Of a stretch of DNA of 64,000 nucleotides, positions 1 through 64,000 are shown in pieces. The notes under the pieces are model-generated. The model worked only from the letters and a program-made list of their open reading frames with translations. It had not been told where the DNA came from and did not search any database. The DNA is from OCS116 cluster bacterium AG-435-F03. Lineage in GTDB: Bacteria > Pseudomonadota > Alphaproteobacteria > MED-G09. Both the position numbers and the translations under genes were made by a program. The DNA is taken from NCBI GenBank assembly GCA_003212795.1, contig QCOV01000001.1, positions 624,893 through 688,892 on the forward strand. Reading direction: 5' to 3'. Each line of letters begins with the position of its first letter. Positions within the stretch are counted from its first letter, which is position 1.

Positions 1-551
<551 letters not shown>

Positions 552-578
552 TCACCTAATTAAATAATTTAACTAAAC

Positions 579-3500
579 CTAGCTTAATTCATCTTCTTGT
601 AGTTCAACATTCAGACCCAAGGAACGCATTTCTTTAACAAGAACATTAAAGCTTTCAGGAACTCCAGCTTCAAAATTTTCTTCGCCACGAATTATAGATT
701 CATAAACCTTAGTTCTGCCTGCAACATCATCTGATTTTACAGTTAGCATTTCTTGTAATGTATAAGCTGCACCGTATGCTTCTAGAGCCCATACCTCCAT
801 TTCACCAAATCTTTGACCACCAAATTGCGCTTTACCGCCCAAGGGTTGTTGAGTCACAAGGCTATATGGCCCAACTGATCTTCCATGTATTTTATCATCA
901 ACAAGGTGATGTAACTTAAGCATATAGATATATCCAACCGTAACAGGTCTATCAAACTTCGTACCAGACCTTCCATCATAAAGATAAACTTGCCCAGAAT
1001 TACTTAAACCAGCTTTCTCTAATAAATCAACAATATCAGCTTCCCTTGCTCCGTCAAATACAGGGGTTGCAACAGGAACACCCTTCTTAAGTGTCTGAGC
1101 AAACTCAATAAACTCACCATCTTTTAGTTTATTAACTCCTTTATCTTCATAAATATCCTTAATGACATCTTTTACATTTTCTAAATCCATGCTTTCTTCA
1201 TATTGATTTAAAGCATCCGAAACTTTTTTTCCTAAACCGGCGCATGTCCAGCCAAGATGAGTTTCTAGAATTTGTCCAACATTCATTCTACTAGGAACAC
1301 CAAGTGGATTTAGAACAACATCAACAGGTGTTCCATCTTCAAGATATGGCATGTCTTCTACAGGTAAAATTCTTGAAATCACGCCTTTATTACCGTGCCT
1401 ACCTGCCATTTTATCGCCTGGCTGCAGTTTACGCTTAACTGCAACATAAACCTTAATGCATTTCATAACCCCAGGAAGTAAATCATCTCCTCTACTTACC
1501 TTATCAACTTTATCTTGAAATTTTTCTTCTATCAGATTTCTAGCGCTATCATATTGAAGTCTTATCTCTTCAACTTCTTTTTGATTATTATTGTTTTGTA
1601 AAACAAAATCCCATAGTGATTTATTTGAAGAAGAATCTAAAATATCTTGAGTAATTTTTATTCCTTTTTTATTTATATTTGGACCAGATAAAGCAACTTT
1701 ATTAAGTAAAAAATCTTTTAGTAAAGAATAGATATTTCTATCTAAGATATGTATTTCATCATCTCTATCAATTGATAACCTCTCAATTTCTTCTTGTTCA
1801 ACAGCTAGTGCCCTTTCGTCTTTTTCAATGCCATGTCTATTGAAAACCTTAACATCAACAACTGTTCCATTAGTTCCGGGTGCTAATCTTAAAGAGCTAT
1901 CTCTTACATCAGAGGCTTTTTCACCAAAAATTGCTCGTAATAATTTCTCTTCAGGCGTAATGGGGCTTTCTCCTTTTGGCGTTACTTTTCCAACTAAAAT
2001 ATCGCCAGGTTTAACTTCAGCACCTATATAAACAATACCTGATTCATCTAGATTTCTTAGAGCCTCCTCACCAACATTTGGAATGTCCCTTGTGATATCT
2101 TCAGAACCAAGCTTTGTATCTCTAGCCATAATTTCAAACTCTTCAATGTGTATAGATGTAAAAACATCATCCTTGACAAGTTTTTCAGAAAGCAAGATTG
2201 AATCCTCAAAATTATATCCATTCCATGGCATAAAAGCTACTAGGACATTTTTACCAAGAGCCAATTCTCCTTTGTCAGTTGAGGGACCATCTGCAATTAC
2301 CTCGCCTTTTTTAATCTTATCACCAACCCTAACAAGAGGTTTTTGATTAACGCATGTAGATTGATTTGATCTTTGAAATTTTTTCAAATTATAAATTTCA
2401 ACTCCTAAATCATCTTGCTCGAGATCGCTGTCTGATCTAATAACAATTCTTTGAGAATCTACTTGGTCAACAATACCATCCTTCGAAGCAACAAGCGCTG
2501 CTCCAGAATCACTTGCTACAAGACCTTCCATACCAGTTCCTACTAGAGGAGCCTCATTAGTTAACAAAGGTACTGCTTGTCTCATCATGTTAGAGCCCAT
2601 TAATGCCCTATTAGCATCATCGTTTTCCAAAAATGGTATCAAAGATGCAGCAACTGATACTGTTTGTTTAGGACTGACATCCATAAAATCAACTGAATCA
2701 GGTCCAACTAAATCAAAATCACCATCGTGCCTGCAATTTATTAGATCACTTATCAGCGATCCCTTTTCATCAGACGGCTCATCAGCTTGAGCAATCCTGT
2801 ACCTTCCTTCTTCAACAGCAGATAAATATACTATTTCATTAGTTTTCTTTCCATTTTCAATCTTTAGATATGGACTTTCAATAAAACCATATTTATTAAC
2901 CCTAGCATATGTAGCTAAAGAGTTAATCAGTCCAATATTTGGGCCTTCCGGAGTTTCAATTGGGCATATTCTCCCATAATGAGTTGGGTGCACATCTCTT
3001 ACTTCGAAACCAGCCCTTTCTCTTGTAAGCCCTCCTGGACCAAGAGCGGAAACCCTTCTTTTATGTGTAATTTCAGAAAGAGGATTTGTTTGATCCATAA
3101 ATTGAGATAACTGAGAGGAACCAAAGAATTCCCTTATAGATGCTGCAATAGGCTTGGCATTAATTATGTCTTGAGGCATCACTGCATCAATATCAATAGA
3201 ACTCATTCTTTCTTTAATTGCTCTTTCCATTCTAAGCAGACCTATTCTAAACTGATTTTCCATCAATTCTCCAACTGATCTTACTCTTCTGTTACCAAGA
3301 TTATCAATGTCATCGATATCACCTTTACCATCTCTTAGGTCAACAATAGTTCTTAAAACATTAGCAATATCATCTTTTGTTAGAGTTCCGTGGTCATCAG
3401 GAGTATCGAGATTTAGTCTCATATTTATTTTAACTCTCCCAACATCAGATAAATCATATCTATCACTATCAAAAAATAGACTGGTAAATAGATTTGTTGC

Positions 3501-4658
3501 ACTTTCAACAGTTGGAGGTTCTCCTGGTCTTAATATTTTATATATTTCAAAAAGGGCTGATGTTTTATCAAAAGATTTATCAACTGCTAAAGTATTTCGA
3601 ACGAAAGGACTAAAATTTACATTATCTATTAGAAGAACTGGTATTTCATCTATTTTTTCAACTTCAAATGACGCCAATAATTCCTCAGTGATCTCGTCAC
3701 CAGCTTCAGCAAAAATTTCACCAGTAGAAAAATTAACAATATCTTCAGAAATAAATTTTCCTAATATTTCTTCATTTGAGATATATAAATCTTTAACTTT
3801 ATCATTTTGATCAAGAGTTCTTTTTGTGATTTTCTTTCCTGACTCAATAATTACTTTATTATTTTTTGCATCAATTAGATCATATACAGCCTTAGAACCT
3901 TTTAAATTTTCTGAAACAAAAGGTTTTTTCCAACCATCTTTTTGTCTTTTATGAATTTCATTTTTATAAAATAAGGATAGAATTTCTTGAGAATCAAAAC
4001 CTAAACTATAAAGAACAGTTGTGGCAGGAAACTTCTTTTTTCTATCTATTCTTGCATTAAGAATATCTTTAGCATCAAATTCAAAATCAAGCCATGAGCC
4101 TCTGTATGGTATTATTCTTGCTGCATATAGAATTTTACCAGAAGAGTGTGTTTTTCCCTTATCGTGATCAAAGAATACTCCTGGACTACGATGCATTTGA
4201 GATACAACAACTCTCTCAGTGCCATTAATAATAAATGTTCCATTACTGGTCATCAGTGGAAGATCGCCCATATAAACATCTTGTTCTTTTACATCTTTTA
4301 TTGATCTGGTTTCATTCTCTTCATCAACATCATAAACTATAAGTCTAAGAGTTACCTTAAGTGGGGCAGCATATGTAAGGCTTCTTTGGATACATTCGCC
4401 TGTGTCAAATTTTGGCTCATCAAATGAATAAGATATATATTCTATTGTAGATGACTCTGAGTAGTCATGAATAGGGAATACACCTTTAAATACATTTTCT
4501 AAACCTTTATTTAACCTTTCACCATGCAAAATATTTTTTTGCAAGAATAGATCGTAAGATAATCTCTGAATGTCAATTAAATTAGGCATTTCTGCAATAT
4601 TTTCAATTCTTTGAAAAGATTTCCTTATTCTTTTTCTAGCATTAAAATTTTCTGTCAT
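579..4658 (-). CDS. rpoB: DNA-directed RNA polymerase beta subunit
   Basis: 1359-aa ORF with RpoB hallmarks ([21 protein letters not shown]). Canonical position between rplL and rpoC. Confidence 0.97.
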
Positions 4659-4698
4659 ATTAATAAGACCTTTATTTATGATTTATTTCTGAAAAAAA

Positions 4699-5079
4699 CT
4701 ATTTTAGTTCTACTTTTGCGCCTGCAGCTTCTAATTTTTCTTTAATTTCGTTAGCTTCATCTTTAGGAACATCTTCTTTAATGTCTTTTGGTGCAGATTC
4801 AACTATATCTTTTGCTTCTTTTAAGCCAAGACCAGTCGCAGTTCTAACTTCTTTAATAACATTAATCTTCTTATCACCTACATCAGTAAGAACAATAGTA
4901 AATGAATCTTTTTCTTCGGCAGCATCTCCTCCAGCTTCACCACCAGGTGCAGCAGCAGCGACAGCAACTGGCGCAGCAGCAGAAACTCCCCATTTTTCTT
5001 CAAGAATTTTTGATAATTCTGAAGCTTCAAGAACAGTTAAATTTGATAATTCTTCAGCAATTTTTTCTAAATCAGCCAT
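4699..5079 (-). CDS. rplL: 50S ribosomal protein L7/L12
   Basis: 126 aa with N-terminal dimerisation segment, Ala/Pro-rich hinge and C-terminal [11 protein letters not shown]...KVELK. Follows rplJ. Confidence 0.95.
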
Positions 5080-5101
5080 TTTTTTCTCCTAATAAGTTAA
5101 A

Positions 5102-5620
5102 TTAAGCGGCCTCACCACTTTGACTTTTAGCACTTAAAACTTGAGCAATTTGCTCACCAGGTTTATTAACAATTCCAACAATTTTTGATGCAGAAGAAGT
5201 TAAAGAACCTATTATTTTAGACCTTAAAGTATCAAGACTCGGTAGTGATGCCAGTTTACTAATAGTCGCTTTGTCAATAATTTCACCGTCCATAAATCCT
5301 CCTACAACTGATAAATTTTCATTATCTTTTGTAAAATCAGAAATTATTTTTGGCTGTGAAGTCAATTCTTCAGAAAAAACTATCGCCAAAGGTCCATTAA
5401 AATATTCTGAAAGATCTTTTACTTTAGTGTCATTAACAGCAATTTTAGCTAAGCTATTTTTAACAACTTTAAAAGTGCTTCCAGCCTCCCTTAATTGATT
5501 CCTTAAGTTAGTTATTTCATGAACAGATAACCCATTATTATGTGTCAAAATGAAAAAATTAGATTCATCAAATTTTTTTGTTAAATCTGATACAACTTTC
5601 TCTTTCGCAATTCTATCCAT
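5102..5620 (-). CDS. rplJ: 50S ribosomal protein L10
   Basis: 172 aa, L10 family, in the rplK-rplA-rplJ-rplL order. Confidence 0.9.
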   Translation of the reverse strand: MDRIAKEKVVSDLTKKFDESNFFILTHNNGLSVHEITNLRNQLREAGSTFKVVKNSLAKIAVNDTKVKDLSEYFNGPLAIVFSEELTSQPKIISDFTKDNENLSVVGGFMDGEIIDKATISKLASLPSLDTLRSKIIGSLTSSASKIVGIVNKPGEQIAQVLSAKSQSGEAA

Positions 5621-5776
5621 TTTTAACCTCCAAATTCCTTAACAGGAAATTATTAACAAAAGGTTTACTAAGTAAACCAGGCTGTCCTTTTTGTCTCGTA
5701 TGGGCAAATTTATTAAGTTTAAGACACCCATAGTCTAGGACAGTTTGTGCATTAATAATGCACTTGAAACAAAAGT
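5621..5776 (-). promoter_or_regulatory. rplJ 5' leader; candidate L10(L12)4 autoregulatory leader
   Basis: 156-nt untranslated spacer between rplA and rplJ. It contains a perfect hairpin gtgcatta-a-taatgcac (about 5741-5757) and a second hairpin ggtttac-tta-gtaaacc. Position matches the bacterial L10 leader. Confidence 0.5.
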
Positions 5777-6469
5777 CTAATTAAAAACTCCTGTATCAAT
5801 TCTTAATCCAGCTCCCATCGTAGAGCTTAAAGATACTTTTTTTATAAATACTCCTTTAGCAGCGCTAGGTTTATCCTTTTTAACTGCTCTAACAAACTCA
5901 ATGACGTTAGTATTTAAGTCCTCTTTAGAAAAACTAACTTTACCAACTCCAGCATGAATAATTCCTGCTTTATCATTTCTATACTCCACTGAACCAGCTT
6001 TTGCAGACTTTACGGCATCTGCTATATCATTTGTAACAGTGCCTATTTTTGGATTAGGCATTAGACCTTTTGGTCCAAGAACTTTTCCCAGCCTTCCGAC
6101 AAGAGGCATCATATCAGGTGTTGCGATACATCTTTCGAAGTCAATATCACCAGAAGAAACTTTTTCAACTAAATCTTCGGATCCAACTATATCTGCTCCA
6201 GAATCTTCAGCTTCTTTAGCTTTGTCTCCTTTTGCAAATACAGCTACACGAAGGTCTTTACCAATTCCATTAGGAAGATTAATAACGCCACGAACATTTT
6301 GATCAGAGAAAGTAGGATCAATATTCAAATTAACAGCAATATCAACTGTTTCGTCAAACTTAAGATTAGATGAGTCTTTAATAAGCTCTATTCCTTCATC
6401 AAGTGTATAGACTTTATCAGAGTCAATTTTTTCAGAAATTTCATTGTATCTTTTGCTTCTTGAGACCAT
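5777..6469 (-). CDS. rplA: 50S ribosomal protein L1
   Basis: 230-aa L1 family protein in the conserved operon position. Confidence 0.93.
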
Positions 6470-6471
6470 AA

Positions 6472-6897
6472 TTATTTAACCTCTAATCCCATGGATCTAG
6501 CGGAACCCTTTACAATATTTACTGCTGCATCAATATCATTGGCATTTAAATCTTTCATCTTAACTTCAGCAATTTCTTTACATTGAGCTAAAGTTACTGA
6601 ACCACAGGTTTCAGAGCCAACATTACCTGCGCCTTTATCAATTTTTGCAGCCTTCTTTAATAAATAACTTGTCGGAGCTGTCTTTATAACGAAATCAAAA
6701 GATTTATCAACATAAATAGTTATTGTTGTAGGAAGAGGAGTACCCTGTTCTTCATTTTGTGTTTTAGCATTAAATGCCTTACAAAAATCCATAATGTTTA
6801 AGCCTCTTTGACCCAAGGCTGGGCCAATAGGTGGAGATGGACTTGCTTGTCCGGCTGGAACTTGTAATTTTAAATATCCTTCGATTTTTTTAGCCAT
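6472..6897 (-). CDS. rplK: 50S ribosomal protein L11
   Basis: 141 aa with the L11 N-terminal motif [32 protein letters not shown]. Confidence 0.95.
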
Positions 6898-6915
6898 TTT
6901 TTTACCTGTTTTAAC

Positions 6916-7452
6916 CTATAATTTTTCAACTTGAGTATATTGTAACTCTACCGGAGTTGGACGACCAAAAATAGAAACAGCAACTTTAAGTTTAGATTTT
7001 TCTTCGTCGATTTCTTCAACAAGACCATTAAATGATGCAAAAGGTCCTTCAGAAACTCTAACTTGCTCTCCAATTTCAAAAATAACTGATGGTCTTGGTC
7101 CATCTGCTGTTTCCTCAACACGATTAATAATTCTGTCAATTTCCTCTTTTGAAACAGGATGAGGTTTCGTACCATGTTCTGAGCCAAGAAAACCTGTTAC
7201 TTTAGGCGTACTTTTAACCAAATGAAATGTTTCATCAGTTAAATCCATGTTAACTAAAACATAGCCTGGAAAAAATCTTCTCTCTCTATTAACCTTTCTT
7301 CCTCTTCTAAGTTCAACAACTTCTTCAGTAGGAACAATTATTTCATCAAAAGCACCTTCAAGATTCTCAATCTCAGCTCTCTCTTTAATCGATTCAGCAA
7401 CCTTTTTTTCAAAATTTGAATAGGCATGAACTATGTACCATTTTTTAGACAT
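6916..7452 (-). CDS. nusG: transcription termination/antitermination factor NusG
   Basis: 178 aa with NGN and KOW domains (FPGYVLV..., GEQVRVSEGPFASFNGLVEEID), between secE and rplK. Confidence 0.93.
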   Translation of the reverse strand: MSKKWYIVHAYSNFEKKVAESIKERAEIENLEGAFDEIIVPTEEVVELRRGRKVNRERRFFPGYVLVNMDLTDETFHLVKSTPKVTGFLGSEHGTKPHPVSKEEIDRIINRVEETADGPRPSVIFEIGEQVRVSEGPFASFNGLVEEIDEEKSKLKVAVSIFGRPTPVELQYTQVEKL

Positions 7453-7454
7453 AT

Positions 7455-7667
7455 TTAATTACCCAAACCTAAAACAAGTTGAATTCCAAAACTCATAACT
7501 TGATCGCCTAAGAAGAAGAAGATTGATGCAAAAAATGAAAATACAATGACAATTAAAGTGGTAATCATGGTTTCATTTCTTGATGGCCAAGTTACTTTCG
7601 AAACTTCATTTCTAACCTGCTGAATAAATTCTATTGGACCTGTTCTTTTCATCTTTTGATCTCTCAA
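7455..7667 (-). CDS. secE: preprotein translocase subunit SecE
   Basis: 70-aa single-TM protein (EVSKVTWPSRNET...) directly upstream of nusG. Confidence 0.85.
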   Translation of the reverse strand: MRDQKMKRTGPIEFIQQVRNEVSKVTWPSRNETMITTLIVIVFSFFASIFFFLGDQVMSFGIQLVLGLGN

Positions 7668-7681
7668 ATTTAAAATACTGG

Positions 7682-7755
7682 CAGGAGTGGAGGGAGTCGA
7701 ACCCCCAACCCCCGGTTTTGGAGACCGGTGCTCTAGCCAATTGAGCTACACTCCT
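7682..7755 (-). tRNA. tRNA-Trp (anticodon CCA)
   Basis: Minus-strand cloverleaf aggagtg/cactcct acceptor stem, anticodon loop CTCCAAA, T-arm ggggg-ttcgact-ccctc. Canonical tuf-tRNATrp-secE position. Confidence 0.9.
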
Positions 7756-7765
7756 CCAAATAAAA

Positions 7766-8956
7766 TTACTCAACTATTTTTGAAACTACTCCAGCACCAA
7801 CTGTTCTGCCACCTTCACGAATAGCAAATCTAAGATTATCTTGCATAGCAATTGGAACTATTAGTTCAACATCCATTTCAACATTATCACCAGGCATAAC
7901 CATTTCAGTTCCTTTATCTAACTGACAAACACCAGTAACATCTGTTGTTCTAAAATAGAATTGAGGACGATAATTAGTAAAGAAAGGCGTATGTCTTCCA
8001 CCTTCTTCTTTTGTTAAGATATATGCAGAAGCTTTAAATTTTGTATGAGGGGTTATTGAGCCAGGAGCGCATAAAACCTGCCCTCTTTCAACCTGCTCTC
8101 TGTCAATACCTCTTAAAAGAATACCAACATTATCACCTGCTTCACCTTGATCTAAAAGTTTTCTAAACATTTCAACACCAGTACAAACCGTTTTTTGAGT
8201 TTCTTTAACACCAACTATCTCGATCTCTTCATTAACATTAATTACGCCACTTTCAACTCTACCAGTAACAACTGTTCCTCTACCTGAAATTGAAAAGACA
8301 TCCTCAATCGGCATTAGGAAAGGTTGGTCTTTAGGTCTTTCTGGTTGAGGGACATAACTATCTATTTGTGACATTAGTTCAAGAATAGCATTTTTTCCTG
8401 TTTCATCATTCGTTCCCTCAAGGGCTGCAAGAGCCGAACCCTTAACTATTGGAATGTCATCGCCAGGAAATTCATATTCATTTAAAAGCTCTCTTACTTC
8501 CATTTCAACTAAATCAAGTAATTCTGCGTCATCAACTTGATCAACTTTATTCATAAATACTGCCAAAGCAGGAACACCAACTTGTCTAGCAAGTAGAATA
8601 TGTTCCCGAGTTTGGGGCATAGGGCCATCAGCAGCAGAGACAACTAATATACCGCCGTCCATCTGAGCAGCGCCAGTGATCATATTTTTCACATAGTCTG
8701 CATGGCCTGGACAATCGACATGGGCATAATGTCTGTTTTCTGTTTCATACTCAACATGGGATGTTGCAATTGTAATACCGCGCTCCCTTTCTTCCGGCGC
8801 ATTATCGATCTGGTCAAATGCTGAAAACTCTGCCTTTCCTTCATCCGCCAGTACTTTGGTGATAGCAGCAGTTAGTGTTGTTTTACCATGATCAACATGA
8901 CCAATTGTACCAATGTTACAGTGAGGTTTGGTACGTTCAAATTTTTCTTTAGACAT
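7766..8956 (-). CDS. tuf: elongation factor Tu
   Basis: Real start [28 protein letters not shown] at 8956, with GGAG 12 nt upstream; the track ORF adds 5 codons. Contains the alphaproteobacterial-type NKVDQVDD motif. Confidence 0.97.
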
Positions 8957-9013
8957 AATATGTTTCTCCAAATATTAAAAACCGTAAACGGCTATAGTAA
9001 GCTTCGGACTTTA

Positions 9014-9087
9014 TGGAGCGGGTGAAGGGAATCGAACCCTCATCTTCAGCTTGGAAGGCTGTTGCTCTACCATTGAGCTACACCCGC
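9014..9087 (-). tRNA. tRNA-Gly (anticodon TCC)
   Basis: gcgggtg/cacccgc acceptor stem, anticodon loop CTTCCAA, T-loop ttcgatt, encoded CCA. Confidence 0.9.
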
Positions 9088-9115
9088 CTATCCATCCACC
9101 TAGCAGCTCTGCAAC

Positions 9116-9200
9116 TGGTGGAGGGGGTAGGATTTGAACCTACGTAGGCATAGCCAACGGGTTTACAGCCCGTCCCCTTTAACCACTCGGGCACCCCTCC
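9116..9200 (-). tRNA. tRNA-Tyr (anticodon GTA), long variable arm
   Basis: ggagggg/cccctcc acceptor stem, anticodon loop CTGTAAA, long extra arm, T-loop ttcaaat, encoded CCA. Resembles the E. coli tyrU-glyT-tufB arrangement. Confidence 0.9.
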
Positions 9201-9400
9201 TTACAATTGGAGAGCTAACCAATGCTTTAAAATCCAAAGCAGATGTGGTTTATTGAGCTTTCCGTAAGGAAAGTCAATACCCCAAAACAAATAATTAAAT
9301 TAAAACTTATAGTAATTTAAAAAAAAATCCATAAAATATTGATATTTTGCCATTTTTCTAATATTTACAATTTCATATCAGTCTTAAAAAATATTCAAAA

Positions 9401-10162
9401 ATGGTTAGAAAAAAAAACAATAAAAATAAGAATTATACACCCTACTATATATGGGGATTACACGCTTCAATTGCTGCACTAAAAAACAACAAGAGGAATA
9501 TTGTAAATATTTTTTGTACTCAATTAGTTTTTGATAAACATATAAAAGAAAAAGTTAAATTCACTGACTCAATAAAAATAGTTAAAAATAATGATTTAAA
9601 TACACTTTTAGAAGATAAAATCACCCATCAAGGTATTATTATTGAAACAAAAACTTTAAATTATCCGAAATTGGATGATGTAATAGATAGCAGTAACATC
9701 ATAATAGCATTAGACCAAGTAACGGATCCACAAAATGTTGGAGCTATTATTAGAACTTTTAGCTTTTTTGGAGGAGAAAACCTATTAATTACTAAGGATC
9801 ATAGCTCAGAAATTAACGGGTCATTGGCAAAATCAGCTTCGGGAGCTTTAGAATCTGTAAATATAATCAAAGTAACAAATTTATCAATGACATTAAAAAA
9901 AATAAGAAAAAAAGGATTTATAATCATAGGTTTAGATGAAAATAGTAATGTAATGCTTCATAATATTAATGATTATAATAATGAAAAAAAAGTTCTAGTA
10001 ATGGGATCAGAAGGCAAAGGATTGAGAAGATTGACAAAAGAGAATTGTGACTTTTTAGTTTCAATTGCTAATAATAATGATAGTGATTTTAATACATTAA
10101 ATGTTAGTGTAAGTAGCGCTTTAGCGTTATATGAATTCATGGGGAGGGATATTATTAAATAA
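9401..10162 (+). CDS. SpoU/TrmH-family RNA 2'-O-methyltransferase (RlmB-like)
   Basis: 253 aa with SPOUT motifs (LDQVTDPQNVGAIIRT, VLVMGSEGKGL) and an N-terminal substrate-binding domain. Confidence 0.8.
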   Translation: MVRKKNNKNKNYTPYYIWGLHASIAALKNNKRNIVNIFCTQLVFDKHIKEKVKFTDSIKIVKNNDLNTLLEDKITHQGIIIETKTLNYPKLDDVIDSSNIIIALDQVTDPQNVGAIIRTFSFFGGENLLITKDHSSEINGSLAKSASGALESVNIIKVTNLSMTLKKIRKKGFIIIGLDENSNVMLHNINDYNNEKKVLVMGSEGKGLRRLTKENCDFLVSIANNNDSDFNTLNVSVSSALALYEFMGRDIIK

Positions 10163-11892
10163 TGGAACATATAACCTTACCAAATCTATTTTTTCAGAAG
10201 GCATTAGAAAACTCCGACAAGCCATTTTTATGGGCAAAAAAAGAAGGTGAATGGGAAAGTTTATCATGGCAAGAAACTGAAAAAAAGGTAAAACAATTAG
10301 CAGCAGGATTAAAATATAATGGTATTTTACCAGGTGATAAAGTTATTATTGTTTCTGAAAATAGACCTGAATGCCTAATTTCTGATTTAGCAATAAATAC
10401 TTTAAATGCGATAACTGTTCCAGCTTACACAACAAATACTGAAGATGATCATAGATATATAATTGAGCATTCTGATGCAAAAGCTGTAATAGTATCTAAT
10501 AATATTCTTGCTAATAGAATAGCTTTAGCTATAAGCAAAGTTGAATCATGTAACCTCTTAATAACAATCGATGAATATAGCGGTTTCATGCCCGAGAGCT
10601 TGAAAGTTGAAAGCTTTGAAAAATTGCTCAAAATCGGTGATGAAAATCTATCTACTGCCCTTCATAACCTTAACACCATAGATAAAGATGATATCTGTTG
10701 TTTAATTTATACTTCAGGCACAGGCGGTAGACCTAAAGGTGTAATGCTTACTCATAGATCAATTTATCATAATATTTTAGGCGCTGATAATTTAGTTAAA
10801 CAAGTTGGTGATATTGATCATACTTATTTATCACTTGTCCCCTATTCTCATGCTTATGAGCATATGGCAATATTTCTTCAGATCTATTTAGGTGCTCAAA
10901 TTTATTTTTCTGAGGGGCCAGATAAATTTGCTGCGAACCTGTTAGAGGTTGCCCCTACTTTATCAACAGCAGTTCCGAGACTTTTTGAGGTATTATATGA
11001 TAGAATAAGAATTCAAATTAAAAACTCCGGAAAGTTACTTCAATTTGCTTTCAATAGAACAATTAAACTTGGAAAAAAGAATCTATTTAATGAATTAAAT
11101 TTTATCGAAAAAATAGAACATAATACTTATTGTAAATTGATAAGAAATAGAATTACAAAAAGATTAGGAGGACGACTTTCTGCATTTATATCTGGTGGAT
11201 CTGCTCTAAATCCAGATATTGGTTATTTCTTTCTGTCATTAGGTGTTCAAATTATTCAGGGATATGGTCAAACTGAAGCCAGCCCTTTAATAAGTGCAAA
11301 CCCTCCAATAAAAGTTAAAATTGAAACAGTTGGCCCTCCAATAAAAGGAGTTGAGGTAAAATTATCTGAGGAAGGGGAATTGCTTGTAAAAGGTGAAGGA
11401 GTGATGAAAGGATATTGGAAACAGGAAAAAGAGACATCCGAAACAATTATCAATGGATGGCTTCATACTGGTGATTTGGCTGATATTGATGAAGATGGAT
11501 ATATAACTATAAAAGATAGAAAAAAAGAAATAATAGTTAATTCTGGGGGAGATAATATAGCGCCTGTACGTCCAGAAGCCAGCCTAACATTTCAAGACAT
11601 TATTCTACAGGCAATGGTTTCAGGTGATAGAAGACCTTATTTAGTAGCTCTAATTGTTGTAGATCCAGAAGTTTCAAAAAACATAAGTGAAGAAGAATTA
11701 AATAATGAAGTTTCTAATGCTGTAAAAAAGGCAAACGAAAATCTATCGCAAATAGAGAAAATAAAAAAATATATTATAATTGATGAGCCGCTTTCTACAG
11801 ATAATGGAATGTTAACACCAACCATGAAAATTAGACGTCATATGGTTAATGAAATGTATGGAGAACAACTTAACAACTTATATAAGAAATAA
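10162..11892 (+). CDS. AMP-dependent acyl-CoA synthetase/ligase (long-chain fatty-acid-CoA ligase-like)
   Basis: 576 aa with AMP-binding signature YTSGTGGRPKGVMLTH and a C-terminal domain ending TPTMKIRR. Start overlaps the upstream stop (taATGg). Confidence 0.88.
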   Translation: MEHITLPNLFFQKALENSDKPFLWAKKEGEWESLSWQETEKKVKQLAAGLKYNGILPGDKVIIVSENRPECLISDLAINTLNAITVPAYTTNTEDDHRYIIEHSDAKAVIVSNNILANRIALAISKVESCNLLITIDEYSGFMPESLKVESFEKLLKIGDENLSTALHNLNTIDKDDICCLIYTSGTGGRPKGVMLTHRSIYHNILGADNLVKQVGDIDHTYLSLVPYSHAYEHMAIFLQIYLGAQIYFSEGPDKFAANLLEVAPTLSTAVPRLFEVLYDRIRIQIKNSGKLLQFAFNRTIKLGKKNLFNELNFIEKIEHNTYCKLIRNRITKRLGGRLSAFISGGSALNPDIGYFFLSLGVQIIQGYGQTEASPLISANPPIKVKIETVGPPIKGVEVKLSEEGELLVKGEGVMKGYWKQEKETSETIINGWLHTGDLADIDEDGYITIKDRKKEIIVNSGGDNIAPVRPEASLTFQDIILQAMVSGDRRPYLVALIVVDPEVSKNISEEELNNEVSNAVKKANENLSQIEKIKKYIIIDEPLSTDNGMLTPTMKIRRHMVNEMYGEQLNNLYKK

Positions 11893-11960
11893 TTTTATAA
11901 AATTTTCAAATAAATTAAGTAAATGTTGACACCAAAGATTGATTAATTTTTAATTCAATT

Positions 11961-13334
11961 ATGCCACACGACAAAGTAAACGAAGATACAGCTAAATGCC
12001 CTATGTCTTTAGATGAAGTAGATCTATTTGAACCTGGGGCACAAAATTTTTGGTATGACTCATATAAAATTCTTCATAAAGAATCTCCAGTACATAAAAT
12101 TCCAGGTGAAGGGACATCTCCTGATACCGATGGTTTTATATTATCCAAATACGAAGATATTGCTTTTGTTGTAAAAGACATTCTAAGATTTCCTCCTCCT
12201 GTAATGAAAAATACAGACCTTGAGAAAGCTGGCGTTAGCGGTTTTAATGCAGAAAAAGATGATATGGATAAAGAAAAATTACCTGCAAGCAGTGTAGTAA
12301 GTAGACATGATCCAAGTCTCATGAATGCATTTCAAGTTTCAATACAAAGTTTAAGGCCTAATGAAGAATTATGGAAAGCACACAAAAGACAATTAACTGA
12401 TCCTTGGGTAGGGCCTGGGGCCTACAGACATGAAAAAATGGTAACCGAGGCAACAAATAAATTAATAGATAATTGGATAAACAAGGATAAATTTGACTTT
12501 GTATCTGAGTTTGCTATGCCCTTACCTCAAATAGTCATGGCAAACATTATAGGATTCCCACTTGAAGACATTCCGTTTCATAAAAAATGGGGTGACGCTA
12601 TGGTTATGCCTTTTGTTTATGGAAAAGGACACAGAAATCTTTTAACAAAAGATCAATCTGATGAGCAACAAGTGCTTTTAAAAGATTTTGGTAATTATGT
12701 AATTGATCAATTAGAAGAAAAGAAAAAGAATCCCAAAGAAGATATGTTATCTTTCTTGTTAGATGTTACCTATGAACCCTTTGATAGAAAACTTACAGAT
12801 ACGGAAATTATTGGCGTTGCATATGCAATGATAATTGGAGGATTGGAAACAACTCAATATGCAATTGCACATCAGGCTGTTATGTTGATAGATGATCCTG
12901 ATCTATATGTTGATTTAGATAAAAATCGGGAAAAAATAAACGCTTTTGTTGAGGAATCCTTGAGAGTCAAAGCACCTACCCAGGGTCTATCAACGCGAAT
13001 GACAACTCGAGATGAGGTTTTTCAAGGAGTTGAGGTTCCTAAGGGCTCGATACTTCATCTTCGATATGGTGCAGCAAATGTAGATCCTGATACATTTGAG
13101 TGCCCTCATGAAATCAACCTTAATAGAAAAGCCCTAACTAGACACCTAACCTTTTCTCAAGGACATAGAACATGTCCTGGAAATGGAATCTCTAGGCTAG
13201 AACAAAATATAGCGTGGAATTGTCTTATGGATAGAATTGAAAAGTTTGAATATACATCAGAAACAAAAATTGAATACCAACCTGGCATCATGTTAGGTAC
13301 ATTAGAATTACTTTTAAACTTTTCAAAGAAATAG
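11961..13334 (+). CDS. cytochrome P450
   Basis: 457 aa with the heme-thiolate loop FSQGHRTCPGNGISRLE (FxxGxRxCxG) and an ESLR-type K-helix. Confidence 0.9.
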   Translation: MPHDKVNEDTAKCPMSLDEVDLFEPGAQNFWYDSYKILHKESPVHKIPGEGTSPDTDGFILSKYEDIAFVVKDILRFPPPVMKNTDLEKAGVSGFNAEKDDMDKEKLPASSVVSRHDPSLMNAFQVSIQSLRPNEELWKAHKRQLTDPWVGPGAYRHEKMVTEATNKLIDNWINKDKFDFVSEFAMPLPQIVMANIIGFPLEDIPFHKKWGDAMVMPFVYGKGHRNLLTKDQSDEQQVLLKDFGNYVIDQLEEKKKNPKEDMLSFLLDVTYEPFDRKLTDTEIIGVAYAMIIGGLETTQYAIAHQAVMLIDDPDLYVDLDKNREKINAFVEESLRVKAPTQGLSTRMTTRDEVFQGVEVPKGSILHLRYGAANVDPDTFECPHEINLNRKALTRHLTFSQGHRTCPGNGISRLEQNIAWNCLMDRIEKFEYTSETKIEYQPGIMLGTLELLLNFSKK

Positions 13335-13404
13335 TTTTCTAATGAATGTTTAAGTTTACCTTTATAAGTGATTAGTGTATTTAAAATTTATTTTAAACCT
13401 GAAT

Positions 13405-13480
13405 GCCGACTTAGCTCAACTGGTAGAGCACCTGATTTGTAATCAGGGGGTTGGGGGTTCAAGTCCCTCAGTCGGCACCA
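13405..13480 (+). tRNA. tRNA-Thr (anticodon TGT)
   Basis: gccgact/agtcggc acceptor stem, anticodon loop TTTGTAA, T-loop ttcaagt, encoded CCA. Confidence 0.9.
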
Positions 13481-13722
13481 TTCATATAATAAGATGTTTA
13501 TTTTAATTGTATTAGTTTCTTTTTTAGTTTTTTATTTTATCTTTAGTTATCTCTATAAACTCCTTAATAAAAAACAAAATAAGTCAAACACCTTAGAAGC
13601 CATTGTTTTTTATTTATTCTTTTTTAGGTTAATTTCTGTTGCATTGATGGTAGGTTTTGTTCTTTATTGGATTGCTGGTGTATTTTAGTAATTGGTGAAA
13701 ATAAAATTAATGTAAAATAATT

Positions 13723-14661
13723 ATGAAAACATTTAAAAATAAAGTTGCTTTAATTACTGGTGCTGCATCTGGAATGGGAAGATATCTTGCGATTAATCTA
13801 GCAAAAGAAGGTGCTGATGTTGTTATTTGTGACGTGGATGAGTCTGGTTTAAAGGAGACAGAAACATTAATTAAAGCTTACAATGTAGGCTCTAGCTCTT
13901 TATTGCTGGATGTGAGAGATAAAAAAGAAGTTGAAGAACTTCCTACAAAAATAATAGAAAATCATGGAAAAATAGATTTAGTCTTTAACAATGCAGGAGT
14001 TGTCATACCTACTGGATTCCTAAATATGAATGAAGAGGACTGGAATTGGTGTAATGATATTAATTACAATAGCATAATAAACTTCTCTAGATCATTTTTA
14101 CCTCACCTTATGAAAGAAGAAAAAACAGCGTTAATAAATACCTCATCTATTTTTGGAATAATAACCACACCTAACAATACTGTTTATCATGCATCTAAAT
14201 TTGCAGTTAGGGGTTTCACAGAAAGCTTGGCCAAAGAAATGGAGGGCTCTAATACACAAATCCATTGTGTTTACCCTGGTCATATAGGAACAAATATAGC
14301 AGTGAACGCAAAATTTGGTGATCAGGTCGTAAAAGGTGAAAGCAAAGAAGGTATATTAGGTCTTAATGGAGAACCAGTAAAAGACATAAAAGGAAATCAA
14401 GTCTCAGAAAAAGAGGCCGGAATTAGGTTTCGAGATGCTGGAATGGATCCTGATAAAGCTGCACAGATAATTCTTAAAGGTATCAAAAAAAATAAGAAAA
14501 GAATTTTTGTTGGAATTGACGCAAAGTTAATGGAAATATCTCAGAGAATATTTCCTGATAGTTACTGGAGAATGATGCCTATTACACTTTTATTTGGCCT
14601 ACTCCTATCGCCACATAGACTAAAAAAGGCATTTCAATTGACTAGAAAGAAAAAAGATTAA
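13723..14661 (+). CDS. short-chain dehydrogenase/reductase (SDR)
   Basis: 312 aa with Rossmann motif TGAASGMGR, NNAG, YHASK catalytic pair and a long C-terminal tail. Confidence 0.85.
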   Translation: MKTFKNKVALITGAASGMGRYLAINLAKEGADVVICDVDESGLKETETLIKAYNVGSSSLLLDVRDKKEVEELPTKIIENHGKIDLVFNNAGVVIPTGFLNMNEEDWNWCNDINYNSIINFSRSFLPHLMKEEKTALINTSSIFGIITTPNNTVYHASKFAVRGFTESLAKEMEGSNTQIHCVYPGHIGTNIAVNAKFGDQVVKGESKEGILGLNGEPVKDIKGNQVSEKEAGIRFRDAGMDPDKAAQIILKGIKKNKKRIFVGIDAKLMEISQRIFPDSYWRMMPITLLFGLLLSPHRLKKAFQLTRKKKD

Positions 14662-15644
14662 GCGTTAGCGTAGCTTTTTAATCGTTGATTAATTATTTCA
14701 TCAGCTTCTTGCATGATTGTATCAATCAGCTCTTTGCATGTTGGTACATCATGAATTAAACCAGCAACCATTCCACAGCTCCAAGCAGCAGCCTCAAGAT
14801 CACCATCTCTTAATACTCTCTCCGAACCAGCTACCAGAGGTCTAATTTCCTCAAGTAAAGCATTAGGGTCATTATTATCTTTATGATTAGCTTCAATTTC
14901 CATAATTTCATCAACTGCTTTGTTAACAAGAACTCTTTCTGTATTTCTCAGAGGCCTCATAACTAATCGTGTCTCTAGCTCGGATGCCTCAACTAAACGT
15001 TGTTTTACATTATCATGAACAGGTGCCTCTTTAGTGGCAATAAATCTTGTGCCCATATTCATTCCTTCAGCCCCAAAAGCTAGAGCTGAAACAAGACTTC
15101 TTGCGTTAGCCATTCCACCAGATGCAACAAAAGGTATTTTTAATTCTTCAGCTGCTCTTGGCAGAAGGATGCCATTAGGCACATCATCTTCACCAGGGTG
15201 TCCACCGCATTCAAAACCATCCACGCTAACAGCATCACATCCTATAGCTTCAGCTTTCAATGAATGTCTTACGGAAGTACATTTATGAATTACTTTAATA
15301 TCTGCTTCCTTTAGTTGGGGCATATATTTTTCAGGATTACGTCCTGCTGTTTCAACTATTTTAATTCCACCTTGAATAATTGCATCTATATACTCATCAT
15401 AAGGAGGGTCTTTAAATGACGGAATAAATGTAAGATTTACTCCAAATGGTTTATCGGTCATATCGTGACATTTTGCTATTTCATTCGCTAAATCTTTTGG
15501 AGTTGGTTGGGTTAGTGCAGTAATAATTCCTAGTCCCCCAGCATTAGAAACTGCAGCAACTAACTCTGAAAATCCTACAAAATGCATACCACCCTGAATA
15601 ATTGGATGCTCAATATTAAATAGTTCTGTAATTCTGGTTTTCAT
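14658..15644 (-). CDS. nitronate monooxygenase (NMO)/FabK-like FMN-dependent oxidoreductase
   Basis: 328 aa TIM-barrel FMN protein with the NMO-family N-terminus (ITELFNIEHPIIQGGMHFVGFSELVAAVSNAGGLGII). Confidence 0.8.
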   Translation of the reverse strand: MKTRITELFNIEHPIIQGGMHFVGFSELVAAVSNAGGLGIITALTQPTPKDLANEIAKCHDMTDKPFGVNLTFIPSFKDPPYDEYIDAIIQGGIKIVETAGRNPEKYMPQLKEADIKVIHKCTSVRHSLKAEAIGCDAVSVDGFECGGHPGEDDVPNGILLPRAAEELKIPFVASGGMANARSLVSALAFGAEGMNMGTRFIATKEAPVHDNVKQRLVEASELETRLVMRPLRNTERVLVNKAVDEIMEIEANHKDNNDPNALLEEIRPLVAGSERVLRDGDLEAAAWSCGMVAGLIHDVPTCKELIDTIMQEADEIINQRLKSYANA

Positions 15645-15659
15645 TTTGTCCTCACAATA

Positions 15660-16856
15660 TTAGAATAATGACGGTAGTTTACTATCTTCAGTATTTATAA
15701 TTTTATCTACCCATTTGTGGAAAACTTGGCCACCACCCTCATTCCTACCAAACATAACATGGTCAATTAGACCTGTTTTTAAGCTTTTTTGTAATCTAAG
15801 ACCTGTTCCATAGTCTTCAGTTTCAACAACATATTTTAGAAGATCAAATTGTTTATGAGCTTCTTCAGCTTGTTTTTCATTCGGTTCTTTTTCCATTAAA
15901 TAAAATTGATTTGTTACTGATTCTTCAGGTCTATCTCCAGGCAATAACTGTGAAAGCATTATGCTACGCCCACCTCCATTAAAAGAAGCTATTGAAACAT
16001 GAGGAAAAATTGTCCAAACACCAGCCATTAAAACATCCAAGGGCCATTCTTCTACAGAATTTTCATAATGATCTTTTCCGTCATTATTAAAATCATTTTG
16101 TTCAGGCAGTCTATAGGGCGATATAGCTCTTTGATGGGGACCCCATTCATAGTAATTAGCTTGATTTGAGAAACTATCTCCAAAAGTATCTTTATGTAAA
16201 ACAGGGAGATGGTAAAGGTCTAAATAACCATCATATGCTACCTTCCAATTTGGACCATTCACTGATCTAGTTTCAAAAACATGCCAATTTTCTAGTCCAA
16301 AAAGAGATAACATTTTATCATATCCAGAAAGGTAGTCTTGAATATTTAAATTTGATTTAGGATCTAATGTAACCCAAATAATTCCTTCTTTCTCAAGTGA
16401 TGGTAAGGAAATCAATCCATTGCATGATTTATCTATTTCTCCAAATTCATGGGCAGATGCAACGCCCATAAGAGCGCCTTCATCATTATATGTCCAACCA
16501 TGATAAGGGCAAGAAAAGCGTTTCTGATTTCCTGTTCCCGGCTCAACTAAAGCAGCACCTCTATGTCGACATGCATTAAGAAATGCAGAAATTTTACCTT
16601 TTTTATTTCTTAAAATAATTACAGGTACACCAACAACTTCCATGGCCTTATAATCTCCAGGATTTGGAATTTCACTTGTCACGGAAAGAACTAGAGGTAA
16701 TCTTTTGAAAATTAGATCAACTTCTTTTTTCCATCTTACTGGATCATAATAATTCTCTGCTGGAATCTTAACTACATCATCAACAAGAGTCATCGTGCCT
16801 TTTTCAGCATGATCTTTGTTAATTCGGGCCATTTCAAATAATTTTTCTTTACTCAT
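15660..16856 (-). CDS. Rieske [2Fe-2S] non-heme iron oxygenase, alpha-subunit-only type (KshA/GbcA-like)
   Basis: 398 aa with Rieske motif CRHRG...CPYHGW and mononuclear iron motif NWKVAYDGYLDLYHLPVLH. No beta subunit gene follows. Confidence 0.88.
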   Translation of the reverse strand: MSKEKLFEMARINKDHAEKGTMTLVDDVVKIPAENYYDPVRWKKEVDLIFKRLPLVLSVTSEIPNPGDYKAMEVVGVPVIILRNKKGKISAFLNACRHRGAALVEPGTGNQKRFSCPYHGWTYNDEGALMGVASAHEFGEIDKSCNGLISLPSLEKEGIIWVTLDPKSNLNIQDYLSGYDKMLSLFGLENWHVFETRSVNGPNWKVAYDGYLDLYHLPVLHKDTFGDSFSNQANYYEWGPHQRAISPYRLPEQNDFNNDGKDHYENSVEEWPLDVLMAGVWTIFPHVSIASFNGGGRSIMLSQLLPGDRPEESVTNQFYLMEKEPNEKQAEEAHKQFDLLKYVVETEDYGTGLRLQKSLKTGLIDHVMFGRNEGGGQVFHKWVDKIINTEDSKLPSLF

Positions 16857-16904
16857 AATATGCTTTTAACAAAATTAAACTAAAAATTCAAAAAATATAA
16901 AAAT

Positions 16905-17684
16905 TTAAGCTCTTTTTATTGTTAAACCTCCATCAACTGGTAAAACAGCACCATTTATAAAGGAAGATGAAGGTAGACAGAAATTTAAAGTTGCATGAGC
17001 AACTTCCTCGGGCTCTCCATATCTTTTTAAGGGAACTCTCCTTTTTGCATAAACCTCTTTATCTTTTTCAGGAATTTTTTCAGTCATTCCTGTTCTTATA
17101 GGGCCTGGGCATATACAATTAATTGTAATTCCACTTGAACCTAATTCAACTGCTAAAGATTTTGTTAAACCGATAACACCATGTTTCGCTGAAGTATATG
17201 GTGATTGTCTTGGGGTTGCGCCCAATCCTTCAGTAGATGAAATATTTACAATTCGACCTGATTCCGATTTCTTAATATAAGGCAAAACTTCTCTAATCAA
17301 TTGGACTTGGGCTTTTAATAAAACATTAAATGTATTATCCCAATATTCCTCATAATTATCATCACTTATTGTTGTAGGAATTGAAATTCCAGCATTATTA
17401 ATAAGAATATCAATACCCCCAAACCTTTTGACTACCTCATTTACGGTAGATTTGATTTCATCAGAATTAGTTACATCAAGTTTAATCCCAAAACATTTTT
17501 TTCCATGACTTAAAATATCTTTAACAACTTCATTTATTTTATCTTGACTTAGATCAGTTACAATAACTTGAGCTCCTTCTTCTGAAAAAAGTTTAGCTGT
17601 AGCAAGGCCCATACCACTCGTTGCTCCAGTTATAATAGCTATCTTATTTTCAATAGATCTAGAAAGTTCAGTCAATTTATTCAT
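16905..17684 (-). CDS. SDR family oxidoreductase
   Basis: 259 aa with ITGATSGMG, NNAG and YTSAKHGV. Confidence 0.88.
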   Translation of the reverse strand: MNKLTELSRSIENKIAIITGATSGMGLATAKLFSEEGAQVIVTDLSQDKINEVVKDILSHGKKCFGIKLDVTNSDEIKSTVNEVVKRFGGIDILINNAGISIPTTISDDNYEEYWDNTFNVLLKAQVQLIREVLPYIKKSESGRIVNISSTEGLGATPRQSPYTSAKHGVIGLTKSLAVELGSSGITINCICPGPIRTGMTEKIPEKDKEVYAKRRVPLKRYGEPEEVAHATLNFCLPSSSFINGAVLPVDGGLTIKRA

Positions 17685-17773
17685 TTATCGCCAATTTTAT
17701 CTAATAATTTTAACATTATAAACATAAGACCTATAGCAACAACTAGTCCTAAAAACGCCATAAAAAAACCCAT
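17682..17773 (-). CDS. candidate 30-aa hydrophobic micro-protein (MGFFMAFLGLVVAIGLMFIMLKLLDKIGDK)
   Basis: Fills the gap between the Fe-ADH stop and the SDR start. AAGGAT SD sits 6 nt upstream of its ATG, and its stop overlaps the SDR start (gatAAATGA). A single predicted TM helix. Short AT-rich ORFs are easily spurious. Confidence 0.3.
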
Positions 17774-17776
17774 AAT

Positions 17777-18919
17777 CTATCCTTTCTCAGCAAAATCAAG
17801 TATTTGATAAACATCATCAGCTTTAGTTATTGGCTTAGGATTTGATAAAACTATCTGATGCTCGAGCGCATATTCAACTATCTTATCATATAATTCACTA
17901 CCAATACCAACATCTGCAAGTTTTGATGGCAAACCTAAATCAACGATTAATTCTTTTACAGCTTCATGTGCTTTTAAATTAGGCCTTCCTAGGGCTGATG
18001 CAATCATTTTATCTTTTTCTGGATGATGATCTTCATTCCATTTTAATACTGCAGGTAACATTACACATGAGGTTTGACCATGAGGAACAGAACCAAGAGA
18101 ACCAAGAAGATAACCTATTCCGTGACTTGCACCCATCATTACATTCCCCATATTTTTTGCAACAATCCATACTGCTTTTTGTGACTGTGAGCGTGCCTCA
18201 ATATTATTTAAATCCTTTTTTGTTTTTCGAAGTGAATTTGAAAATATTCTTAGAGCTTCTATAGCATTATGGGAAATCATTGGATTTTTAGAAATTGAAC
18301 AAAAGCCTTCAACGGCATGATCAACAGATCTAATAGCCGTAGACAACCATAACCATTCTGGAGTATGGGCAGAAATATGTGGGTCGAGAATTACAACTTT
18401 AGGACATATATCAGAACCAAAATAACCTTGTTTAAGTTTTTTTTTAGTATCCATAGCCCCTCCAACTACAGAGTACTCTCCTCCAGATAGTGTAGTTGGA
18501 ACAGCAATCTGTCTAATATTTGATGTAATATTTTGCATATTACCAGATATTTTTTTTAATTCTTCTGCACTATCAATGTCTAAAGTAATGCATAGCTGAA
18601 CAACTTTTACAGTATCTATAGGGGTTCCACCTCCAATCGTTAATATAATATCTGGATTAGCTTTTTTTACTTCTTTTGCGCATTCAAGAACATTTTCAAT
18701 TGGAGAATGCTCTTTACATCGATCAAATATCCCTACCAATTTACTTCCAAGAATATCTTTGATTTTTTCAATTTCTTTTGTCTTTTTTGATAAGGTTGAT
18801 GATGCGACAATAAAAATTTTATTAATATTCATACTCTCTATTTCTAGAGGAATTATTTCTTCCAATTTATGATCACAGTAAACTCTCTCAAGAGGAGAAT
18901 ATGAAAAGGACTGAATCAT
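17777..18919 (-). CDS. iron-containing alcohol dehydrogenase family (maleylacetate reductase-like)
   Basis: 380 aa with the Fe-ADH NAD-binding motif GGGTPIDTVK and metal-binding His residues. Confidence 0.85.
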   Translation of the reverse strand: MIQSFSYSPLERVYCDHKLEEIIPLEIESMNINKIFIVASSTLSKKTKEIEKIKDILGSKLVGIFDRCKEHSPIENVLECAKEVKKANPDIILTIGGGTPIDTVKVVQLCITLDIDSAEELKKISGNMQNITSNIRQIAVPTTLSGGEYSVVGGAMDTKKKLKQGYFGSDICPKVVILDPHISAHTPEWLWLSTAIRSVDHAVEGFCSISKNPMISHNAIEALRIFSNSLRKTKKDLNNIEARSQSQKAVWIVAKNMGNVMMGASHGIGYLLGSLGSVPHGQTSCVMLPAVLKWNEDHHPEKDKMIASALGRPNLKAHEAVKELIVDLGLPSKLADVGIGSELYDKIVEYALEHQIVLSNPKPITKADDVYQILDFAEKG

Positions 18920-19840
18920 TTATTTGTCAGATATAAAATCGGCTATTGCATCAAGTGCTTCATTAGCTTCAGGTAAAAAAGGTGCATAACCATGAAAAAC
19001 ATGCACCATATCATCCCAAACTTCTAACTTAACGTCACAACCAGATGACTCTGCGCTTTCAGCAACTTTTTTTGAATCATCTAATAAAACTTCTCTTCCC
19101 CCTACTTGGATAAGCAAGGGTGGAAAGCCTTCATAATTACCATAGACAGGTGATGCATATGGATTTATTAGATCAGATTCATCTTTGATATAAAGATCCC
19201 GAAATGCTGCTATTGCATCCTTTGAAATATATGGATCAATATCTGCATTAGTATCATAAGTTTCAGAAACAGGATCTAATTCTGCCCATGGAGATAAAGG
19301 TATTACAGCATTTGGAAGCTCAGAGTTATCATCCTTCAAAGCCAATGTAACCCCTAAGGATAAGCCTCCACCAGCCGAATCTCCGGATATATAAGATTTA
19401 GTACATTTTCCACTACCATTTGGTCCATTATTTAACATCCACAAAAAAGCTTTTTTAGAGTCATTTACTCCATGAGGAAATTTTAATTCTGGTGCTAGTG
19501 AATAATCTATTAAAAGTATAGAACATCCAGTTTTTTCGGCAATTTGGCTAGTAAGAGAGAGGTAACCTCTTATAGTTCCAATTGCATAACCACCACCATG
19601 TAAATATAAAATTCTTTTATCAGGATCTGAGTTCTCAGCCATAACCCATTGACCATAAATACCATCAACATTAACTGGAGAAGCGCTGCCAGTAGGCCTA
19701 ATACTACTATCAGCATTAAAATAATCATCAACAGTATATCTAAAGTGCTTCATCCCAAGTCTTTCATCATCTAATGAAAAGAAAGTTTTAACCAATTCTT
19801 CCTGATGTTTAATAACTAATTTATTTTGCTCTGAACTCAT
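18920..19840 (-). CDS. alpha/beta-hydrolase esterase/lipase, hormone-sensitive-lipase (HSL) family
   Basis: 306 aa with oxyanion-hole motif HGGGY and nucleophile elbow GDSAGG; Asp/His of the triad lie near the C-terminus. Confidence 0.88.
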   Translation of the reverse strand: MSSEQNKLVIKHQEELVKTFFSLDDERLGMKHFRYTVDDYFNADSSIRPTGSASPVNVDGIYGQWVMAENSDPDKRILYLHGGGYAIGTIRGYLSLTSQIAEKTGCSILLIDYSLAPELKFPHGVNDSKKAFLWMLNNGPNGSGKCTKSYISGDSAGGGLSLGVTLALKDDNSELPNAVIPLSPWAELDPVSETYDTNADIDPYISKDAIAAFRDLYIKDESDLINPYASPVYGNYEGFPPLLIQVGGREVLLDDSKKVAESAESSGCDVKLEVWDDMVHVFHGYAPFLPEANEALDAIADFISDK

Positions 19841-19856
19841 TTAAGCCCCCTTTAAT

Positions 19857-20588
19857 TTATAAACTCATACCACCATCTGATGTGATCATTTGTCCAGTTA
19901 TATAACTAGCTCCATCACTACATAAAAAACATGCGAGCTCTCCCATATCTTCAGGAGTACCCCATCTTCCTAATGGTATTCTTTTAAGTGAGTCATCATA
20001 TCTTTTCTTATTTTTAAAAGTAACCTCAGTTAATTTAGTTGCAACAAATCCTGGAGCGATACCGTTAACTCTTATATTGTTTTCAGCCCAGGCCTCTGCA
20101 AGGGTTTTAATCAAAGTGAGTAATCCACCCTTTGATGCAGAATATGCTGGATTACCTTTTACAGAATGATAGCTAGCTCCAGATCCAATAATTATTATTG
20201 ACCCATTACTTTTAGATAATTTATCTTGAAAAAAAGAACATGAGGCCATTATAGAATTTAAATTTAAATCAACCACTTTCTTAAATGTATCCATTTCAAA
20301 TTCTTTTCTTTTATATGCTACGATACCTTGAGAACAAATTAAGTGATCTAAGTCATTAAACGGTAAATCTAAATTATTTAGATTATCATGATTAGAAAGA
20401 TCCAGTTTTTGATAATTACACTTTTCTATATTTTGAGAAATTCTTTCTTCATAATCTTCAATTGAGTCTCTTGTACCTGTAATACAAACATTCGCATTAT
20501 ATTTGATAAAGCTTTCAGCAATTCCTCTTCCAATTCCACTACTGCCACCTATAACTAAGATGTTTTTATTATCAAAACCTTGAGACAT
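19857..20588 (-). CDS. SDR family oxidoreductase
   Basis: 243 aa with VIGGSSGIGRG and YSASKGG. Confidence 0.85.
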   Translation of the reverse strand: MSQGFDNKNILVIGGSSGIGRGIAESFIKYNANVCITGTRDSIEDYEERISQNIEKCNYQKLDLSNHDNLNNLDLPFNDLDHLICSQGIVAYKRKEFEMDTFKKVVDLNLNSIMASCSFFQDKLSKSNGSIIIIGSGASYHSVKGNPAYSASKGGLLTLIKTLAEAWAENNIRVNGIAPGFVATKLTEVTFKNKKRYDDSLKRIPLGRWGTPEDMGELACFLCSDGASYITGQMITSDGGMSL

Positions 20589-21367
20589 TATGCTGAGTAA
20601 CCACCATCAACAGGGATAGATTGACCGCTTATATAACCAGCATTTTCTGATGCGAGAAAAACTACAGTATCAAATAACTCTTCTGGAGCGCCTGCTCTTC
20701 CAAGCGGGACTTGCTGCATCCATTGATCCAATATTCCACCAGGTGGAGAATCGATTTCTTGAGATAACCCTACAGCAATTAATCCAACAGCAACGCAATT
20801 TGCCCTTATGCCGTTATGACCTTCCTCTCTTGAAATTGCTGTACATAAATGTTGAACACCAGACTTAGGAACAGAAGATAAACCATCTGTGCTTATATAT
20901 TTATGAATAGCGGCTGTAGTTAACGCCGTAATTGATCCTCCTCCTCCTTCTTTTAAGACAGGAACAACAGATCTTAAAACATGATAAAATCCCTTAATAT
21001 CAGTATCTAAAGTTTTATAAACATCTTCTGGATTAGCATCCAATATAGGCATTATGTGAAGAAAAGGACCTGTAGCAAAAACTACAGAATGAATTCTACC
21101 AAATTCTTTCTGACTAGATTTAACGAAGCTTTCAACTTTTGATGCGTCCAAAAGATCTACACTAGACGAAAATCCTTTTTGACCATTTTCCTCAATTTTT
21201 GAAATATTTTCTTTTGCAGCTTCCTCATTATTTAAATATGTAAAAGCTACATCAGTTCCACATTTACTAAGAAGATCAACAATTCCGGAACCTAATCCAC
21301 CTGAACCACCGAATACAATAGCTGCACCATCAGAAAATCTATATTTTGTCATACCCAATTCCTCCAT
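20588..21367 (-). CDS. SDR family oxidoreductase
   Basis: 259 aa with VFGGSGGLGSG. One-nt overlap with the downstream SDR. Confidence 0.8.
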   Translation of the reverse strand: MEELGMTKYRFSDGAAIVFGGSGGLGSGIVDLLSKCGTDVAFTYLNNEEAAKENISKIEENGQKGFSSSVDLLDASKVESFVKSSQKEFGRIHSVVFATGPFLHIMPILDANPEDVYKTLDTDIKGFYHVLRSVVPVLKEGGGGSITALTTAAIHKYISTDGLSSVPKSGVQHLCTAISREEGHNGIRANCVAVGLIAVGLSQEIDSPPGGILDQWMQQVPLGRAGAPEELFDTVVFLASENAGYISGQSIPVDGGYSA

Positions 21368-21519
21368 AATTTATCAAAGCATATTAAACAAAAGCTTAAA
21401 AGATTTATTTAGTATAAATTTGCATAATAATAATTATAAAAAAAACTTTTATAAAACTTTCAATATTGCAAGAAATATTATGCATGCTATTCTGTTTTTG
21501 GTTTTAATGAGGCTTTTAA

Positions 21520-23127
21520 ATGACAAATAAAATTGATTGCGATGCTATTGTTGTTGGCGCTGGTTTTGCTGGACTAGCTTTAATTCATCACTTAAAAAAA
21601 ACAGGTATTTCTGTAAAAGTATTAGATAAAGCTTCTGAAATAGGAGGAACATGGGCATGGAATCGTTATCCAGGAGCAGCTACAGACAGTGAAGGATATT
21701 ACTATTGTTTGACCTTTTCCAAAGAAATTTTGCAAGAATGGACCTGGTCAGAGAGATATCCTGGTTGGGAAGAAACTAATAGATATCTTAATTTTGTAGC
21801 TGATAAATGTGATATGTGGCCTCATATTCAACTTGATACCGAAGTTATAAGTGCAGAATTCAATAAAGAGGATGGTTTATGGATTGTAAAGACCAAAAAT
21901 GATGAAGAGCTAGTTTGTAAATATTTTATAAGTGCTATGGGAATGATCTCTCAACCAGTTATTCCTAGTTTTGATGGAATAGAAAATTTTAATGGCCCAT
22001 GCTTTCATTCCTCAAGGTGGCCTCAAGAAGGTCTAGATTATGATGGAAAGAAAGTGGCTATTGTTGGGTGTGGTGCATCCACAGTACAAATGTTACCAAT
22101 AATGGCTCAGACAGCAGAAAATGTAACAGTTTTTCAGAGAACACCGAATTTTGTTCTACCCGCTATGCAGAAATCAATGACACCTGAATGGGAAAAAGAT
22201 ATCAAAGATAATTATGATGAAATAATCGATAAATGCAGGAACCATGTTTTTGGTATGGCTTTTGATAGCCCTGTAGGTCGTAATGCAGTTGATACGCCTG
22301 AAGACGAGAGAGAGAAAATATTTGAAGACAATTGGAATGGAAGTTTTAGATGGGTTTTTGAAACTTTTGATGATTTGTTAGTAGACCCTGCGGCAAATCA
22401 AATGGCGGCAGATTTTATTATAAAAAAAATGAAAGAAAAAATTAATGATCCTGAAATTGCAGAAATATTAACACCGAAAGGTTATCCTCTATTCGCCAAA
22501 AGACCACCATTAGATCATGGTTTTTATGAGGCATTTAATAGAGAGAATGTCCATCTTGTAGATATCAAAGACAGAGAGCCAATTTCAAAATTTACTGAAA
22601 AAGGAATTAATACAATAAAAAATGAATATGAATTTGATATCATAATTTTAGCTACAGGCTTTCAAGCGTATACAGGGGCTCTTGAAGCTTTTGATATTAT
22701 AGGTCAAAGCGGAAAATCTATTAGAGAAAAATGGGAGCTTGAGTCAAAATCAATTATGGGAGTATGTATTTCTGATTTCCCAAATTTATTTACAATAACA
22801 GGACCTCAAGCACCTTTTGCTAATCTTCCAACCTCTATAGAGCAAAATTGTTTATGGATTTCTGATTGCATAAATAAAATGGAAAAAGAAGGACACAAAA
22901 TTTGTCATCCTCTTTTAGAAGCAGAAGAAGAATGGTCAGCTCACGTTAAAGAAGTGCATGAACAAACTTTGATGAATGTTGGTGACAAAGTAAATTCTTG
23001 GATGATGGGAGCAAATATAGAAAATAGAAAATCCAGAGTATTAATTTATTTTGGAGGTGCTGGAGTATATTATGACAGATTAAGAGAGTCGGTTGATAAT
23101 GATTTTCCAGAACTGACATTTAGTTAA
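21520..23127 (+). CDS. Baeyer-Villiger monooxygenase (type I flavin monooxygenase, cyclohexanone-monooxygenase-like)
   Basis: 535 aa with FAD Rossmann motif VVGAGFAGL, the BVMO fingerprint FNGPCFHSSRWP (FxGxxxHxxxWP) and the NADPH Rossmann motif VGCGASTVQ. Confidence 0.9.
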   Translation: MTNKIDCDAIVVGAGFAGLALIHHLKKTGISVKVLDKASEIGGTWAWNRYPGAATDSEGYYYCLTFSKEILQEWTWSERYPGWEETNRYLNFVADKCDMWPHIQLDTEVISAEFNKEDGLWIVKTKNDEELVCKYFISAMGMISQPVIPSFDGIENFNGPCFHSSRWPQEGLDYDGKKVAIVGCGASTVQMLPIMAQTAENVTVFQRTPNFVLPAMQKSMTPEWEKDIKDNYDEIIDKCRNHVFGMAFDSPVGRNAVDTPEDEREKIFEDNWNGSFRWVFETFDDLLVDPAANQMAADFIIKKMKEKINDPEIAEILTPKGYPLFAKRPPLDHGFYEAFNRENVHLVDIKDREPISKFTEKGINTIKNEYEFDIIILATGFQAYTGALEAFDIIGQSGKSIREKWELESKSIMGVCISDFPNLFTITGPQAPFANLPTSIEQNCLWISDCINKMEKEGHKICHPLLEAEEEWSAHVKEVHEQTLMNVGDKVNSWMMGANIENRKSRVLIYFGGAGVYYDRLRESVDNDFPELTFS

Positions 23128-23134
23128 TTATATA

Positions 23135-24163
23135 TTAATTAACTATCAAATTATTGGAAAAATTTTCATATGCCAGTATTAATGCTGCTTTAATTCCTGA
23201 CGCATCTTTAATTTTTTTATTGGCCTCTTCTGAGGCGGCGTTTCCTGCTTTTACTCTATTCTCTATTCCTTTAAGTATGCAGTAAAGTTTTGTTAACGAA
23301 AATAAACAATAAATATTAAGAAGCTCAATATTAACCATTTTTCCAAACGATTCTTCATAAGATTTAAGAAATTCTGAAGCTGATGGAAGGTCGTATGAAC
23401 TCCACTCCTCACCGATTCCATATAAAACTCCCTTAGGTATTAACCAATTAATCATTTGAAAACTGAGATCAACCTCTGGTTCACCAAAGGCAGATAACTC
23501 CCAATCTAACACGGCTAAACAATTTGAGTCGTCTCCTATAACTAAATTATCTAATTTATAATCCCCATGAATTAAGCATAAGTTGTTATTTTCAGGAGTA
23601 TTTTTGATAATAAAATCATAAATTCTTGAAATGTCTTTATCATGATTATCATCATTAAAAATTTGGCTATACCAGATATTCAAATTTCTTATCATAAAAC
23701 CAGTGTTTTTCTTAAAAGGTATATCTAATTTATCGATATTGTAACTATGTAATCTACCAAGAGTTTTTGCTAAACTTTTGTAAATTTTTCTTCTTTCTTG
23801 AGAATTGTTATTTGGAAGAAAGGGATCTTCATAAATATGACCATCAATATATTGCATGATATAAAAATCTCTACCTATTATTGATTTATCTTCACAAAGT
23901 ATTAGAGGTTTTGGAACGCTAAATTCATTTTTACTAAGACCGGATAACACATGAAATTCTCTATCTAATCTGTGAGCACCTCTAACAAGTTCTCCCTTTG
24001 GTTGAGTTCTTAAAATAAATTTATCACCATTTTCATCTAATAAAATATAAGTTGGATTAGATTGACCATTACCTATTTTTTTAGGTAATTGATTTAATAA
24101 ATTGAATTGATGTTTTTTCAAAAAACCGTCAATTTTTTGGAATTCTTCTTCATCGATAAGCAT
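23135..24163 (-). CDS. phosphotransferase-family kinase (APH/choline-kinase-like fold)
   Basis: 342 aa with catalytic loop HGDYKLDNLV and DWE. The N-terminal nucleotide-binding lobe resembles the APH-like proteins associated with acyl-CoA dehydrogenases. Confidence 0.75.
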   Translation of the reverse strand: MLIDEEEFQKIDGFLKKHQFNLLNQLPKKIGNGQSNPTYILLDENGDKFILRTQPKGELVRGAHRLDREFHVLSGLSKNEFSVPKPLILCEDKSIIGRDFYIMQYIDGHIYEDPFLPNNNSQERRKIYKSLAKTLGRLHSYNIDKLDIPFKKNTGFMIRNLNIWYSQIFNDDNHDKDISRIYDFIIKNTPENNNLCLIHGDYKLDNLVIGDDSNCLAVLDWELSAFGEPEVDLSFQMINWLIPKGVLYGIGEEWSSYDLPSASEFLKSYEESFGKMVNIELLNIYCLFSLTKLYCILKGIENRVKAGNAASEEANKKIKDASGIKAALILAYENFSNNLIVN

Positions 24164-24165
24164 AA

Positions 24166-24618
24166 TTAAGAGTTAAGTGATTTTTTATATTGTTCCTCAA
24201 TATTATCAAAAATTAAACTATATAAAGACTCTAGAAGCTCAACTATTTCAGCTTCTGTGGCACCATCAGCAACAAAATGACTGCACCAAGTAATATCTGT
24301 TTCATTTGATGTGATTTCTCTAAGATTTACGCAAGCAACATAATTCAACATAGGTAAACATGATTTATCCACTATAGAGTAAGTCAAAGATAACCCCTCC
24401 TCATAGCCATCAAGCCTTTCAATAACCTCACCAGGATAAGGGTCCCCTAAATAGACCGCTCTTACATCTCCAATGCTATCAGAGAAAGTATCTGGTAATT
24501 TTACTTCAAGAATATTTTCAGGAAGTAAGGTTTTTATCTCTCCAAAGGCTCTTAGTCTGTCCCAAAAATATTGTTTAGGAACATTAACAATTCTCTGAAC
24601 TTTAGCTTCATTTGGCAT
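24166..24618 (-). CDS. conserved hypothetical ~150-aa protein, paralog A (possibly SRPBCC/Bet v1-like ligand-binding fold)
   Basis: About 45% identical by eye to the 26980-27429 product; shared blocks KRIV.VPK.YFW.RLRAF, GEVIERLDG, IDKSCLP. The fold assignment is a guess. Confidence 0.6.
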   Translation of the reverse strand: MPNEAKVQRIVNVPKQYFWDRLRAFGEIKTLLPENILEVKLPDTFSDSIGDVRAVYLGDPYPGEVIERLDGYEEGLSLTYSIVDKSCLPMLNYVACVNLREITSNETDITWCSHFVADGATEAEIVELLESLYSLIFDNIEEQYKKSLNS

Positions 24619-24648
24619 GGGTTTCTCCTAAACTAATGCTAGTTATTA

Positions 24649-26877
24649 TCAAAATGTTTGAGTAATACTTATGCCCCATGTTCTAGGCTTTCTTGCCATC
24701 CCATATGTCCATGCTGCACCAGCAAAAACATCATAACCAACAGTAAATCCATCCTCTTCAGTTATATTCTTAGCAAAGAAAGCAAAAACTGTATTATTAA
24801 ACTCATAATTCATTGATAAATCTATTAATGTTTGTTCTTTGTTGAATGTTGTTGGAGAGTTTAGCTGAGAAGTATGATGTTCACCAATATGGTGAGCGCT
24901 TGCTCTTACATAGGCTAAACCTGGACCAGCTTCCCATTCATAAGTTAAACCAAGTGTCCAAGTTAAATCTGGGGCTCTTAGAGGTTCTAAATATGTAAAA
25001 TCAGCAGGTGTTCCACTTCCTGTAAAATCAGCAAAAAATTCATCATAACTTGCATCTAAATAACCAACATTTAGGTCAACTGAAAAATTTTGATTTATAA
25101 TTGCATAAAGCTCTAACTCAATACCTTTAAATGAAGCCTCAGCAACATTATCAGTCACAGTAGCTCTTCCTATAGCGGCAAGTGTATCAGGAATATCAAC
25201 ATCCAGTTGCTTATCTTCATACTCCATGTCAAAAATTGCTAAATTAAATCTTAGTCTGTTATCAAGAAGAGTAGATTTAAGGCCAGCTTCTATATTGGTT
25301 ACAGTTTCTGGTTTATATGGCCTAACAGCACTAAATTCATTTCCCCATCTACCATTAAATCCACCACTTCGATAACCTTGAGAGTAACTTAAATAGTATA
25401 ATAAATCATCATTAGCTTGATAGCTAACAGCTACTTTTGGTGTAAATTTAGTCCAATTTTTATCAGCATAAGTATTTATAGCGCTACAATCTGGATATGG
25501 TCCAGGGCCCTGACAAGCATTACTACTTTTTTCTTCATCAATATATCTTCCGCCAACAGTGAGGGTGATTTGTTCATTTATGTCATAATCAGCCTCAAAA
25601 AATACAGCAATACTATCGGTTTCTTGATGCGTATAATTATAAATAGGAACAACTATCAAAGGGTCTTGGGTTGGCACAGCGCCAAATAAATCAAAAAATC
25701 CAATTCTACTTTCCATTGGTATTGTGTATTCGGAGTCCCATTTATAAAGTCCTACAACATAATTTAATGGGCCTTCTAAATCACTAGTAAGTCTAATTTC
25801 ATGACTTGTTTGTTCATACTCAGCATTACGGTCAGTATGATACAGTGTTAGGGGTGTTCCATCCCAATCTTGATCTACCTCTTCATCAGTAGTTTTTCTT
25901 CCCAAAATATAATCTAATTTGTATTTATCAGATAATTGCCATCTTACTTCAAGAATACCTGTAAAACTCTCAAATGAAGCATCTCGTCTTTTTGGTTCGT
26001 TATTGTATACTTTGTAACGATCACCACTTTGAGGAATTCCTAATCCAGGTGAACATTGACCATAAACTGCACACCACCATGTGGTTGATCCGCCAAGATT
26101 TAATGCTGTGTGAGCATCTTGATCTTGCTGCTCATCTGTTAAAGTTAATTCAATTTCTACATTGTCATTAACTGTAAATAGAGAATTAAAGGTAATTTGA
26201 GTGTATTCTTCTCTTCCAAGATCTTTGTTATCTACCAAATTAGTTAAATAGCCTTCAGCTTGCTCTCTATGTGTTCCAGTTATCTTAAAGGCTGCATTAG
26301 GAGTTCCAAAGTTTAGTATACCATCTACGATAGTTGTATCGTAATCGCCATAACCAACTTTGAGTTTTCCTCCAACTTCACCAGTAGGTTTTGTTCTCGT
26401 TAAATTTATTACGCCAGCAACAGTATTTCTTCCAAACAATGTTCCTTGTGGACCTCTTAATATTTCAACACTTTCTAAATCAATAGTTTTAAGCATTGCG
26501 CCAGAATTTGCTCCAACAAATACACCGTCTAAAACAACCCCTGTTGTTGGATCAAAATTTTTCTCCACATCTGAAACACCCACACCTCTGATGAATATTG
26601 CTGTTGGACTTCCTGGTCCCTGTTGAAGATCATCAATTATTAAATTTGGAGACTCACCTGCCAAATCTCTTATATCAGAAGGAAACCTATTCTCAATATC
26701 TCTTGCGCTTAAAGCGCTTACAGAAAGAGCTGTTTCTTGAATGTTCTCTTCCTTTTTACGTGCAGTAACAACAATTTCTTCTATACCTTCAGAGCTTTGA
26801 GCGAAAGATATTGAAGTATATATTGCAGATACAAATATAAAACATGAAATAGCAAAAAAGTTAAAAATAGATCTCAT
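24649..26877 (-). CDS. TonB-dependent outer-membrane receptor
   Basis: Signal peptide MRSIFNFFAISCFIFVSAIYTSISFA, TonB box EEIVVTARK, plug domain, long beta-barrel region and C-terminal Phe. The track ORF begins at a TTG 19 codons upstream; an ATG at 26877 preceded by a G-rich SD is more plausible. Confidence 0.88.
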   Translation of the reverse strand: MRSIFNFFAISCFIFVSAIYTSISFAQSSEGIEEIVVTARKKEENIQETALSVSALSARDIENRFPSDIRDLAGESPNLIIDDLQQGPGSPTAIFIRGVGVSDVEKNFDPTTGVVLDGVFVGANSGAMLKTIDLESVEILRGPQGTLFGRNTVAGVINLTRTKPTGEVGGKLKVGYGDYDTTIVDGILNFGTPNAAFKITGTHREQAEGYLTNLVDNKDLGREEYTQITFNSLFTVNDNVEIELTLTDEQQDQDAHTALNLGGSTTWWCAVYGQCSPGLGIPQSGDRYKVYNNEPKRRDASFESFTGILEVRWQLSDKYKLDYILGRKTTDEEVDQDWDGTPLTLYHTDRNAEYEQTSHEIRLTSDLEGPLNYVVGLYKWDSEYTIPMESRIGFFDLFGAVPTQDPLIVVPIYNYTHQETDSIAVFFEADYDINEQITLTVGGRYIDEEKSSNACQGPGPYPDCSAINTYADKNWTKFTPKVAVSYQANDDLLYYLSYSQGYRSGGFNGRWGNEFSAVRPYKPETVTNIEAGLKSTLLDNRLRFNLAIFDMEYEDKQLDVDIPDTLAAIGRATVTDNVAEASFKGIELELYAIINQNFSVDLNVGYLDASYDEFFADFTGSGTPADFTYLEPLRAPDLTWTLGLTYEWEAGPGLAYVRASAHHIGEHHTSQLNSPTTFNKEQTLIDLSMNYEFNNTVFAFFAKNITEEDGFTVGYDVFAGAAWTYGMARKPRTWGISITQTF

Positions 26878-26979
26878 AATTACCCCCCCAATTGATTTAA
26901 ATATTATGATAGTTGAATAAATGTTTTTTTTCAATAAATTAACAAATTAATGATTTAAATTTTAAGTTAATTAAATATC

Positions 26980-27429
26980 TTAATTACCATCAGAAAATTG
27001 TTTTTCCATGTTGTCACAAATAAGATTATAATTAAACTTAAACATGCTGACTGTTTCTTCTTTATCCTTGTCTTTAGCTTTAAAGTGACCATACCAATCA
27101 ACTTCTGTAAAATCTTGATTTGTGTTTTTAATGCTTACCGTCGAAACATAATTTTCAACAGGTAAACATGATTTATCAATAACGGAATAAGTCATGTATT
27201 TTTCTTCAATCAATCCGTCTAACCTTTCTATAACTTCACCTTGGTAAACTTTTTCAAGATAAACATACCTTACATCACCTGGTGAATTAGAAAAATTATC
27301 TGGAATTTTTACTTCTTTAATCGTTCTAGGTAGAAGCGTTTGAATTTTATCGAAAGCCCTTAATCGCTTCCAAAAATATAATTTTGGTACTTTTACTATT
27401 CTTTTAACATGCGACTGTAAAAATAACAT
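26980..27429 (-). CDS. conserved hypothetical ~150-aa protein, paralog B
   Basis: Paralog of the 24166-24618 product; see that entry. Confidence 0.6.
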   Translation of the reverse strand: MLFLQSHVKRIVKVPKLYFWKRLRAFDKIQTLLPRTIKEVKIPDNFSNSPGDVRYVYLEKVYQGEVIERLDGLIEEKYMTYSVIDKSCLPVENYVSTVSIKNTNQDFTEVDWYGHFKAKDKDKEETVSMFKFNYNLICDNMEKQFSDGN

Positions 27430-27434
27430 TAAAT

Positions 27435-27911
27435 TTACCTTAAAAGAGATCTATAGTTACTACCCCAAAAAACAAGAGGATAACCTTCAATTATTTTTGA
27501 ATCATTAACATCAGCTATCAAAATTGAGTGATCACCAGAATCGATTATTTGATTTTTTGAACAAGATAGCCAACCTATAGAATTCTTTATAACTAAACCC
27601 TGATCAATGGAAATAAACTGATCTTCGTCCAAAATATGATCATTTTTTTGCGCAAGAGTGTTTGCTATATCTCTTTGTTCTTCAGAAAGAAAATTAATTA
27701 TGTAATTATCTAAATTTGTTATTTCTTCATACAAATCTGAATCTTTATCTAAGCACCATAGAATCAAAGGTGGATCTAGTGATAATGAGGTATATGAATT
27801 TACTGTTATACCAAGATTTAAACCATTGGAACCTTTAAAGGTAACTGCTGTTACCCCAGTAGCAAACTTACTAAAAATACTTCTGAGGTCTTTATTTGCT
27901 TCATCAAGCAT
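27435..27911 (-). CDS. flavin reductase-like (FMN-binding split-barrel, HpaC/NADH:flavin oxidoreductase-like)
   Basis: 158 aa. FATGVTAVTFKGSNGLNLGITVNSYTSLSLDPPLILWCL is typical of flavin_reduct-domain proteins. Confidence 0.75.
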   Translation of the reverse strand: MLDEANKDLRSIFSKFATGVTAVTFKGSNGLNLGITVNSYTSLSLDPPLILWCLDKDSDLYEEITNLDNYIINFLSEEQRDIANTLAQKNDHILDEDQFISIDQGLVIKNSIGWLSCSKNQIIDSGDHSILIADVNDSKIIEGYPLVFWGSNYRSLLR

Positions 27912-27915
27912 TAAA

Positions 27916-29175
27916 TTATCTAATAATAACTGGAAGGTGAGAAAAACCTTTTACAAAGCTCGATCTGATTCTAATTGGTTCACCAACAACTTCTATGTTT
28001 TCAAATCTTTTCATTATTTCTTCCCACAGAATTTCTAACTGCATATCAGCTAATCTATTTCCTACACATCTATGAATTCCAAAACCATATGATAAATGGC
28101 TTCTTGGTCTTTTCCTATCAATTATAAAGCTGTTTGGGTTTTCAATTACATCTTCATCTCTGTTTCCTGACACATACCACATTACTACTTTGTCACCTTT
28201 TCTAATTAGTTTTCCTCCCAATTCATAATCTTCAAGAGCAGTTCTTCTCATGTAAGCCAGTGGTGTTTGCCATCTAATGATTTCAGGAACCATAGTTTTA
28301 ATTAAAGAATGATCTTTTCTTAATTTATCATATTGATCAGGATTTTGATTTAAGACCAAAATGCCTCCTGTCATAGAATTTCTTGTTGTATCATTACCTC
28401 CAACTATAAGTAGAATTAAATTACCTAGATACTCCATTGGATCCATATCACGTGTGCTAGGGTTGTGAGCCAGCATAGAAATTAAGTCAGTTTTAGGTTC
28501 AGAGTTAACTCTTTCATTCCATAGTTTAGTAAAATATTGAAGACATTCAAATAACTCTTCTTTTCTTTGCTCTTCTGTTTCAACTATTCCATCGCCAGGT
28601 CTAGCAGTAGAAACATCTGACCATCTTGTTAATTTCATTCTATCTTCAAAAGGAAAATCAAATAAAGTAGCTAGCATTCTTGTTGTTAATTCAATGGAGA
28701 CATCCTCTACCCAATTAAATTCTTTATTTATTGGAAGGTTATCTAAAACCTCGGCTGTTCTCTCTCTAATAAGGTCTTCCATATTAGCAAGATTACTGGG
28801 AGCAACTACAGGATTAACAGCTTTTCTTTGTATATCATGCTTAGGTGGGTCCATCGCAATAAACATAGGTGTAGTGAAATCTTCTTGAGGATCAAATAAA
28901 GTTATAGCTCCTTCTGATGAAAAAACTTTATGATTGGTATCCACACTCATTATATCTTTGTATTTAGTAATTGACCAATAAGGCCCTACATCCTCAACAC
29001 ATGATTCAGCACAATAATGAACTGGGTCCTCTTTTCTTAATCTTTCAAATAATGGAAAAATTGCATCTCCATACATAAAGATGTCAGAGTTTGCCATATC
29101 AATTTTTTCTATGGGTATTGAATAAGGATCCATTTCTGGACTCCAAACATCTGGACGAAGAAGTTCTTTAAGCAT
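27916..29175 (-). CDS. cytochrome P450, CYP153-like (alkane/alkyl hydroxylase family)
   Basis: 419 aa with heme loop FGFGIHRCVGNRLADMQLEILWEE and the N-terminal region EDPVHYCAES...GPYWSITKYKDIMSVDTNHKVFSSE, both matching CYP153 signatures as I remember them. The 3' end overlaps the upstream gene by 8 nt. Confidence 0.8.
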   Translation of the reverse strand: MLKELLRPDVWSPEMDPYSIPIEKIDMANSDIFMYGDAIFPLFERLRKEDPVHYCAESCVEDVGPYWSITKYKDIMSVDTNHKVFSSEGAITLFDPQEDFTTPMFIAMDPPKHDIQRKAVNPVVAPSNLANMEDLIRERTAEVLDNLPINKEFNWVEDVSIELTTRMLATLFDFPFEDRMKLTRWSDVSTARPGDGIVETEEQRKEELFECLQYFTKLWNERVNSEPKTDLISMLAHNPSTRDMDPMEYLGNLILLIVGGNDTTRNSMTGGILVLNQNPDQYDKLRKDHSLIKTMVPEIIRWQTPLAYMRRTALEDYELGGKLIRKGDKVVMWYVSGNRDEDVIENPNSFIIDRKRPRSHLSYGFGIHRCVGNRLADMQLEILWEEIMKRFENIEVVGEPIRIRSSFVKGFSHLPVIIR

Positions 29176-31480
29176 TATTTATAATCCCCCATACTTTTTG
29201 TGCTGTAATTGGCATATTTAGTTTCTTTGTATCAAAACCCTCTAAAGCATTTATGATTGCATTTACATAAGCAGTTGTTGAGGCAACAGTTCCAGCTTCA
29301 CCACAACCTTTAGCTCCCAATAAATTTGTTTTACACTCTGCCTCTTCATTAAAATCAATATTAAAATCAGGAAAATCATCAGCTCTTGGCATTTGATAAT
29401 CCATATAAGAACCATTTAAAAGTTGGCCAGTTTCCTCTTCATATATAGCATGTTCACACATTGCTTGACCTAAACCCTGAACGATACCTCCATGAACTTG
29501 GCCCGCAACTAAAAGAGGATTAATAATTTTTCCAAAATCGTCTGTCGCATGATAATCTATGATATCTATATTTCCTGTATCTTTATCTACCTCTACCTCA
29601 CAAATGTGGCAACCATTTGGATATGTCGGATCTTTATGTTCGTATGAACTAGCACCATCAAGCATTTGAGTATTAGATTGATTTTCTGCAATTTTAGCTA
29701 TTGAAAATAAGTCAATATTTCTGTTAGTGCCTTGTACTTGAAAAAGAGGACCAGATTCAGTTGAATACTCTATTTCGTCTATAGAAGCCTCTAATTCTGC
29801 AGCAGCAATTTCAATTCCCTTTTTCAAAACATCATCTGATGCCTCATTAATGGCACCAGCAGCAAAATACAACGATTTTGATCCACCAGTTCCACCTCCG
29901 CTTGGCAAGTCTTCACTATCACCAAAATGAATAGATACATCTTCAGGGTTAACACCTAATTTTTCAACAACAATTTGTGTCCATGCAGTCTCATGGCCTT
30001 GGCCTGTAGCCATTGTGCCGGTGTAAACATTTACCTTACCCTCACTTGAAACAATTATTCTAGAGTCTTCAGAGCCCTCTCCTTGAGTTCTCTCAACATA
30101 ATATGATACACCGATACCGCGAAGTTTATTTTCATCTATAGATTTTTTTTGTCTTTTTTCGAAATCTTCAAAAGATGAATTTAGCAGTGTCATGTTAGTA
30201 GTTTTATTAAAATCACAACTATCAAAAGGAATAACCGGGTCTGCAGTATTTCCTAAATCAGAAGGTTGAACATAATTCAATTTTCTAATTTCTATTTGTC
30301 CAAGAGACATATCGCGGGCTGCTTGATCAACCAATCTCTCAATAACATAACTTGCTTCAGGTCTACCCGCTCCTCTATAAGCATCAATAGGAACAGTATT
30401 TGTATATACAACTTTTACATTATTAACCATTACAGGAATATTATATACTCCAACATGCATTCCCGCAGCTGCAAGAGTAGGAATAAAAATACCATATTGG
30501 GATAAATAAGCTCCTACAGAAGCTGTTGTCTCCACCTTTACACCAAGAAATTTTCCTTCTTTATCTAAAGCTAAATATGCATCGGTGACATGGTCTCTAC
30601 CTTGTGCATCACTTAAAAAAGACTCTGATCTTGTTGCAGTCCATTTAACAGGTCTTGATAAAATTTTACTAGCATGCATTACAGCTATATATTCAGGAAA
30701 ACACATCATTTTTAAGCCAAATCCACCGCCTACATCTTTTGTAATAACTTGAATATCTTCTTCTTTAATATTAAGCGTATTAGCAAGCCTTTCTCTCATA
30801 GCATGAGGGCCTTGGCTTTCAACATGCATTTTAAATTTTCCATCAGTTTTATTAAATATTGATACTGCAGATCTTGGTTCGATAGGATTAACGACAATCC
30901 TATTATTAATAAGATGAACATGAGAAACATGATGTGCATCTGACTCAACTTTTTTCCATTCCTCATCCGAACCTAAACCCCAATCAACTGCACAATTAGA
31001 CTCAAATTCATCAAATAACTTAGGTGAGTCATTTTCAAGAGCTTTGGCGGTGTCAGAGTTACATGGTAACTCTTCATAATCCACTATTACATTATCAGCA
31101 GCATCGAGAGCTAAATTAACAGTTTCAGCTAGTATGAAAACAACAGGATCTCCGACATGTCTTACCCTATCTGACGCCAATATAGGTCTTTTACTAGCAT
31201 TCATAGGTGATCCATCTTTATTTTGGAGAAAATCAATTACCGACATATGTGTTATACCTGCCTCAGTGAAGGAATCATTTGTAAAAATATCAATTACACC
31301 TGGCATTTTACGAGCACTCTCAACATCAATGTTTAAAATTTTTGCATGAGAATAAGGTGATCTAACAAAAACACCATGGCACATATCTTCAAATTTTATA
31401 TCATCCGTATAATTACCTTCTCCTGTAATTAAACGCGTATCTTCAATCCTAGTAACAGGCTGTCCTACAGCAAACTTCAT
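29168..31480 (-). CDS. xanthine dehydrogenase/aldehyde oxidase/CoxL-family molybdopterin-binding large subunit
   Basis: 770 aa. N-terminus MKFAVGQPVTRIEDTRLITGEGNYTDDI...HGVFVRSPYSHAKI is characteristic of Mo-hydroxylase large subunits, and the Mo-cofactor-binding domains are present throughout. Confidence 0.88.
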   Translation of the reverse strand: MKFAVGQPVTRIEDTRLITGEGNYTDDIKFEDMCHGVFVRSPYSHAKILNIDVESARKMPGVIDIFTNDSFTEAGITHMSVIDFLQNKDGSPMNASKRPILASDRVRHVGDPVVFILAETVNLALDAADNVIVDYEELPCNSDTAKALENDSPKLFDEFESNCAVDWGLGSDEEWKKVESDAHHVSHVHLINNRIVVNPIEPRSAVSIFNKTDGKFKMHVESQGPHAMRERLANTLNIKEEDIQVITKDVGGGFGLKMMCFPEYIAVMHASKILSRPVKWTATRSESFLSDAQGRDHVTDAYLALDKEGKFLGVKVETTASVGAYLSQYGIFIPTLAAAGMHVGVYNIPVMVNNVKVVYTNTVPIDAYRGAGRPEASYVIERLVDQAARDMSLGQIEIRKLNYVQPSDLGNTADPVIPFDSCDFNKTTNMTLLNSSFEDFEKRQKKSIDENKLRGIGVSYYVERTQGEGSEDSRIIVSSEGKVNVYTGTMATGQGHETAWTQIVVEKLGVNPEDVSIHFGDSEDLPSGGGTGGSKSLYFAAGAINEASDDVLKKGIEIAAAELEASIDEIEYSTESGPLFQVQGTNRNIDLFSIAKIAENQSNTQMLDGASSYEHKDPTYPNGCHICEVEVDKDTGNIDIIDYHATDDFGKIINPLLVAGQVHGGIVQGLGQAMCEHAIYEEETGQLLNGSYMDYQMPRADDFPDFNIDFNEEAECKTNLLGAKGCGEAGTVASTTAYVNAIINALEGFDTKKLNMPITAQKVWGIINNA

Positions 31481-31492
31481 TATTTCTCCTAT

Positions 31493-32248
31493 TTAATTTT
31501 TATAACTGGGGTCAATTTTATCTAATTTCCTTAAAAGACCAGGCCACGCAAGTTGGCCTATTCCATCATCAGATGCCATTTGACCTTGTTCAGTAACTAA
31601 TTCAATAACATCAGTTGGAACTTGATTAAGTTTTAAACCACCAGTTAAGGCTTTAATTTGCATGGTGCAGGCTCTTTCAAGAAAAAATAAACGAAGCCAT
31701 GCATCTCCACAAGTAGCACCTGTTGTTAACAAACCATGATTTTTTAAAATTAAACAATGCTTATCCCCAAGATCATTAATCAATCTCTCTCTTTCATCTA
31801 AATTAAGAGCGATACCTTCATAATCATGATATGCACAATCATTTCTTATAACCATTGCATGTTGACTTATAGGCATAAGACCATCTTCTTGTGCCGCAAC
31901 AGCCACTCCATCATTTGAATGCGTATGAATTACAGCATGATTATTTGTTCCTGAGGAATGAACTGCTGAATGAATAGTGAAACCAGCAGCATTAACATTA
32001 TAATTTGTTTCAGAAACCTTATTTCCATCAAGATCAATTTTGACCAGATCAGATGCACAAATTTCGTCAAATAATAAACCATATGGATTAAGTAAGAAGT
32101 GTTCAGGTTCTGAGGGAACACGAACAGATATATGGGTAAAAACAAGATCATCCCAACCATATAAAGCTACTAACCTATATAAAGCTGCAAGCTCTACTCT
32201 TGCGCTCCATTCCTCTTCACTTACTGATTCTCTAATTTGTTTATTCAT
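31493..32248 (-). CDS. class II aldolase/adducin-domain protein
   Basis: 251 aa with metal-binding His cluster (HTHSNDGVAVAAQ...HAMVIRND). Size and pattern fit the FucA/AraD fold. Confidence 0.65.
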   Translation of the reverse strand: MNKQIRESVSEEEWSARVELAALYRLVALYGWDDLVFTHISVRVPSEPEHFLLNPYGLLFDEICASDLVKIDLDGNKVSETNYNVNAAGFTIHSAVHSSGTNNHAVIHTHSNDGVAVAAQEDGLMPISQHAMVIRNDCAYHDYEGIALNLDERERLINDLGDKHCLILKNHGLLTTGATCGDAWLRLFFLERACTMQIKALTGGLKLNQVPTDVIELVTEQGQMASDDGIGQLAWPGLLRKLDKIDPSYKN

Positions 32249-32295
32249 AATCCAATATTACAATCTTTATAAATATAAAACCAGCATTATTAGAA

Positions 32296-33771
32296 TTAGA
32301 CATTGATGATTTTATTTATTGCTTTATTCCAATTTTTTATTATTTCTTCTCTTGTTTGATTTTCCATTTGTGGCAGAAATTCCTTATTTTTATATAAATT
32401 AACATTAAATTCTTTTAAATCATTAATTTCTTGAGAGCCAAGAGCTGATAATGAAGCCGCGCCCAATGCAGTCGCTTCTTGTTCATTTGATTTACTTATT
32501 TTTATGTCACAAATATCAGAGAGATTCTGCATAAACCAGTCATTTTCTGTCATACCTCCATCAACTCTGATACTATTAAGGGGGTTCTCAAATAATTTTT
32601 TAGTATCCTCATTTATGGCATTCATAAGATCATACGTTTGTAAAGAAATAGACTGAACTGATGAGGCTATTATCTCATTTTTGTTGGAATCACGCGTTAA
32701 ACCTGAAATAGTTGCCCGACTATTTGGTTGCCAATGTGGTGCACCTAAACCAGTAAAAGCAGGTACCATTACAATCTCACTATTAATGGAAGTATTTTTA
32801 AGTATATCTTCTAATTCATTAATATTATCAAATACTTGTAGATTATTCTTTAACCAATCTATAATAGCACCAGCCATGAAAATAGAACCCTCAAGAGCAT
32901 AAGCTATCTCTCCATTAATTTTATATGCTACGGTCGATAAAAGGCCATTTTTAGAATATGCAATATTTTTACCTGTATTTAATAAAACAAAGCATCCAGT
33001 ACCATAAGTTGACTTAATATCTCCAAAATTAAAGCATTTTTGTCCAATTGCAGCTGATTGTTGATCTCCTATAACACCATAAATTGGTAATTTCTTTATG
33101 AGAGCCTCTGATTGTCCATAAAAAGCATCAGATTCCAGAACTTCCGGAAGTATTGATTTATTCACTTGAAAAAGATTCAATAAATCATCATCCCATTTTA
33201 ATTCTTCAATATTAAAAAGATTTGTTCTAGCTGCATTTGTAATATCAGTAGCAAAAACTTTACCTTTTGTAAGATGCCAAATAATCCATGAATCTATTGT
33301 TCCTGCACATACTCTATCTTGATTTATGCTTTCTTTAACGCCATCAACATTATTTATTATCCAGGATATCTTAGTTGATGAAAAATACGGGTCTAATAAT
33401 AATCCTGTTTTATTGATAATTAATTCTTCGTAGCCTTTTTCTTTTAAATCTCTACATAAACTCTCTGTTCTTCTGTCTTGCCATACTATTGCGTTATATA
33501 AAGATTTACCGGTTTGTTTATCCCATACAACTACAGTTTCTCTTTGATTAGTAATACCAATTGAACAAATATTATGATTAGGATTATTTTCTATAATTTC
33601 ATTACAACAACTTATAACAGTTCCAATAATCTCTTCGGGATTATGCTCAACCCAACCATTATTAGGGAATACTTGTTCAAAAGATTTCTGACTAGAATCA
33701 ACTTTTTTTCCGTTTAAGTCAAAAAGCATTACTTTTGTAGATGTGGTACCTTGGTCAATTATAAGAAACAT
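32296..33771 (-). CDS. glpK: glycerol kinase (FGGY family)
   Basis: 491 aa colinear with GlpK over its whole length (IIDQGTTSTKVMLFD, GITNQRETVVVWDKQTGKSLYNAIVWQDRRT, TYGTGCF, PAFTGLGAPHW, VDGGMT). Confidence 0.88.
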   Translation of the reverse strand: MFLIIDQGTTSTKVMLFDLNGKKVDSSQKSFEQVFPNNGWVEHNPEEIIGTVISCCNEIIENNPNHNICSIGITNQRETVVVWDKQTGKSLYNAIVWQDRRTESLCRDLKEKGYEELIINKTGLLLDPYFSSTKISWIINNVDGVKESINQDRVCAGTIDSWIIWHLTKGKVFATDITNAARTNLFNIEELKWDDDLLNLFQVNKSILPEVLESDAFYGQSEALIKKLPIYGVIGDQQSAAIGQKCFNFGDIKSTYGTGCFVLLNTGKNIAYSKNGLLSTVAYKINGEIAYALEGSIFMAGAIIDWLKNNLQVFDNINELEDILKNTSINSEIVMVPAFTGLGAPHWQPNSRATISGLTRDSNKNEIIASSVQSISLQTYDLMNAINEDTKKLFENPLNSIRVDGGMTENDWFMQNLSDICDIKISKSNEQEATALGAASLSALGSQEINDLKEFNVNLYKNKEFLPQMENQTREEIIKNWNKAINKIINV

Positions 33772-33773
33772 TT

Positions 33774-34940
33774 TTATTTATGAGAAACAGGAAGTTTTTT
33801 TCTACCCCAAAAAAGAAAGGGGCCTACCCTTTCGCCATCATTAATTAATTTTAAATTAGGAAATCTCTTTTTTAATGCATTAAGAGTAACCTTTGTCTCT
33901 AACCTTGCAAGCTCTCTACCTAAGCAAATGTGAACACCTACACTAAAAGAAATTACTTTACTACCATCTCTAGTCAAATCGAATGTATTTGGATTATCAA
34001 AAATTACAGGATCTCTATTTGCTGCACCATAATGCATCATCACTTTTGAGTTTTTTGGAATTATATTTCCTTCAATATTTACTTCTTTAGAAGTAGTTTT
34101 AAATAATCCTAAAAGAGGTGGATCGTAGCGTAGACTCTCATTTATAGCATTATTGATATCAATTTTATTGCTTACAAAATCTTCCCATAAATTATCTACA
34201 GTCATCATTCTCCATACTAAATTAGAAATCAAAGAAGTAGTTGTCTCATTACCTGCAACAAAAATTTGTATAGTTAAGTTTACAGCTTCATCATTAGATA
34301 AATATTTTGACTTAAGTTTTGCATGAGCAATCCTTGATAAAAGAGTGCTATCTTCTTCTTCTTCTCTTTTTTTTAGTATGAGATCCAATAGATAATCTCT
34401 CATTTGACTCAATTCTTTTTCAAATTTCTGGGGGTCTTCACTACACATTTGTTCCACCGTAGCATCTGCCCAACGCTTAAATTTATGAATGTCATCAATT
34501 GGAATACCTAATATCTCGCAAATAATTATTACTGGTAGTGGAAATGATAAGTTATCATGAATATCCCAAATATCTTTTCCCATAACATCATCAAGGAGTT
34601 CCTCTGCGATTTCTTCTAATCTCTCTTCTAATTTAGCAATTGATCCCATTAAAAAATTCGGTTGTACAATTCTTCTAATCAATGTGTGATGCTCTCCGTC
34701 AGAAAGCACACCATTAGAAGAATCTATAAAGTTAGGTCCATTACCATGACCCTCAATGAAAATATCAGGCTCTCTTAAGGCATAACTAATATCTTCATAT
34801 CTTGATAGTATGTAAAATGGAGGGTCGTACAAATCATAATGGTAGACTCTATTTCCATTTAATAATTTTGAAGCGGATATAGATGGGTCATACATCTCAT
34901 CCTGACTCATTAAATTAACCTTACTGTTGTCTGAATTCAT
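33774..34940 (-). CDS. cytochrome P450
   Basis: 388 aa with heme loop FSVGVHICLGRELARLE and an ETLR-type K-helix (NESLR). Confidence 0.85.
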   Translation of the reverse strand: MNSDNSKVNLMSQDEMYDPSISASKLLNGNRVYHYDLYDPPFYILSRYEDISYALREPDIFIEGHGNGPNFIDSSNGVLSDGEHHTLIRRIVQPNFLMGSIAKLEERLEEIAEELLDDVMGKDIWDIHDNLSFPLPVIIICEILGIPIDDIHKFKRWADATVEQMCSEDPQKFEKELSQMRDYLLDLILKKREEEEDSTLLSRIAHAKLKSKYLSNDEAVNLTIQIFVAGNETTTSLISNLVWRMMTVDNLWEDFVSNKIDINNAINESLRYDPPLLGLFKTTSKEVNIEGNIIPKNSKVMMHYGAANRDPVIFDNPNTFDLTRDGSKVISFSVGVHICLGRELARLETKVTLNALKKRFPNLKLINDGERVGPFLFWGRKKLPVSHK

Positions 34941-35026
34941 TTATTCACCTAAATAGATAAAAACCAAAGATAAAACTTTAGTAATTTAGGTATGAATTAT
35001 CAAGAGGAAGTGATATTTAAAAAAAT

Positions 35027-35794
35027 ATGTCAGATAAAAAAATACATTTTGTTTCAAGTGATAATAAAGCTGCGAAAGAAGCGAAAGATAATCTAGTAAA
35101 AAAATATAAGGATTATTCTGCCCCTGAAGCTGATGTAATTGTTGCGCTTGGAGGTGATGGACTTATGTTACAAACGCTTCATGATAATATTGATGAGGCA
35201 AAGCCTATTTTTGGCATCAATAAAGGGTCTGTTGGTTTCTTAATGAACGATTATAATGATGACGATCTGTTAGAAAGAATTGAATCTGCTACTTTAACAA
35301 AAGTTTACCCTCTTCAAATGACAGTTAAAACTGAGCAGGAAGAAATATCAGCAAAAGCTATTAATGAAGTTTCTCTTTTGAGACAAACATATCAAGCAGC
35401 AAAAATAAAAATTAAGATAGATGATAAAATTCGATTAGAAGAATTAATATGTGATGGTATTTTACTTGCAACACCTGCAGGTAGTACCGCCTATAATTTA
35501 TCTGCTCATGGACCAATACTTCCAATTACTTCAAATTTATTAGCATTAACTCCTATATCAGCATTTAGACCAAGACGATGGAAAGGCGCACTGCTACCTC
35601 ATGATTCAATAGTTGAAATTGAAATATTGGAAAAAAATAAGAGACCGGTAAGTGCTGTTGCAGACAATCTTGAAATAAGAGACATAGAAAGCGTTAAAAT
35701 AATAGAGGATAGAAAAACGGAATTATTTATGCTTTTTGATCCTGAAACAAATCTAGAAGAAAAGATTTTAGAAGAACAATTTACTTACTCTTAA
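35027..35794 (+). CDS. nadK: NAD+ kinase
   Basis: 255 aa with GGDGLML, NEV and [17 protein letters not shown] motifs. Confidence 0.9.
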
Positions 35795-35795
35795 T

Positions 35796-36587
35796 TTATT
35801 TTAAATTCTCTATAGGCTCTTTAATTAGACCATATCCAGCTTTTTCAGGAATCGTCAAAAATACTCCGTCCTCATTCTTTTCTATCTTAGGTTCAACGGT
35901 GATAACTGTCTCTTTTTTAACTTCCTCAAGGGCTTCTGAAACAGTTCTAAATTTGGATAATTTTTCTAAATTCATTCTTGTAGGAAAAATTATAGTTCGT
36001 TTTTCAGCTATACAGTCCTCTAATGCCTGTTTTGGAGAAATCCAAATTGAATCAACAGACTCTTTTCCATCATGCTTGCCTATATGATCTTTAGGGGCTT
36101 CGGCAAGATAAAAATATGTATCAAACCTCTTTGGCATCATTTTTGGGGTTATCCAATGCGCAAATGGAATTAAATTGTCTAAATTAAATTTAATGTTTTC
36201 CTTAACAGCAAAATCAAACATTGATCCCTTTTTGTTATTAAATTTTTCTCGCCACTGAGCCAATTTCTTCAATTTTCCACTTGATATAATTTCTTTCTCA
36301 TTTTGCTCGTATGCAAATAATACATCTGCTTCTTCATAACACTCTCTTATTCCTGCAATTTTATAACTTAGCTCTTCATCACTAATTTCTTTTTCAGTAA
36401 CTACATGTCTTCTCAATTCTGGATTAAGATCACTTTCATCAACTTTTCCACCTGGAAAGACTAAAGCACCTGATGCAAAATCTATTTGGTGATGCCTAAC
36501 AACCATAAAGACTTCTATATCATCAACACCGTCTCTAATAACTAAGACAGTAGATGCAGGTATTAATTTATTAGAAGAATTTTCCAT
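35796..36587 (-). CDS. NUDIX hydrolase (CoA pyrophosphatase NudL-like)
   Basis: 263 aa with Nudix box VFPGGKVDESD...GIRECYEEADVLF. Confidence 0.75.
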   Translation of the reverse strand: MENSSNKLIPASTVLVIRDGVDDIEVFMVVRHHQIDFASGALVFPGGKVDESDLNPELRRHVVTEKEISDEELSYKIAGIRECYEEADVLFAYEQNEKEIISSGKLKKLAQWREKFNNKKGSMFDFAVKENIKFNLDNLIPFAHWITPKMMPKRFDTYFYLAEAPKDHIGKHDGKESVDSIWISPKQALEDCIAEKRTIIFPTRMNLEKLSKFRTVSEALEEVKKETVITVEPKIEKNEDGVFLTIPEKAGYGLIKEPIENLK

Positions 36588-36649
36588 AATATAATGCTAT
36601 AGCATAGTTCAAAATATTTAATCATTTATTTTTATTATGATGAGGAGAG

Positions 36650-37864
36650 ATGATGTTAGAAGGATTAAGAGTTATTGAGATGTCAACATATGTAGCCGCT
36701 CCTGGAGCAGGTGGTATGCTTCGAGATTGGGGAGCAGAAGTTATTAAAGTTGAACCATTAACAGGCTGTCCAATGAGATCATTTTTTGAAGGAACAAAAT
36801 CAAAATTAGAAATAGTAGGTAACCCTATCTTTAGTCTCGATAATAGAGGCAAAAAAGGGATGACAATAAATACTAGCAATGAAAAAGGTGCTGATATTGT
36901 TAGACAATTAATTAAAGATGCAGATATCTTTTTGACAAATGTTAGACCTACATCATTAGAAAAATCAAAACTTGATCATGAAACGCTTCTAGAAATTAAT
37001 CCTAAGCTAATATATTGCTCTTTATCAGGTTACGGTCTTGACGGGGAAGAAAGAGATCGACCTGGTTTTGATATTGCTGCATTTTGGTCAAGATCCGGAA
37101 TGGCACATTTAACCCAGAGAAAAGGTGAAGAGCCCTTGCCTATTAGAGTTGCTGTTGGAGATCATATAACCTCAATATCAACAGTTAGTGGAATATTAGC
37201 TGCAGTTTATGAAAGACAAAAAACAGGTAAAGGTAAAGTTGTTGAGAGTTCACTCTTAAGAACAGGAATTTATTCCATAGGCTCAGATATGGCACTTCAA
37301 TTAAGGTTTGGTCGGGTTCCATCAACAAAAAAAAGAGATGAACAAATAAACCCAATAGCTAATTTTTTTAAAACAAAAGATGATAGATGGATATGCCTTA
37401 GTCCAAGAGCAGGAGGCGATTGGGATTTGCCTCAAGTAGCAAGAGCTATCGGGAGAGAAGAATGGTTGGAAGATGAGAGATTTAATAATCATCATGGAAG
37501 AAGGTCTAACTCTACAGAATTTGTAAAAGCTATGGATGAAGCTTTTAGTCAATTAACTCTTGAAGAATGGGGTGAAAGATTAGACAAAGAAGATCTAATT
37601 TGGGCGCCTGTACAAAATTTAAGCGAAGTTGCAAATGACAAACAAGCTATTGAAGCAGGATCATTTGTTGAAATTGAAGACCCAGAATGTGAAGAGAAGT
37701 ACCTATCTTTAGCTTCTCCGGTTAAATTCCATAATAGTGATGTAGGTCCAAAAGGACCTGCACCTCTTCTTGGTGAACATAATAAAGAAATATTAAGTGA
37801 GATGGGCTATTCATCAGAAGAAATTAGTAAATTTGAAGAAAATGGAATTATTGGGAAAAGTTAA
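36650..37864 (+). CDS. CoA-transferase family III (CaiB/BaiF/Frc-like)
   Basis: 404 aa with the family N-terminus [34 protein letters not shown] and catalytic Asp region. Confidence 0.88.
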
Positions 37865-39777
37865 TCCTTATTATCTGGAGCAGCAGTTTCTTTAAGAATC
37901 ATATTTAAACTATCTTGAATATTTAGTGTTTCTTGCTTATTTGAGCCAAGTTTTCTAATTGCGACGGTTTTATCATCCATCTCATTAACTCCAACAACAA
38001 AAATATATGGCACTTTATTAACCGAATGTTCGCGCACCTTATAATTGATTTTTTCATTTCGAGAATCCAAAATAACTCTTATTCCTTTACTAATAAATTT
38101 TTCTTCTATCTCCTGAGCATATTTATCTGCTTTAGAAGTAATAGTAGCAATAACCAATTGTATCGGAGCTAGCCAAAGAGGAAATTTGCCTTCATAATGT
38201 TCAATTAAAATTCCTGTAAATCTTTCTAAACTTCCTAAAATAGCTCGATGTAACATAACTGGGGTATGTTTTTCATTATCTTCTCCAACATAACTTGCTC
38301 CCAATCTTCCTGGCATATTGAAATCAACCTGCAATGTTCCGCATTGCCATTTTCTACCAATAGCATCATGAAGATAAAAATCTAATTTCGGTCCATAAAA
38401 AGCACCATCTCCACTATTTGTATCAAAAGGTATGCCAGTTGCTTTAGATGCATTCAAAAGTGCATTTTCAGCTTTATCCCAGATTTCATCATCGCCTACC
38501 CTTTGATCTGGTCTATCAGCATACATTATCGTAACCTTATCAAAACCCAATTCACTGTATACATCTTGAAGCAATTTACAAAAATTTATAGTTTCACTTT
38601 CTATTTGATCTTCAGTACAAAAAATATGAGCATCATCTTGAACAAAATTCCTAACTCTCATTAAACCATGAAGAGCTCCAGAGGGTTCATTACGATGACA
38701 GGAGCCAAATTCAGCCATTCTCAATGGAAGATCTTTATAGCTCTTTATACCTTGATTATATATTTGAACATGTCCTGGGCAGTTCATAGGTTTAATCATC
38801 AATTCTCTATCATCAATAATTGTTTTATACATATTGTCTTTATATTTATCCCAATGACCTGACTCAACCCATAAATCTTTATCTAAAATTTGTGGAGTTT
38901 TAATTTCTTTATATCCTTCTTTTGAAATTTTTCTTCGAATATAATCTTCTAACTCTTTATAAATCGACCAACCGTTTGCATGCCAAAAAACCATACCAGG
39001 CGCAATGTCTTGAAAGTGAAAAAGATCCAATTCTTTTCCAAGCTTTCTATGATCTCTTTTCTCTGCTTCCTCAAGAAGAACAAGATGTTTTTTTAGCTCT
39101 TTTTCAGATGACCATGCAGTTCCATATACTCTTTGAAGCATTTTATTATCAGAACTGCCTCTCCAATATGCTCCAGCAATTTTCGTTAATTTAAAAGCTT
39201 TTAAGTGCCTAACTGATGTAACATGAGGACCTCTGCACATATCGATGTACTCATTATGATGATAAAGAGCTATAATTTCATCATCAGGAATTTCATTAAT
39301 TATTTCAATCTTATAGGGTTCATTTCTATTTTTAAATGTATCAAGTGCTTTTTTTCTTGTTACAACTTCTCTAACAACATCATAATTTGTTTTAGCTAAC
39401 TCTTTCATTCTTAATTCAATTTTTTCCAAATCATTTTCACTAAGTGATTCTTCAAGATCAATATCGTAATAGAAGCCATTTTCTATTGTTGGCCCTATAG
39501 CCATTTTTGCCTCAGGATATAATTGCTTCAAAGCATGACCAAATAAATGAGCACATGAATGTCTAATTATTTCTATTCCATCTTCATCGCTATTGGTGAT
39601 TAAAACTGCTTCAGAATCTGATTCAATAAGCTCAGAAGCATCTACAAGCTTACCATTAAGTACACCAGCAACGGTTGCTTTAGCTAAACCAGAACCAATT
39701 GAAGATGCAAGATCATCAAAATTAATTGGCTTATCAAAGTTTTTTACTGATCCATCTGGTAATTTTATATTTGGCAT
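37861..39777 (-). CDS. thrS: threonine-tRNA ligase
   Basis: 638 aa with TGS and second-additional domains, class II core and anticodon-binding domain. Confidence 0.95.
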
Positions 39778-39779
39778 AA

Positions 39780-40019
39780 CTAGTTATTTATCTTTTTTTT
39801 AACAGGAACTGGATCATATCCATACCCACCCCAAGGATTACATTTTATAATACGAATGAAGGATAATTTAAAACCATAAAAAAATCCATGTTTTGAAAAG
39901 GCTTCCATTGCATAAGAAGAGCATGAGGGCTCAAACCTACATGACTTACCTAAAAAAGGTGATATCAAATATTTATACCCCTTAATTAATGTTATACATA
40001 TTTTACTTGCTATACTCAT
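39780..40019 (-). CDS. yidD: membrane protein insertion efficiency factor YidD
   Basis: 79 aa: [27 protein letters not shown]...[13 protein letters not shown] (DUF37/YidD signature). Confidence 0.9.
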
Positions 40020-40067
40020 AACTATAAAAATAATAAGTTATCTATATGCTATAAATTATTTCATTTT

Positions 40068-40097
40068 TTTATCCACAGAAAAATGGAGTTATCCACA
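40068..40097 (+). promoter_or_regulatory. two perfect DnaA boxes (TTATCCACA), direct repeats 21 bp apart
   Basis: TTATCCACA at 40068-40076 and 40089-40097, in the divergent region between the yidD-thrS operon and the candidate sRNA promoter. Confidence 0.6.
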
Positions 40098-40116
40098 AGA
40101 AAATGATTAACCTGAA

Positions 40117-40144
40117 TTGACCTGCATAAGTATCTATGTAAAAT
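40117..40144 (+). promoter_or_regulatory. sigma70-like promoter (-35 TTGACC, 16-nt spacer, -10 TAAAAT)
   Basis: Read directly at 40117-40122 and 40139-40144. It points into the GC-rich structured region. Confidence 0.5.
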
Positions 40145-40150
40145 AAATCT

Positions 40151-40373
40151 TGACGGTCGTAATGACCAATGGCCGTTGGGCGGGTGACATGCCGCTGTGA
40201 GGGTCGGATGGTCTCCGATCCATGGTGAAAGTAGAGGTAGCAATATCTCGAGGATAGCCAGCCAGAAGCCGGAAAGCTGGTCTGTAAAAGGAAGGAGCGC
40301 TGGGTTAGGGTAGCGAGATGTCAGTCTTAATCGGGGGCGATTAAGTCACACTAAAAGGGAGCTCGATGTGGGT
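40151..40373 (+). ncRNA. candidate structured small RNA of unknown family (about 220 nt)
   Basis: GC-rich island (about 50% GC against about 30% background) with perfect hairpins gggtcgga-tggtc-tccgatcc (40170-40190) and cttaatcg-gggg-cgattaag (40315-40334). It has its own promoter and ends in an intrinsic terminator. No convincing protein ORF. Confidence 0.5.
40345..40373 (+). terminator. rho-independent terminator (agggagc-tcgatgt-ggttccct followed by T7)
   Basis: G+C stem followed by TTTTTTT on the + strand; the reverse strand has only a 4-T tail. Bidirectional use is possible at this convergent junction. Confidence 0.6.
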
Positions 40374-40382
40374 TCCCTTTTT

Positions 40383-40844
40383 TTATTTCAATTCATTTAT
40401 ACAATTTTCAACAGCATCGAAAACCAATAGAACAGAGGCATGTCTTCCTTTAAAATCCTTAACTGGTTCAAAATATTTCAAATCATCCCATTTTCCTGAT
40501 GGAGGGGCGCCATCTTCCTTTAGCATATTGTACATTTCTTTTTTTATTTCTAAGAGCTCTTTTGAGTCTGATCCTATTATATTTCTTGCCATAACTGAGG
40601 ATGCTGCTTTACCAAGAGAACAAGCTTTAATTTCATGGGTGAAATCATTTACAATATTATCTTCCATATTTAAATAAACCGTAATTTTAGAACCACATAA
40701 TTTACTAACTACCGTAGAAGAGGAATCTGGTTTATCAAGCTTTCCTAATCTAGGAATATCTGATGATAACCTTAAAATATTTGTATTATATAAATCCTTA
40801 ATCACTTTTTTTCTTCCATGTAGTAATATTGTTCTTATCTTCAA
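40383..40844 (-). CDS. NifU/IscU-like Fe-S scaffold-domain protein (divergent)
   Basis: 153 aa, colinear by eye with the IscU/NifU N-domain (YNTNILRLSSDIPRLGKL...CGSKI...ACSLGKAASS...EPVK...RHAS). The ATG at 40844 overlaps cysS by 46 nt; the in-frame GTG at 40808 (8-nt overlap gtgattaa) is an alternative start. Confidence 0.6.
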   Translation of the reverse strand: MKIRTILLHGRKKVIKDLYNTNILRLSSDIPRLGKLDKPDSSSTVVSKLCGSKITVYLNMEDNIVNDFTHEIKACSLGKAASSVMARNIIGSDSKELLEIKKEMYNMLKEDGAPPSGKWDDLKYFEPVKDFKGRHASVLLVFDAVENCINELK

Positions 40845-42165
40845 GTACTATACCCATATCTAAAAGTTTATCCCTTATATTATCTGCAACTAAAAAATCT
40901 CTAGATTGCCTTGCTTGATTTCTTTCTTCAATGAGCTCATCAATTACTTTTGTATCAATATTATTATCTTCTTTTAATAACCAATTACTTGGCTTTGAAA
41001 ATAAGAGTCCCATAAAGTTAGCAGATTTAATAAATGAACTTCTTAACTCATTATTATCAGGATCTTTTTTTAGATCTTTAAACATTGAGTGGAGAACTGA
41101 TATTGCTTTTGGTGTATTAATATCATCAGATAAAGAACTAAGAATTTCTTCATTAACATTAATATCCATAGTATCAACACCTTCATATTGTTCTAGGAAA
41201 GAATAAAAAGTATTTAATGTTTTTTTTGATTGATCAACTAAATCATCTGACCACTTTAAAGGCTGCCTATAATGAGAGCTCATTAAAGATAGCCTTATTA
41301 CTTCGCCGGGCATTTCATTAATTAAATCTTTAATTAATAGAATATTTCCAAGAGATTTAGACATTTTGGAATCTGCCATTTGAACCATTCCATTATGTAA
41401 CCAAAAATTTGCTAATTGCTTACCATCATTTCTACAAAATGACTGCGCACACTCATTTTCATGATGAGGAAACCTTAAATCTTCACCTCCACCATGAATA
41501 TCTATAGTTTCTCCAAATATCTCTAGAATCATAGTCGAGCATTCTAGGTGCCATCCTGGCCGCCCTCTTCCCCAAGGACTGTCCCAGCCAATCTCATTTT
41601 CATTAGAAGGTTTCCACAAAACAAAATCTAAAGGGTTTTTTTTGTAATCTTGAACTTCAACTCTTGAGCCTGCAATCATATCTTTAGGATCTCTGCTAGA
41701 TAAATCCCCATATGATTTATAAGAATCAATATTAAATAACACATGTCCCTCAGAAAAGTATGCATTATCTTTTTTTATTAAATCCTCAATAAATAAAATC
41801 ATCTCAGAAATAAATTGTGTTGCATAAGGCTCCTTATTAGGTTTTTCAACATTCAAAATTTTCATATCTGAGTGATATTGATTTGTAGATTTCTTGGTAA
41901 TTTCAGATATTTCAACATTTTGCTCAAAAGCAGCATTTATTATTTTATCATCAACATCAGTTATATTTCTTGCATATGTAACATTTTTATATTTATTTCT
42001 TAGTAATTTTGCCAATACATCAAAAACTACTGCTGGTCTTGCATTACCAATATGATGTGCCCCATAAACTGTCGGGCCACATACATACATAGTCACATTT
42101 TCATCATTAACAGGATGAAATATCTCTTTTTTCTTACTTTTTGAGTTATATAATCGAATTTCCAT
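40798..42165 (-). CDS. cysS: cysteine-tRNA ligase
   Basis: 455 aa with HIGNARP (HIGH) and KMSKSLGN motifs and zinc-binding Cys. Confidence 0.95.
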   Translation of the reverse strand: MEIRLYNSKSKKKEIFHPVNDENVTMYVCGPTVYGAHHIGNARPAVVFDVLAKLLRNKYKNVTYARNITDVDDKIINAAFEQNVEISEITKKSTNQYHSDMKILNVEKPNKEPYATQFISEMILFIEDLIKKDNAYFSEGHVLFNIDSYKSYGDLSSRDPKDMIAGSRVEVQDYKKNPLDFVLWKPSNENEIGWDSPWGRGRPGWHLECSTMILEIFGETIDIHGGGEDLRFPHHENECAQSFCRNDGKQLANFWLHNGMVQMADSKMSKSLGNILLIKDLINEMPGEVIRLSLMSSHYRQPLKWSDDLVDQSKKTLNTFYSFLEQYEGVDTMDINVNEEILSSLSDDINTPKAISVLHSMFKDLKKDPDNNELRSSFIKSANFMGLLFSKPSNWLLKEDNNIDTKVIDELIEERNQARQSRDFLVADNIRDKLLDMGIVLEDKNNITTWKKKSD

Positions 42166-42280
42166 AGCAAAAATCTATAAAATACTTGTATTTTCTTATA
42201 TTAATATCATATACATTGCTATATTAGAAAATTAATCAAAGTAAAAGTCACAATTTTGTCTTTTATGTCAGGAGATTGTC

Positions 42281-42895
42281 ATGGATATGAAAGTTGATAA
42301 AAATCAAATCGATTTAGATCAAGAGAAGCCTACGAGGGAAGAAGCTATGGATGCAGTTAAAACCCTTATATCATGGGCTGGTGATAATCCATCTCGTGAA
42401 GGGTTGATAGACACACCTAAAAGAGTTGTGAAAGCTTATGAAGAATTTTTTGCAGGCTATAATCAAGATCCTCTATCAACTCTAAGTAAAACATTTGAGG
42501 ATGTTCAGGGTTATGACGATATTGTCTTTCTAAGAGATATTAATATAGAAACTCATTGTGAACACCATATGGTACCAATTCTAGGTGTTGCACATGTGGC
42601 CTATTTACCTAGAGATAAAGTGGTTGGTATCTCAAAACTAGCAAGAGTAATTGATATTTTTGCAAAGAGGCTTCAAACTCAAGAAACCATGACGATGCAA
42701 ATTCTTGAAACCATTGATCAAGCACTAGATCCTCTTGGTACAGCTATAATGATTGATGCTAAGCATCAATGTATGACGACAAGAGGCATTAGCAAGCCTA
42801 ATGTATCAACAGTTACTACCAAGTTTTCAGGATTATTTGCTGAAGATAGTGAGCTAAGACAGAGATTTATGGGCCTAACACAAGCAAAAGGTTAA
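42281..42895 (+). CDS. folE: GTP cyclohydrolase I
   Basis: 204 aa with ETHCEHHMVPILGVAHVAYLP and QERLTxQ-type motifs. Confidence 0.92.
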   Translation: MDMKVDKNQIDLDQEKPTREEAMDAVKTLISWAGDNPSREGLIDTPKRVVKAYEEFFAGYNQDPLSTLSKTFEDVQGYDDIVFLRDINIETHCEHHMVPILGVAHVAYLPRDKVVGISKLARVIDIFAKRLQTQETMTMQILETIDQALDPLGTAIMIDAKHQCMTTRGISKPNVSTVTTKFSGLFAEDSELRQRFMGLTQAKG

Positions 42896-42897
42896 TT

Positions 42898-43386
42898 TTG
42901 TCACAAAATTACGAAAATAATTTCAAACAAAGATTATCAGTCGAAGAGGTTGAAGAAGGTCTTTCTTTAAGCCCTAAATTTGATGAAAACGGTTTAATAC
43001 CATGTATAACCACAGATAATAATACTGGTGAATTATTGATGGTTGGCTATATGAACGCTGAGGCATTAACTAAAACAATAGAAAATGGTGAGGCTTATTA
43101 TTTTAGCCGTTCACAGAAAAAAATTTGGCATAAAGGTTCTGTTTCGGGTTTAACCCAAAAAATTGTTGAAATGAGAATTGATGATGATCAAGATTCTATT
43201 TGGATATCAGTTGATGTATCAGGAACAGGCGCTAGTTGTCATGTTGGATATAAATCATGTTTTTACCGATCAATTCCTTTGAAGTCTAAGGTTAATGAAA
43301 ACATTGAACTTATAATGAGCGATGAAGAAAAGCTTTTTGATCCTGATGAAGTATATAAAGGCCTTCCAAACCCAACAAAGTTATAG
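42898..43386 (+). CDS. hisI: phosphoribosyl-AMP cyclohydrolase with a C-terminal extension of about 30 aa
   Basis: PRA-CH core (ITTDNNTGELLMVGYMNAEAL...WHKGSVSG...CHVGYKSCFY); 162 aa against a typical 110-135. Confidence 0.85.
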   Translation: MSQNYENNFKQRLSVEEVEEGLSLSPKFDENGLIPCITTDNNTGELLMVGYMNAEALTKTIENGEAYYFSRSQKKIWHKGSVSGLTQKIVEMRIDDDQDSIWISVDVSGTGASCHVGYKSCFYRSIPLKSKVNENIELIMSDEEKLFDPDEVYKGLPNPTKL

Positions 43387-43761
43387 TTAATCTGGAAATT
43401 TTTCAAAAGGAAATGGTTTTTGATCATTATTACCTGTTGAAAACAAAAGACATTCCTTCAAATATAAAGATAATCTTCGAGAAAACTCATTTAATTCAGA
43501 AAGCTGACCAGAATCAACTACCCTCACTATAAAAGATAAAATAGATAAAACTACAATTACCCAAAAAGACATCCAAGCTAAAATAAGAAAAGCAACACAG
43601 AATATAAATTCTTTAAAATACTTAAAAACTTTTAAAGCAATTTGATCATCTGCAGATTTTGCTTCAGAAGGCTGACTAGTTATTTCGTCATCAGATTGAT
43701 TATTCAGTGAGTTATCTGAATTCTCAAATTCTTCATTAATATCTTTATTATCTTCATTCAT
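43387..43761 (-). CDS. hypothetical membrane protein (acidic N-terminal domain plus two TM helices)
   Basis: 124-aa ORF abutting hisI; no recognisable family. Confidence 0.45.
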   Translation of the reverse strand: MNEDNKDINEEFENSDNSLNNQSDDEITSQPSEAKSADDQIALKVFKYFKEFIFCVAFLILAWMSFWVIVVLSILSFIVRVVDSGQLSELNEFSRRLSLYLKECLLFSTGNNDQKPFPFEKFPD

Positions 43762-43805
43762 GAATACATATCTTTCATAATAAATTTTCTATATCAACAA
43801 AAAAA

Positions 43806-44420
43806 TTAAGAATTCTTTGTTAATTTATTCAATTTATAGTCAATAAGCTCAATCCTATCATTACCAAAATACATATCATTATCATTAATAAAAATCGTAG
43901 GCGATCCAAAACCGCCCCTTTCAATAAGACTTTCAGTATTATTTCTAAGTTTATTTTTAACTGTTTCTTTTTGTATTGAGTGAAAAGTTTTTGAAGGATC
44001 CATACCACAATTTTTTAATATTCTTTCTAAGATATCGTTGTCTCCAACATTAAGATCATCTTCCCAATAGGATTTAAAGCAGAGGCTTGCAAATTCTACC
44101 AATTTATTTTCTTCTTCCGCAATAATGGCTATTCGCATCATTTTAACAGCATTTACAGGAAATATTGATGGCCACTTTATCTTAACTTCCGATAATTCAG
44201 CCCAATCCTGCATATCTTTTCTTGAGTATTTAAATTTTCTTGGATTTGGGTTTTCTCTCTGAATATATATATCTTTATTAACCTCATTGAAAACACCTCC
44301 AACTAATATTGGTTTCCAAGTTGGCCTAATACTGTATTTTTCTAAAACTGAATGAATTCTTGAAAAAGCTAAATAAGTCCATGGAGAGGAACAATCAAAA
44401 AAAAACTCAAATTTAACCAT
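43806..44420 (-). CDS. 2-hydroxychromene-2-carboxylate isomerase-family protein (DsbA-like thioredoxin fold, NahD/GST-kappa-like)
   Basis: 204 aa with N-terminal FFFDCSSPWTYLAF (the FDxxSPWxY signature of HCCA isomerases). Confidence 0.8.
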   Translation of the reverse strand: MVKFEFFFDCSSPWTYLAFSRIHSVLEKYSIRPTWKPILVGGVFNEVNKDIYIQRENPNPRKFKYSRKDMQDWAELSEVKIKWPSIFPVNAVKMMRIAIIAEEENKLVEFASLCFKSYWEDDLNVGDNDILERILKNCGMDPSKTFHSIQKETVKNKLRNNTESLIERGGFGSPTIFINDNDMYFGNDRIELIDYKLNKLTKNS

Positions 44421-44425
44421 TCAAG

Positions 44426-45217
44426 TTATTTTCCTTTCCAATCAGGTTTTCTTTTTTGAGAAAAAGCAAGAGGACCTTCTACAAAATCTTCACTCTTAAA
44501 TAATGAAATAACTGAATCATATTTTTGATTCATTGCTTCTTCAATTGATGAAAAGTTTAAGCCATCTAAAGCAACATTTTTAGTTGTTCTGATAGAAACT
44601 GGTGAGCATTCCATAATCATCTCAGCCCATTCCTCAGCCCTTATTAATAATTCTTCTTGGGACACAACCTCATTAACAAAACCAAGGTCTTTGCCTTCCG
44701 AAGCTTTTACTGTTCTACCTGTTAACATCATTCCCATTGCTCTTTTTAAACCTATCTGTCTCGGAAGTCGGTGCATACCTCCTGCAAGAGCAGCCAAACC
44801 AACTTTTGGTTCAGGAAGAGCAAATGTCGCATTATCAGAGGCAATAATCAGATCACATGCTAATGCAATTTCAAACCCTCCTCCCATAGCCACTCCATTA
44901 ACTGCGGCAATTATTGGCTTATTGAGATCATATCTTGATGTAAGACCAGCAAATCCAGATGGGACACTCTCCATTTTACCCCCTTCAGCTTGATATTTTA
45001 AATCATTACCTGCTGAAAAGGCCCGATCACCTGATCCAGTTACAATTGCAACCCAAGCCTCATTATCTTTTTGAAAATTATTAAAGATCTCATCTAATTC
45101 TTTATGAGCAGGTGAATGTAAAGCATTCATTCTTTCTGGTCTATTAAGGGTTATAATCCATAAATGTTCTTTTTTTTCTATAATAGCAAATTCGTAAGCC
45201 ATAATTTCTCCTGTCAC
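44426..45217 (-). CDS. enoyl-CoA hydratase/isomerase (crotonase family)
   Basis: 263 aa with [19 protein letters not shown] oxyanion-hole region. Confidence 0.88.
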
Positions 45218-45759
45218 AATAATTTTAAATTTTCTTTATAATTTTTCCAATTCTCACAATAATGATCTGCTGAAGCAATTAAAAAACTTTCCATATCTTT
45301 ATCAATCGTCCTTATAACTTTGCCTGGCACCCCAACAACCATTGAATTATCTGGAATTTCTTTTTTTTCAGGAATAAGTGTTTTAGATCCAATAAGACAA
45401 TTTTTTCCAATTTTTGCTCCATTTAAAATTACTGTTCCAATACCAATAAGTGAATTATCTCCAATACTACAACCATGAAGCATAACTTGATGGCCAATTG
45501 TTACATTCTTTCCTATTTTTAGAGGAAAACCATAGTCAGTATGTAAAACACTTCCATCTTGAACATTACTATTTTCTCCAATAAGAATTTCTTCACAGTC
45601 ACCCCTTAGAGTAGCTGAGAACCAAACGCTTGAATTTACTTTCATTTTTACATCGCCAATAATATTAGCATCAGGAGCAACCCAATATCTCTCATCATCA
45701 GGCAATATAGGTTCTTTATCGTTAAGTTTAAAAATCGGCATTAGTGCATTATAAATCAA
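45214..45759 (-). CDS. gamma-carbonic-anhydrase-like hexapeptide-repeat protein (YrdA/PaaY-like)
   Basis: 181 aa left-handed beta-helix with metal-binding His pattern (HTDYG...HQVMLHG). Confidence 0.8.
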
Positions 45760-46159
45760 AATCTAAAATTGACATCGAAAATGTACATGAAGCATCATTA
45801 TCTCTAAAAACAACTCCTATAAATTCTTCCTCATCATTTTCATTTAGTATTAATACTTCCTTAGAATCTTCAATTGACCCCCTATCAGAAATAATGATTT
45901 TCTTTTTTTTAGATAAAGATTGAATATTTGTTTCTAAGTTTTCTTTATCAGCAATTGAGTGATCTATTGGAATAGTTAATGAATAAGAAATATCCTCTTC
46001 ATCAGGGTCATCATCTTTTTGTAAGCTCCCAATAGCTTCGGAGGAAATAAAAATAGATGCAGTTGGTGGTACATCTTGATCTTTTCTAACCGATATATCT
46101 TCATTATCAAATATATCTCTTAAATAGTTTTGAATTATTAGAATTTCATCATTATTCAT
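45749..46159 (-). CDS. acidic hypothetical protein; termini resemble a small conserved alphaproteobacterial family (DUF3126-like, recalled from memory)
   Basis: 136 aa. The N-terminus [12 protein letters not shown] and C-terminus [25 protein letters not shown] resemble about 70-aa proteins of alphaproteobacteria, but with a roughly 60-aa D/E-rich insertion. Overlaps the LbH gene by 11 nt. Confidence 0.5.
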
Positions 46160-46169
46160 AATTAAGCCT

Positions 46170-46901
46170 TTAGTTATTTATAATCTTTGCTGGTACACCA
46201 ACAGCTGTACAATCTTTTGGAATATCATTTAATACAACTGATCCTGCTCCGATTTTTGTATTGTCACCTATTTTTATATTTCCAACTATAGTGGAATTTG
46301 CTGATAACAAAACATTCTTACCTACTTGAGGGTGTCTTTGACCTTTTTCTGCACCAACTCCACCTAAAGTCACACCATGGAATATAGAACAATAATCTCC
46401 AACTCTAGCGGTTTCCCCTATAACAACTCCAGATGCATGATCAATCATAATGCCTTTGCCTATCTCGGCACTGGGGTGTATATCAACATTAAATTTTTCT
46501 GAAACAATTGATTGGATGTACATTGAAAAACCCAATTTTTCTTTACTCCAATAATTAGCCACTCTATGTGCCTGCAATGCCTGAAAACCTTTGTAAAAAA
46601 GCAATGGCTGAAAAAGATAATTACATGCAGGGTCTTTATAATAAATTTCATTTATATCCTCCTCTATTGCATCAATAATATCTTTATTAGTAAAAGCTAT
46701 ACCAACATCATGAATAATATTTTCTTCATTAATTTCCTGCGATTTTAAATTTTTACTTACTAATAAAGATAATGCATCAGATAGTTTATTAAAATTTAAA
46801 ATATTACTCTTAAAATAATATTCCATAGTTTTATCATTAGAAAATAATTCAACCTCTTCTAAAATTTTATTCCAGAGATCTTCTTTATAAAGTTTTTTCA
46901 T
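46170..46901 (-). CDS. cysE: serine O-acetyltransferase
   Basis: 243 aa with SATase N-domain plus hexapeptide domain (DIHPSAEIGKGIMIDHASGVVIGETARVGDYCSIFHGVTLGG). Confidence 0.9.
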   Translation of the reverse strand: MKKLYKEDLWNKILEEVELFSNDKTMEYYFKSNILNFNKLSDALSLLVSKNLKSQEINEENIIHDVGIAFTNKDIIDAIEEDINEIYYKDPACNYLFQPLLFYKGFQALQAHRVANYWSKEKLGFSMYIQSIVSEKFNVDIHPSAEIGKGIMIDHASGVVIGETARVGDYCSIFHGVTLGGVGAEKGQRHPQVGKNVLLSANSTIVGNIKIGDNTKIGAGSVVLNDIPKDCTAVGVPAKIINN

Positions 46902-46980
46902 AACATTCCTCTAAAAATAACTTTATTTACTTTATTTATAACTTATAACTACATTGCTATGATAAATGGAAGAGTAAAAT

Positions 46981-47760
46981 ATGTCTGAAGATAGAAAAGT
47001 AGCTATAATTACTGGTTCATCTCAAGGATTGGGTGCTTCAATTGCAATCAAATTGTCTCAAAGAAATATTAATTTAGTAATTAATTATTCAAACAATAAA
47101 GACATGGCATTAAAAATTAAAGAAGAATGCGTCAATAATGGTGTTGAAGCTATAACTGTGCAAGCAGATGTTTCAAGCGATGATGATTGCAAAAAACTCG
47201 TTCAAGAAACCATAAATACCTTTGGAAAAGTAGATATTCTTGTTAACAATGCTGGAACAACAAAATTTGCTGATCACTCTAAATTAGATAAACTCAATGA
47301 TGAAGATTTTATAAATATTTATAAGGTTAATGTAATTGGACCTTATCAGATGATTAGGGCTGTTGAGCCTATTATGAAAGAAAATGGCTTTGGGTCAGTT
47401 GTAAATATATCATCTATTGCTGGAAAAACAGGCATAGGATCTTCTATTGCTTATGCTGCTTCTAAAGGAGCTCTTAACACAATGACATTATCATTAGCAA
47501 AAGCTCTTGGACCCGAAATAAGAGTAAATACTGTATGTCCAGGATTCATTGGAACAGGTTGGTTTGAAAATAGGTTTGGCAAAGAAACTTTTGACCGAAT
47601 AAAAAAAGATCAAGAAAGCATAACTCCATTGAATAAAGCGGGTACGCCAGATGATATTGCTGATAGCGCAGTATTTTTTTGCCTTGAAGGTGCAGAACAT
47701 ATAACTGGAGAAACCTTAATCTCTGATGCAGGAATGCATCTAAACTTACCTAAAGGTTAA
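46981..47760 (+). CDS. SDR family oxidoreductase (FabG-like)
   Basis: 259 aa with ITGSSQGLGAS, NNAG and YAASKGAL. Confidence 0.85.
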   Translation: MSEDRKVAIITGSSQGLGASIAIKLSQRNINLVINYSNNKDMALKIKEECVNNGVEAITVQADVSSDDDCKKLVQETINTFGKVDILVNNAGTTKFADHSKLDKLNDEDFINIYKVNVIGPYQMIRAVEPIMKENGFGSVVNISSIAGKTGIGSSIAYAASKGALNTMTLSLAKALGPEIRVNTVCPGFIGTGWFENRFGKETFDRIKKDQESITPLNKAGTPDDIADSAVFFCLEGAEHITGETLISDAGMHLNLPKG

Positions 47761-47763
47761 AAA

Positions 47764-47976
47764 ATGAGCGAGTTACCTAAAATTGCTAATGATGATGGGA
47801 AAAAGGAAATTCAAATTACATTCACCAAGTTCATATGCATAGGGGCTTCTCCACCACACGATCACCCTCATGTTTCTCTAGAAATGGGAAAAAATAAGCA
47901 AATCATTTGTCCATATTGCGGTACTATTTATAAGCTAGTTGATGCAGTTGATTATTTGGATGATTTAAAAGAATAG
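47764..47976 (+). CDS. zinc-finger (zf-CHCC, NDUFS6-like) domain protein
   Basis: 70 aa with FICIGASPPHDHPHVSL...ICPYCGTIY, a C-H-C-C ligand pattern. Confidence 0.65.
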   Translation: MSELPKIANDDGKKEIQITFTKFICIGASPPHDHPHVSLEMGKNKQIICPYCGTIYKLVDAVDYLDDLKE

Positions 47977-47986
47977 TAATTTTTAA

Positions 47987-48074
47987 TGGTGCGGACACCC
48001 GGACTCGAACCGGGACGGAGATAATCTCCTTCAGATTTTAAGTCTGATGTGTCTACCAATTCCACCATGTCCGC
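47987..48074 (-). tRNA. tRNA-Leu (anticodon TAA), long variable arm
   Basis: gcggaca/tgtccgc acceptor stem, anticodon loop CTTAAAA, long extra arm, T-loop ttcgagt, encoded CCA. Confidence 0.88.
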
Positions 48075-48076
48075 AT

Positions 48077-49387
48077 TTACTTCTCCAGTACTCTTTTAAA
48101 GATATTATCAATATTTTTAATGTGATATTTTAAATCAAAAATATCTTCTATCTCTTTCTTAGTTAAAGTGGAAGTAATGAATTCATCTTTTTTTACTAAT
48201 TCTTCAAAAATTAGCGGGTCCTCACTTCCATAGCTTTCCCATGCCAACATTGCATTTTTTTGTACAACCTTATATGACTCCTCCCTGCTAACTTCTTTTT
48301 GAGTTAAAACTAATAACAGTCGCTGAGAAAAGACCAACCCGCCAAATTGATTTAAGTTTTTAAGCATTTGCTCGGGATATATAACAAGCTCATCTATAAC
48401 ATTAATCAGCCTGTTAAGCGCAAAATCAAGGGTAACAGTAGCGTCTGGCCCTATCATTCTTTCAACGCTTGAATGCGATATGTCTCTTTCATGCCACAAA
48501 GAAACATTTTCTAAAGATGGAATTACTGAGCTCCTAACTATTCTAGCTAAACCAGTTAAATTTTCTGTGAGTATAGGATTTCTTTTATGTGGCATGGAAG
48601 AAGATCCTTTCTGGTTTTCTGAAAAATATTCAGCCACCTCCATTACCTCTGAGCGCTGGAGGTGCCTTATTTCAGTTGCCAATCTTTCAATTGAACTGGC
48701 TATAATTGCTAATGCAGAAAAGAAGGCAGCATGCCTATCCCTTGGAATCACCTGAGTAGAAATAGGCTCAATATTTAGACCCAACTTTTTCGCAACATAT
48801 TCTTCAACAAAAGGATCAATGTTAGCAAAAGTTCCTACAGAGCCTGAGATTGCACATGTACTGATTTCTTCAATTGCATTTTCAAGCCTAATTTTATTTC
48901 GACAAAACTCCTCATAAGCTTGAAGCATTTTTAATCCAAAAGTTGTTGGTTCAGCATGGATACCATGGCTTCTACCCATGCAAATTGTATTTTTATTTTC
49001 TATGGCCTTTTTCTTTAAAGAGGCAATCAAATCATCTAAGCCAGTTAAAAGAATATTTCCTGCCTGTTTTAACTGAATATTTAAACAAGTATCTATAACA
49101 TCTGAAGATGTCATCCCTTGGTGAATAAATCTTGAATCTGGACCAACATTTTCAGATAAATTTGTTAAAAATGCTAAGACATCATGTTTAATTTCTTTTT
49201 CAATTTCATTTATTCTATCGATATCAAAGCTAGCTTTTTTTTCTACTTTTGCGGATGTTCCTTTAGGGACTATATTTATTTGTTCCATTGCTTCCAAAGC
49301 AGCAATTTCAATCTTTATCCATATTTCAAATCTATTTTGTTCTTCCCAAATGTCAGTCATTTGTTTTCTAGAATATCTAGGTATCAT
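48077..49387 (-). CDS. purB: adenylosuccinate lyase
   Basis: 436 aa with fumarate-lyase signature GSSSMPHKRNP. Confidence 0.93.
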   Translation of the reverse strand: MIPRYSRKQMTDIWEEQNRFEIWIKIEIAALEAMEQINIVPKGTSAKVEKKASFDIDRINEIEKEIKHDVLAFLTNLSENVGPDSRFIHQGMTSSDVIDTCLNIQLKQAGNILLTGLDDLIASLKKKAIENKNTICMGRSHGIHAEPTTFGLKMLQAYEEFCRNKIRLENAIEEISTCAISGSVGTFANIDPFVEEYVAKKLGLNIEPISTQVIPRDRHAAFFSALAIIASSIERLATEIRHLQRSEVMEVAEYFSENQKGSSSMPHKRNPILTENLTGLARIVRSSVIPSLENVSLWHERDISHSSVERMIGPDATVTLDFALNRLINVIDELVIYPEQMLKNLNQFGGLVFSQRLLLVLTQKEVSREESYKVVQKNAMLAWESYGSEDPLIFEELVKKDEFITSTLTKKEIEDIFDLKYHIKNIDNIFKRVLEK

Positions 49388-49410
49388 TTTTTATTACTTT
49401 CTATTAAGTT

Positions 49411-50232
49411 TCATGTCGCTATTGGATTACCTGTATTATTAAGCGATTTAGTAAAAATCTCTATTCCATCTTTAGTAACGCCAATAGAATGTTCAAATTG
49501 TGCTGATAGGGAACGATCTCTAGTGACAGCAGTCCATCCATCGGGCAGCATCTTTGTACCTGGCTTACCTGCATTAACCATTGGTTCAACAGTAAAAAAC
49601 ATACCTTCTCTTATTTCTACACCTGAGCCCTCTACCCCATAATGAAGGATATTTGGTTCATCGTGAAAAACCTTCCCGATACCATGACCACAAAATTCTC
49701 TAACAACTGAGAAGTTTCTATCCTCTGCATAATTTTGTATAAAATTTCCAAGATCCCCTAGTAATAAACCTGGCTTAATCAGTTCAAGAGATAACATCAG
49801 GCTTTCATAGGTAGTATTGATTAGGTTTTTGGATTTTACTGATGGCTCCCCTGCACTATACATCCTAGATGTATCGCCATGCCATCCATCAAGAATAAGT
49901 GTGACATCAATGTTTACAACATCTCCATCATTAAGAATTTTTTCTCCAGGTATACCATGGCAAACAACATGGTTAACGGATGTACAAATTGATTTCTTAA
50001 ATCCTCTATAATTTAAAGGAGCAGGCGTTGCATTATTATCAAGAATAAATTCTAAAGCAAATTTATCAAGACTTTCAGTAGTTACACCAGGCTCTACTTT
50101 TTTTACAAACAAATCTAATAACTCTGCAGCAAGTTTTCCAACTTTTCTCATTCCCTGAAAATCTTCTTTCTGATGAATTTTTATTTGTCCAGTAATTCTT
50201 CCAGAAGCATATTTTTCTTCAATATAATCCAT
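49411..50232 (-). CDS. map: type I methionine aminopeptidase
   Basis: 273 aa with pita-bread-fold metal ligands (D...D...H...E...E; GHGIG). Confidence 0.92.
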   Translation of the reverse strand: MDYIEEKYASGRITGQIKIHQKEDFQGMRKVGKLAAELLDLFVKKVEPGVTTESLDKFALEFILDNNATPAPLNYRGFKKSICTSVNHVVCHGIPGEKILNDGDVVNIDVTLILDGWHGDTSRMYSAGEPSVKSKNLINTTYESLMLSLELIKPGLLLGDLGNFIQNYAEDRNFSVVREFCGHGIGKVFHDEPNILHYGVEGSGVEIREGMFFTVEPMVNAGKPGTKMLPDGWTAVTRDRSLSAQFEHSIGVTKDGIEIFTKSLNNTGNPIAT

Positions 50233-50312
50233 AGGAAAGTTATATATTAAAATTTAACATACATCTAGTATCTGTATGTTGTCCGCTTTAAACGAAACTG
50301 TTAAAAGATGTT

Positions 50313-51065
50313 ATGAACAATTTATTTTATGAAAATGCTTCCGTATTAATTATAGGGAATGAAATATTATCGGGTCGGACTATAGATAAAAATTTCAACT
50401 ATATTGCAACAAAATTGGGTGAGCATGGTATCTCAATTTCTGAAAGCAGAACTGTGTCAGATAGTGAGGAAGAAATTATAAATGCAATAAACGAACTAAG
50501 AAAAAGATTCAAATATGTTTTTACCACTGGAGGGATTGGACCTACTCATGATGATGTAACAGCAGCAAGTATTGCAAAAGCATTTAATGTTAAATTAGAA
50601 GTTAATAATGAAGCTTATAAAATTTTAGAGGATTATTATAATAATTTAGGAACAGAATTTAACGATATACGCCAACGAATGGCAAGAATTCCAAAGGGCG
50701 CTAAATTGATAAAAAATCAAATTTCTGCTGCTCCTGGGTTTAATATTGAAAATGTTTATGTATTTGCAGGAATACCAAAAGTTATGAAATCAATGTTGGA
50801 TGAAACCCTTAAAGGAATAGAAAAAAAAGATAAAATTAATAAATCAACAATAGTGGTTGATTCGCCAGAGGGTGAAATAGCAAAAATTTTAGAAAAAACT
50901 ATCAAAAACAATATAAATGTTAATATAGGTAGCTATCCATTTTATAATACTAAAGATGATTTTGGAGTAAAAATAGAAATTTCATCACTAGATAATAGCT
51001 CACTAATTAAGGCAATTGATGATTTGAAGGTACAATTATCTAAAGAATCTATTAAATATAAATGA
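50313..51065 (+). CDS. CinA-N/MoaB/MogA-type molybdopterin-binding domain protein
   Basis: 250 aa: VLIIGNEILSGRTIDKNFNYIA...TGGIGPTHDD. Confidence 0.8.
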   Translation: MNNLFYENASVLIIGNEILSGRTIDKNFNYIATKLGEHGISISESRTVSDSEEEIINAINELRKRFKYVFTTGGIGPTHDDVTAASIAKAFNVKLEVNNEAYKILEDYYNNLGTEFNDIRQRMARIPKGAKLIKNQISAAPGFNIENVYVFAGIPKVMKSMLDETLKGIEKKDKINKSTIVVDSPEGEIAKILEKTIKNNINVNIGSYPFYNTKDDFGVKIEISSLDNSSLIKAIDDLKVQLSKESIKYK

Positions 51066-51080
51066 ATAAATTTTAAAAAT

Positions 51081-51797
51081 ATGACAAAAAAAGAACTCAT
51101 TTATGAAGGCAAGGCTAAGACATTATTCTTTTATGATAATAATAAAATAATTCAATACTTTAAGGATGACGCCACTGCATTTAATAAAAAGAAACATGAA
51201 ATTATTAATGAAAAAGGAATTCTTAATAATTTTATAAGTGAATTTATTTTCAAATATTTAAGTGAAAATGGAGTAGAAAATCATTTTATAGAGCGATTGA
51301 ATGATAGAGAGCAGCTTGTAAAAAAAGTAGATATAATTCCTGTTGAAGTTATTGTTCGAAATATTGCAACAGGAACACTAACTAAAAGACTAGGCATTCA
51401 AGAGGGATTAAAGTTAAAAAAACCTCTTATTGAGTTTACACTTAAGAGTGATGAGTTAGATGACCCAATTATATCTGAGGAACATATTGATGTTCTGGAA
51501 TACGCTGAAAAAGACGAAATCAATACTATTAAAGAGCAAGCCCTATTAATCAATAAGCTTCTTTTGCAACTTTTTTCTTCTATAAATATTCAATTAGTTG
51601 ATTTTAAGATTGAATTTGGTCGTCTTACTATTGATAAAAAAGTAATTTTGGCCGATGAAATCAGTCCTGACTCTTGTAGATTATGGGACAAATCCTCGTC
51701 TGAAAAACTAGATAAAGATAGATTCAGAAAAAACCTTGGAGGATTAATTGATGCTTACAAAGAAGTAGCGACTCGGTTAGGAATAAAAATTCAATAA
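51081..51797 (+). CDS. purC: phosphoribosylaminoimidazole-succinocarboxamide (SAICAR) synthase
   Basis: 238 aa with SAICAR-synthetase motifs (YEGKAK..., LADEISPDSCRLWD). Confidence 0.92.
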   Translation: MTKKELIYEGKAKTLFFYDNNKIIQYFKDDATAFNKKKHEIINEKGILNNFISEFIFKYLSENGVENHFIERLNDREQLVKKVDIIPVEVIVRNIATGTLTKRLGIQEGLKLKKPLIEFTLKSDELDDPIISEEHIDVLEYAEKDEINTIKEQALLINKLLLQLFSSINIQLVDFKIEFGRLTIDKKVILADEISPDSCRLWDKSSSEKLDKDRFRKNLGGLIDAYKEVATRLGIKIQ

Positions 51798-51809
51798 TAA
51801 ATTAACACT

Positions 51810-52055
51810 ATGAAATTAAATGTAAAAATAATGCCTAAAAATGGAGTTCTTGATCCTCAAGGTAAAGCAATAGAAAATTCATTGAGTCAACTTGGTTTCA
51901 AAAACTTCTCAGAAATTCGACAAGGAAAAATTATCGAAATTGATATTGATGCAGATAAAGATCAAGCAATAAATATTGCTGATGAAATGTGTAAAAAATT
52001 ATTAGTTAATCTAATTATTGAAGATTACGAAATTATTTTTGATAGAGAAAAATAA
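51810..52055 (+). CDS. purS: FGAM synthase PurS subunit
   Basis: 81 aa in the purS-purQ-purL order. Confidence 0.88.
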   Translation: MKLNVKIMPKNGVLDPQGKAIENSLSQLGFKNFSEIRQGKIIEIDIDADKDQAINIADEMCKKLLVNLIIEDYEIIFDREK

Positions 52056-52745
52056 ATGAAGGCATCTATAATTGTCTTTCCTGGATCAAATTGCGATAGA
52101 GATATTGCTGTATCTATTAAAAAACTTACAGATCTAGAACCAATAATGGTCTGGCATAAAGAAACCTCCATACCTGATTCAGATTTAATAGTTATTCCAG
52201 GCGGATTTACATTTGGAGATTATTTAAGATGTGGCTCTATCGCAGCAAATAGCCCAATTATGAATGATGTCATTAAAAAAGCAACAGACGGATTACCCAC
52301 TTTAGGAATATGTAATGGTTTTCAAATTCTTACAGAATCAGGATTGCTACCTGGAACACTCATTAAAAATGATTGTCTTTCCTTTTTATGTAAGACTGTT
52401 TCAATAAGAGTTGAGAATAATGAAACAAATTTTTCTAAAAAATATAAGCAAAATGAAGTGATCAATATACCTATTGCCCACAATGAAGGTAATTTCTTTG
52501 CTAATGAAGATACATTGAAAAAAATTAAAGACTCTAATCAAATAATTTTTAAATATTGCAATCAAAATGGAGAGGTAAATAATGAAACAAATCCGAATGG
52601 TTCAATCGAAAATATTGCTGGTATAACAAATGAGCAAGGTAATGTTTTGGGTATGATGCCTCATCCTGAAAGAGCAACATGTGAAATTACAAAACTTTCA
52701 GATGGAGAAAACCTTTTTAAATCTATATCGGAGTTTTTATTGTGA
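52056..52745 (+). CDS. purQ: FGAM synthase glutamine amidotransferase subunit
   Basis: 229 aa class-I GATase (GICNGFQIL; His/Glu near the C-terminus). Confidence 0.92.
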
Positions 52746-54931
52746 TTAAAATTACGAAAGAAATTGTAGAAGAGCACGGTATTAATTCAGAAGAGTATGA
52801 TTTTATTTTAAAATCATTGAGAAGAGAACCTACAATTACAGAACTCGGTATTTTTTCTGCGATGTGGTCTGAGCATTGCTCTTATAAATCATCAAAATAC
52901 TGGTTAAGCCAGTTACCTACAAAAAACGAATTTGTTATCCAGGGACCAGGTGAGAATGCTGGAGTAATTGATATTGGCGATGGTTATGCTGCCGTTTTTA
53001 AAATGGAAAGCCATAATCACCCTTCATTTATTGAACCTTACCAAGGTGCAGCAACTGGTGTAGGCGGAATACTTAGAGATGTGTTTACGATGGGAGCTAG
53101 ACCAGTTGCGCTTTTAAACTCAATTAGATTTGGTGAAACCTCTCATGAAAAAACTAAACATTTACTAACAGGTGTTGTTTCGGGCATTGGTGGATATGGT
53201 AATTGCATGGGAATTCCAACAGTTGGTGGTGAAGTTGAATTTAATTCATCGTATAATGACAATATACTTGTTAACGCTATGTGCGTTGGAATAGCTAAAA
53301 AAAATAAAATCTTCTATTCAAAGGCATCAGGAATTGGTAATTCAGTTGTTTATGTTGGATCAAAAACAGGTAGAGACGGAATTCATGGAGCAACAATGGC
53401 TTCAGCAGAATTTGATGAAAACTCTGAAGAAAAGAGACCAACAGTTCAAGTAGGCGATCCTTTTTCAGAAAAACTTCTTTTAGAAGCATGTATGGAGCTT
53501 ATGAAAATGGATGTAATTGTTGCTATTCAAGATATGGGTGCAGCGGGATTAACATCATCTGCTGTTGAGATGGCTGGTAAAGGTAATTTAGGTATAGAGC
53601 TTGATTTAGATAAGGTTCCTTGCAGAGAAGACAAAATGTCAGCTTATGAAATAATGCTATCAGAAAGTCAGGAAAGAATGCTTATGATTTTAGAACCTGA
53701 CAAAGAAAGTATTGCTAAAGAAATTTTTGAAAAATGGGAGTTAGACTTTTCTGTAATTGGAAAATTAACAGATACAAATAGACTCATCATCAATCATCAA
53801 AAAGAAATAAAAGCTGATATCATATTGGATATTTTAGAAAAAGGTGCGCCTTCCTACAAAAGACCATACGAGATAAATATCTTTGATGATGAAGATATAA
53901 AAGAAGATACACTTATAAATGAGAACCCCATTTCAATATTAAAAAAAATGATTTCTTCACCAAATTTATGTAGTCGAAAATGGGTTTGGGAACAATATGA
54001 TCATATGGTTATGACAGATACTGTACTTTTACCAGGAGGTGATTCAGCTATCATTAGAGTTCATGGAACCAATAAAGGCTTATCTGTAACATCAGACTCA
54101 ACTCCAAGATATTGCGCGTCGGATCCATATGAGGGCGGTAAACAAGCTGTAGCTGAAGCATGGAGGAATTTAATTTCCGTAGGATCACTTCCAATTGCAA
54201 TAACTGATTGTATGAATTTTGGTAATCCTGAGAAAAAAGAGATTATGGGTCAATTTGCAGGCGTTATTAAGGGAATGATTGAAGCCTGTAACACTTTAAA
54301 TTTCCCAGTAGTATCGGGCAATGTGTCTCTTTATAATGAAACTAATGGAAAAGGAATTAACCCTACTCCAGTGATTGGTGGGGTTGGAGTTGTTGAAAAT
54401 CTAGATGTTTTCTCGGATCAAAACCTTAAAAGAAAAGATGATTTTATTTTAATTATAGGAAAAACAACCGGACATTTAACTCAATCAATATACGCAAATG
54501 AACTACTCAATGATAAAAAAGGTTTGCCGCCAAAGGTTAATCTTGATGAAGAGCTAAAAAATGGTTTAGCCTTAAGAGAATTAATAAATAAAAAATTTAT
54601 TGATACATCTCATGATATTTCTGATGGTGGATTATTAATTGCGCTCACTGAAATGAGTATGAAGAATCTCATAGGCTTTAATATTAATGTTGAAAAAGAT
54701 AACCTTAATTCTTACTTATTTGGCGAAGATCAAGCAAGATATGCAGTTGCTGTTGAAAAACATAAAATTGAAGATGTTAGATTACTTTTAAATGAAAAAA
54801 ATGTTTTTTTTGAAGAAATTGGTCGAACTTGTAATAATGAAATTATCATAAATAATAAAAAGATTAATATTCTTGAATTAAAGAAAATATATGAAAATTG
54901 GTTTAATAATTACTTATCAAAAGCGTCATAA
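52742..54931 (+). CDS. purL: FGAM synthase II (large subunit)
   Basis: 729 aa with PurM-like duplicated domains. 4-nt overlap with purQ. Confidence 0.93.
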
Positions 54932-55164
54932 TGGCAATTAAAAAAGAAAAATTAGAAGAAATTATAAAAAAATCTTTTCCTGAAGCTTCAATTAATATTG
55001 TTGACTTAGCGGGAGATGACGATCATTTCTCATTAGAGATTAAATCAAGCAAATTTAACGGTTTATCTAGGATTAAACAGCATAAAATGGTATATGATGC
55101 TTTAGATGGAAAAATGGGTGGTGAACTCCATGCTCTATCAATTAAAACAATGAGTGAAGAATAG
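54931..55164 (+). CDS. BolA-family protein
   Basis: 77 aa with BolA fold motifs (DDDHFSLEIKSSKFNGLSRIKQHKMVY). Confidence 0.85.
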   Translation: MAIKKEKLEEIIKKSFPEASINIVDLAGDDDHFSLEIKSSKFNGLSRIKQHKMVYDALDGKMGGELHALSIKTMSEE

Positions 55165-55166
55165 AT

Positions 55167-55490
55167 ATGGATAATAAAGTAAAAGAAACTATAGAAGATA
55201 AGATTAACAATGATGATCTTCATCTATTTATGAAGGGCACTCCTCTATTTCCTCAATGTGGATTCTCAAGTACTGTTGTTCAAATCCTGACATATCTTGA
55301 AGCGCCCTTTTCTTCTACCAATGTTCTAGAGGATGAAGATATTAGAGAAGGTATAAAGGAATTTTCCGATTGGCCTACTATACCTCAATTATATTATAAA
55401 GGTGAGCTTATTGGGGGCTGCGATATTATCAAAGAAATGTTCGAAACTGGTGAGCTCCAAGAAGAACTTAAAGATATAATTAATAATTAG
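55167..55490 (+). CDS. grxD: monothiol glutaredoxin (Grx4/GrxD family)
   Basis: 107 aa with the CGFS active site ([13 protein letters not shown]). Conserved BolA-Grx pairing. Confidence 0.92.
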
Positions 55491-56107
55491 TTTCTTGAAT
55501 AAAACTCAACAACTAAGTTTGGTTCCATTTGTACAGGGTATGGTACTTCTTCAAGTTTAGGAACTCTTGTCAATTTTGCCGTTAGCTTTTTTTGATCACA
55601 ATCAATGTAGTCTGGCACATCTCTTTCTGCAGATTCTTGACCATTTAAAACTAAATCAAGACTTTTTGATTTATCTTTTATTTCAACCAAATCACCAGTT
55701 TTTAATCTGTAAGATGGAATATTTACTCTTTTACCATTAACCTTAATGTGACCATGATTAATAAACTGTCTTGCGGAAAAAACAGTAGGAACAAACTTAG
55801 CCCTATAGATGAATGCATCTAGCCTGCTTTCCAAAAGGCCAATAATATTTTCAGATGTATCTCCTTTTATTCTAACAGCTTCTTTAAAGATATTCTTAAA
55901 TTGCCTCTCATTCATATTGGCATAATATCCTTTTAATTTTTGTTTAGCTCGAATTTGTAATCCAAAATCAGATAATTTAGCTTTTCTTAATTGACCATGT
56001 TGACCAGGGCCATAAGAGCGAATATTGACGGGACTTTTTGGTCTTCCCCAAATATTTTCGCCCATTCTGCGATCAATTTTATATTTTGCCCTTAATCTTT
56101 TTGTCAT
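55487..56107 (-). CDS. rpsD: 30S ribosomal protein S4
   Basis: 206 aa with S4 N-terminus ([14 protein letters not shown]) and S4 RNA-binding domain. Confidence 0.93.
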
Positions 56108-56163
56108 TAATTTTTACCTTGTTTACAAGCTTCAGAGCTTAGTACATTTCTTAATCAAATAAG

Positions 56164-56979
56164 TCAATTTCTTTGTTGTTTGTTTTTATTGTTCCCGTCA
56201 GCAATTTTGTTGGTTTCTTTCATAATATTTCTATCTTTATGACCTGTTGGCCATCTTAAAAGAGATGTTATAATTCCTCTTAATGTTTGAACATCCTGTT
56301 TATTAAGCTTAGATCTTGTAAAAATATTTCTTATATTTATCATCATGGTTTCCTTTTTTTCTTCAGGCCTTAAGAAGCCCGATACATCAAGCGCGCGCTC
56401 TAGATGATTGAAAAATCCTATAATTTCTGCTTTTTTGGCTAAAACTGAATTACTTTTAAAATAATTGCTTTCATCATATTTATTATCAATTCTATTTATT
56501 TCTGAAGCTATAATTGCTACTGCTTGGGCTAAATTTAACGATGAAAATTTTGGATTAGTTGGTATTTGTAAAATCATATCGGCATAAGAGACCTGTTCAT
56601 TTGTTAAGCCTGATTTTTCTCTTCCAAACATAATACCAATATTAGTTTTTCTTTTTAAACTATTGAATATATTGTTTAATTCTAAGGGACCACAATATGG
56701 CTTAACCATATCTCTTTTTCTAACAGTGCAAGCGAACACATAAGAGGTATTTGAGATAGCATCTTCAACGCTATTATATATTTTTGCATTTTCTAGGACA
56801 CTGTTTGCTCCAGCGCATGCTCTAATTGCTTTTAATGATAAGTGATTTTGTTTGGGTGAAACAAGGTATAAAGATTCTAATCCAAAATTAAGCATTGCGC
56901 GGGCTGCTGTTCCTATATTTTCTGAAAGTTGAGGTTCTACTAAAATAATTTTTATATTATTTTTATCAATTTTTTGCAT
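56164..56979 (-). CDS. trmJ: tRNA (cytidine/uridine-2'-O)-methyltransferase TrmJ-like (SpoU class)
   Basis: 271 aa with N-terminal SPOUT domain (IILVEPQLSENIGTAARAMLNFG) and a basic C-terminal extension. Confidence 0.8.
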   Translation of the reverse strand: MQKIDKNNIKIILVEPQLSENIGTAARAMLNFGLESLYLVSPKQNHLSLKAIRACAGANSVLENAKIYNSVEDAISNTSYVFACTVRKRDMVKPYCGPLELNNIFNSLKRKTNIGIMFGREKSGLTNEQVSYADMILQIPTNPKFSSLNLAQAVAIIASEINRIDNKYDESNYFKSNSVLAKKAEIIGFFNHLERALDVSGFLRPEEKKETMMINIRNIFTRSKLNKQDVQTLRGIITSLLRWPTGHKDRNIMKETNKIADGNNKNKQQRN

Positions 56980-57071
56980 TTATTCATTTATCCTTATATA
57001 TACCTAACATATTGTTGAAATATATGCGCTATATGATATTCAATACATGAGGGAATAAAATTGGTATCTTA

Positions 57072-58286
57072 ATGACTAAAATCAAAGTAAAAAATCCGGT
57101 TGTTGAATTAGACGGCGATGAGATGACAAGAATTATTTGGGATCTTATTAAAAAGAAACTTATTCTTCCGTATTTAGATATTGATCTCCATTATTATGAC
57201 TTAGGTGTTGAATACAGAGATCAAACAAATGATCAAGTTACTATTGATGCTGCAGAAGCTATACAAAAACATGGTGTAGGAGTAAAGTGCGCTACTATAA
57301 CTCCTGATGAAGACAGAGTTGAAGAATTCAATCTTAAAGAAATGTGGAAATCTCCTAACGGAACTATAAGAAATATTCTTGGTGGTACAGTTTTTAGAGA
57401 GCCAATTATATGCTCTAATATTCCAAGACTTGTTCCAGGTTGGACGCAACCAATTGTAATTGGAAGACATGCTTTTGGTGATCAATATAGAGCTACAGAT
57501 TTTGTAGTTCCTGCAAAAGGAAAACTATCAATGAAATGGGTCTCAGAAGATGGTTCGCAAGAAATTGAAGAGGATATATATGACTTTGAAGATAGCGGAA
57601 TTGCTATGGGAATGTATAATCATGATAAATCTATTAAGGATTTTGCAAGAGCTTGTTTTAATTACGGTATAAATCGAAAATGGCCAGTTTATCTATCTAC
57701 AAAGAATACAATTTTAAAGAAATATGATGGTAGATTTAAAGATCTCTTTCAGGAAGTATATGAAAAAGAATATAAAGAACAAATGGACGCATTAAATATT
57801 GAATATGAACATAGGCTTATTGATGACATGGTTGCATGTGCTTTAAAATGGTCTGGAGCATTTATTTGGGCTTGTAAAAATTATGATGGTGATGTTCAGT
57901 CTGATACAGTTGCGCAAGGTTTTGGTTCACTAGGTCTTATGTCAAGCGCTCTTATGACGCCAGATGGTAAAACTGTAGAAGCCGAAGCTGCTCATGGAAC
58001 AGTTACTCGTCATTATCGCTTACATCAGAAAGGTGAAGAAACCTCTACAAATTCAATTGCATCAATTTTTGCTTGGACAAGGGGTTTAGCTCATAGAGCG
58101 AAATTAGATGATAACGAAGAATTGCAATCATTTTCTAATCTTCTTGAAAAAGTTTGCATTAAAACTGTAGAAAAAGGATTTATGACCAAAGATCTGGCTT
58201 TGCTTGTTGGCTCTAATCAGTCATGGTTAAATACTCATGATTTTATTGATAAAATTGACTCCAACCTTCAATCTGAAATGTCTTAA
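57072..58286 (+). CDS. icd: NADP-dependent isocitrate dehydrogenase, eukaryotic-like (type II) form
   Basis: 404 aa, colinear with type II IDH ([29 protein letters not shown]). Confidence 0.92.
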
Positions 58287-60859
58287 ATATTTTCTTTAAG
58301 TTTTTTTATTAATTGTTCAAATACATGATCCGACTTTGAGATATCTTTAGCTCCAGCTAATGCCATGTCTTTTCGACCTCCACCACCTTTTCCCCCCATA
58401 ATTTCAGAACCAATTTTAACCAATTCAACCGCATCATAATCATCTAAAAGATCATTAGTAACGCCAATAGCAATTGATGATTTACCTTCATTAGTTGAAA
58501 TTAAACAAACAATACCTGTTCCTATATCTTTTTTGCATTCATCAACTAGATGTCTAAGGTTTTTAGCATTTACTCCACTTATTTGATCAAAGAAAAATTT
58601 CGATTTATTAAATTCCTCAATCTTTCCATTAAGGATATCTTTTGAAATTATTTTTTCTTTGGCTTTAGTTTGTTTTTTTTCTTCTAGTTTTCTCTCTTTT
58701 TCATTTATTTTGTCAATTAAAGATAAAGAATTTAAAGCAATTGATCCAGTTACAGCTTCGACTCTTCTAATACCAGAGGCAACAGAACTTTGAGATATTA
58801 TTTTAAAATTCTCAATCTCACCTAAACTTTTTACATGGGTTCCACCACATAATTCTTTTGAAAATGAGTCATGGCCCATTGTCAGAACTCTAACCTCACT
58901 AGAATATTTTTCTCCAAATAATGCTAAAGCCCCGGACTCAACAGCTTTTTCATAAGTTAAAACCTCTACCATTACTTCTGAGTCATCCCTTATAAGATTA
59001 TTTATAGTTTCCTCAATCCTAGTAATTTCATCAGAATCTAAAGATTTTTGATGGCTAAAATCAAATCGAAGTTTTTCAGCCGATACCTGAGAGCCCTTCT
59101 GCGTTATATGATCACCCAAAACTCTTCTAAGGGATTCATGCAATAGATGGGTAGCAGAGTGATTACACATAATCATTCTCCTATGATCGCTTTCTATTTG
59201 TAAATTAACTGTATCTCCTACAGACACAGATCCTTTTTCAACTACCCCATAATGTGCATGAATATTATTTGTCTTTTTTTGTGTATCAGAGATTCTAAAA
59301 ATAAAATTATCATTCTTCGCAATTCCAACATCCCCCATTTGTCCTCCACTTTCTGCATAAAATGGGGATTGATTAAAGACTAAAATAGCCTCATCACCAT
59401 GCTTAATTTTATTAGATATTTTATTTTCGTATATTATCCTAGAAATTTCAGCAGCTGATTTATTGTTTTGATAACCTAAAAATTCTGTAGCTTCACATTC
59501 GTTTGCAACTTCAAACCATATTTCATCTGTTTTACTATCTCCTGATCCAAGCCATGATTTTTTGGCTTCTTCTTTTTGTTTTCTCATTTCTGAATCAAAA
59601 GAGTCTTTATCAAGTTTAAGATTTTTATCCCTGATTAAATCTTCAGTTAAATCTAGTGGAAAGCCATAAGTATCATAAAGTTTAAATGCTGTTGATCCAC
59701 TAAAAACATCTCCAGGATTTAATGATTTAGACTCATCATTAAATATTTTTATCCCTTTAGATAAAGTAGATATAAATCTTTCTTCCTCTTCAAATACCGT
59801 AACCTCAATTAATTTTTCAGCTCGTGATAATTCTGGATAAGCATCACTCATTAGTGTGACTATTTTCTTAATAAGACTATAGAGAACAGGCTCTTTTATG
59901 TTTAACAAATATGCATGCCGCATAGCTCTTCGCATAATCCTTCTTAAAACATACCCTCTCCCTTCATTTGAAGGCAATACTCCATCAGAAATTAAAAAAG
60001 CTATGGATCTTAAATGATCAGCTATTACTCTAAAACTAGCAATATTTTCATCCGTCTTATTAATTTTAATTATTTCTTCAATGTGATTTATAATTGTAAT
60101 GAATAAATCTGTATCAAAATTACTTGTTTTGCCTTGTAGAACTGTTGATATTCTTTCTAGGCCCATTCCAGTATCAATTGACGGCTTTGGAAGATATTCT
60201 CTATTTTTATTTGAAAGTTGTAAATATTGCATAAAAACAAGATTCCATATTTCAACAAATCTATCTCCATCTTCATTTTTTGAACCTGGGGGACCACCAT
60301 CAACAGAGTCTCCATGGTCAAAAAAGATTTCAGAGCATGGCCCACAAGGACCTTCATCACCCATTGACCAAAAATTATCATCAGTTGAGATCTTAATAAT
60401 TTTATTATCAGAAAATCCTGAAACTTTTTTCCATATTTCTTCAGCTTCAGTATCTTCTTTAAATACAGTTAGAAGCAATCTATTAGATGGAATTTCAAAC
60501 TCATTCACCAATAAATCCCAGGCTAGTTTTATTGCTTCTTCTTTAAAATAATCGCCAAAAGAAAAGTTTCCTAACATTTCAAAAAAAGTCAAATGTCGAG
60601 TTGTATGACCTACATTATCAAGATCATTATGCTTACCGCCCGCTCTTACACATTTTTGAGAACTTGTAGCTTTTAAAAAATCAGGTTCTTCTTTACCTTC
60701 AAAATAATTCTTAAATGGTACCATCCCTGCATTAACAAACATCAATGTTGGATCGTTGATTGGAACTAGAGGGCTAGAATGAACAATTTTATGATCATTT
60801 TTTTCAAAATAATTAAGAAATGTTTTTCTTATGTGAGCAGTACTTTTCATTGCTGCCAA
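58283..60859 (-). CDS. alaS: alanine-tRNA ligase
   Basis: 858 aa with class II core, editing domain ([12 protein letters not shown]) and C-Ala domain. Converges with icd, 4-nt overlap. Confidence 0.95.
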
Positions 60860-60900
60860 AATAACAGAAATTCAGGAATTGGCACAATGATTATGTAAAT

Positions 60901-62001
60901 TTACTTTGAAGCTACAGATTCTGTTTCATTTTCCTCTGCTTCAGAGACATTAGAAACATCAGAAATTTTTTCTGTATCTTTTACAAGCCCAGCACTTTCA
61001 CGTATTGCTAATTCAATTTGATTCGATATGTCTGGGTTTTCCTCAAGAAATACTTTTGCATTTTCACGACCCTGTCCCATACGCTCACCTTCATATGAAT
61101 ACCAAGTACCAGATTTTTCAACAATTCCTGCTTCAACACCTAAATCAATAATCTCACCTTTTTTGGAAATTCCTTTTCCGTACATGATATCAAATTCAAT
61201 TGTTTTAAATGGTGGTGCGACTTTATTCTTAACAATTTTAACTCTTGTTTGATTACCTATTATCTGCTCTCTTTCTTTGATTGCGCCTATCCTTCTAATA
61301 TCCACTCTAACTGATGAGTAAAATTTCAATGCATTACCGCCTGTTGTTGTTTCAGGGCTTCCGAACATTACACCAATCTTCATCCTAATTTGATTAATAA
61401 AAATTATCATACAATTAGATTTTGATATTGATCCTGTAAGCTTTCTTAAAGCTTGACTCATTAATCTTGCTTGAAGACCGGGTAAGCTATCACCCATATC
61501 ACCATCTAATTCTGCTTTTGGTGTCAAGGCCGCAACTGAATCGATAACAATAACATCAACAGCTGCCGACCTTACTAGTGTATCGGCTATCTCTAATGCC
61601 TGCTCTCCATGATCTGGCTGAGAGATTAATAGTTCTTCAATATTAACACCTAAATTTCTTGCATACACAGGATCTAACGCATGTTCTGCATCGATAAATC
61701 CGCAAACTCCACCTTGCTTTTGTGCTTCGGCCAAAGCATGGAGTGCTAAGGTTGTTTTCCCAGAGCTTTCTGGTCCATAAATTTCAATTACCCTTCCTTT
61801 AGGAAAACCTCCTATCCCTAAACCAATATCTAAACCGAGCGAACCACTTGGTATTGAGGAAATTTCAGCAATAGCGCCATCAGAGCCTAATTTCATAATT
61901 GAGCCCTTTCCAAATTGTTTTTCAATTTGACTTAATGCTGCATCTAATGATTTTGATTTATCCATATTTTTGTCTTCAACAACTTTCAATGATTTCTTCA
62001 T
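60901..62001 (-). CDS. recA: recombinase RecA
   Basis: 366 aa with Walker [10 protein letters not shown] and an acidic C-terminal tail. GGAG SD lies before the ATG at 62001; an internal Met 12 codons downstream is an alternative start. Confidence 0.95.
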
Positions 62002-62170
62002 TCTTCTACTCCATTCCTTAACTGGTCAACTAGTTATTTGTACTACTTTTGTTCCTTTTTTGCAATAAAAATAAGTTATTGAAAAAAATAGCTATTTTTA
62101 ATATTGTTCTTGTTATGATCTAAGTTAGATAAAATTTATTGAGGAAAATAAACGAATCGATAATTAAATA

Positions 62171-62587
62171 TTAATCATCTCTGTATATTTTTTCTTTACG
62201 CTCATGAGATTCTTGGGCATCTATAGATAAAGTGGCAATAGGTCTAGCAATTAATCTTTTTAAGCTTATTTCTTCTCCGGTTTCTTCACAGTAACCATAT
62301 GAACCGTCATCAATGCGTGACAAAGCTTCATCAATTTTTGCAATAAGCTTTCTTTGCCTGTCTCTTGACCTTAACTCAAGAGATCTATCAGTTTCAGAAG
62401 ATGCTCTATCAGCAAGATCAGCAAAATTCGAGGATTCATATTGGAGATTATTCAAAGTTTCTTTTGTTTCGCTTATAATTTCATCACGCCAATCATTAAG
62501 TTTCCTTCTAAAAAACTCCTTTTGTTTGGCATTCATAAAAGGTTCTTTATCTGAAGGTGAATAATTTTTTGGTAAACGAGTAGCCAT
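62171..62587 (-). CDS. dksA: RNA polymerase-binding transcription factor DksA (zinc-finger-degenerate variant)
   Basis: Coiled-coil with DxxDxA tip (FADLADRASSE) and a C-terminal finger region YGYCEETGEEISLKRL...TLSIDAQ. The likely start is MATRLPK at 62587; the track ORF is 17 codons longer. Confidence 0.85.
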   Translation of the reverse strand: MATRLPKNYSPSDKEPFMNAKQKEFFRRKLNDWRDEIISETKETLNNLQYESSNFADLADRASSETDRSLELRSRDRQRKLIAKIDEALSRIDDGSYGYCEETGEEISLKRLIARPIATLSIDAQESHERKEKIYRDD

Positions 62588-62728
62588 TTTTTTCTCAATC
62601 TGAACGCGGTATTTAAATGATAAATAATAAAATCGCAATAGTTTTATAAATAAAAATAAACTTTGTTGAAATTAGTGACTTTGGTAAGTAAGTTGTGTGA
62701 TATTTTAAAAATTATAAATAGGTGAATC

Positions 62729-63580
62729 ATGAAATTTGAGGGAACTAAAGATTACATTGCTACTGAGGATTTAAGAATTGCAGTAAATGCTTCAATAAGT
62801 CTTGAGAGACCTTTACTCGTAAAAGGTGAGCCCGGAACAGGTAAAACTGTTCTTGCTGAAGAAATAGCAAGAGCTCTAGATATGCCAATTTTAACATGGC
62901 ATATAAAATCGACAACAAAAGCTCAACAAGGCCTTTATGAGTATGATGCTATAACAAGACTAAGGGATTCACAGCTTGGAGATGAAAAAGTTAAAGATGT
63001 TAAGAATTACATAAAAAAAGGAAAACTATGGGAAGCCTTTGAGTCTGAGAAACGCCCTATCCTTTTAATTGATGAAATTGATAAAGCTGATATCGAGTTT
63101 CCTAATGATTTACTTCAAGAATTAGATAGAATGGAATTCTATGTTTACGAAACAGGAGAAACAATCGCAGCTGAAAAAAGACCTGTTGTTATAATCACTT
63201 CTAATAATGAAAAAGAATTGCCGGATGCTTTCCTAAGAAGATGCTTCTTTCACTACATAAGTTTTCCTGATAATGACACAATGCAAAAGATTGTTGATGT
63301 ACACTATCCAGATATCAAATCAAAATTGGTATCTGAATCTTTGAAAGTTTTTTATGAGTTAAGGGAAATTCCTGGTCTTAAGAAAAAACCATCTACATCT
63401 GAGTTATTAGATTGGCTAAAGTTGCTTATGAATGAAGATATAACCCCTGAAATGTTAAGAGAAAAGAACTCTAATAATATAATTCCACCCTTGCATGGTG
63501 CACTTCTTAAAAATGAACAGGATGTTCACTTATTCGAAAGATTGGCGTTCTTAGCTAGAAGAGAAGATAATCAAAATTAA
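62729..63580 (+). CDS. MoxR-family AAA+ ATPase (CoxD-like)
   Basis: 283 aa with Walker A GEPGTGKT and Walker B ILLIDEIDKA. Confidence 0.88.
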   Translation: MKFEGTKDYIATEDLRIAVNASISLERPLLVKGEPGTGKTVLAEEIARALDMPILTWHIKSTTKAQQGLYEYDAITRLRDSQLGDEKVKDVKNYIKKGKLWEAFESEKRPILLIDEIDKADIEFPNDLLQELDRMEFYVYETGETIAAEKRPVVIITSNNEKELPDAFLRRCFFHYISFPDNDTMQKIVDVHYPDIKSKLVSESLKVFYELREIPGLKKKPSTSELLDWLKLLMNEDITPEMLREKNSNNIIPPLHGALLKNEQDVHLFERLAFLARREDNQN

Positions 63581-63582
63581 AG

Positions 63583-64000
63583 ATGTTTATTAATTTTTTT
63601 CAAGAACTCAAACAAGCCAATATTCCAGTCACATTAAGAGAATACCTCACTCTTATTGAAGCTCTAAATGCAGATATTCCTCAAAGAAAAGTTGAAGACT
63701 TTTATTATTTATCGAGATCTACTTTAGTTAAGGATGAAAAGAACTTAGATAAATTTGATAGAGTCTTTGGTAATGTATTTAAGGGATTAGAGAACATTGA
63801 AGAAATAGAAACTGCAGAAATTCCTGAAGAATGGTTGCAACTTCTTAATGAAAAATACCTTACTGAAGAAGAAAAAAAACAAATCGAAGCCATGGGCGGA
63901 TGGGAAAAGCTTATGGAAGAATTAAAAAAACGTTTAGAAGAGCAAGAAAAAAGACATGAAGGTGGATCAAAATGGATTGGTACAGCTGGAACTTCTCCAT
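63583..64000 (+). CDS. VWA-domain CoxE-like protein, N-terminal part; gene continues off the window edge
   Basis: Starts 3 nt after the MoxR stop. ...GGSKWIGTAGTSP is typical of the N-terminal region of CoxE-like VWA partners of MoxR ATPases. Confidence 0.7.
   Translation, partial: MFINFFQELKQANIPVTLREYLTLIEALNADIPQRKVEDFYYLSRSTLVKDEKNLDKFDRVFGNVFKGLENIEEIETAEIPEEWLQLLNEKYLTEEEKKQIEAMGGWEKLMEELKKRLEEQEKRHEGGSKWIGTAGTSP

Follow-up and report, generated by a model that had tools for sequence, protein, structure and literature searches.

Genes of the locus

The window is a stretch of 64,000 nucleotides (64 kb) from a PS1-clade bacterium (Parvibaculales, genus AG-430-B22), a lineage abundant in the sea and not, as an earlier note on this DNA had supposed, kin to Pelagibacterales, HIMB59 or AEGEAN-169. 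Within it lie 28 kb of genes for oxygenases and lipid-type catabolism, flanked by the tRNA-Tyr/Gly-tuf cluster on the left and thrS on the right. This block extends from the start of rlmB (9401) to the end of a CoA-transferase gene (37864), both of which match ORF boundaries exactly. Gene calls were checked with Pfam, NCBIfam and PDB searches. The left part consists of the following features.

9401..10162, +: rlmB, 23S rRNA 2'-O-methyltransferase, housekeeping (SpoU_methylase, SpoU_sub_bind)
10162..11892, +: acyl-CoA synthetase, long-chain type, FadD-like (AMP-binding, AMP-binding_C_3)
11961..13334, +: cytochrome P450 'a' (P450a; PF00067)
13405..13480, +: tRNA-Thr(UGU) (ARAGORN and Rfam)
13494..13688, +: conserved membrane peptide, 64 aa, two predicted hydrophobic segments
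13723..14661, +: SDR1, short-chain dehydrogenase, 312 aa (adh_short, 166 bits)
14658..15644, -: NMO-family flavoprotein (PF03060, 197 bits)
15660..16856, -: Rieske non-haem-iron oxygenase, alpha subunit only (Rieske, Ring_hydroxyl_A)
16905..17684, -: SDR2, FabG-like (adh_short_C2, 221 bits)
17777..18919, -: Fe-dependent alcohol dehydrogenase, Fe-ADH (Fe-ADH, ADH_Fe_C)
18920..19840, -: HSL-family esterase/lipase (Abhydrolase_3, PF07859, 168 bits)
19857..20588, -: SDR3 (adh_short_C2, 164 bits)
20588..21367, -: SDR4 (adh_short_C2, 154 bits)
21372..21402, no strand: conserved 31-nt element in the divergent SDR4/BVMO intergenic region

RlmB reaches 167.7 bits against TIGR00186 (cutoff 160). Its gene adjoins the tRNA-Tyr/Gly-tuf cluster in all relatives, and its stop codon shares 1 nt with the start of the FadD gene. 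The top NCBIfam matches of the FadD-like protein are FadD11 and long-chain ligases, each below cutoff. P450a, which is unassigned to a P450 family, carries the Cys-ligand motif FSQGHRTCPG, and its PDB matches are generic only (at most 132 bits); in relatives its position is occupied by homologues of 71-80% identity. The 64-aa peptide has no Pfam match. Its ORF is intact at 10 loci (55-100% identity), its C-terminal half hardly varies, and it is missing from deeper lineages, where 13 nt separate tRNA-Thr from SDR1.

The block holds four short-chain dehydrogenases (starting at 13723, 16905, 19857 and 20588), where six had been counted earlier. SDR1 has the catalytic YxxxK motif, the NCBIfam matches of SDR2 are generic, and a motif scan of SDR4 did not find the classical YxxxK. 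Translation of SDR4 probably begins at 21352, preceded by a GGAGG ribosome-binding site; in homologues the called protein has 254 aa. The nearest solved structure to the NMO-family protein, which is 91-100% identical in closer relatives, is P. aeruginosa PA1024 (PDB 2gjl/6e2a, 370 bits). The Rieske protein carries CxH...CxxH and DxxHx4H motifs and has only distant PDB matches (at most 94 bits), carnitine monooxygenase among them. The top NCBIfam matches of Fe-ADH, 4-hydroxybutyrate dehydrogenase and lactaldehyde reductase, are below cutoff, as is the match of the esterase to GESAG-type HSL (202 bits); the esterase has HGGG and GDSAG motifs. The 31-nt element occurs once in the window and is kept in L101, L102, L121 and L087 although its flanks diverge; it is likely to be a promoter or operator.

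The right part of the block comprises the following genes.

21520..23127, +: type I Baeyer-Villiger monooxygenase (BVMO)
23135..24163, -: APH-family small-molecule kinase (PF01636, 118 bits)
24166..24618, -: SRPBCC protein (Bet v1/START-like), putative lipid-binding (Polyketide_cyc2, 29 bits)
24649..26934, -: TonB-dependent outer-membrane receptor, TBDR (plug and barrel domains)
26980..27429, -: second SRPBCC-like protein, paralogue of 24166-24618
27435..27911, -: HpaC/StyB-type NAD(P)H:flavin reductase (Flavin_Reduct, 92 bits)
27916..29175, -: CYP153A-type cytochrome P450 (P450b), alkane / omega-hydroxylase family
29168..31480, -: Mo-hydroxylase large subunit, form II CoxL type, AYRGAGR (Ald_Xan_dh_C, MoCoBD_1/2)
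31493..32248, -: class II aldolase/adducin-family protein (PF00596, 156 bits)
32296..33771, -: glycerol kinase GlpK (TIGR01311, 620 bits, cutoff 590)
33774..34940, -: cytochrome P450 'c' (P450c), CYP107-like (PF00067)
35027..35794, +: NAD kinase, housekeeping (NF003406, 388 bits, cutoff 211)
35796..36587, -: Nudix hydrolase, uncharacterised subfamily (weak Pfam NUDIX match)
36650..37864, +: family III CoA-transferase (PF02515, 336 bits)

The BVMO carries both fingerprints of its family, FNGPCFHSSRWP and GGTWAWNRYPGAATD, and scores 430-440 bits against phenylacetone, cyclohexanone and steroid monooxygenases. P450b is, by its sequence, a CYP153A-type alkane hydroxylase: it has full-length PDB matches to 7ant (610 bits), 6hqg (599 bits) and CYP153A7 (3rwl, 596 bits), the I-helix motif GGNDTTRN and the haem loop YGFGIHRCVG. 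The domain and structure matches place all other enzymes in broad families only. The two SRPBCC paralogues share 52% identity (E = 7e-54), and the second has no direct Pfam match. The receptor probably starts at 26877, with a signal peptide that then ends in ...SFAQS; its homologues are 742-745 aa long. The flavin reductase has matches below cutoff to FerA, StyB and HsaB-like proteins. The Mo-hydroxylase subunit matches glyceraldehyde dehydrogenase alpha at 579 bits, below cutoff, and CoxL-type PDB entries at 310-379 bits; genes for small and medium subunits (Fe-S, FAD) are absent from the window. To our knowledge, no substrate has been established for form II CoxL proteins. The aldolase reaches 371 bits against NF005451 (cutoff 207), P450c has generic PDB matches of about 166 bits, and the Nudix protein matches PDB 3qsj (E = 8e-12) with a RECYEE Nudix core in its translation. 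The CoA-transferase gene and thrS overlap at their ends by 4 nt; the top PDB match of the protein, at 152 bits, is succinate-hydroxymethylglutarate CoA-transferase.

The oxygenase and lipid genes listed in the earlier note thus largely stand: three P450s, BVMO, Rieske, NMO, Fe-ADH, HSL esterase, acyl-CoA synthetase, family III CoA-transferase, Nudix, TBDR, a lone Mo-hydroxylase subunit, GlpK and aldolase. Genes for RlmB, NAD kinase, the APH kinase, two SRPBCC proteins, the flavin reductase and the 64-aa peptide were missing from that list.

Organisation of the block

The genes form eight strand runs with seven switches, not three co-directional blocks as first described, and make up seven or more transcription units. 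Of the long runs, one is on the plus strand and two are on the minus strand (7 and 10 genes). One minus-strand operon reads P450c-GlpK-aldolase-CoxL-like-CYP153A-flavin reductase-SRPBCC-TBDR-SRPBCC-APH; the other reads SDR4-SDR3-esterase-FeADH-SDR2-Rieske-NMO, with the BVMO divergent from it. Gaps within runs range from -8 to 92 nt, a wider span than the 0-50 nt or overlaps reported before. Three housekeeping genes are interleaved: rlmB, tRNA-Thr(UGU) and the NAD kinase.

No ORF of the block encodes an HTH regulator, integrase or transposase domain, and the gaps are too small to hide one. This agrees with the earlier note. The lack of regulators is real, yet it does not distinguish the block, because the entire 64-kb window has no HTH regulator and only DksA. 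The block is probably expressed constitutively or under control from elsewhere, like the rest of this regulator-poor genome.

Conservation among relatives

The block is best read as a vertically inherited, lineage-conserved catabolic neighbourhood in the core PS1 chromosome, with an oxidation mechanism that we infer; we put the probability of this reading at roughly 60%. The earlier note had instead proposed a flexible genomic island, horizontally acquired at tRNA genes and present in some strains only. The tRNA genes at the left border, and another inside the block, are what such an island would show. It is nonetheless highly improbable, since tuf and thrS enclose the same genes, identically ordered, in every PS1 relative inspected.

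In fragmentary MAG, SAG and metagenome contigs, every relative examined has the block between the tuf/tRNA cluster and thrS. The thrS-proximal 10 kb are collinear in 10/10 PS1-clade GTDB species representatives with sufficient flank (thrS identity to the window 74-95%), in the order thrS-CoAT3-Nudix-NADK-(P450c)-GlpK-aldolase-CoxL-like-CYP153. The entire stretch from CoAT3 to SDR1 is collinear in L087/L088, where the receptor is 77% identical, and the order from tuf to the BVMO is kept in L095, L101, L102, L105-L110 and L113/L114. The middle and left parts are collinear in metagenomic relatives with SDR1 identity down to 57%. The adjacency of NAD kinase and thrS reaches beyond the close PS1 group (L050, L052).

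Block genes have diverged about as far as the flanking core genes. Mean identities, which are approximate hand averages of tblastn identities, are about 79% for core and 81% for block in L013, 72% and 73% in L018, and 71% and 67% in L095. Exact block proteins occur on public contigs as often as exact thrS (Rieske 153, BVMO 79, CYP153 328, GlpK 160; thrS 108). Composition also speaks against an island: block and flanks do not differ in GC3 (0.187 and 0.184, p = 0.92) and share a uniform tetranucleotide signature, and neither att-like or flanking repeats nor mobility genes were found around the block.

The suggestion of tRNA-linked flexibility survives on a far smaller scale. The left edge is only 4 kb away from tRNA-Thr, which had first been placed in the middle; in relatives the 3' end of this tRNA gene is an insertion hot spot and the sole strain-variable site. 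In L096, L097, L099, L101, L102 and L122 the insert junctions all fall at window positions 13480-13493; the L099 insert shows a 16-nt direct repeat and that of L097 a 75-nt second tRNA copy, marking a true integration site in relatives. These inserts bring 2-8 kb of unrelated cargo between tRNA-Thr and SDR1, including a restriction/helicase defence pair, and not the oxygenase block. In this window the site is empty, and no second copy of the tRNA-Thr 3' end was found.

A proposed oxidation pathway

The genes may serve to oxidise aliphatic or alicyclic compounds, taken up by a TonB-dependent route, at terminal and subterminal positions. The receptor and SRPBCC carriers would import a poorly soluble substrate (alkanes, alkanols, ketones or esters), although we know of no established mechanism of alkane uptake via TonB.

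In the terminal route, CYP153A would hydroxylate the terminal carbon. Fe-ADH and the SDRs would oxidise the alcohol, and the Mo-hydroxylase might oxidise the aldehyde. Activation of the acid by FadD or the CoA-transferase would then prepare it for beta-oxidation encoded elsewhere in the genome. In the subterminal or ring route, SDRs would turn secondary alcohols into ketones, the BVMO would make esters or lactones from these, and the HSL-type esterase would cleave them. The window lacks ferredoxin and ferredoxin reductase, the canonical partners of CYP153, and the block itself encodes neither an ALDH-family aldehyde dehydrogenase nor an acyl-CoA dehydrogenase or a thiolase.

The earlier idea of uptake and oxidation of a hydrophobic substrate thus remains plausible and is sharpened by the CYP153A assignment, the BVMO fingerprints and the receptor's neighbours, while the pathway is one that we infer. 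TBDR homologues in three other lineages always stand beside alcohol/aldehyde dehydrogenase and acyl-CoA genes. In L091 and L157 the linked genes encode PQQ-ADH, ALDH, SDR, acyl-CoA synthetase, ACAD and thiolase. At the unrelated locus L089 the sub-module TBDR-SRPBCC-SDR-SDR-esterase is collinear, including the conserved adjacency of the receptor with the SRPBCC gene at 24166-24618, but a luciferase-like monooxygenase replaces the BVMO and PQQ-ADH replaces Fe-ADH.

In published metatranscriptomes, AG-430-B22 is reported to be the top alphaproteobacterial 'fmo' expresser (PMC13488336). It is also described as highly active with abundant TonB-receptor transcripts, and as one of the heterotrophs that account for a synchronised set of transcripts, coxL-type ones included (PMC13096325).

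A rival model is the degradation of sterols, steroids or isoprenoid lipids, with a polycyclic or branched phytoplankton lipid as substrate and the P450s, Rieske protein, BVMO, esterase, SRPBCC carriers and flavin reductase as its actors. Several similarities point that way: the BVMO matches steroid monooxygenase (406 bits), the esterase the Say1 steryl acetyl hydrolase family and the flavin reductase HsaB (90 bits). CYP124/125 is the sister family of CYP153 in the PDB list, and SRPBCC proteins are START-like lipid binders. The model is nevertheless improbable. These 'steroid' matches are far below family cutoffs and no better than those to non-steroid enzymes, the Rieske protein has no KshA match in the PDB at E < 1e-10, and genes for KstD, KshA-type, HsaA/C/D, ChsE/ChsH and thiolase are absent.

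Another model takes the block as a syntenic patchwork of independent small operons without a single pathway. The units could be those for glycerol use and for NAD and CoA housekeeping, several oxygenases unrelated to one another, and the receptor; the compactness of PS1 genomes and their infrequent rearrangement would be all that keeps them together. GlpK, aldolase, NADK, Nudix and rlmB do not fit a hydrocarbon pathway, so that several unrelated units may make up the block; the eight strand runs and the housekeeping genes among them agree with this. P450c, the APH kinase, the second SRPBCC and a luciferase-like monooxygenase are gained or lost among lineages with the remaining genes undisturbed: P450c is missing from the deepest PS1 lineages (L017-L019), and the kinase and second SRPBCC from L087/L088. 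P450a homologues in other phyla are unlinked to FadD, and in a more distant family very different catabolic genes fill the space past thrS-NADK. Such a patchwork is possible but doubtful. The packing is very tight, with translational overlaps such as the 8 nt shared by the CYP153A gene and the upstream Mo-hydroxylase gene; the receptor sub-module recurs collinearly at L089; and hydroxylase, dehydrogenase, BVMO, esterase and CoA ligase represent consecutive chemistry.

Organism and gene content

The organism belongs to the PS1 clade of Alphaproteobacteria (Parvibaculales), in genus AG-430-B22 or close to it, since the nearest relatives of its thrS, at 74-95% identity, come from genomes labelled "PS1 clade", "Rhodobiaceae" and "OCS116 cluster AG-430-B22". 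The earlier note had looked for its kin among Pelagibacterales, HIMB59 and AEGEAN-169, but Pelagibacteraceae thrS is about 52% identical at best. Exact copies of thrS occur in a marine population seen in many metagenomes and in the SAG GCA_902559135.1. The scan for relatives used a single genome for each GTDB species. In two of the species representatives, AG-343-O05 and AG-430-B22, both derived from SAGs, thrS alone is flipped relative to the CoA-transferase gene and cysS (comparison loci L010:10001-11908 and L012:1-1788; window 37861-39777). Either the inversion is genuine and local, or it arose during assembly.

GC content is flat across the window at about 0.32. The block of oxygenase and catabolic genes (9401-37864) has housekeeping genes on both sides.

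Housekeeping genes around the block
Left of the block, up to 9200: rpoB-rplL-rplJ-rplA-rplK-nusG-(secE)-tRNA-Trp-tuf-tRNA-Gly-tRNA-Tyr
Right of the block: thrS, yidD, NifU-like, cysS, folE, hisI, then further housekeeping genes
Right part of the window: cysE, purB, purC, purQ, purL, rpsD, icd, alaS, recA, dksA

All ORFs of the block were scanned with Pfam, and most also with NCBIfam and PDB. The gene list drawn up earlier was largely borne out. It includes three P450s, a type I Baeyer-Villiger monooxygenase (BVMO), a Rieske alpha subunit, an NMO-family flavoprotein (closest to PA1024, 370 bits), an Fe-alcohol dehydrogenase (Fe-ADH), an HSL-type esterase, an acyl-CoA synthetase and a family III CoA-transferase (CoAT3). 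It also includes a Nudix protein, a TonB-dependent receptor (TBDR), a lone Mo-hydroxylase large subunit, GlpK (620 bits, cutoff 590) and a class II aldolase. Other details needed correction: the block has four SDRs where six had been counted; its tRNA-Thr is 4 kb in from the left edge rather than mid-block; and the genes form eight strand runs with seven strand switches instead of three co-directional blocks. The earlier list lacked an APH-family kinase, a pair of SRPBCC paralogues that are 52% identical to each other, an HpaC-type flavin reductase and a membrane peptide of 64 aa. Housekeeping genes are found inside the block as well, namely RlmB (above cutoff), NAD kinase (NADK; 388 bits versus 211) and tRNA-Thr.

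Features named in the text
11961-13334 (+): cytochrome P450 (P450a)
13723, 16905, 19857 and 20588: starts of SDR1 to SDR4
21520-23127: BVMO
24649-26934 (-): TBDR
26980-27429 (-): hyp149
27435-27911: HpaC-type flavin reductase
27916-29175 (-): CYP153A-type cytochrome P450 (P450b)
29168-31480 (-): CoxL-like Mo-hydroxylase large subunit
33774-34940 (-): cytochrome P450 (P450c)

Two candidate reassignments were rejected. The protein hyp149 is not a hidden regulator; it is a paralogue of the SRPBCC gene. The CoA-transferase is not an alpha-methylacyl-CoA racemase, which scores just 83 bits, below the CoA-transferases proper.

The reported absence of regulators, integrases and transposases stands, as none is found among the ORFs of the block. 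The entire 64-kb window likewise encodes no HTH transcription factor, integrase or transposase, and its sole transcription-related factors are NusG and DksA (62171-62638). Being "regulator-free" is therefore a trait of the genome rather than of the block, and it fits a regulator-poor, streamlined genome. A search of 7-41 kb with Rfam gave tRNAs only, with no riboswitch or sRNA. Scanning 9-29 kb for promoters and terminators was uninformative, because there were fewer hits than in shuffled sequence.

A 31-nt element, TATCAAAGCATATTAAACAAAAGCTTAAAAG (window 21372-21402), lies upstream of the SDR4 operon and is unique in the window. It is kept across relatives while the surrounding intergenic DNA has diverged, which hints at a putative promoter or an operator for a distant factor. 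SDR4 itself (20588-21367) matches adh_short_C2 strongly and is 75-100% conserved, yet has no recognisable YxxxK catalytic motif. Its true start is probably 21352, 15 nt inside the annotated ORF and preceded by a GGAGG site.

Conservation of the block

The earlier note proposed that the block is a flexible genomic island, and named the same block at the same locus in close relatives as the finding that would speak against it. This is what was found when all window proteins were compared with the fetched loci by tblastn. The order thrS-CoAT3-Nudix-NADK-P450c-GlpK-aldolase-CoxL-like-CYP153 occurs in 10/10 PS1 species representatives with enough flank, P450c being missing from the deepest three. 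On contigs with a 77%-identical TBDR homologue, the whole stretch from CoAT3 to SDR1 is collinear apart from the absence of the APH kinase and the second SRPBCC gene. The left order, tuf-tRNAs-rlmB-FadD-P450a-tRNA-Thr-SDR1-NMO-Rieske-SDR2-FeADH-esterase-SDR3-SDR4-...-BVMO, is kept in relatives down to 57% SDR1 identity.

The block has also diverged at much the same rate as the core. Approximate hand averages of tblastn identities on the same contigs are about 79% for core and about 81% for block in L013, 72% and 73% in L018, and 71% and 67% in L095. Exact block proteins are found on as many public contigs as exact thrS. Composition gives the same picture: GC3 is 0.187 inside the block against 0.184 in its flanks (Mann-Whitney p = 0.92), and every 4-kb bin correlates with the whole window at 0.96-0.99 in its tetranucleotide composition.

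No Pfam domain of a mobility gene (integrase, transposase) occurs in the ORFs of 9401-37864, and there is no spare intergenic space. Repeats within 8.5-40.5 kb are short AT-rich chance pairs only, with no boundary repeats, and the window holds no second copy of the tRNA-Thr 3' end. Collinear in all informative relatives, with core-like divergence and the composition of its flanks, the block fails every flexible-island criterion that was tested. Synteny, divergence, uniform composition and the lack of boundary repeats together identify it as core and vertically inherited within the PS1 clade.

Farther away, in a family whose thrS is 53-54% identical, the thrS-NADK adjacency alone is kept, followed by unrelated catabolic genes. 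The content of the interval thus shifts at the timescale of families, not strains. In streamlined genomes, synteny needs to be checked before a dense catabolic cluster beside tRNA genes is labelled an island.

Insertions at the tRNA-Thr gene

Flexibility marked by a tRNA gene does exist in PS1 relatives, as the earlier note had suspected, at the 3' end of tRNA-Thr(UGU) and not across the 28-kb block. All insert break points correspond to window 13480-13493.

Inserts at the 3' end of tRNA-Thr(UGU) in comparison loci
L099:97-6741: PLD-SNF2 helicase and Type ISP/IIG restriction-methyltransferase
L097:5089-12949: 7.9 kb of cargo after tRNA-Thr, with an APS-kinase-like gene, BCCT transporter, sulfotransferase and TBDR
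L101:7342-9778, L102:575-2331 and L122:79-2415: Amidohydro_3 gene or 704-aa protein
L096:11509-13325: amidohydrolase gene

The distance from tRNA-Thr to SDR1 is 242 nt in the window, L098 and L106, and 13 nt in deeper lineages. It grows to 2.0-2.7 kb in L101, L102 and L122, and to 6.9 kb in L099, where SDR1 is 96% identical. The contigs of L096 and L097 end before SDR1. Repeats of the tRNA end bound the inserts, as 16 nt in L099 and as a 75-nt second tRNA copy in L097. No integrase was seen in any of these inserts.

Flexible islands and hypervariable regions linked to tRNA genes are known in marine bacterioplankton such as Prochlorococcus, SAR11 and Alteromonas. Like them, the tRNA-Thr(UGU) 3' end in PS1 has strain-specific cargo bounded by tRNA-end repeats. 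Unlike them, it is a 0-8 kb site at 13.48 kb, not the 28-kb block, and it is empty in the window. The tRNA-Thr 3' end is a classic tRNA-linked, strain-variable integration site, separate from the oxygenase genes. The gene itself lies near tRNA-Tyr, tRNA-Gly and tuf, recalling the widespread thrU-tyrU-glyT-thrT-tufB arrangement; by this analogy, its position would fit an ancestral tRNA rather than an island marker.

Between tRNA-Thr and SDR1 lies a 64-aa ORF (13494-13688, +), a predicted membrane peptide with two hydrophobic segments. No family matches it, and deeper PS1 lineages lack it. Ten loci have the ORF intact, at 55-100% identity and with an almost invariant C-terminal half. L097 carries an additional tRNA-Thr(GGU) (L097:404-477) beside tRNA-Gly, upstream of rlmB, next to a partial ORF where the contig ends. 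This gene is absent from the window, as there are only 42 nt between tuf and tRNA-Gly.

Oxygenases and their neighbours

By the P450 nomenclature convention, membership of CYP153 requires at least 40% identity to named members, and membership of a subfamily at least 55%. P450b aligns over its full length with the solved CYP153A structures 7ant, 6hqg and 3rwl (CYP153A7) at 596-610 bits. Its identity to them, judged by eye from the printed alignment, is roughly two-thirds, which places it in the family. It also shares with those structures the I-helix signature LLLIVGGNDTTRN and the Cys-ligand haem loop YGFGIHRCVGNRLA. P450b thus passes the sequence tests for CYP153A, with terminal hydroxylation of alkanes or fatty acids as its predicted reaction.

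Canonical CYP153 operons consist of a ferredoxin reductase, CYP153 and a ferredoxin, usually with an AraC-type regulator. They are found in Acinetobacter, Alcanivorax, Mycobacterium, Dietzia and Sphingopyxis. What the window shares with them is the P450 itself, including its I-helix and haem-loop signatures. What differs is that it has no ferredoxin, ferredoxin reductase or regulator nearby. Fer2/Fer4 and FAD/NAD reductase genes are found neither in the block nor in the rest of the window, no AraC-type or other regulator is linked to CYP153, and HTH proteins are missing throughout the 64 kb. The neighbours are instead a form II CoxL-like gene, the HpaC-type flavin reductase, the SRPBCC proteins and the TBDR. 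The P450b gene shares 8 nt with the Mo-hydroxylase gene upstream of it, and the flavin reductase gene comes next downstream.

Deep PS1 lineages (L018:17898-19139; also L017 and L019) have a luciferase-like monooxygenase between CoxL-like and CYP153, and lack P450c. The lineage of the window retains the matching flavin reductase (27435-27911), while the luciferase-like monooxygenase has been lost or moved.

The CoxL-like protein is kept at 73-97% identity across PS1 species. Its motif AYRGAGR is of the form II CoxL type, and the form I motif AYxCSFR is not present. Genes for the medium (FAD) and small (2Fe-2S) subunits are not found in the 64-kb window. A true CO dehydrogenase is ruled out by the form II motif together with the scores of all CODH models, which lie below cutoff. 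Nor could the Rieske protein be assigned to KshA (no match at E < 1e-10) or to CntA (just a distant match).

Type I BVMOs are recognised by the fingerprints FxGxxxHxxxW[P/D] and [A/G]GxWxxxx[F/Y]P[G/M]xxxD, plus a FAD Rossmann motif. The BVMO of the block (21520-23127) has FNGPCFHSSRWP, GGTWAWNRYPGAATD and GAGFAG, which correspond to both fingerprints and the Rossmann motif, and scores 430-440 bits to PAMO and CHMO.

The surroundings of this enzyme recall the chn/cpn clusters for cyclohexanol and cyclopentanol and the subterminal-alkane/ketone pathways. There, an SDR alcohol dehydrogenase, a type I BVMO and an ester or lactone hydrolase are followed by a hydroxy-acid dehydrogenase and an aldehyde dehydrogenase. 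The block has the same succession of enzyme classes in one neighbourhood, with SDRs, a type I BVMO, an alpha/beta hydrolase and an Fe-ADH. It differs in having no ALDH-family gene and no ChnR/CpnR-type regulator. Moreover, its hydrolase is of the HSL/Abhydrolase_3 type, and the set is joined to a TBDR, three P450s and a Rieske oxygenase. No protein of the block matches a chn or cpn enzyme at equivalog level. The set resembles these pathways in its working, and is not a demonstrable member of either.

A possible pathway

Most likely, the block encodes chemically consecutive functions that would act as one pathway. Its genes include two long minus-strand operons, both closely packed, and a BVMO gene transcribed divergently. 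Uptake would occur through the TBDR, with the two SRPBCC proteins as putative lipid-binding partners. CYP153A would carry out terminal hydroxylation, and the Fe-ADH and SDRs, possibly with the CoxL-like Mo-enzyme, would oxidise alcohols and aldehydes. The BVMO may convert a ketone to an ester, which the HSL-type esterase would cleave. Finally, FadD and the CoA-transferase would activate the acid. GlpK, NADK and rlmB are not members of the pathway.

A rival to be taken seriously, if rather unlikely, is that the block is a patchwork of independent units. The window encodes no redox partners for the three P450s and the Rieske oxygenase, and the block has no ALDH or beta-oxidation genes. No substrate can be assigned to the Rieske protein, P450a, P450c, the APH kinase, the aldolase or the Nudix protein, and the pairing of FadD with P450a is not conserved outside PS1. 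The enzyme classes present could also be read as sterol or isoprenoid catabolism. This is possible but very improbable, as all hallmark genes are missing: neither a KshA-type Rieske protein, KstD and HsaA-D nor a side-chain ACAD, hydratase or thiolase was detected in the block.

The single-pathway reading can be made more specific, at the cost of becoming doubtful. The fixed, regulator-less block may serve a constitutive, TonB-fed oxidation of cyanobacterial alkanes or related alkyl lipids, in which CYP153A would receive its electrons by a non-canonical route: either the form II CoxL-like Mo-enzyme or the HpaC-type flavin reductase of the same operon would take the place of ferredoxin and its reductase. 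If so, the short-term hydrocarbon cycle of the ocean would have a sink in PS1 that has gone unrecognised, and form II CoxL proteins would gain a role.

The components of the block are of known kinds; the context of CYP153 is unusual, within a catabolic neighbourhood conserved across the lineage. No paper describing this cluster in PS1 was found, and a literature search for the PS1 clade with CYP153 gave nothing; the other PS1/Parvibaculales literature found consists of community surveys alone. In the open ocean, PS1/AG-430-B22 is abundant and its transcriptional activity is very high; at the deep chlorophyll maximum (DCM) it ranks among the heterotrophs most active in transcription. Its diet is little known. 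The lineage-wide CYP153A, BVMO/esterase pair, dehydrogenases and TonB receptor point to a niche that includes oxidised or oxidisable aliphatic compounds. Candidate substrates are alkanes, ketones, esters and possibly alicyclic dissolved organic matter. The genes are concrete targets for research on the marine hydrocarbon cycle.

Related modules and field data

Part of the block has a counterpart in a genome labelled as a different class. Locus L089 (GCA_022447065.1, labelled SAR86; 10001-16377) has a collinear TBDR-SRPBCC-SDR-SDR-esterase module at 50-75% identity, with a luciferase-like monooxygenase and a PQQ-ADH in place of the BVMO and Fe-ADH. This copy could stem from an ancient horizontal transfer, from a module inherited from a common ancestor, or from mis-binning. 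TBDR homologues of 46-68% identity are labelled SAR86, Porticoccaceae or Halieaceae, and more distant ones lie beside genes for PQQ-ADH, ALDH, SDR, acyl-CoA synthetase, ACAD and thiolase. By analogy, L089 and these distant neighbourhoods lend independent support to the function proposed for the block. Two homologues, P0077 and P0080, were considered as a deep-lineage form of the block and rejected; they are other loci in other organisms and give functional context only.

Lipid and oxidative catabolism linked to TonB receptors has been inferred for SAR86, and expansions of oxygenase paralogues are known in SAR202. The likeness is that of streamlined oligotrophs pairing TonB-dependent receptors with BVMO or flavin monooxygenases, SDRs and acyl-CoA enzymes. 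In contrast to both, PS1 has one fixed syntenic block beside tuf and thrS, which is alphaproteobacterial and includes CYP153A.

Published field data fit a system that is actively used; the papers do not link the transcripts to this particular locus. Among Alphaproteobacteria, AG-430-B22 expressed "fmo" most strongly in metatranscriptomes from the Gulf of Mexico (PMC13488336). It accounted for about 2% of DCM transcripts, with abundant TonB-receptor transcripts, and was among the heterotrophs behind a synchronised transcript set that included coxL-type transcripts (PMC13096325).

Follow-up and report, generated by a model that had tools for sequence, protein, structure and literature searches.

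The closest described systems include the cycloalkanol and cycloalkane clusters chn of Acinetobacter and Rhodococcus and cpn of Comamonas, the cyclohexane cluster of Acidovorax CHX100 with its CYP153-type P450, and mekAB and acmAB, which are subterminal or methyl-ketone pairs of a Baeyer-Villiger monooxygenase (BVMO) and an esterase. The series P450, alcohol dehydrogenase (ADH), BVMO, lactonase, ADH and aldehyde dehydrogenase (ALDH) is established chemistry, and the substrates that CYP153 enzymes hydroxylate include cyclohexane besides alkanes (PMC7542165). As a marine precedent, a BVMO and an esterase of Thalassolituus oleivorans (TOL_0709/TOL_0906), which are read as converting ketone to ester and then to alcohol and acid, are up-regulated on n-C28 (PMC6304351). 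In addition, a hypothetical scheme for the oxidation of alicyclic DOM has been drawn for SAR202 (Landry et al. 2017, PMC5395668).

We identified a further example of this known type of hydrocarbon/ketone breakdown cluster in an uncultured marine alphaproteobacterium of the PS1 clade, within a 64-kb window that comprises the whole stretch of DNA analysed (Table 1). With the cycloalkane clusters the island has in common its repertoire of enzyme types, namely a P450 hydroxylase, an SDR alcohol dehydrogenase, a type I BVMO, an alpha/beta-hydrolase lactonase, a second alcohol dehydrogenase for the hydroxy-acid and then aldehyde oxidation (chemistry: PMC7542165). However, its BVMO scores 400-440 bits against PAMO, STMO and the solved CHMOs alike, so that no closer affinity to the CHMOs is demonstrable, it has only a molybdopterin large subunit in place of an NAD-dependent aldehyde dehydrogenase, and it lacks an AraC/NtrC regulator, ferredoxin and reductase; further to their repertoire it has a Rieske oxygenase, the PA1024-like flavoprotein, a TonB receptor, SRPBCC proteins and GlpK, and it belongs to an uncultured oligotroph. 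In Thalassolituus the locus tags of the two genes are far apart and the BVMO is related to EthA-type homologs (PMC6304351), whereas the island BVMO is of the CHMO/PAMO/STMO type and neighbours its esterase. The SAR202 scheme, also from an abundant marine oligotroph, matches in P450, SDR priming, BVMO, lactone, esterase/lactonase, ADH, aldehyde oxidation and family III CoA-transferases, but it relies on expanded, scattered paralogs of luciferase-like (type II) monooxygenases, in contrast to the single type I BVMO of this compact and syntenic island. On balance, we favour a conserved PS1/OCS116 catabolic island that oxidises hydrophobic aliphatic or alicyclic compounds, in which a Baeyer-Villiger/ester-hydrolysis module is plausible.

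Table 1. Features of the island and its left flank (positions in the 64-kb window).
Feature	Position	Strand	Basis or remark
Acyl-CoA synthetase, long-chain type	10162-11892	+	Pfam AMP-binding and AMP-binding_C_3; flanking gene
Generic cytochrome P450 (P450a)	11961-13334	+	Flanking gene
tRNA-Thr(TGT)	13405-13480	+	ARAGORN and Rfam; left boundary marker of conserved island
Hydrophobic small ORF, 64 aa	13496-13690	+	Upstream of first SDR
SDR, 312 aa	13723-14661	+	Pfam adh_short; convergent with seven-gene operon
PA1024-type FMN flavoprotein, NMO-family	14658-15644	-	Last gene of operon
Alpha-only Rieske non-haem-iron oxygenase	15660-16856	-	Pfam Rieske and Ring_hydroxyl_A
SDR, 259 aa	16905-17684	-	Domain/family search
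Divergent iron-type alcohol dehydrogenase (Fe-ADH)	17777-18919	-	Fe-ADH and ADH_Fe_C domains
Family IV (HSL) carboxylesterase	18920-19840	-	Pfam Abhydrolase_3
SDR, 243 aa	19857-20588	-	Domain/family search
SDR, 259 aa	20588-21367	-	Domain/family search; first gene of operon
Divergent intergenic region	21368-21519	.	Two conserved blocks, alignment of six PS1 loci
Type I BVMO	21520-23127	+	FMO-like/Pyr_redox_3
APH-family phosphotransferase-like protein	23135-24163	-	Pfam
SRPBCC (START-like) small protein, no signal peptide	24166-24618	-	Pfam
TonB-dependent outer-membrane receptor	24649-26934	-	Plug and beta-barrel domains
Second SRPBCC paralog	26980-27429	-	No Pfam match; ~50% identical to first (tblastn cross-hits)
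Flavin reductase, HpaC/StyB/FerA type	27435-27911	-	Domain/family search
CYP153-family P450 (alkane/alicyclic hydroxylase family)	27916-29175	-	Structure matches
Molybdopterin oxidoreductase large subunit	29168-31480	-	Overlaps CYP153 gene by 8 nt
Class II aldolase/adducin-superfamily protein	31493-32248	-	PRK07044 subfamily, 371 bits, over cutoff
Glycerol kinase GlpK	32296-33771	-	TIGR01311, 620 bits, cutoff 590
Third P450 (P450c)	33774-34940	-	Domain/family search
Family III CoA-transferase	36650-37864	+	Syntenic in OCS116 loci L009 and L012, 74-75% identity

Gene families, motifs, operon spacing and synteny across the lineage were observed directly. Synteny with 16 PS1/OCS116 loci runs from about position 13488, just past the tRNA-Thr gene, to at least 34940, far to the right of 23127. 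The island thus appears to measure about 21-24 kb (~13488 to 34940-37864), with the CoA-transferase as its probable right end. Sequence shared with L003, a sister locus, sets in about 8 nt beyond the 3' end of the tRNA gene; L003 encodes an identical copy of the 64-aa peptide, and the ~240 nt around this ORF are nearly identical, compared with 94% DNA identity for the following gene. The tRNA gene separates the acyl-CoA synthetase and P450a from the remaining genes. Since these two are shared only with L001 among the loci fetched (P450a at 76% identity), and unrelated genes occupy the same junction in L003 and L004, both are outside the conserved unit. The synthetase is FadD11-like, with a score under the curated cutoff, and its ATG overlaps the stop codon of a SpoU rRNA-methylase gene.

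Seven minus-strand genes, spaced by -1 to 92 nt, occupy 14658-21367, and their order is kept in every PS1/OCS116 locus that covers the operon, with protein identities down to 60-75%; such conservation exceeds chance co-location. The convergent 312-aa SDR is 54-96% identical across these loci. In all covering loci (L001, L003, L004, L009, L012, L015, L017 and L024) an unbroken copy of the operon is present 0.15-3 kb from the BVMO gene, a linkage kept although the APH, SRPBCC and TonB-receptor genes have been rearranged and protein identities fall to 60%. The esterase, the Fe-ADH and both adjacent SDRs are near the BVMO in 13/13 PS1-type loci with sequence on the operon side, the window included. 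The BVMO and the operon flank a divergent promoter region with two conserved blocks, TTATCAAAGCATATTAA (21371-21387) and CTTTCAATATTGCAAGA (21457-21473), the latter enclosing the palindrome CAATATTG; each block motif occurs once in the window. Scans for promoters and terminators gave fewer matches than in shuffled sequence.

The BVMO carries FNGPCFHSSRWP at residues 157-168 (FxGxxxHxxxWP) and GGTWAWNRYPGAATD at residues 42-56, and both fingerprints and R328, the equivalent of PAMO R337, are invariant in 26 orthologs. It scores 441 bits against PAMO, 431 against TmCHMO, 407 against STMO and 359 against OTEMO but at most 76 against FMOs, and is classified as a true type I enzyme. The esterase matches EstD11 at 228 bits, has HGGG at residues 80-83 and GDSAGG at 152-157 with the Asp and His present, and lacks a signal peptide, which places it in the cytoplasm. 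These features identify it as a genuine HSL-family carboxylesterase. Consequently, neither of the outcomes that the first-pass annotation had named against its own reading, a non-BVMO flavin monooxygenase and a peptidase-type hydrolase, was found. It is possible that the esterase hydrolyses lactones; a homolog of 73% identity carries the JGI name 'monoterpene epsilon-lactone hydrolase'. None of the homologs of 57%, 45% and 41% identity adjoins a clear full-length type I BVMO, and the one in L084 is near a 434-aa FMO-like flavoprotein.

The Fe-ADH gene begins immediately after the stop codon of the esterase gene, and the two genes are probably translationally coupled. Its best family matches are 4-hydroxybutyrate dehydrogenase and lactaldehyde reductase and its best solved matches MAR1 and maleylacetate reductases (at most 130 bits); because of these relatives, oxidation of an alcohol or hydroxy-acid after hydrolysis would fit better than the formation of a ketone. 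Family and structure searches gave no substrate-specific match for the SDRs or the Fe-ADH, and the family search reached no specific equivalog for the SDR beside the Rieske gene. The Rieske alpha subunit shows the CRH...CPYH and DLYHLPVLH motifs in alignment, and its best solved matches, at only 86-95 bits, are phthalate and naphthalene dioxygenase alpha subunits and CntA. It is alpha-only, as had been noted, with neither a beta subunit nor a reductase among its neighbours. The flavoprotein matches PA1024 of Pseudomonas aeruginosa (2gjl/6e2a) over its full length at 369 bits and the validated NMO PA4202 (4q4k) at 79 bits, which argues against its reading as an 'NMO' oxygenase. According to published biochemistry PA1024 is an NADH:quinone reductase without nitronate activity, the function predicted here; the protein would therefore add no oxygenation step. 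Unlike PA1024, it is partnered by the Rieske oxygenase gene directly upstream in the operon.

In the right part of the island, the TonB receptor has a signal peptide and a C-terminal Phe, and both SRPBCC proteins fall in one cluster in the locus comparison. The CYP153 enzyme scores 610 bits against 7ant and 596 against CYP153A7 (3rwl), contains LLIVGGNDTTRN and FGFGIHRC and, to judge by these matches, is the real alkane-type hydroxylase of the island. The molybdopterin subunit is glyceraldehyde dehydrogenase alpha-like (579 bits, under cutoff); small and medium subunits were not found in the window. In L017 the CYP153 and MoCo genes are separated by a 413-aa ORF, by eye a luciferase-like monooxygenase.

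We infer the substrates, the sequence of reactions and how the operons are coupled as follows. A substrate taken up, in the lineage of the window, through the TonB receptor would be hydroxylated at a C-H bond, most plausibly by CYP153 and perhaps also by the Rieske oxygenase, and one of the four SDRs would oxidise the secondary alcohol to a ketone. Oxygen insertion by the BVMO would yield an ester or lactone for cleavage by the cytoplasmic esterase, and the adjacent Fe-ADH would oxidise the released alcohol or omega-hydroxy acid. The molybdopterin enzyme may convert the aldehyde to the acid, which could enter beta-oxidation through a CoA-transferase or CoA ligase. Alicyclic, terpenoid or branched ketones, which would give lactones, seem to us slightly more likely than plain n-alkanes. 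CYP153 enzymes are mainly terminal n-alkane hydroxylases, and a terminal route would bypass the BVMO. GlpK and the class II aldolase-like gene do not fit this scheme, and the linkage of BVMO and esterase is limited to one lineage.

The genes may instead be independently acting oxidoreductases that accreted in a small genome and form no pathway, with the esterase serving general lipids or acylglycerols and the BVMO turning a TonB-imported substrate into a product that hydrolyses by itself or through a different enzyme. In 61 loci from other taxa with orthologous BVMOs (67-81% identical), this esterase was never linked to the BVMO (0/61), whereas TonB-receptor homologs (42-46% identical) adjoin it in 24. 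Its neighbours there include acyl-CoA dehydrogenase, a luciferase-like monooxygenase, a different hydrolase (Abhydrolase_1, 28 loci), CoA ligase (26), SDRs (38) and APH-family proteins (26, only ~25% identical); hydrolase, CoA ligase and SDRs there repeat the same logic from non-orthologous parts, which speaks for the pathway. The PS1 BVMO clade is nested inside gammaproteobacterial sequences, which suggests acquisition separate from the seven-gene operon, esterase and Rieske homologs occur elsewhere in varied contexts, and GlpK lies inside the island, close to the esterase. However, BVMO and operon are adjacent in all 13 covering PS1-type loci despite divergence and local rearrangements, and share the conserved divergent promoter region, so that we consider independent action unlikely.

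The first-pass annotation had read 10162-23127 as the complete logic of a subterminal alkane, methyl-ketone or cyclic-ketone pathway within 13 kb, with P450a as the hydroxylase, SDRs and the Fe-ADH as the ketone-forming enzymes, BVMO, esterase and synthetase for the later steps, and added oxygenations by the Rieske and NMO-family enzymes. Its named genes and motifs are all present (Pfam, translations), and the subterminal route is established with marine precedent. What stands of it is the BVMO, the esterase and their pairing conserved in PS1/OCS116. The roles given to other proteins are not supported: the synthetase and P450a, which most sister loci lack, are set apart by a tRNA gene at a break in synteny, translation of the synthetase is coupled to that of an rRNA methylase gene, P450a is generic (BioI at 132 bits, PksS and CYP106, 118-132 bits; CYP153A7 at only 84) while the CYP153 had been missed, the NMO-family protein is of the quinone reductase type, and the Fe-ADH is unlikely to form ketones. 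'Complete' was an overstatement because neither a regulator nor, to serve the P450s and the Rieske oxygenase, a ferredoxin or ferredoxin reductase is encoded in the window. We regard a self-contained 13-kb pathway for n-alkanes or methyl ketones as distinctly improbable.

In camphor degradation OTEMO acts on a CoA-activated keto-acid. It is very doubtful that the island BVMO does likewise, with ligases or CoA-transferases acting before oxygen insertion rather than after it, since OTEMO matches more weakly than PAMO, CHMO and STMO and the island has no acyl-CoA dehydrogenase, although OTEMO is a clear homolog, the BVMO stands beside acyl-CoA dehydrogenase, AMP-dependent ligase and APH-like protein in 26-30 of the 61 non-PS1 loci, and family III CoA-transferases occur both in the PS1 island and, elsewhere, directly next to one Rieske ortholog.

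We read the region as a plausible Baeyer-Villiger and ester-hydrolysis module that lies within a larger island for the oxidation of hydrophobic substrates. The gene families and their synteny were observed directly, and from these we infer the substrates, the order of the steps and the coupling between operons. The first-pass annotation had read positions 10162-23127 as one gene set for alkane or ketone oxidation via a Baeyer-Villiger route, and ORF listing with Pfam scans recovered every gene that it named at matching coordinates. Species-representative genomes were scanned with an alignment of orthologs of the Baeyer-Villiger monooxygenase (BVMO), giving 80 loci, and 26 window proteins were compared with all loci by tblastn. 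The closest loci, with BVMOs 90-97% identical and a G+C content of ~33% like that of the window, come from MAGs and single-cell genomes that carry the labels PS1 clade, 'Rhodobiaceae' or OCS116 cluster. Across this PS1/OCS116 lineage, synteny extends from the SDR (13723) to the third P450 inclusive, and in OCS116 loci it reaches the CoA-transferase. The window shares the synthetase and the first P450 with one compared locus only (L001), and the start of the synthetase gene overlaps the end of a SpoU-type rRNA methylase gene, start codon on stop codon. A tRNA-Thr gene marks a sharp left boundary: DNA homology with L003, a locus from another genome, starts ~8 nt past the tRNA 3' end and is nearly perfect for ~240 nt, and upstream of the breakpoint L003 has unrelated secreted-protein genes and no tRNA. 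Therefore, the region as first delimited merges two synteny blocks and cuts the real unit short on the right. The rest of the window consists of housekeeping genes.

Features of the oxidation island and its left flank in the window
Feature	Position	Strand	Basis
Acyl-CoA synthetase	10162-11892	+	ORF listing, Pfam
First P450	11961-13334	+	ORF listing, Pfam
tRNA-Thr	13405-13480		
64-aa hydrophobic ORF	13496-13690		
SDR	13723-14661	+	ORF listing, Pfam
Seven-gene run (next seven rows)	14658-21367	-	
NMO-family flavoprotein (PA1024-like)	14658-15644	-	
Rieske alpha	15660-16856	-	
SDR		-	
Fe-ADH	17777-18919	-	
Abhydrolase_3 esterase	18920-19840	-	
SDR		-	
SDR		-	
Conserved intergenic block	21371-21387		
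Conserved intergenic block	21457-21473		
Flavoprotein monooxygenase (BVMO), divergently transcribed	21520-23127	+	
APH-family protein			
SRPBCC, TonB-dependent receptor, second SRPBCC paralog	24166-27429		
Region of flavin reductase, CYP153 and molybdopterin oxidoreductase genes	27435-31480		
Flavin reductase			
CYP153	27916-29175	-	
Molybdopterin oxidoreductase large subunit			
Class II aldolase-superfamily protein			
Glycerol kinase	32296-33771		
Third P450	33774-34940	-	
CoA-transferase	36650-37864		

At the left edge, the ~240 nt that are almost identical (within window 13405-13730 and L003 1860-2218) include the 64-aa hydrophobic ORF, and the neighboring SDR gene is only 94% identical at the DNA level, which suggests recent recombination or unusually strong constraint at this edge.

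In the seven-gene run, neighboring genes are spaced by -1 to 92 nt, and the esterase stop codon is directly followed by the Fe-ADH start codon. Promoter and terminator consensus scans of 9000-28000 returned fewer matches than shuffled controls and are therefore uninformative on transcription units, and an Rfam search of the window detected five tRNAs and nothing else. No equivalog-level NCBIfam match was obtained for the synthetase, SDRs, Fe-ADH, Rieske protein, esterase or BVMO, the NCBIfam cutoffs being passed only by GlpK and the class II aldolase subfamily. Searching the PDB with the Fe-ADH and the two BVMO-side SDRs gave generic matches only (gluconate 5-dehydrogenase, FabG and maleylacetate reductases), none of which names a substrate.

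The BVMO fingerprint FxGxxxHxxxW[P/D], which the first-pass annotation gave as FxGxxxHxxxWP, was confirmed on translation as FNGPCFHSSRWP at residues 157-168, and F157, G159, H163, W167 and P168 are invariant across 26 orthologs. The second motif, [A/G]GxWxxxx[F/Y]P[G/M]xxxD, is present as GGTWAWNRYPGAATD (residues 42-56), along with two Rossmann GxGxxG motifs (GAGFAG at 13-18 and GCGAST at 183-188). In addition, R328, aligned with the active-site arginine of PAMO, is invariant in the orthologs. Solved type I BVMOs matched over the full length, with 433-441 bits for engineered and wild-type PAMO and 431 bits for Thermocrispum CHMO (TmCHMO), and steroid monooxygenase (STMO) and Rhodococcus CHMO each scored 407 bits. 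By its motifs and full-length homology, the product is a type I BVMO with predicted activity on ketones, and its placement among non-BVMO flavin monooxygenases is not borne out, since FMOs score at most 76 bits. Bit scores to solved structures do not separate a PAMO-, CHMO- or STMO-like placement.

The esterase motifs noted earlier were also present in the translation (HGGG at 80-83 and GDSAGG at 152-157), and the LLDDS and VHVFH segments holding the triad Asp and His align with EstD11. Scores of 228 bits to EstD11 and 212 bits to E40, with aligned catalytic residues, identify a family IV (HSL) carboxylesterase and not a peptidase-type hydrolase. An epsilon-lactone hydrolase of the ChnC/MlhB type is hinted at solely by a JGI automatic name on a 73% identical homolog. 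The Fe-ADH, which had been assigned to ketone formation, is divergent, lying closest to 4-hydroxybutyrate dehydrogenase, lactaldehyde reductase and the maleylacetate reductases; primary-alcohol or hydroxy-acid oxidation therefore fits it better.

The Rieske protein, whose gene is adjoined by those of an SDR and the PA1024-like protein, has Pfam Rieske and Ring_hydroxyl_A domains and, in alignment, the CxH...CxxH and mononuclear-iron His/His/Asp motifs. It is a Rieske non-haem-iron oxygenase of the alpha-only type; no beta subunit was found nearby, and no cognate reductase in the window. The adjacent NMO-family protein had been credited with a further oxygenation step. It matched Pseudomonas aeruginosa PA1024 over its full length at 369 bits, as against 79 bits in two fragments for the validated nitronate monooxygenase PA4202 (4q4k), and PA1024 has experimentally no nitronate activity and is an NADH:quinone reductase (summarised in a preprint). 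Being closer to this non-NMO member of PF03060 than to the validated enzyme, the window protein is not supported as a class I nitronate monooxygenase, and it therefore does not count as an added oxygenation step. The gene for this PA1024-type FMN flavoprotein lies 15 nt downstream of the Rieske gene in every PS1/OCS116 locus covering both. One possibility, which would be unprecedented, is that it serves as electron donor to the Rieske protein. A second Rieske paralog, 44-46% identical to that of the window, is found directly upstream of the BVMO in OCS116-type loci (L009 8621-9811 and L015 8563-9753).

There is good evidence for functional linkage of the BVMO and the operon within this lineage, since the gene pairing, the seven-gene order and conserved intergenic blocks persist across divergent loci. 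In the window, a divergent promoter lies between the BVMO and esterase genes, which are separated by 1.7 kb. When the ORFs of 83 loci were clustered all against all, the esterase, the Fe-ADH and two adjacent SDRs were found with the BVMO in all 13 PS1-type loci that have sequence on that side (window included), and BVMO-esterase linkage was seen in none of 61 loci of other taxa. The four PS1-type loci lacking these genes have sequence that ends <2 kb from the BVMO on that side. The operon retains its gene order, all seven genes included, despite moved APH, SRPBCC, TonB-receptor and extra Rieske genes (loci L009, L012, L015 and L017) and at protein identities down to 60-75%. Two blocks of the divergent intergenic region are conserved across six PS1 loci, and one of them contains the palindrome CAATATTG. 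No regulator gene was found in the island, and no transcription regulator among the scanned window ORFs.

The first P450 did not hold up as a CYP153-type alkane hydroxylase: it is generic, with 84 bits to CYP153A7 and best solved relatives (BioI, PksS and CYP106) at 118-132 bits. The P450 encoded at 27916-29175, outside the region first delimited, matches 7ant at 610 bits and CYP153A7 at 596 bits, has the I-helix signature LLIVGGNDTTRN (VGGNDTT) and the haem-binding signature FGFGIHRC, and is a clear member of the CYP153 family. CYP153 genes usually occur in three-component operons with adjacent ferredoxin and ferredoxin reductase genes. Neither was found among the scanned window ORFs of at least 90 aa. 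Instead, a flavin reductase gene of the HpaC/StyB type adjoins the CYP153 gene, which also shares an 8-nt overlap with the molybdopterin oxidoreductase large-subunit gene; no small or medium molybdoenzyme subunit was found among the scanned window ORFs.

In the proposed pathway, the substrate would be hydroxylated, with CYP153 as the best candidate, and the resulting secondary alcohol would be oxidised to a ketone by an SDR. The BVMO would then convert the ketone to an ester or lactone, which the HSL-type hydrolase would cleave. The released alcohol or hydroxy-acid may be oxidised by the Fe-ADH, followed by aldehyde oxidation, possibly by the molybdoenzyme, and CoA activation. We lean weakly towards alicyclic, terpenoid or branched substrates, since CYP153 enzymes carry out terminal hydroxylation of n-alkanes, which gives no ketone, and since the abutting esterase and Fe-ADH genes suggest a lactone to hydroxy-acid to oxo-acid sequence. 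We considered a steroid substrate in view of the BVMO orthologs in Novosphingobium sp. Chol11 and HTCC2143, and rejected it for the window, as the match of the Rieske protein to KshA is only 35 bits and the P450 encoded at 27916-29175 belongs with CYP153 (~600 bits) and not CYP125/CYP142 (<=260 bits). The cycloalkane route is established chemistry, CYP153A6 being among the cyclohexane-hydroxylating P450s (PMC7542165), and subterminal alkane oxidation is likewise established, with marine proteomic precedent (PMC6304351). The same logic has been proposed on genomic grounds for SAR202 (PMC5395668).

Beyond PS1/OCS116, BVMOs 67-81% identical to that of the window occur in the 61 other loci, which come from Halieaceae, other Pseudomonadales and MAGs labelled Novosphingobium or Myxococcota and lack all seven operon genes. 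Their BVMO neighbors include SDRs (38 loci), acyl-CoA dehydrogenase (30), luciferase-like monooxygenase (29), Abhydrolase_1 hydrolase (28), AMP-dependent ligase and APH-like protein (26 each), TetR regulators (25) and a TonB receptor 42-46% identical to that of the window (24). A conserved and apparently undescribed cluster surrounds the orthologous BVMO in Halieaceae, other Pseudomonadales and Novosphingobium sp. Chol11 (loci L002/L030, L010, L020-L022, L075 and ~25 further); it comprises acyl-CoA dehydrogenase, BVMO, SDR, APH-like protein, AMP ligase, TetR regulator, Abhydrolase_1 hydrolase, luciferase-like monooxygenase, SnoaL_4 protein and TonB receptor. In a neighbor-joining tree, which has no support values and is only indicative, the PS1/OCS116 BVMOs form one clade nested among gammaproteobacterial sequences. 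This clade also takes in two gammaproteobacterial loci, L008 and L010, which have 44% G+C, a Halieaceae-type context and an 81% identical BVMO, and the placement suggests that the BVMO may have been transferred laterally between bacterial classes.

The partner genes also recur in other settings. Esterase homologs at 57%, 45% and 41% identity have no clear full-length type I BVMO adjoining; one is arranged with an SDR and a luciferase-like monooxygenase, and another (L084) near a 434-aa FMO-like flavoprotein. Rieske orthologs (56-59% identity) are found repeatedly next to family III CoA-transferases, luciferase-like monooxygenases and class II aldolases, and also beside an Abhydrolase_3 esterase and FMO-like proteins. 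These recurring families are a shared marine toolkit and not one fixed pathway.

BVMO-hydrolase-dehydrogenase clusters are textbook knowledge, and the island leaves the understanding of such pathways unchanged. PS1 and OCS116 bacteria are alphaproteobacteria that are common in the surface ocean and for the most part uncultured. The island, with its CYP153, type I BVMO, esterase and, in some lineages, TonB receptor, offers a concrete and testable role for them, which would be the turnover of hydrocarbons, lipids or alicyclic dissolved organic matter. It is also a compact gene set for heterologous testing, and for enzymology its BVMO lies at about the same distance from three well-studied enzymes, PAMO, CHMO and STMO. 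Within the library searched, no publication connects PS1/OCS116 bacteria or the BVMO group with such a pathway, and searches on PS1 with BVMO, alkane or P450, on Chol11 with BVMO and on Halieaceae with BVMO gave nothing specific. Marine metagenomes have already yielded Parvibaculum-related CYP153 genes (PMC4021335).

Of more interest is the strongly conserved BVMO group itself, which several bacterial classes share and which often lies beside a related TonB receptor. The orthologous group gave 344 matching stretches among species-representative genomes, with members 67-97% identical in PS1/OCS116, Halieaceae, other Pseudomonadales and MAGs labelled Myxococcota and Novosphingobium, and two of its 90%-identity clusters hold 729 and 809 metagenomic member sequences. 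It is conceivable, if rather unlikely, that this tightly conserved, uncharacterised group, moving between classes with a dedicated TonB receptor, represents a widespread marine pathway for one abundant imported phytoplankton-derived ketone or precursor, and that PS1 plugged the module into its own CYP153/Rieske/esterase island. If so, an isoprenoid, apocarotenoid or alicyclic compound would be the candidate substrate.

Several smaller features of the right-hand part were also observed. In L017, a PS1-type locus, a 413-aa ORF (16312-17553) that by eye looks like a luciferase-like monooxygenase lies between the CYP153 and molybdoenzyme genes, and a ~1.3-kb gap in locus L011 (7457-8764) is probably the same insert. 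This ORF would pair naturally with the flavin reductase next to it; it is absent from the window lineage, and the flavin reductase there is thus apparently orphaned. The glycerol kinase, which scores above the TIGR01311 cutoff, lies between the class II aldolase-like gene and a P450 and is kept in PS1 loci. Finally, the TonB receptor of PS1 has a small SRPBCC protein without a signal peptide on either side, and in Seongchinamella (Halieaceae; L002 12686-16097) a related receptor lies between small SnoaL_4 (NTF2-like) proteins, a parallel architecture built from non-homologous ligand-binding folds.

Follow-up and report, generated by a model that had tools for sequence, protein, structure and literature searches.

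Three cytochromes P450 without adjacent redox partner genes in an OCS116-cluster bacterium, and a candidate ferredoxin-reductase pair encoded nearby

The window analyzed here, a 64-kb stretch of the genome of OCS116 cluster bacterium AG-435-F03, contains a P450 domain in exactly three open reading frames (ORFs; Pfam). The middle one lies in a minus-strand operon between a molybdenum (Mo) hydroxylase subunit and a flavin reductase-like protein (FR). The genes concerned are the following:

11961..13334 (+): class I P450, 457 aa, BioI/CYP106-like (Pfam p450), with an acyl-CoA synthetase gene upstream
24166-24618 (-): SRPBCC protein (Pfam Polyketide_cyc2), downstream of FR in the same orientation
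24649-26934 (-): TonB-dependent receptor (Pfam), downstream of FR in the same orientation
26980..27429 (-): SRPBCC-type small protein, 149 aa, 5 nt 3' of FR, without a Pfam match and 52% identical to the Polyketide_cyc2 protein at 24166-24618
27435..27911 (-): FR, PF01613 NAD(P)H:flavin reductase-like, 158 aa (Pfam E 5e-26), 4 nt 3' of the CYP153 gene
27916..29175 (-): CYP153A-type class I P450, 419 aa (Pfam p450, PDB matches and motifs)
29168..31480 (-): Mo hydroxylase large subunit, CoxL/XdhA-like, 770 aa (Pfam Ald_Xan_dh_C, MoCoBD_1 and MoCoBD_2)
31493-32248 (-): class II aldolase (Pfam), between the P450 at 33774-34940 and the Mo subunit
32296-33771 (-): FGGY kinase (Pfam), also between that P450 and the Mo subunit
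33774..34940 (-): class I P450, 388 aa, CYP107/CYP109-like (Pfam p450), opening the minus-strand operon

Judged by homology, the P450 in the middle is a genuine CYP153A. It has full-length PDB matches (7ANT, E 3e-182; 6HQG; and CYP153A7, 3RWL, 596 bits, E 5e-178), it contains the motifs MFIAMDPPKHD, GGNDTTRN, and FGxGxHRCxGNRLA, and its heme loop FGIHRCVGNRLA and I-helix GGNDTTRN align with those of CYP153A7. Identities of 63–96% to CYP153 genes from 80 species genomes, and of 63–71% to the homologues of Caulobacter, Phenylobacterium, and HTCC2143, can be read against the nomenclature thresholds of >40% for a P450 family and >55% for a subfamily. Other genes in the window (BVMO, esterase, ADH, SDR, and acyl-CoA synthetase) fit lipid or hydrocarbon oxidation, terminal hydroxylation being a predicted activity of the CYP153. 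The P450 at 33774-34940, which is confined to L013 and the lineage of the window, matches P450 EryF, Vdh, PikC, and YjiB in the PDB (E ~1e-46), and the plus-strand P450 matches BioI (2e-37) and CYP106. Self-sufficient (fused) forms were rejected, all three proteins being 388–457 aa long with the p450 domain alone, as were partner-independent types (CYP152 peroxygenase, CYP74-like), given that the nearest solved relatives EryF, Vdh, PikC, BioI, and CYP106 are all partner-dependent.

At the CYP153/FR junction the stop codon TAA is followed by ttta and then by the start codon ATG, so the earlier note's placement of a PF01613 protein 4 nt 3' of the CYP153 gene was correct, and Pfam bears out the family assignment as well; from this spacing, co-transcription of the two genes is near-certain. 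On the other side, the last 8 nt of the Mo-subunit gene are shared with the start of the CYP153 gene. Ten independent contigs encoding an identical CYP153 repeat this arrangement, which confirms the gene order. The best NCBIfam match of the Mo subunit, glyceraldehyde dehydrogenase alpha, falls below its cutoff, and a Pfam scan of the window ORFs found no Fe-S or FAD subunit genes (CoxS/CoxM-type) for this hydroxylase. The TonB-dependent receptor and the SRPBCC gene at 24166-24618 vary in presence among relatives, and the pairing of aldolase and Mo subunit is also found in Parvibaculum.

No ferredoxin, ferredoxin/flavodoxin reductase, flavodoxin, or AraC regulator was found by Pfam in any non-overlapped ORF of the 64 kb. 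Cysteine motifs for 2Fe-2S or 4Fe-4S clusters are absent from all window ORFs of at least 45 aa, and with E. coli Fdx, HcaD, or an Fdx linked to CYP153 as the query, phmmer gave no match in the window. The earlier observation of three P450s with no ferredoxin, ferredoxin reductase, or AraC gene nearby thus extends to the full 64 kb, and the locus is not a canonical fdx-CYP153-fdr operon with an AraC regulator, since the window lacks every one of these partner genes. The premise that made this absence appear unusual, namely that CYP153 is normally encoded together with these genes, fails for the subclade to which this CYP153 belongs. Among its 80 closest genomic loci, a ferredoxin lies within 10 kb of CYP153 in 12 and a PdR/HcaD-type reductase in none; members of this subclade usually lack adjacent partners, and an fdx-CYP153-fdr operon cannot be taken as their norm. 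The 73 closest non-OCS116 loci have no FR beside CYP153 and mostly no adjacent redox partner either, and this type of CYP153 therefore appears to work with partners supplied in trans. A gene missing from the window is, moreover, not necessarily missing from the genome.

Just such a pair of genes lies 1.0–2.4 kb beyond the right end of the window, ~36 kb from CYP153, as located on other contigs that are 98.9–99.6% DNA-identical to that end. It is present in six of six among the matches listed, and 17 more similar places exist. With a landmark gene inside the window, and window-equivalent positions for the pair, these features are:

62729..63580 (+): CoxD/MoxR-like AAA ATPase (Pfam)
65019-66047 (-), outside the window: thioredoxin-reductase-type ferredoxin-NADP reductase (FNR), 342 aa, Pyr_redox_2
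66049-66369 (-), outside the window: [2Fe-2S] ferredoxin (Fdx), 106 aa, Fer2, putidaredoxin/FdVI/PuxB-type

The order on the near-identical contigs is the CoxD/MoxR-like ATPase, VWA_CoxE, an 84-aa ORF, and then FNR and Fdx on the minus strand. The best PDB relatives of Fdx are Rhodobacter capsulatus FdVI (1E9M), 3HUI, terpredoxin, putidaredoxin, and adrenodoxin, so that by similarity its solved relatives are the P450-serving class. It is 50–59% identical to ferredoxins directly adjoining CYP153 in 12 other taxa, and 37% identical to the E. coli ISC Fdx. FNR matches the Rhodopseudomonas palustris FNR 5YGQ (E 2e-140) and Thermus thermophilus 2ZBW (E 8e-72). PMC10526003 cites 2ZBW alongside work on the electron chain native to CYP175A1, and a thioredoxin-reductase-type FNR thus has a P450 precedent. 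A sister lineage keeps the pair together with its neighbors (Fdx 89% identical), and across OCS116-like lineages Fdx retains 82–98% identity vs. 41–61% for FR. The ferredoxin gene sits among the core genes recA, dksA, and alaS, and the pair has a housekeeping appearance. Both components that a class I P450 would need in trans, an NAD(P)H-ferredoxin reductase and a [2Fe-2S] ferredoxin of the vertebrate type, are therefore encoded just past the window, and the lack of partner genes beside the P450s is mostly explained by them. The first alternative in the earlier note, that partners are supplied in trans, gains support from this pair, which lies on the same chromosome stretch and is conserved in the sister lineage.

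The Flavin_Reduct domain of FR is complete, and its FATGV, G-x-T-x-NS, and GDH motifs do not vary, even in outgroups. Its best PDB matches are 3RH7, PheA2 (1RZ0), and the HPAH reductase component, and its best NCBIfam matches FerA, StyB, and HpaC all remain below cutoff; membership in a curated equivalog (FerA, StyB, HpaC, HsaB, or RutF) was rejected at 46–103 bits vs. cutoffs of 200–340. Every one of its nearest solved or curated relatives is the reductase component of a two-component flavin monooxygenase, and FR accordingly resembles, at the level of its sequence, free-flavin, hydride-transfer reductases and not one-electron carriers.

Within the OCS116 family, the order Mo-hydroxylase large subunit, CYP153, FR recurs in 25 of 25 informative metagenome loci, and FR adjoins CYP153 in each of the 11 loci from genomes or long contigs; outside the family this order is absent. 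A conserved pairing of CYP153 with a flavin reductase, which the earlier note had suggested looking for in other genomes, is thus real within the family and does not extend beyond it. FR orthologues occur only beside CYP153, the outgroup FRs (≤42% identity) being stand-alone. Purifying selection acts on FR (dN/dS 0.11 vs. L015), and the amino-acid distance (dN) of FR grows 3–6 times faster than that of CYP153. Between L016 and L017, dS is 2.2 for CYP153 and 0.16 for FR and the Mo subunit, and between L019 and L020 CYP153 is 91% identical and FR 48%. As read from these divergences, the inheritance and conservation of FR are uncoupled from those of CYP153, and FR stayed behind when the CYP153 allele was swapped. 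In L011, L012, L016-L018, L119, and L120 (sublineage B), a luciferase-like monooxygenase gene separates the Mo subunit from CYP153; among its best 120 database homologues, none outside sublineage B has an OCS116-like low-GC composition. The window contains no gene of the LLM, HpaB, StyA, or halogenase type, and most family members lack an oxygenase component at the locus. The possibility that FR serves a two-component flavin monooxygenase, which the earlier note had set against a P450 role, therefore has a counterpart in sublineage B and not elsewhere. Given the purifying selection where the luciferase-like monooxygenase is missing and the invariant adjacency to CYP153, FR therefore has an operon-specific role.

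Taken together, partners in trans are the best reading. The three P450s are probably ordinary class I, ferredoxin-dependent enzymes without dedicated partner genes that share the core Fdx-FNR pair, and FR is probably a conventional flavin reductase carried in the operon. Electrons would pass from NADPH to the FAD of FNR, on to the [2Fe-2S] cluster of Fdx, and finally to the P450 heme, with all three P450s drawing on this conserved core-genome pair. FR, as a conventional NAD(P)H:flavin oxidoreductase, would most likely feed reduced flavin to a flavin-dependent enzyme, its client in one sister lineage being perhaps the luciferase-like monooxygenase inserted beside CYP153.

Low-GC genomes that are streamlined generally make do with a small set of shared redox carriers, and Fdx belongs to the same family as the CYP153-adjacent ferredoxins (50–59% identity); on both counts it is unlikely that the P450s receive electrons from different trans partners (a further ferredoxin together with a PdR-type reductase, or a flavodoxin) and that the FdVI-type pair is confined to housekeeping such as Fe-S cluster assembly. 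Such an arrangement would suit the high conservation of Fdx among core genes, and our inventory covers ~74 kb of the genome, so that further Fdx or FdR genes may lie elsewhere. It would also suit the poor in vitro reactivity of the homologous R. palustris FNR (RPA3954) with its neighboring 2Fe-2S ferredoxin RPA3956 (PMC9137726).

That FR is a dedicated, unconventional CYP153 reductase, passing electrons from NAD(P)H to the heme through bound or free reduced flavin in place of Fdx and FdR, is quite unlikely. The 4-nt gap with its near-certain co-transcription invites this idea, as does an adjacency that holds family-wide although FR identity falls to 41–46%: the downstream genes, the 33774-34940-type P450, and the luciferase-like monooxygenase come and go while CYP153-FR stays. 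The restriction of FR orthologues to the CYP153 neighborhood, with stand-alone outgroups, and the purifying selection in a lineage without the luciferase-like monooxygenase point the same way. However, a suitable Fdx-FNR pair is nearby, the relatives of FR are hydride-transfer free-flavin reductases, the 73 closest non-OCS116 CYP153 loci do without FR, and FR, with a dN 3–6 times that of CYP153, did not travel with the swapped allele. No precedent for a P450 reduced by a PF01613 flavin reductase was found in the searchable literature, and we know of none. Nor is the adjacency of FR specific to the P450, because the conserved core also holds the Mo subunit, and a link between FR and the P450 is doubtful overall. 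We likewise see only a slim chance that the OCS116 CYP153 is served by a translationally coupled FR alone or by a relay of Mo hydroxylase, FR, and P450 that recycles electrons from aldehyde oxidation. Strict gene order, locus-restricted FR orthologues, and purifying selection where the locus has no flavin monooxygenase are compatible with either.

Finally, it is very improbable that FR pairs with the lone Mo hydroxylase large subunit as its flavin-level acceptor or donor, possibly coupling aldehyde oxidation, with CYP153 merely in between: the Mo subunit is as invariant a neighbor as FR in all informative loci, its ORF overlaps that of CYP153 by 8 nt, and the window lacks CoxS/CoxM-type genes, but the homologous aldolase and Mo-subunit module of Parvibaculum has no FR, and known enzymes of the xanthine oxidase/CODH family depend on a [2Fe-2S] subunit for electron flow out of the Mo cofactor, a role that to our knowledge a PF01613 protein cannot fill.

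If the shared Fdx-FNR pair does serve the P450s, the locus is an unremarkable example of orphan class I enzymes that rely on a core ferredoxin and reductase. OCS116-type bacteria, abundant in ocean metagenomes, emerge as carriers of a conserved CYP153-centered lipid/hydrocarbon oxidation locus, and Fdx, FNR, and FR are concrete candidates for reconstituting a marine CYP153. Should FR feed the P450 after all, it would represent a new redox-partner class of biocatalytic interest and a previously undescribed mode of bacterial P450 reduction.

The CYP153A alkane/terminal hydroxylases (CYP153A7 of Sphingopyxis, CYP153A6, CYP153A33) are class I systems that combine the P450 with a [2Fe-2S] ferredoxin and an FAD reductase. 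The OCS116 locus resembles them in its clear CYP153A and in the regional putidaredoxin-type ferredoxin of the CYP153-linked family, but its window has no fdx-CYP153-fdr operon or AraC regulator, and its CYP153 sits between a Mo-hydroxylase subunit and FR. Several orphan P450s with one pair elsewhere recall the genome-shared partners ArR/Arx of Novosphingobium aromaticivorans, PuR/Pux/PuxB of R. palustris, and the CYP175A1 ferredoxin with a thioredoxin-reductase-type FNR in T. thermophilus; the PDB matches of Fdx and FNR include Arx (3LXF), the R. palustris ferredoxins 3HUI and 4LTU, and the Thermus FNR 2ZBW. The R. palustris and Novosphingobium P450 systems use PdR-type reductases, and in contrast to these genome-shared systems the partner use in OCS116 is predicted from sequence. 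Compared with two-component flavin monooxygenases (HpaBC, PheA1A2, StyAB, or a luciferase-like enzyme plus reductase), the invariant neighbor of FR is a P450 and the window has no oxygenase component at the locus, yet FR is a PF01613 protein nearest to their reductase components, and one OCS116 sublineage carries a luciferase-like monooxygenase two genes upstream of FR in the same operon.

The window, whose G+C content is ~33%, carries three P450 genes and a flavin reductase gene (FR), all recognized by Pfam:

11961-13334, plus strand: P450, BioI/CYP106-like
27435-27911, minus strand: FR, PF01613 flavin reductase
27916-29175, minus strand: CYP153A, matching PDB 7ANT (E 3e-182) and CYP153A7 (3RWL, E 5e-178), with the heme-loop and I-helix motifs of the family
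33774-34940, minus strand: P450c, EryF/Vdh/PikC-like

By sequence, the middle P450 is unambiguously a CYP153A. Its two companions are closest to EryF/Vdh/PikC and to BioI/CYP106 and are thus ordinary partner-dependent class I enzymes rather than peroxygenases; on these matches, partner-independent CYP152/CYP74 types were discarded for both. CYP153 and FR lie within a tightly packed minus-strand operon comprising P450c, an FGGY kinase, a class II aldolase, a molybdenum hydroxylase large subunit (Mo subunit), CYP153, FR, an SRPBCC protein, a TonB-dependent receptor, a second SRPBCC protein, and an APH-type kinase. The 3′ end of the Mo subunit gene shares 8 nt with CYP153, and 4 nt separate the CYP153 stop from the FR start (TAA-ttta-ATG). 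Contig CACEGK010000002.1 (single-cell genome GCA_902559135.1) is 99.98% identical to the window over 21 kb around CYP153, and the closest species genomes are labeled Rhodobiaceae bacterium, OCS116 cluster bacterium, or Hyphomicrobiales bacterium, so the source is a marine alphaproteobacterium of the OCS116 type.

The two SRPBCC (START/Bet v1-like) proteins, at 26980-27429(-) and 24166-24618(-), are paralogs with 52% identity. Their position on either side of the TonB-dependent receptor (24649-26934), which is missing in four related OCS116 loci (L014, L015, L019, L020), suggests that a hydrophobic substrate is taken up or handled here. A gene set at 16905-23127 with synteny kept across the OCS116 family encodes three SDRs, an Fe-ADH, an Abhydrolase_3 esterase, and, at 21520-23127, a monooxygenase of the Baeyer-Villiger/FMO type; it fits a subterminal oxidation route (ketone to ester).

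The observation that the three P450s lack a ferredoxin, ferredoxin reductase, or AraC gene was confirmed within the 64-kb window. A Pfam scan of all its non-overlapped ORFs returned no ferredoxin, flavodoxin, ferredoxin reductase, or AraC regulator; cysteine motifs of the 2Fe-2S or 4Fe-4S type are missing from all its ORFs of at least 45 aa; and phmmer queries with E. coli Fdx, a CYP153-linked Fdx, and HcaD gave zero matches. Two small ORFs were rejected as missed iron-sulfur proteins: the 149-aa ORF after FR is the SRPBCC paralog, and the 64-aa ORF downstream of the first P450, considered as a small 3Fe-4S ferredoxin, is hydrophobic and cysteine-free with no Pfam match. The latter (13494-13688, plus strand), very hydrophobic and lacking a family match, has the first P450 on one side and an SDR on the other and may or may not be a real gene.

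Other redox enzymes of the region are similarly isolated. The Mo subunit, 29168-31480(-), is CoxL/XdhA-like, and the 64 kb contain no genes for its [2Fe-2S] small or FAD medium subunit, making it the second enzyme at the locus without its electron-transfer partners. The class II aldolase always precedes it, and the same pair occurs in Parvibaculum (L106, 985-4197). The third orphan redox enzyme is a GbcA/anthranilate dioxygenase-like Rieske non-heme iron oxygenase alpha subunit at 15660-16856(-), with no gene for a beta subunit, a ferredoxin, or a reductase close by.

The premise that CYP153 normally comes with ferredoxin and reductase genes did not hold in this subclade. Among the 80 closest CYP153 loci of species-representative genomes (63-96% identity, ±10 kb), a putidaredoxin-type ferredoxin was present in 12, in about ten of which it adjoins the P450, and an HcaD/PdR-type reductase in none, even with filters off at E ≤5.

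Candidate partners were found just past the window, within the additional 10 kb that the analysis covered. Its last gene encodes a CoxD/MoxR-like AAA ATPase (62729-63580, plus strand), and contigs encoding exactly this protein, with 98.9-99.6% identity to the window's right end, provided the flanking sequence. The ATPase is followed by VWA_CoxE, an 84-aa ORF, and then two minus-strand genes (window-equivalent coordinates on the near-identical contigs, outside the window):

65019-66047, minus strand: ferredoxin-NADP reductase (FNR), Pyr_redox_2, 342 aa
66049-66369, minus strand: ferredoxin, Fer2, 106 aa

Among the matches listed, this order was found in six of six places, of which one belongs to a second single-cell genome, and 17 more places are similar. 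The pair thus lies 1.0-2.4 kb beyond the window and ~36 kb from CYP153; it is also kept with the same neighbors in a sister lineage, where the ferredoxin is 89% identical. The ATPase and VWA_CoxE genes that directly adjoin it (L099, 10855-12294) are Mo-Cu CODH-type maturation factors and lie a long way from the single Mo-hydroxylase gene seen.

The best solved relatives of the ferredoxin are Rhodobacter capsulatus ferredoxin VI, 3HUI, terpredoxin, putidaredoxin, Arx, and adrenodoxin, which places it, as judged from sequence, in the vertebrate-type class that serves P450s. It shares 50-59% identity with CYP153-adjacent ferredoxins of twelve other taxa and 37% with the E. coli ISC ferredoxin. 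The reductase matches TrxR-type FNRs (R. palustris 5YGQ, E 2e-140; T. thermophilus 2ZBW, E 8e-72). In PMC10526003, 2ZBW is cited alongside a paper on the native CYP175A1 electron chain (cf. PMC5015936), so this reductase type has P450 precedent. A caveat is that the R. palustris FNR homolog RPA3954 showed poor in vitro reactivity toward RPA3956, a neighboring 2Fe-2S ferredoxin (PMC9137726). The earlier note had offered supply in trans as one way to account for the missing partners, and the conserved pair supports it: the P450s would draw their electrons in trans from this nearby ferredoxin and FNR, which we consider the probable explanation. Service in trans by a different set of partners, encoded in another part of the genome, appears unlikely.

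The note's alternative was that FR itself is an unconventional P450 partner. FR's nearest solved or curated relatives (PheA2, HPAH C1, SgcE6, DszD, StyB, HpaC, FerA) serve two-component flavin monooxygenases as the reductase component, although FR scores below every curated equivalog cutoff. Its orthologs (≥45% identity) form a discrete clade and lie directly 3′ of CYP153 wherever upstream DNA is available: in the window, in L011-L020 (OCS116 genomes and long contigs), and at 25 of 25 informative metagenome loci. A conserved CYP153-flavin reductase pair therefore exists across the OCS116 family but not beyond it, with no FR within 10 kb at any of the 73 non-OCS116 CYP153 loci. CYP153 is likewise absent from all 52 outgroup FR loci (≤42% identity), where a single distant, convergent P450 (L151) was treated as chance; the three outgroup FRs inspected stand alone, next to motAB/exbBD-like genes. 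Because FR is accompanied by the Mo subunit as constantly as by the P450, adjacency does not single out CYP153.

A luciferase-like monooxygenase is a textbook client for a flavin reductase of this kind, and one of 417 aa lies between the Mo subunit and CYP153 (L011, 7498-8751) in one sublineage of slightly higher G+C (L011, L012, L016-L018, L119, L120). It is present at two of 18 metagenome loci with a visible Mo subunit-CYP153 junction and absent at the locus from the window, L013-L015, L019, L020, and the other 16 junctions. Among its best 120 database homologs, the only low-GC ones are the sublineage's own (92-97% identity), so the window's lineage probably lacks it altogether; the remainder (≤80% identity) belong to Parvibaculum and other higher-GC bacteria. 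Homologs from Parvibaculum and Rhizomicrobium share 75-80% identity, and in Parvibaculum the aldolase and Mo subunit genes are followed by those for a TetR regulator, an unannotated protein, an SDR, and then the luciferase-like monooxygenase, without CYP153 or FR. In three Caulobacteraceae loci (L058, L072, L089) the gene divergently adjoins CYP153. A role for FR as reductase of a flavin monooxygenase is thus backed by an adjacent candidate in one sublineage but not in the window, and the confinement of that candidate to the sublineage weakens the idea that FR exists only for this enzyme.

FR is nonetheless maintained: dN/dS against L015 is 0.11, and the window lineage's FR is under purifying selection. 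An operon-specific role is favored by the invariance of the Mo subunit-CYP153-FR core while its surroundings vary, by the finding of FR orthologs at no other locus, and by FR's retention without a flavin monooxygenase nearby. Specific docking with a P450 is opposed by several observations. FR evolves far faster than CYP153 (41-61% vs. 78-82% identity across lineages). Between L019 (FR 11285-11770) and L020 (FR 11271-11759), FR identity is 48%, vs. 91% for CYP153 and 85% for the Mo subunit, reflecting either unusually fast FR evolution in that branch or replacement of the FR allele. Between L016 and L017, CYP153 (10001-11260 and 9989-11251) is 82% identical with dS about 2.2, while the flanking Mo subunit (97.5%) and FR (90%) have dS of 0.16-0.17; this suggests that recombination between OCS116 lineages replaced only the CYP153 gene, and FR did not move with it. 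FR's relatives are, moreover, hydride-transfer, free-flavin reductases. Isoelectric points, computed as a docking clue, do not discriminate, since all proteins of this organism are acidic. Literature searches on flavin reductases serving CYP153 or P450s, and on OCS116 P450s, found nothing relevant and hence no precedent; a P450 partnership of FR would be novel if true, and we regard it as improbable.

With supply by the nearby ferredoxin and FNR as the preferred reading, the locus represents a class I P450 arrangement of the ordinary kind, from a marine lineage that has received little study, with one conserved gene linkage, CYP153-FR, that this reading does not account for.

Follow-up and report, generated by a model that had tools for sequence, protein, structure and literature searches.

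A clade-conserved, apparently composite array of P450, glycerol kinase and CoxL-type genes in a marine alphaproteobacterium

Why should a glycerol kinase lie in a tight run of genes for cytochromes P450, a CoxL-type molybdenum enzyme and a TonB-dependent receptor (TBDR)? The run occupies part of a 64,000-nucleotide stretch of DNA (the window) from OCS116 cluster bacterium AG-435-F03; the host is an abundant marine alphaproteobacterium with a small genome. A preliminary description took it for one eleven-gene unit at 24166-34940 that handles glycerol-linked lipids. Its gene calls, their order and its range of gaps, from an 8-nt overlap (CoxL/P450_2) up to 47 nt (GlpK/AldII), all stand, and family searches bear out its family assignments. 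The count does not: ten co-directional minus-strand genes were listed and ten are present, and the span holds only nine, the APH-like kinase falling beyond it (Table 1). On balance, we favor reading the run as a real, clade-conserved and evolutionarily composite array, not a purpose-built glyceryl-ether operon; the island around it is best read as aliphatic-lipid or hydrocarbon oxidation genes abutting an inherited GlpK.

Table 1. Features of the run, its non-coding blocks and its flanks
Feature	Position	Strand	Remarks
NAD kinase (NADK)	35027-35794	+	divergent neighbor
NADK/P450_1 divergent intergenic region	34941-35026	-	~50 nt near-invariant
P450_1	33774-34940	-	cytochrome P450, 388 aa
GlpK (FGGY)	32296-33771	-	glycerol kinase, 491 aa
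GlpK-AldII spacer	32249-32295	-	47 nt; ~32-nt block conserved across clade A
AldII	31493-32248	-	class II aldolase/adducin family, 251 aa
CoxL-type Mo large subunit	29168-31480	-	orphan form II, 770 aa
P450_2	27916-29175	-	CYP153A-type P450, 419 aa
Flavin_Reduct protein (FlavRed)	27435-27911	-	158 aa; HpaC/StyB/FerA-like
SRPBCC paralog B	26980-27429	-	149 aa
Promoter-like TTGAAA-17-TATCAT	26906-26934	-	within 102-nt gap before TBDR
TBDR	24649-26877 (first called to 26934)	-	742 aa from ATG 26877
SRPBCC paralog A	24166-24618	-	150 aa
APH-like kinase	23135-24163	-	ACAD10/ACAD11/LvaA-type, 342 aa
Type I Baeyer-Villiger monooxygenase (BVMO)	21520-23127	+	535 aa; fingerprint FNGPCFHSSRWP read directly
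Two SDRs, HSL esterase, Fe-ADH, SDR, Rieske oxygenase alpha, NMO/FabK-like reductase	14658-21367	-	
HSL-family esterase	18920-19840	-	within 14658-21367 block
Island far edge	10162-14661	+	four features including tRNA-Thr
SDR	13723-14661	+	
Third P450	11961-13334	+	
Long-chain acyl-CoA ligase	10162-11892	+	

A gene-order search of genomes, the check proposed with the preliminary description, found the order conserved as a cluster that recurs inside a single clade. At least seven further lineages of marine relatives carry versions of the arrangement, which is absent in the remaining GlpK relatives among the best 80, from 185,579 species genomes; we found no published description of it in the literature. 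Comparison of ten related lineages revealed a mosaic. High-GC Parvibaculaceae-like genomes (L014, L042, L095 and the P0169 locus) carry NADK and GlpK ... AldII-CoxL with no P450 at the locus, and NADK, syntenic as far as these loci, marks the putative ancestral boundary of the block. GlpK-AldII-CoxL is conserved from 32% to 65% GC genomes, and GlpK-AldII-CoxL-CYP153A-FlavRed is contiguous in every sampled low-GC lineage, at saturated dS. The housekeeping neighbors ThrS, NADK and CoA-transferase are as syntenic as the cluster itself, so synteny alone is weak evidence.

GlpK is full length and genuine, as first described, and not a non-glycerol FGGY kinase such as xylulokinase: it scores 619.9 bits against TIGR01311 (cut-off, 590.35) versus 193 for XylB and 501 bits against S. 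meliloti GlpK (4e1j), and all substrate and catalytic motifs match those of solved GlpKs in the alignment (NQRET, WQDRRT, DPYFS, GDQQ and TYGTGCF). It is under purifying selection (dN/dS, 0.12), yet 3 to 4 times more relaxed than AldII, CoxL and CYP153A. AldII belongs to the PRK07044 subfamily (371 bits; cut-off, 207), was compared with the solved relatives 3ocr, adducin, NovR and TqaM, and always lies directly upstream of CoxL in the compared loci. The Mo large subunit, in which AYRGAGR and a C-terminal GCGEAG were read directly, classifies by its sequence as an orphan form II CoxL. It had been called a Mo aldehyde oxidase, but its nearest relatives are CoxL, Qor and ketone-dehydrogenase enzymes, not PaoC/Mop aldehyde oxidases; its top curated family, archaeal glyceraldehyde dehydrogenase alpha, scores below the cut-off (579 versus 790). 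The 64-kb window contains no CoxS/CoxM motifs and encodes neither an Fe-S nor a FAD subunit.

Could GlpK, AldII and CoxL form a C3 module unrelated to the P450s, acting on glycerol, glyceraldehyde, lactaldehyde or similar substrates? The persistence of the trio across that GC range, the constant AldII-CoxL adjacency and the identity of the nearest curated CoxL family are consistent with it. So are the high-GC relatives L014, L042 and L095, in which a GlcD-like FAD oxidase comes between GlpK and AldII and CoxL is followed by a TetR regulator, and two loci with an adjacent MoaA. We nonetheless consider such a module unlikely: the glyceraldehyde dehydrogenase score misses its cut-off, the closest solved relatives of AldII either have no known function or are decarboxylase/oxygenase-like (NovR, TqaM) rather than sugar-phosphate aldolases, an opposite-strand LTXXQ gene parts GlpK from AldII-CoxL at the P0169 locus, ThrS, NADK and CoA-transferase are equally syntenic, and GlpK evolves 3 to 4 times faster than its two proposed partners.

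P450_2, first described as CYP153-like, is a true CYP153A by sequence, with 610 bits and 67% identity to 7ant, 596 bits and 66% identity to CYP153A7 (3rwl), and the motifs MFIAMDPP, VGGNDTTRN and FGIHRCVGNRLA read directly. Its start overlaps the CoxL stop codon by 8 nt (junction, ATGCTTAA), and the flavin-reductase-like gene always directly follows it; in L089/L090 an additional luciferase-like monooxygenase sits directly upstream of CYP153A, between CoxL and CYP153A-FlavRed. Neither the cluster nor any other part of the window holds a ferredoxin, ferredoxin reductase or regulator, and the nearest Fdx/FdR-like pair, seen in a near-identical contig, is ~30 kb off. CYP153A enzymes are terminal (omega) hydroxylases, and P450_2 is predicted to hydroxylate alkyl chains terminally. 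No CYP153A enzyme is known to hydroxylate the ether alpha-carbon, and this regiochemistry, omega and not alpha to the ether, counts against ether cleavage by P450_2.

The outer parts of the run vary most. P450_1 (heme motif FSVGVHICLG, read directly) has no assignable family; it is CYP107/109-like, and no solved P450 matches it with more than 166 bits. Orthologues with 71 to 95% identity hold the same position in L007, L008, L096 and L097, and the gene is absent in L087 and L094, being found in one subclade only (clade A). Downstream, the TBDR/SRPBCC/kinase tail has been gained, lost and reshuffled among lineages. The TBDR is missing in L007, L094 (which also lacks P450_1) and L096; the last also lacks kinase, BVMO and esterase within the ~2 kb covered downstream. 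In L087, TBDR-SRPBCC is followed by a BVMO between SRPBCC genes. Nucleotide identity to L008 rises from 81 to 86% to 91 to 99% exactly at the SRPBCC_B/TBDR gap, and dS is 0.09 to 0.10 for SRPBCC_A and kinase versus ~1 elsewhere. These patterns point to a recombination breakpoint in the gap and a recently recombined tail. CYP153A-FlavRed, AldII-CoxL and SRPBCC-kinase are the pairs that survive rearrangement. With GlpK/AldII/CoxL found beside NADK without P450s, P450_1 confined to one subclade and the tail variable, comparative genomics contradicts a single unit for glycerol-linked lipids.

What might the tail proteins do? The SRPBCC paralogs share 50 to 52% identity with one another. Paralog A matches PF10604 (29.4 bits) and has a START/Bet v1/PYR-PYL-like ligand-binding fold (AF2 pLDDT, 93.8; Foldseek TM, ~0.8 to PYL1, XoxI and YPO0625); its subfamily is narrow, with 35 clusters at E≤1e-10 among 1.84 billion. 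For paralog B, the L096 orthologue matches PF10604 below threshold. The kinase aligns with ACAD11 8v3v (166 bits), 3dxp (161 bits) and 9o56 (100 bits) and conserves the full ACAD10/11-family catalytic set (beta3 Arg, alphaC Glu, HGDYKLDN and DWE). According to a 2026 preprint (PMC13596139), chimyl alcohol and 1-acylglycerol are phosphorylated by ACAD10 from Caenorhabditis elegans and from humans, as well as by several prokaryotic homologues; two other papers describe 4-hydroxyacyl-CoA activity in the same family (PMC12440821, PMC11342911), which leaves the kinase substrate ambiguous.

These proteins bear on a glycerolipid reading of the island, which we judge doubtful. It would take in 1-O-alkyl- or 1-acyl-glycerols through the TBDR and catabolize or salvage them: the esterase or a P450 would split them into glycerol and a fatty acid or aldehyde, oxidation of the aldehyde would fall to the Mo enzyme, GlpK would phosphorylate the glycerol, and the ACAD10-type kinase would phosphorylate the monoalkyl- or monoacyl-glycerol. 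The genuine GlpK fits, as do a kinase with every catalytic residue of a family with reported alkylglycerol kinase activity (PMC13596139), an HSL-family esterase within the island, the SRPBCC fold, which is a lipid-binding one, a P450_1-GlpK distance of 2 to 9 nt in five lineages (2 nt here), and the aldehyde-oxidizing top curated family of CoxL, albeit with a score below the cut-off. However, the GlpK position is older than every P450 and the kinase, and L096 keeps P450_1-GlpK-...-FlavRed without kinase, TBDR or esterase in the ~2 kb covered downstream. The 4-hydroxyacyl-CoA activity described for the kinase family also counts against it, P450_1 has no affinity to known O-dealkylating P450s, and we found no literature on bacterial P450 cleavage of alkylglycerols.

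Is the run transcribed as one? Neighboring same-strand genes within it lie a median of 5 nt apart, versus 13.5 nt elsewhere, but coding density is ~95% and close packing is genome-wide, so spacing is weak operon evidence. A promoter-like TTGATA-17-TAAAGT (35003-34975) lies inside the NADK/P450_1 intergenic region, whose alignment over five lineages is almost invariant despite coding dS of 0.4 to 1.1, and the conserved block of the GlpK-AldII spacer may be an internal promoter or regulatory site. In other annotations the TBDR begins at ATG 26877, a start with a signal peptide and the ribosome-binding site GGGGGG, so the gap ahead of it is ~102 nt; the gene has its own promoter-like site and a strong RBS. 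Scans gave background numbers of promoter-like (70 versus 82.8 expected) and terminator-like sites (9 versus 8.7). The packing, the equally syntenic housekeeping flanks and these scans would suit unrelated co-directional genes in a streamlined, rarely rearranged genome. Such a lack of functional coupling is quite improbable given the strong enrichment of oxygenases, dehydrogenases and lipid-handling proteins across ~25 kb, the pairs that outlast rearrangements, the CoxL/CYP153A overlap and the conserved non-coding blocks.

The composite reading would involve three layers. The first, ancestral and vertical, would be ThrS-CoA-transferase-Nudix-NADK / GlpK ... AldII-CoxL (form II), common to the high-GC genomes without P450 at the locus. 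In the second, CYP153A and its flavin-reductase-like partner would have been inserted straight after CoxL in low-GC marine relatives, with CYP153A translationally coupled to CoxL via the overlap in the window's subclade. The third, variable layer would comprise P450_1 upstream of GlpK, the TBDR, one or two SRPBCC proteins and the ACAD10/LvaA-type kinase, with the flanking BVMO (on the opposite strand, breaking the run), SDRs, HSL esterase, Fe-ADH, Rieske oxygenase, acyl-CoA ligase and third P450; L087 and L094 carry the 14658-21367 gene set in synteny. Published work on alkane use implicates TBDR, BVMO and esterase (PMC6304351). Here the TBDR would import an aliphatic substrate, either hydrophobic or amphipathic, for the SRPBCC proteins to chaperone. 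CYP153A, judged by homology, would hydroxylate long alkyl chains at their terminal methyl, ADHs and SDRs would oxidize the alcohol, and the aldehyde would be oxidized next, possibly by the CoxL-type enzyme with Fe-S/FAD partners encoded elsewhere, before the acyl-CoA ligase feeds beta-oxidation. SDR, BVMO and esterase could form a subterminal or ketone branch, and the kinase may activate a hydroxylated lipid intermediate. GlpK would simply phosphorylate glycerol, co-transcribed with P450_1 in the subclade because P450_1 landed there, not from pathway need. At least two to three transcription units are probable, P450_1-GlpK(-AldII...FlavRed-SRPBCC_B) and TBDR onward. Several points count against the composite reading. 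With neither ferredoxin nor ferredoxin reductase in the cluster, and no CoxS/CoxM, the redox partners of two key enzymes are nowhere to be seen. Selection for co-expression, and not inertia, could be what keeps the low-GC genes contiguous at saturated dS. The CoxL-CYP153A coupling suggests a real functional link, for which the reading offers only a guess, and a kinase of a family with reported activity on alkyl- and acyl-glycerols, an HSL-type esterase and GlpK, all in one island, fit a glycerolipid theme.

Canonical CYP153 operons, such as those of CYP153A7 of Sphingopyxis and CYP153A33 of Marinobacter, have the order ferredoxin reductase-CYP153-ferredoxin, often with an AraC regulator, and encode alkane or fatty-acid omega-hydroxylases. 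The locus resembles them in the family motifs of P450_2, its 66 to 67% identity to solved CYP153A, and the nearby alcohol dehydrogenases and acyl-CoA ligase; it differs in lacking those redox partners and a regulator in cluster and window, and in coupling P450_2 to an orphan form II CoxL, with the flavin-reductase-like protein always after. Form II (BMS-type) coxSLM clusters, of unknown function, occur in marine Alphaproteobacteria. The AYRGAGR active-site motif, the three CoxL domains and MoxR-like AAA and VWA/CoxE genes 28 kb away are shared with them, whereas here the large subunit stands alone, without 2Fe-2S small or FAD medium subunit in 64 kb, and its constant neighbor is a class II aldolase-family gene, joined in the low-GC clade by CYP153A. 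The kinase domains of ACAD10/ACAD11 and Pseudomonas putida LvaA are 4-hydroxyacyl-CoA kinases. The present kinase conserves all their catalytic residues and aligns strongly with the ACAD11 kinase domain, but it is a stand-alone protein: neither an acyl-CoA dehydrogenase (LvaC/ACAD domain) nor a HAD phosphatase is fused to it or encoded next to it, and in most lineages it is constantly paired with a small SRPBCC protein. Animals cleave ether lipids with a tetrahydrobiopterin-dependent membrane di-iron alkylglycerol monooxygenase and an NAD-dependent fatty aldehyde dehydrogenase. The chemistry of the preliminary description (ether-carbon alpha-hydroxylation, aldehyde oxidation and glycerol release) is alike, but the enzyme families are entirely different, and homology implies no such activity for any gene here. 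Thalassolituus oleivorans has a subterminal alkane/ketone module (alcohol dehydrogenase-BVMO-esterase) with TonB-dependent uptake (PMC6304351). Our TBDR is not of the TOL_0244 family (29.8 bits versus a cut-off of 645), but in gene content the island likewise unites a type I BVMO, HSL esterase, SDRs, Fe-ADH and TBDR, and it adds SRPBCC proteins and an ACAD10-type kinase as extra components.

Ten co-directional ORFs occupy the minus strand between 23135 and 34940 of the window, which has a GC content of ~33% and is ~95% coding, and every family call is backed by Pfam and NCBIfam profiles (see the table). The gene order is that of the preliminary description, which had miscounted the genes as eleven and given an interval ending one gene short of its own gene list. 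Its range of intergenic gaps, from an 8-nt overlap to 47 nt, holds if the TonB-dependent receptor (TBDR) starts at TTG 26934 but not if it starts at ATG 26877, which leaves a gap of 102 nt. The ATG is most likely the true start; it is used by independent gene calls and comes with a GGGGGG ribosome-binding site (RBS) and a signal peptide ending in AQS. Same-strand gaps outside the run have a median of 13.5 nt and are short throughout this genome.

Features of the ten-gene run and of the oxidative island around it, in window coordinates
Feature	Position	Strand	Family or remark
P450_1	33774-34940	-	Cytochrome P450
GlpK	32296-33771	-	FGGY kinase
AldII	31493-32248	-	Class II aldolase
CoxL	29168-31480	-	Mo-hydroxylase large subunit
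P450_2	27916-29175	-	Cytochrome P450
FlavRed	27435-27911	-	Flavin_Reduct
SRPBCC_B	26980-27429	-	149-aa protein
TBDR	24649-26934	-	TonB-dependent receptor; mechanical ORF with TTG start at 26934
SRPBCC_A	24166-24618	-	150-aa protein, weak Polyketide_cyc2 match
APH	23135-24163	-	APH-family kinase
Type I BVMO	21520-23127	+	Opposite to run; fingerprint FNGPCFHSSRWP
Two SDRs, HSL-family esterase, Fe-ADH, SDR, alpha-only Rieske oxygenase, NMO/FabK-like reductase	within 14658-23127		
Third cytochrome P450	11961-13334	+	457 aa; far island edge
Long-chain acyl-CoA ligase (FadD-like)	10162-11892	+	Far island edge
SDR		+	Beside third P450 and acyl-CoA ligase

The run makes up the upstream portion of a ~25-kb oxidative island, at about 10.2 to 34.9 kb. 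On one side the island borders on tuf, tRNA genes, and a gene for a SpoU methylase, and on the other on genes for a divergently oriented NAD kinase (NADK), a Nudix protein, a CoA-transferase, and ThrS. The set at 14658-23127 consists of classical ketone and subterminal oxidation genes and is syntenic in two related loci, L087 and L094; the island has no regulator gene. A 30-codon ORF at ~17681-17773 (-), between the Fe-ADH gene and the next SDR gene, is called at the same position in a divergent relative (L096, 18953-19045); it could represent a micro-ORF that is conserved, or else an artefact of annotation.

GCA_902559135.1 and numerous contigs from marine metagenomes share an identical locus. 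The host lineage, placed in part by its synteny with Parvibaculum, appears to be an abundant OCS116/PS1-like branch of Parvibaculales from the oligotrophic ocean, widespread in ocean metagenomes. The cluster recurs elsewhere: of the 80 top-ranking GlpK relatives from 185,579 species genomes, only two exceed 50% identity, "Rhizobiales LRMED-253" (L007; 86%) and "Rhodobiaceae RS626" (L008; 78%), and both have the cluster, while the rest have no cluster gene nearby except for two Parvibaculum/Parvibaculaceae loci. Based on GlpK relatives and the contexts of SRPBCC, AldII, and P450_1 homologues, three tiers can be defined. Tier C (loci L014, L042, L095, and P0169; GC 55 to 65%) has no P450 and reads NADK(-), [MoaA(-)], GlpK, [GlcD-like FAD oxidase or an opposite-strand LTXXQ gene], AldII-CoxL, [..], TetR, with brackets marking variable positions. 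Tier B (L094, L087, and L089/L090; GC 33 to 37%) reads GlpK-AldII-CoxL-[luciferase-like monooxygenase]-CYP153A-FlavRed-[TBDR-SRPBCC], then BVMO(-), then [SRPBCC]-kinase-SDR-SDR-esterase and further genes. In tier A (the window, L007, L008, L096, and L097; GC 32 to 33%), P450_1 has been gained between NADK and GlpK and the tail is variable: L007 has no TBDR, L096, lacking TBDR, kinase, BVMO, and esterase, continues from SRPBCC_B directly to an SDR and an Fe-ADH gene, and L097 has TBDR-SRPBCC immediately after FlavRed. The AldII-CoxL and CYP153A-FlavRed pairs, and usually SRPBCC-kinase, are kept through all these changes.

The best-supported reading, decided by comparative genomics, is that the locus is a mosaic, in which a CYP153A-centred aliphatic oxidation island has grown onto an inherited GlpK/AldII-CoxL neighbourhood. 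The ThrS-CoA-transferase-Nudix-NADK flank is equally syntenic across the tiers, and conserved order alone therefore cannot be read as functional coupling. GlpK-AldII-CoxL might itself be a C3 module, an idea compatible with the mosaic model and favoured by the GlcD-like oxidase and TetR genes that join the trio in high-GC relatives; we regard it as improbable.

The kinase beside P450_1 is a genuine glycerol kinase, as first described. It scores 619.9 bits against the TIGR01311 equivalog cut-off of 590.35, and an alignment with Sinorhizobium meliloti GlpK (4e1j) and 6ude shows that DQGTTS, NQRET, WQDRRT, DPYFS, GDQQ, TYGTGCF, and DGG are all kept, residues whose roles in glycerol and ATP binding are established for Escherichia coli GlpK. 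Identity as a xylulokinase or another FGGY kinase is ruled out by far lower model scores (XylB, 193 bits; GntK, 152 bits). Identity to GlpKs outside the clade is at most 50%, with all catalytic motifs nonetheless kept, and the identical sequence turns up in 226 indexed blocks of a metagenome collection. The dN/dS ratio of GlpK is 0.12, three to four times that of AldII, CoxL, and CYP153A (0.03 to 0.05); judged from sequence, the enzyme is functional, though under less constraint than its neighbours.

P450_2, initially called CYP153-like, is a true CYP153A: it is 66.2% identical to CYP153A7 (3rwl) and 67.2% to 7ant, above the 55% identity to a named member that the P450 nomenclature rule sets as the minimum, and it has the signature peptides MFIAMDPP, VGGNDTTRN, and HRCVGNRL. 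CYP153A enzymes are terminal (omega) hydroxylases of alkyl chains. P450_1 has only a generic CYP107/109-like resemblance, and its 29% identity to the third P450 speaks against a recent duplication as the origin of the two. A regular-expression search of all six frames of the 64-kb window detected no ferredoxin, 4Fe-4S, or CoxS motif. In a near-identical contig, genes for a 2Fe-2S ferredoxin (Fer2) and a 342-aa Pyr_redox_2 reductase lie just past the window end (L093, 10001-13641), and this pair is a candidate for the redox partners of the P450s. One related lineage has a luciferase-like, flavin-dependent monooxygenase gene between CoxL and CYP153A (L089, 4548-5789; L090, 3600-4841). Its position upstream of CYP153A-FlavRed suggests that a two-component flavin monooxygenase, and not the P450, may be what the flavin reductase originally serves.

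The active-site loop in the CoxL translation reads AYRGAGR (PIDAYRGAGRPE), the motif by which King & Weber (2007) reportedly define form II CoxL, and the protein is assigned to form II on this motif. A form I aerobic CO dehydrogenase is rejected, since the loop is not AYXCSFR and the protein scores 432.6 bits on TIGR02416, whose cut-off is 991. Labelling the subunit as aldehyde-oxidase type was unjustified: all curated cut-offs are missed (PaoC, 203 versus 1180; pterin_aldehy, 256 versus 1100; glyceraldDH_alpha, 579 versus 790), and the nearest PDB entries are 6-hydroxypseudooxynicotine dehydrogenase (Kdh), mycobacterial CoxL, Sulfurisphaera tokodaii 4zoh, and quinoline oxidoreductase (Qor). 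As to CoxS and CoxM, all frames of the 64-kb window are free of CGxC-type and ferredoxin motifs. MoxR-like AAA and VWA/CoxE-like proteins are accessory factors for CoxL-type enzymes, and genes for both lie at 62729-64000 (+) and beyond (in L093), 28 kb from the orphan CoxL. In high-GC relatives, a gene for MoaA, of molybdenum cofactor biosynthesis, lies between NADK and GlpK, near the Mo-dependent CoxL (L095, 3798-4808; P0169 locus, 4560-5597), and a TetR regulator gene follows CoxL; both are missing from the low-GC streamlined genomes. AldII belongs to the uncharacterised subfamily PRK07044 (371.2 bits, cut-off 207), with 3ocr, adducin heads, and the decarboxylase/oxygenase-like NovR and TqaM as solved relatives, and is not an L-fuculose- or rhamnulose-phosphate aldolase (22 to 38 bits versus cut-offs of 250 to 400).

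The kinase at 23135-24163 (-) is of the ACAD10/ACAD11/LvaA type (ACAD11, 166 bits; 3dxp, 161 bits). Alignment with ACAD11, 3dxp, and 9o56 shows a complete catalytic set, comprising the beta3 Arg (FILR), the alphaC Glu (DREF), the HGDYKLDN loop, and the DWE metal motif (LDWELS); the roles of these motifs (beta3 Arg, alphaC Glu, HxDxK...N, and DWE) are described for ACAD10-type kinases (PMC13596139). It is a stand-alone protein without an ACAD domain, and no Acyl-CoA_dh gene is annotated in the window. One reported substrate class of such kinases is 4-hydroxyacyl-CoA (PMC12440821, PMC11342911); in the other, ACAD10-type family members, including several prokaryotic homologues, phosphorylate 1-O-alkyl- and 1-acyl-glycerols (2025-26 preprint, PMC13596139). 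The two small paralogs are 50 to 52% identical to each other, and only paralog A reaches the PF10604 threshold (29.4 versus 27.4 bits). An AF2 model (pLDDT 93.8) with Foldseek TM scores of 0.75 to 0.83 to PYL1, XoxI, and YPO0625 confidently places them as predicted helix-grip ligand binders of the START/Bet v1/PYR-PYL fold in the SRPBCC superfamily. Their subfamily is narrow, with 35 clusters at E<=1e-10 among 1.84 billion representatives. The TBDR matches PF07715 (plug) and PF00593 (22-strand barrel), has a signal peptide after ATG 26877, and reaches no substrate-specific equivalog among the curated families.

These assignments bear on the pathway first proposed for the run, the oxidative cleavage of glyceryl-ether lipids by a P450, with GlpK phosphorylating the released glycerol. 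The scheme is chemically coherent, and the ACAD10-type kinase of the run and the HSL-type esterase of the island lend it support that was not anticipated. However, GlpK held its position before any of the P450s arrived, CYP153A is an omega-hydroxylase, the core persists in L096 without kinase, TBDR, or esterase, and with two reported substrate classes the kinase is an ambiguous witness. We consider the ether pathway unlikely, and the idea of a purpose-built supraoperon for it gives way to the mosaic history.

Relative to L007 and L008, dN/dS is 0.03 to 0.05 for NADK and ThrS, as for AldII, CoxL, and CYP153A, and 0.10 to 0.12 for FlavRed, the SRPBCC genes, and the ACAD10-type kinase. Most genes have a dS of ~1 to L008; the TBDR has 0.34, and SRPBCC_A and the kinase have 0.09 to 0.10. 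Exactly at the gap between SRPBCC_B and TBDR, nucleotide identity to L008 rises abruptly, from 81-86% to 91-99%, and the segment concerned (~22300-26900) is unusually divergent from L007 (73 to 78%). The identity jump, the low dS, and the divergence from L007 together indicate that the tail is a cassette that recombination has exchanged separately from the upstream genes.

Two noncoding blocks stay almost invariant across lineages that are close to saturation at synonymous sites: ~50 nt with a promoter-like TTGATA-17-TAAAGT in the NADK-P450_1 spacer (34941-35026; five lineages) and ~32 nt, conserved in tier A, in the GlpK-AldII spacer (32249-32295). The CoxL stop and the CYP153A start overlap (ATGCTTAA) behind a GGGGG RBS, which would imply translational coupling. 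The TBDR also comes with separate signals, a promoter-like site (10/12 match) in the 102-nt gap before it and an RBS. In this AT-rich DNA, promoter and terminator scans gave counts at or below shuffle expectation, and promoter-like sites were used only if they lay within conserved intergenic blocks. An Rfam scan of 9000-40500 returned only tRNAs; with no riboswitch upstream of the TBDR, there is no sign of B12- or thiamine-type regulation. We infer that the run probably forms at least two transcription units, possibly three.

Under the mosaic model, homology predicts omega-hydroxylation of alkyl chains by CYP153A. If marine alkane degraders (PMC6304351) are a guide, hydrophobic substrates would enter through the TBDR, and a subterminal oxidation branch would be supplied by the BVMO, esterase, and ADH genes. 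The SRPBCC proteins may act as ligand carriers, and the kinase may activate a hydroxylated lipid. A joint reading would make the locus a dedicated scavenging system for 1-O-alkyl- and 1-acyl-glycerols, with ether cleavage or chain hydroxylation by a P450, an ACAD10-type bacterial alkylglycerol kinase, capture of glycerol by GlpK, and CoxL, coupled to CYP153A, as a fatty-aldehyde/glyceraldehyde oxidase. We hold it to be very unlikely; if true, it would give form-II CoxL its first physiological function.

CYP153A-type enzymes are central to marine alkane and lipid turnover, and the function of form-II CoxL is an open question of marine microbiology. The locus is a worthwhile handle on how streamlined marine heterotrophs use lipids, and it puts a bacterial kinase of the ACAD10/LvaA type among genes of lipid oxidation. 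If the coupling of CoxL and CYP153A is functional, it offers a testable handle on the role of form-II CoxL and on the substrates that streamlined heterotrophs take up via TonB receptors; if it is only inherited synteny, it would exemplify operon mimicry by gene order in streamlined genomes. Transcripts of TBDR, coxL (K03520), and fmo are reported for the GTDB genus AG-430-B22 of the OCS116 clade (PMC13096325, PMC13488336), and their tie to this locus is a lead only. Literature searches on CYP153/PS1 clade, Parvibaculales alkane P450, glyceryl ether/P450/glycerol kinase, CYP153/flavin reductase/TBDR, and OCS116/P450/TonB found no paper describing the arrangement.

All parts of the locus belong to known families. 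Form II CoxL clusters have coxS and coxM adjacent, whereas here the neighbours of CoxL are AldII and CYP153A, the latter missing, like any P450, from tier C loci. Canonical CYP153 operons have adjacent ferredoxin and ferredoxin reductase genes, neither of which is in the window; a CYP153A without them, apparently coupled in translation to an orphan form-II CoxL, is unusual, and so is its constant flavin-reductase partner. Unusual, too, is the ACAD10/LvaA-type kinase: such systems usually include a dehydrogenase partner, whereas here the kinase is paired with an SRPBCC protein instead of an ACAD.
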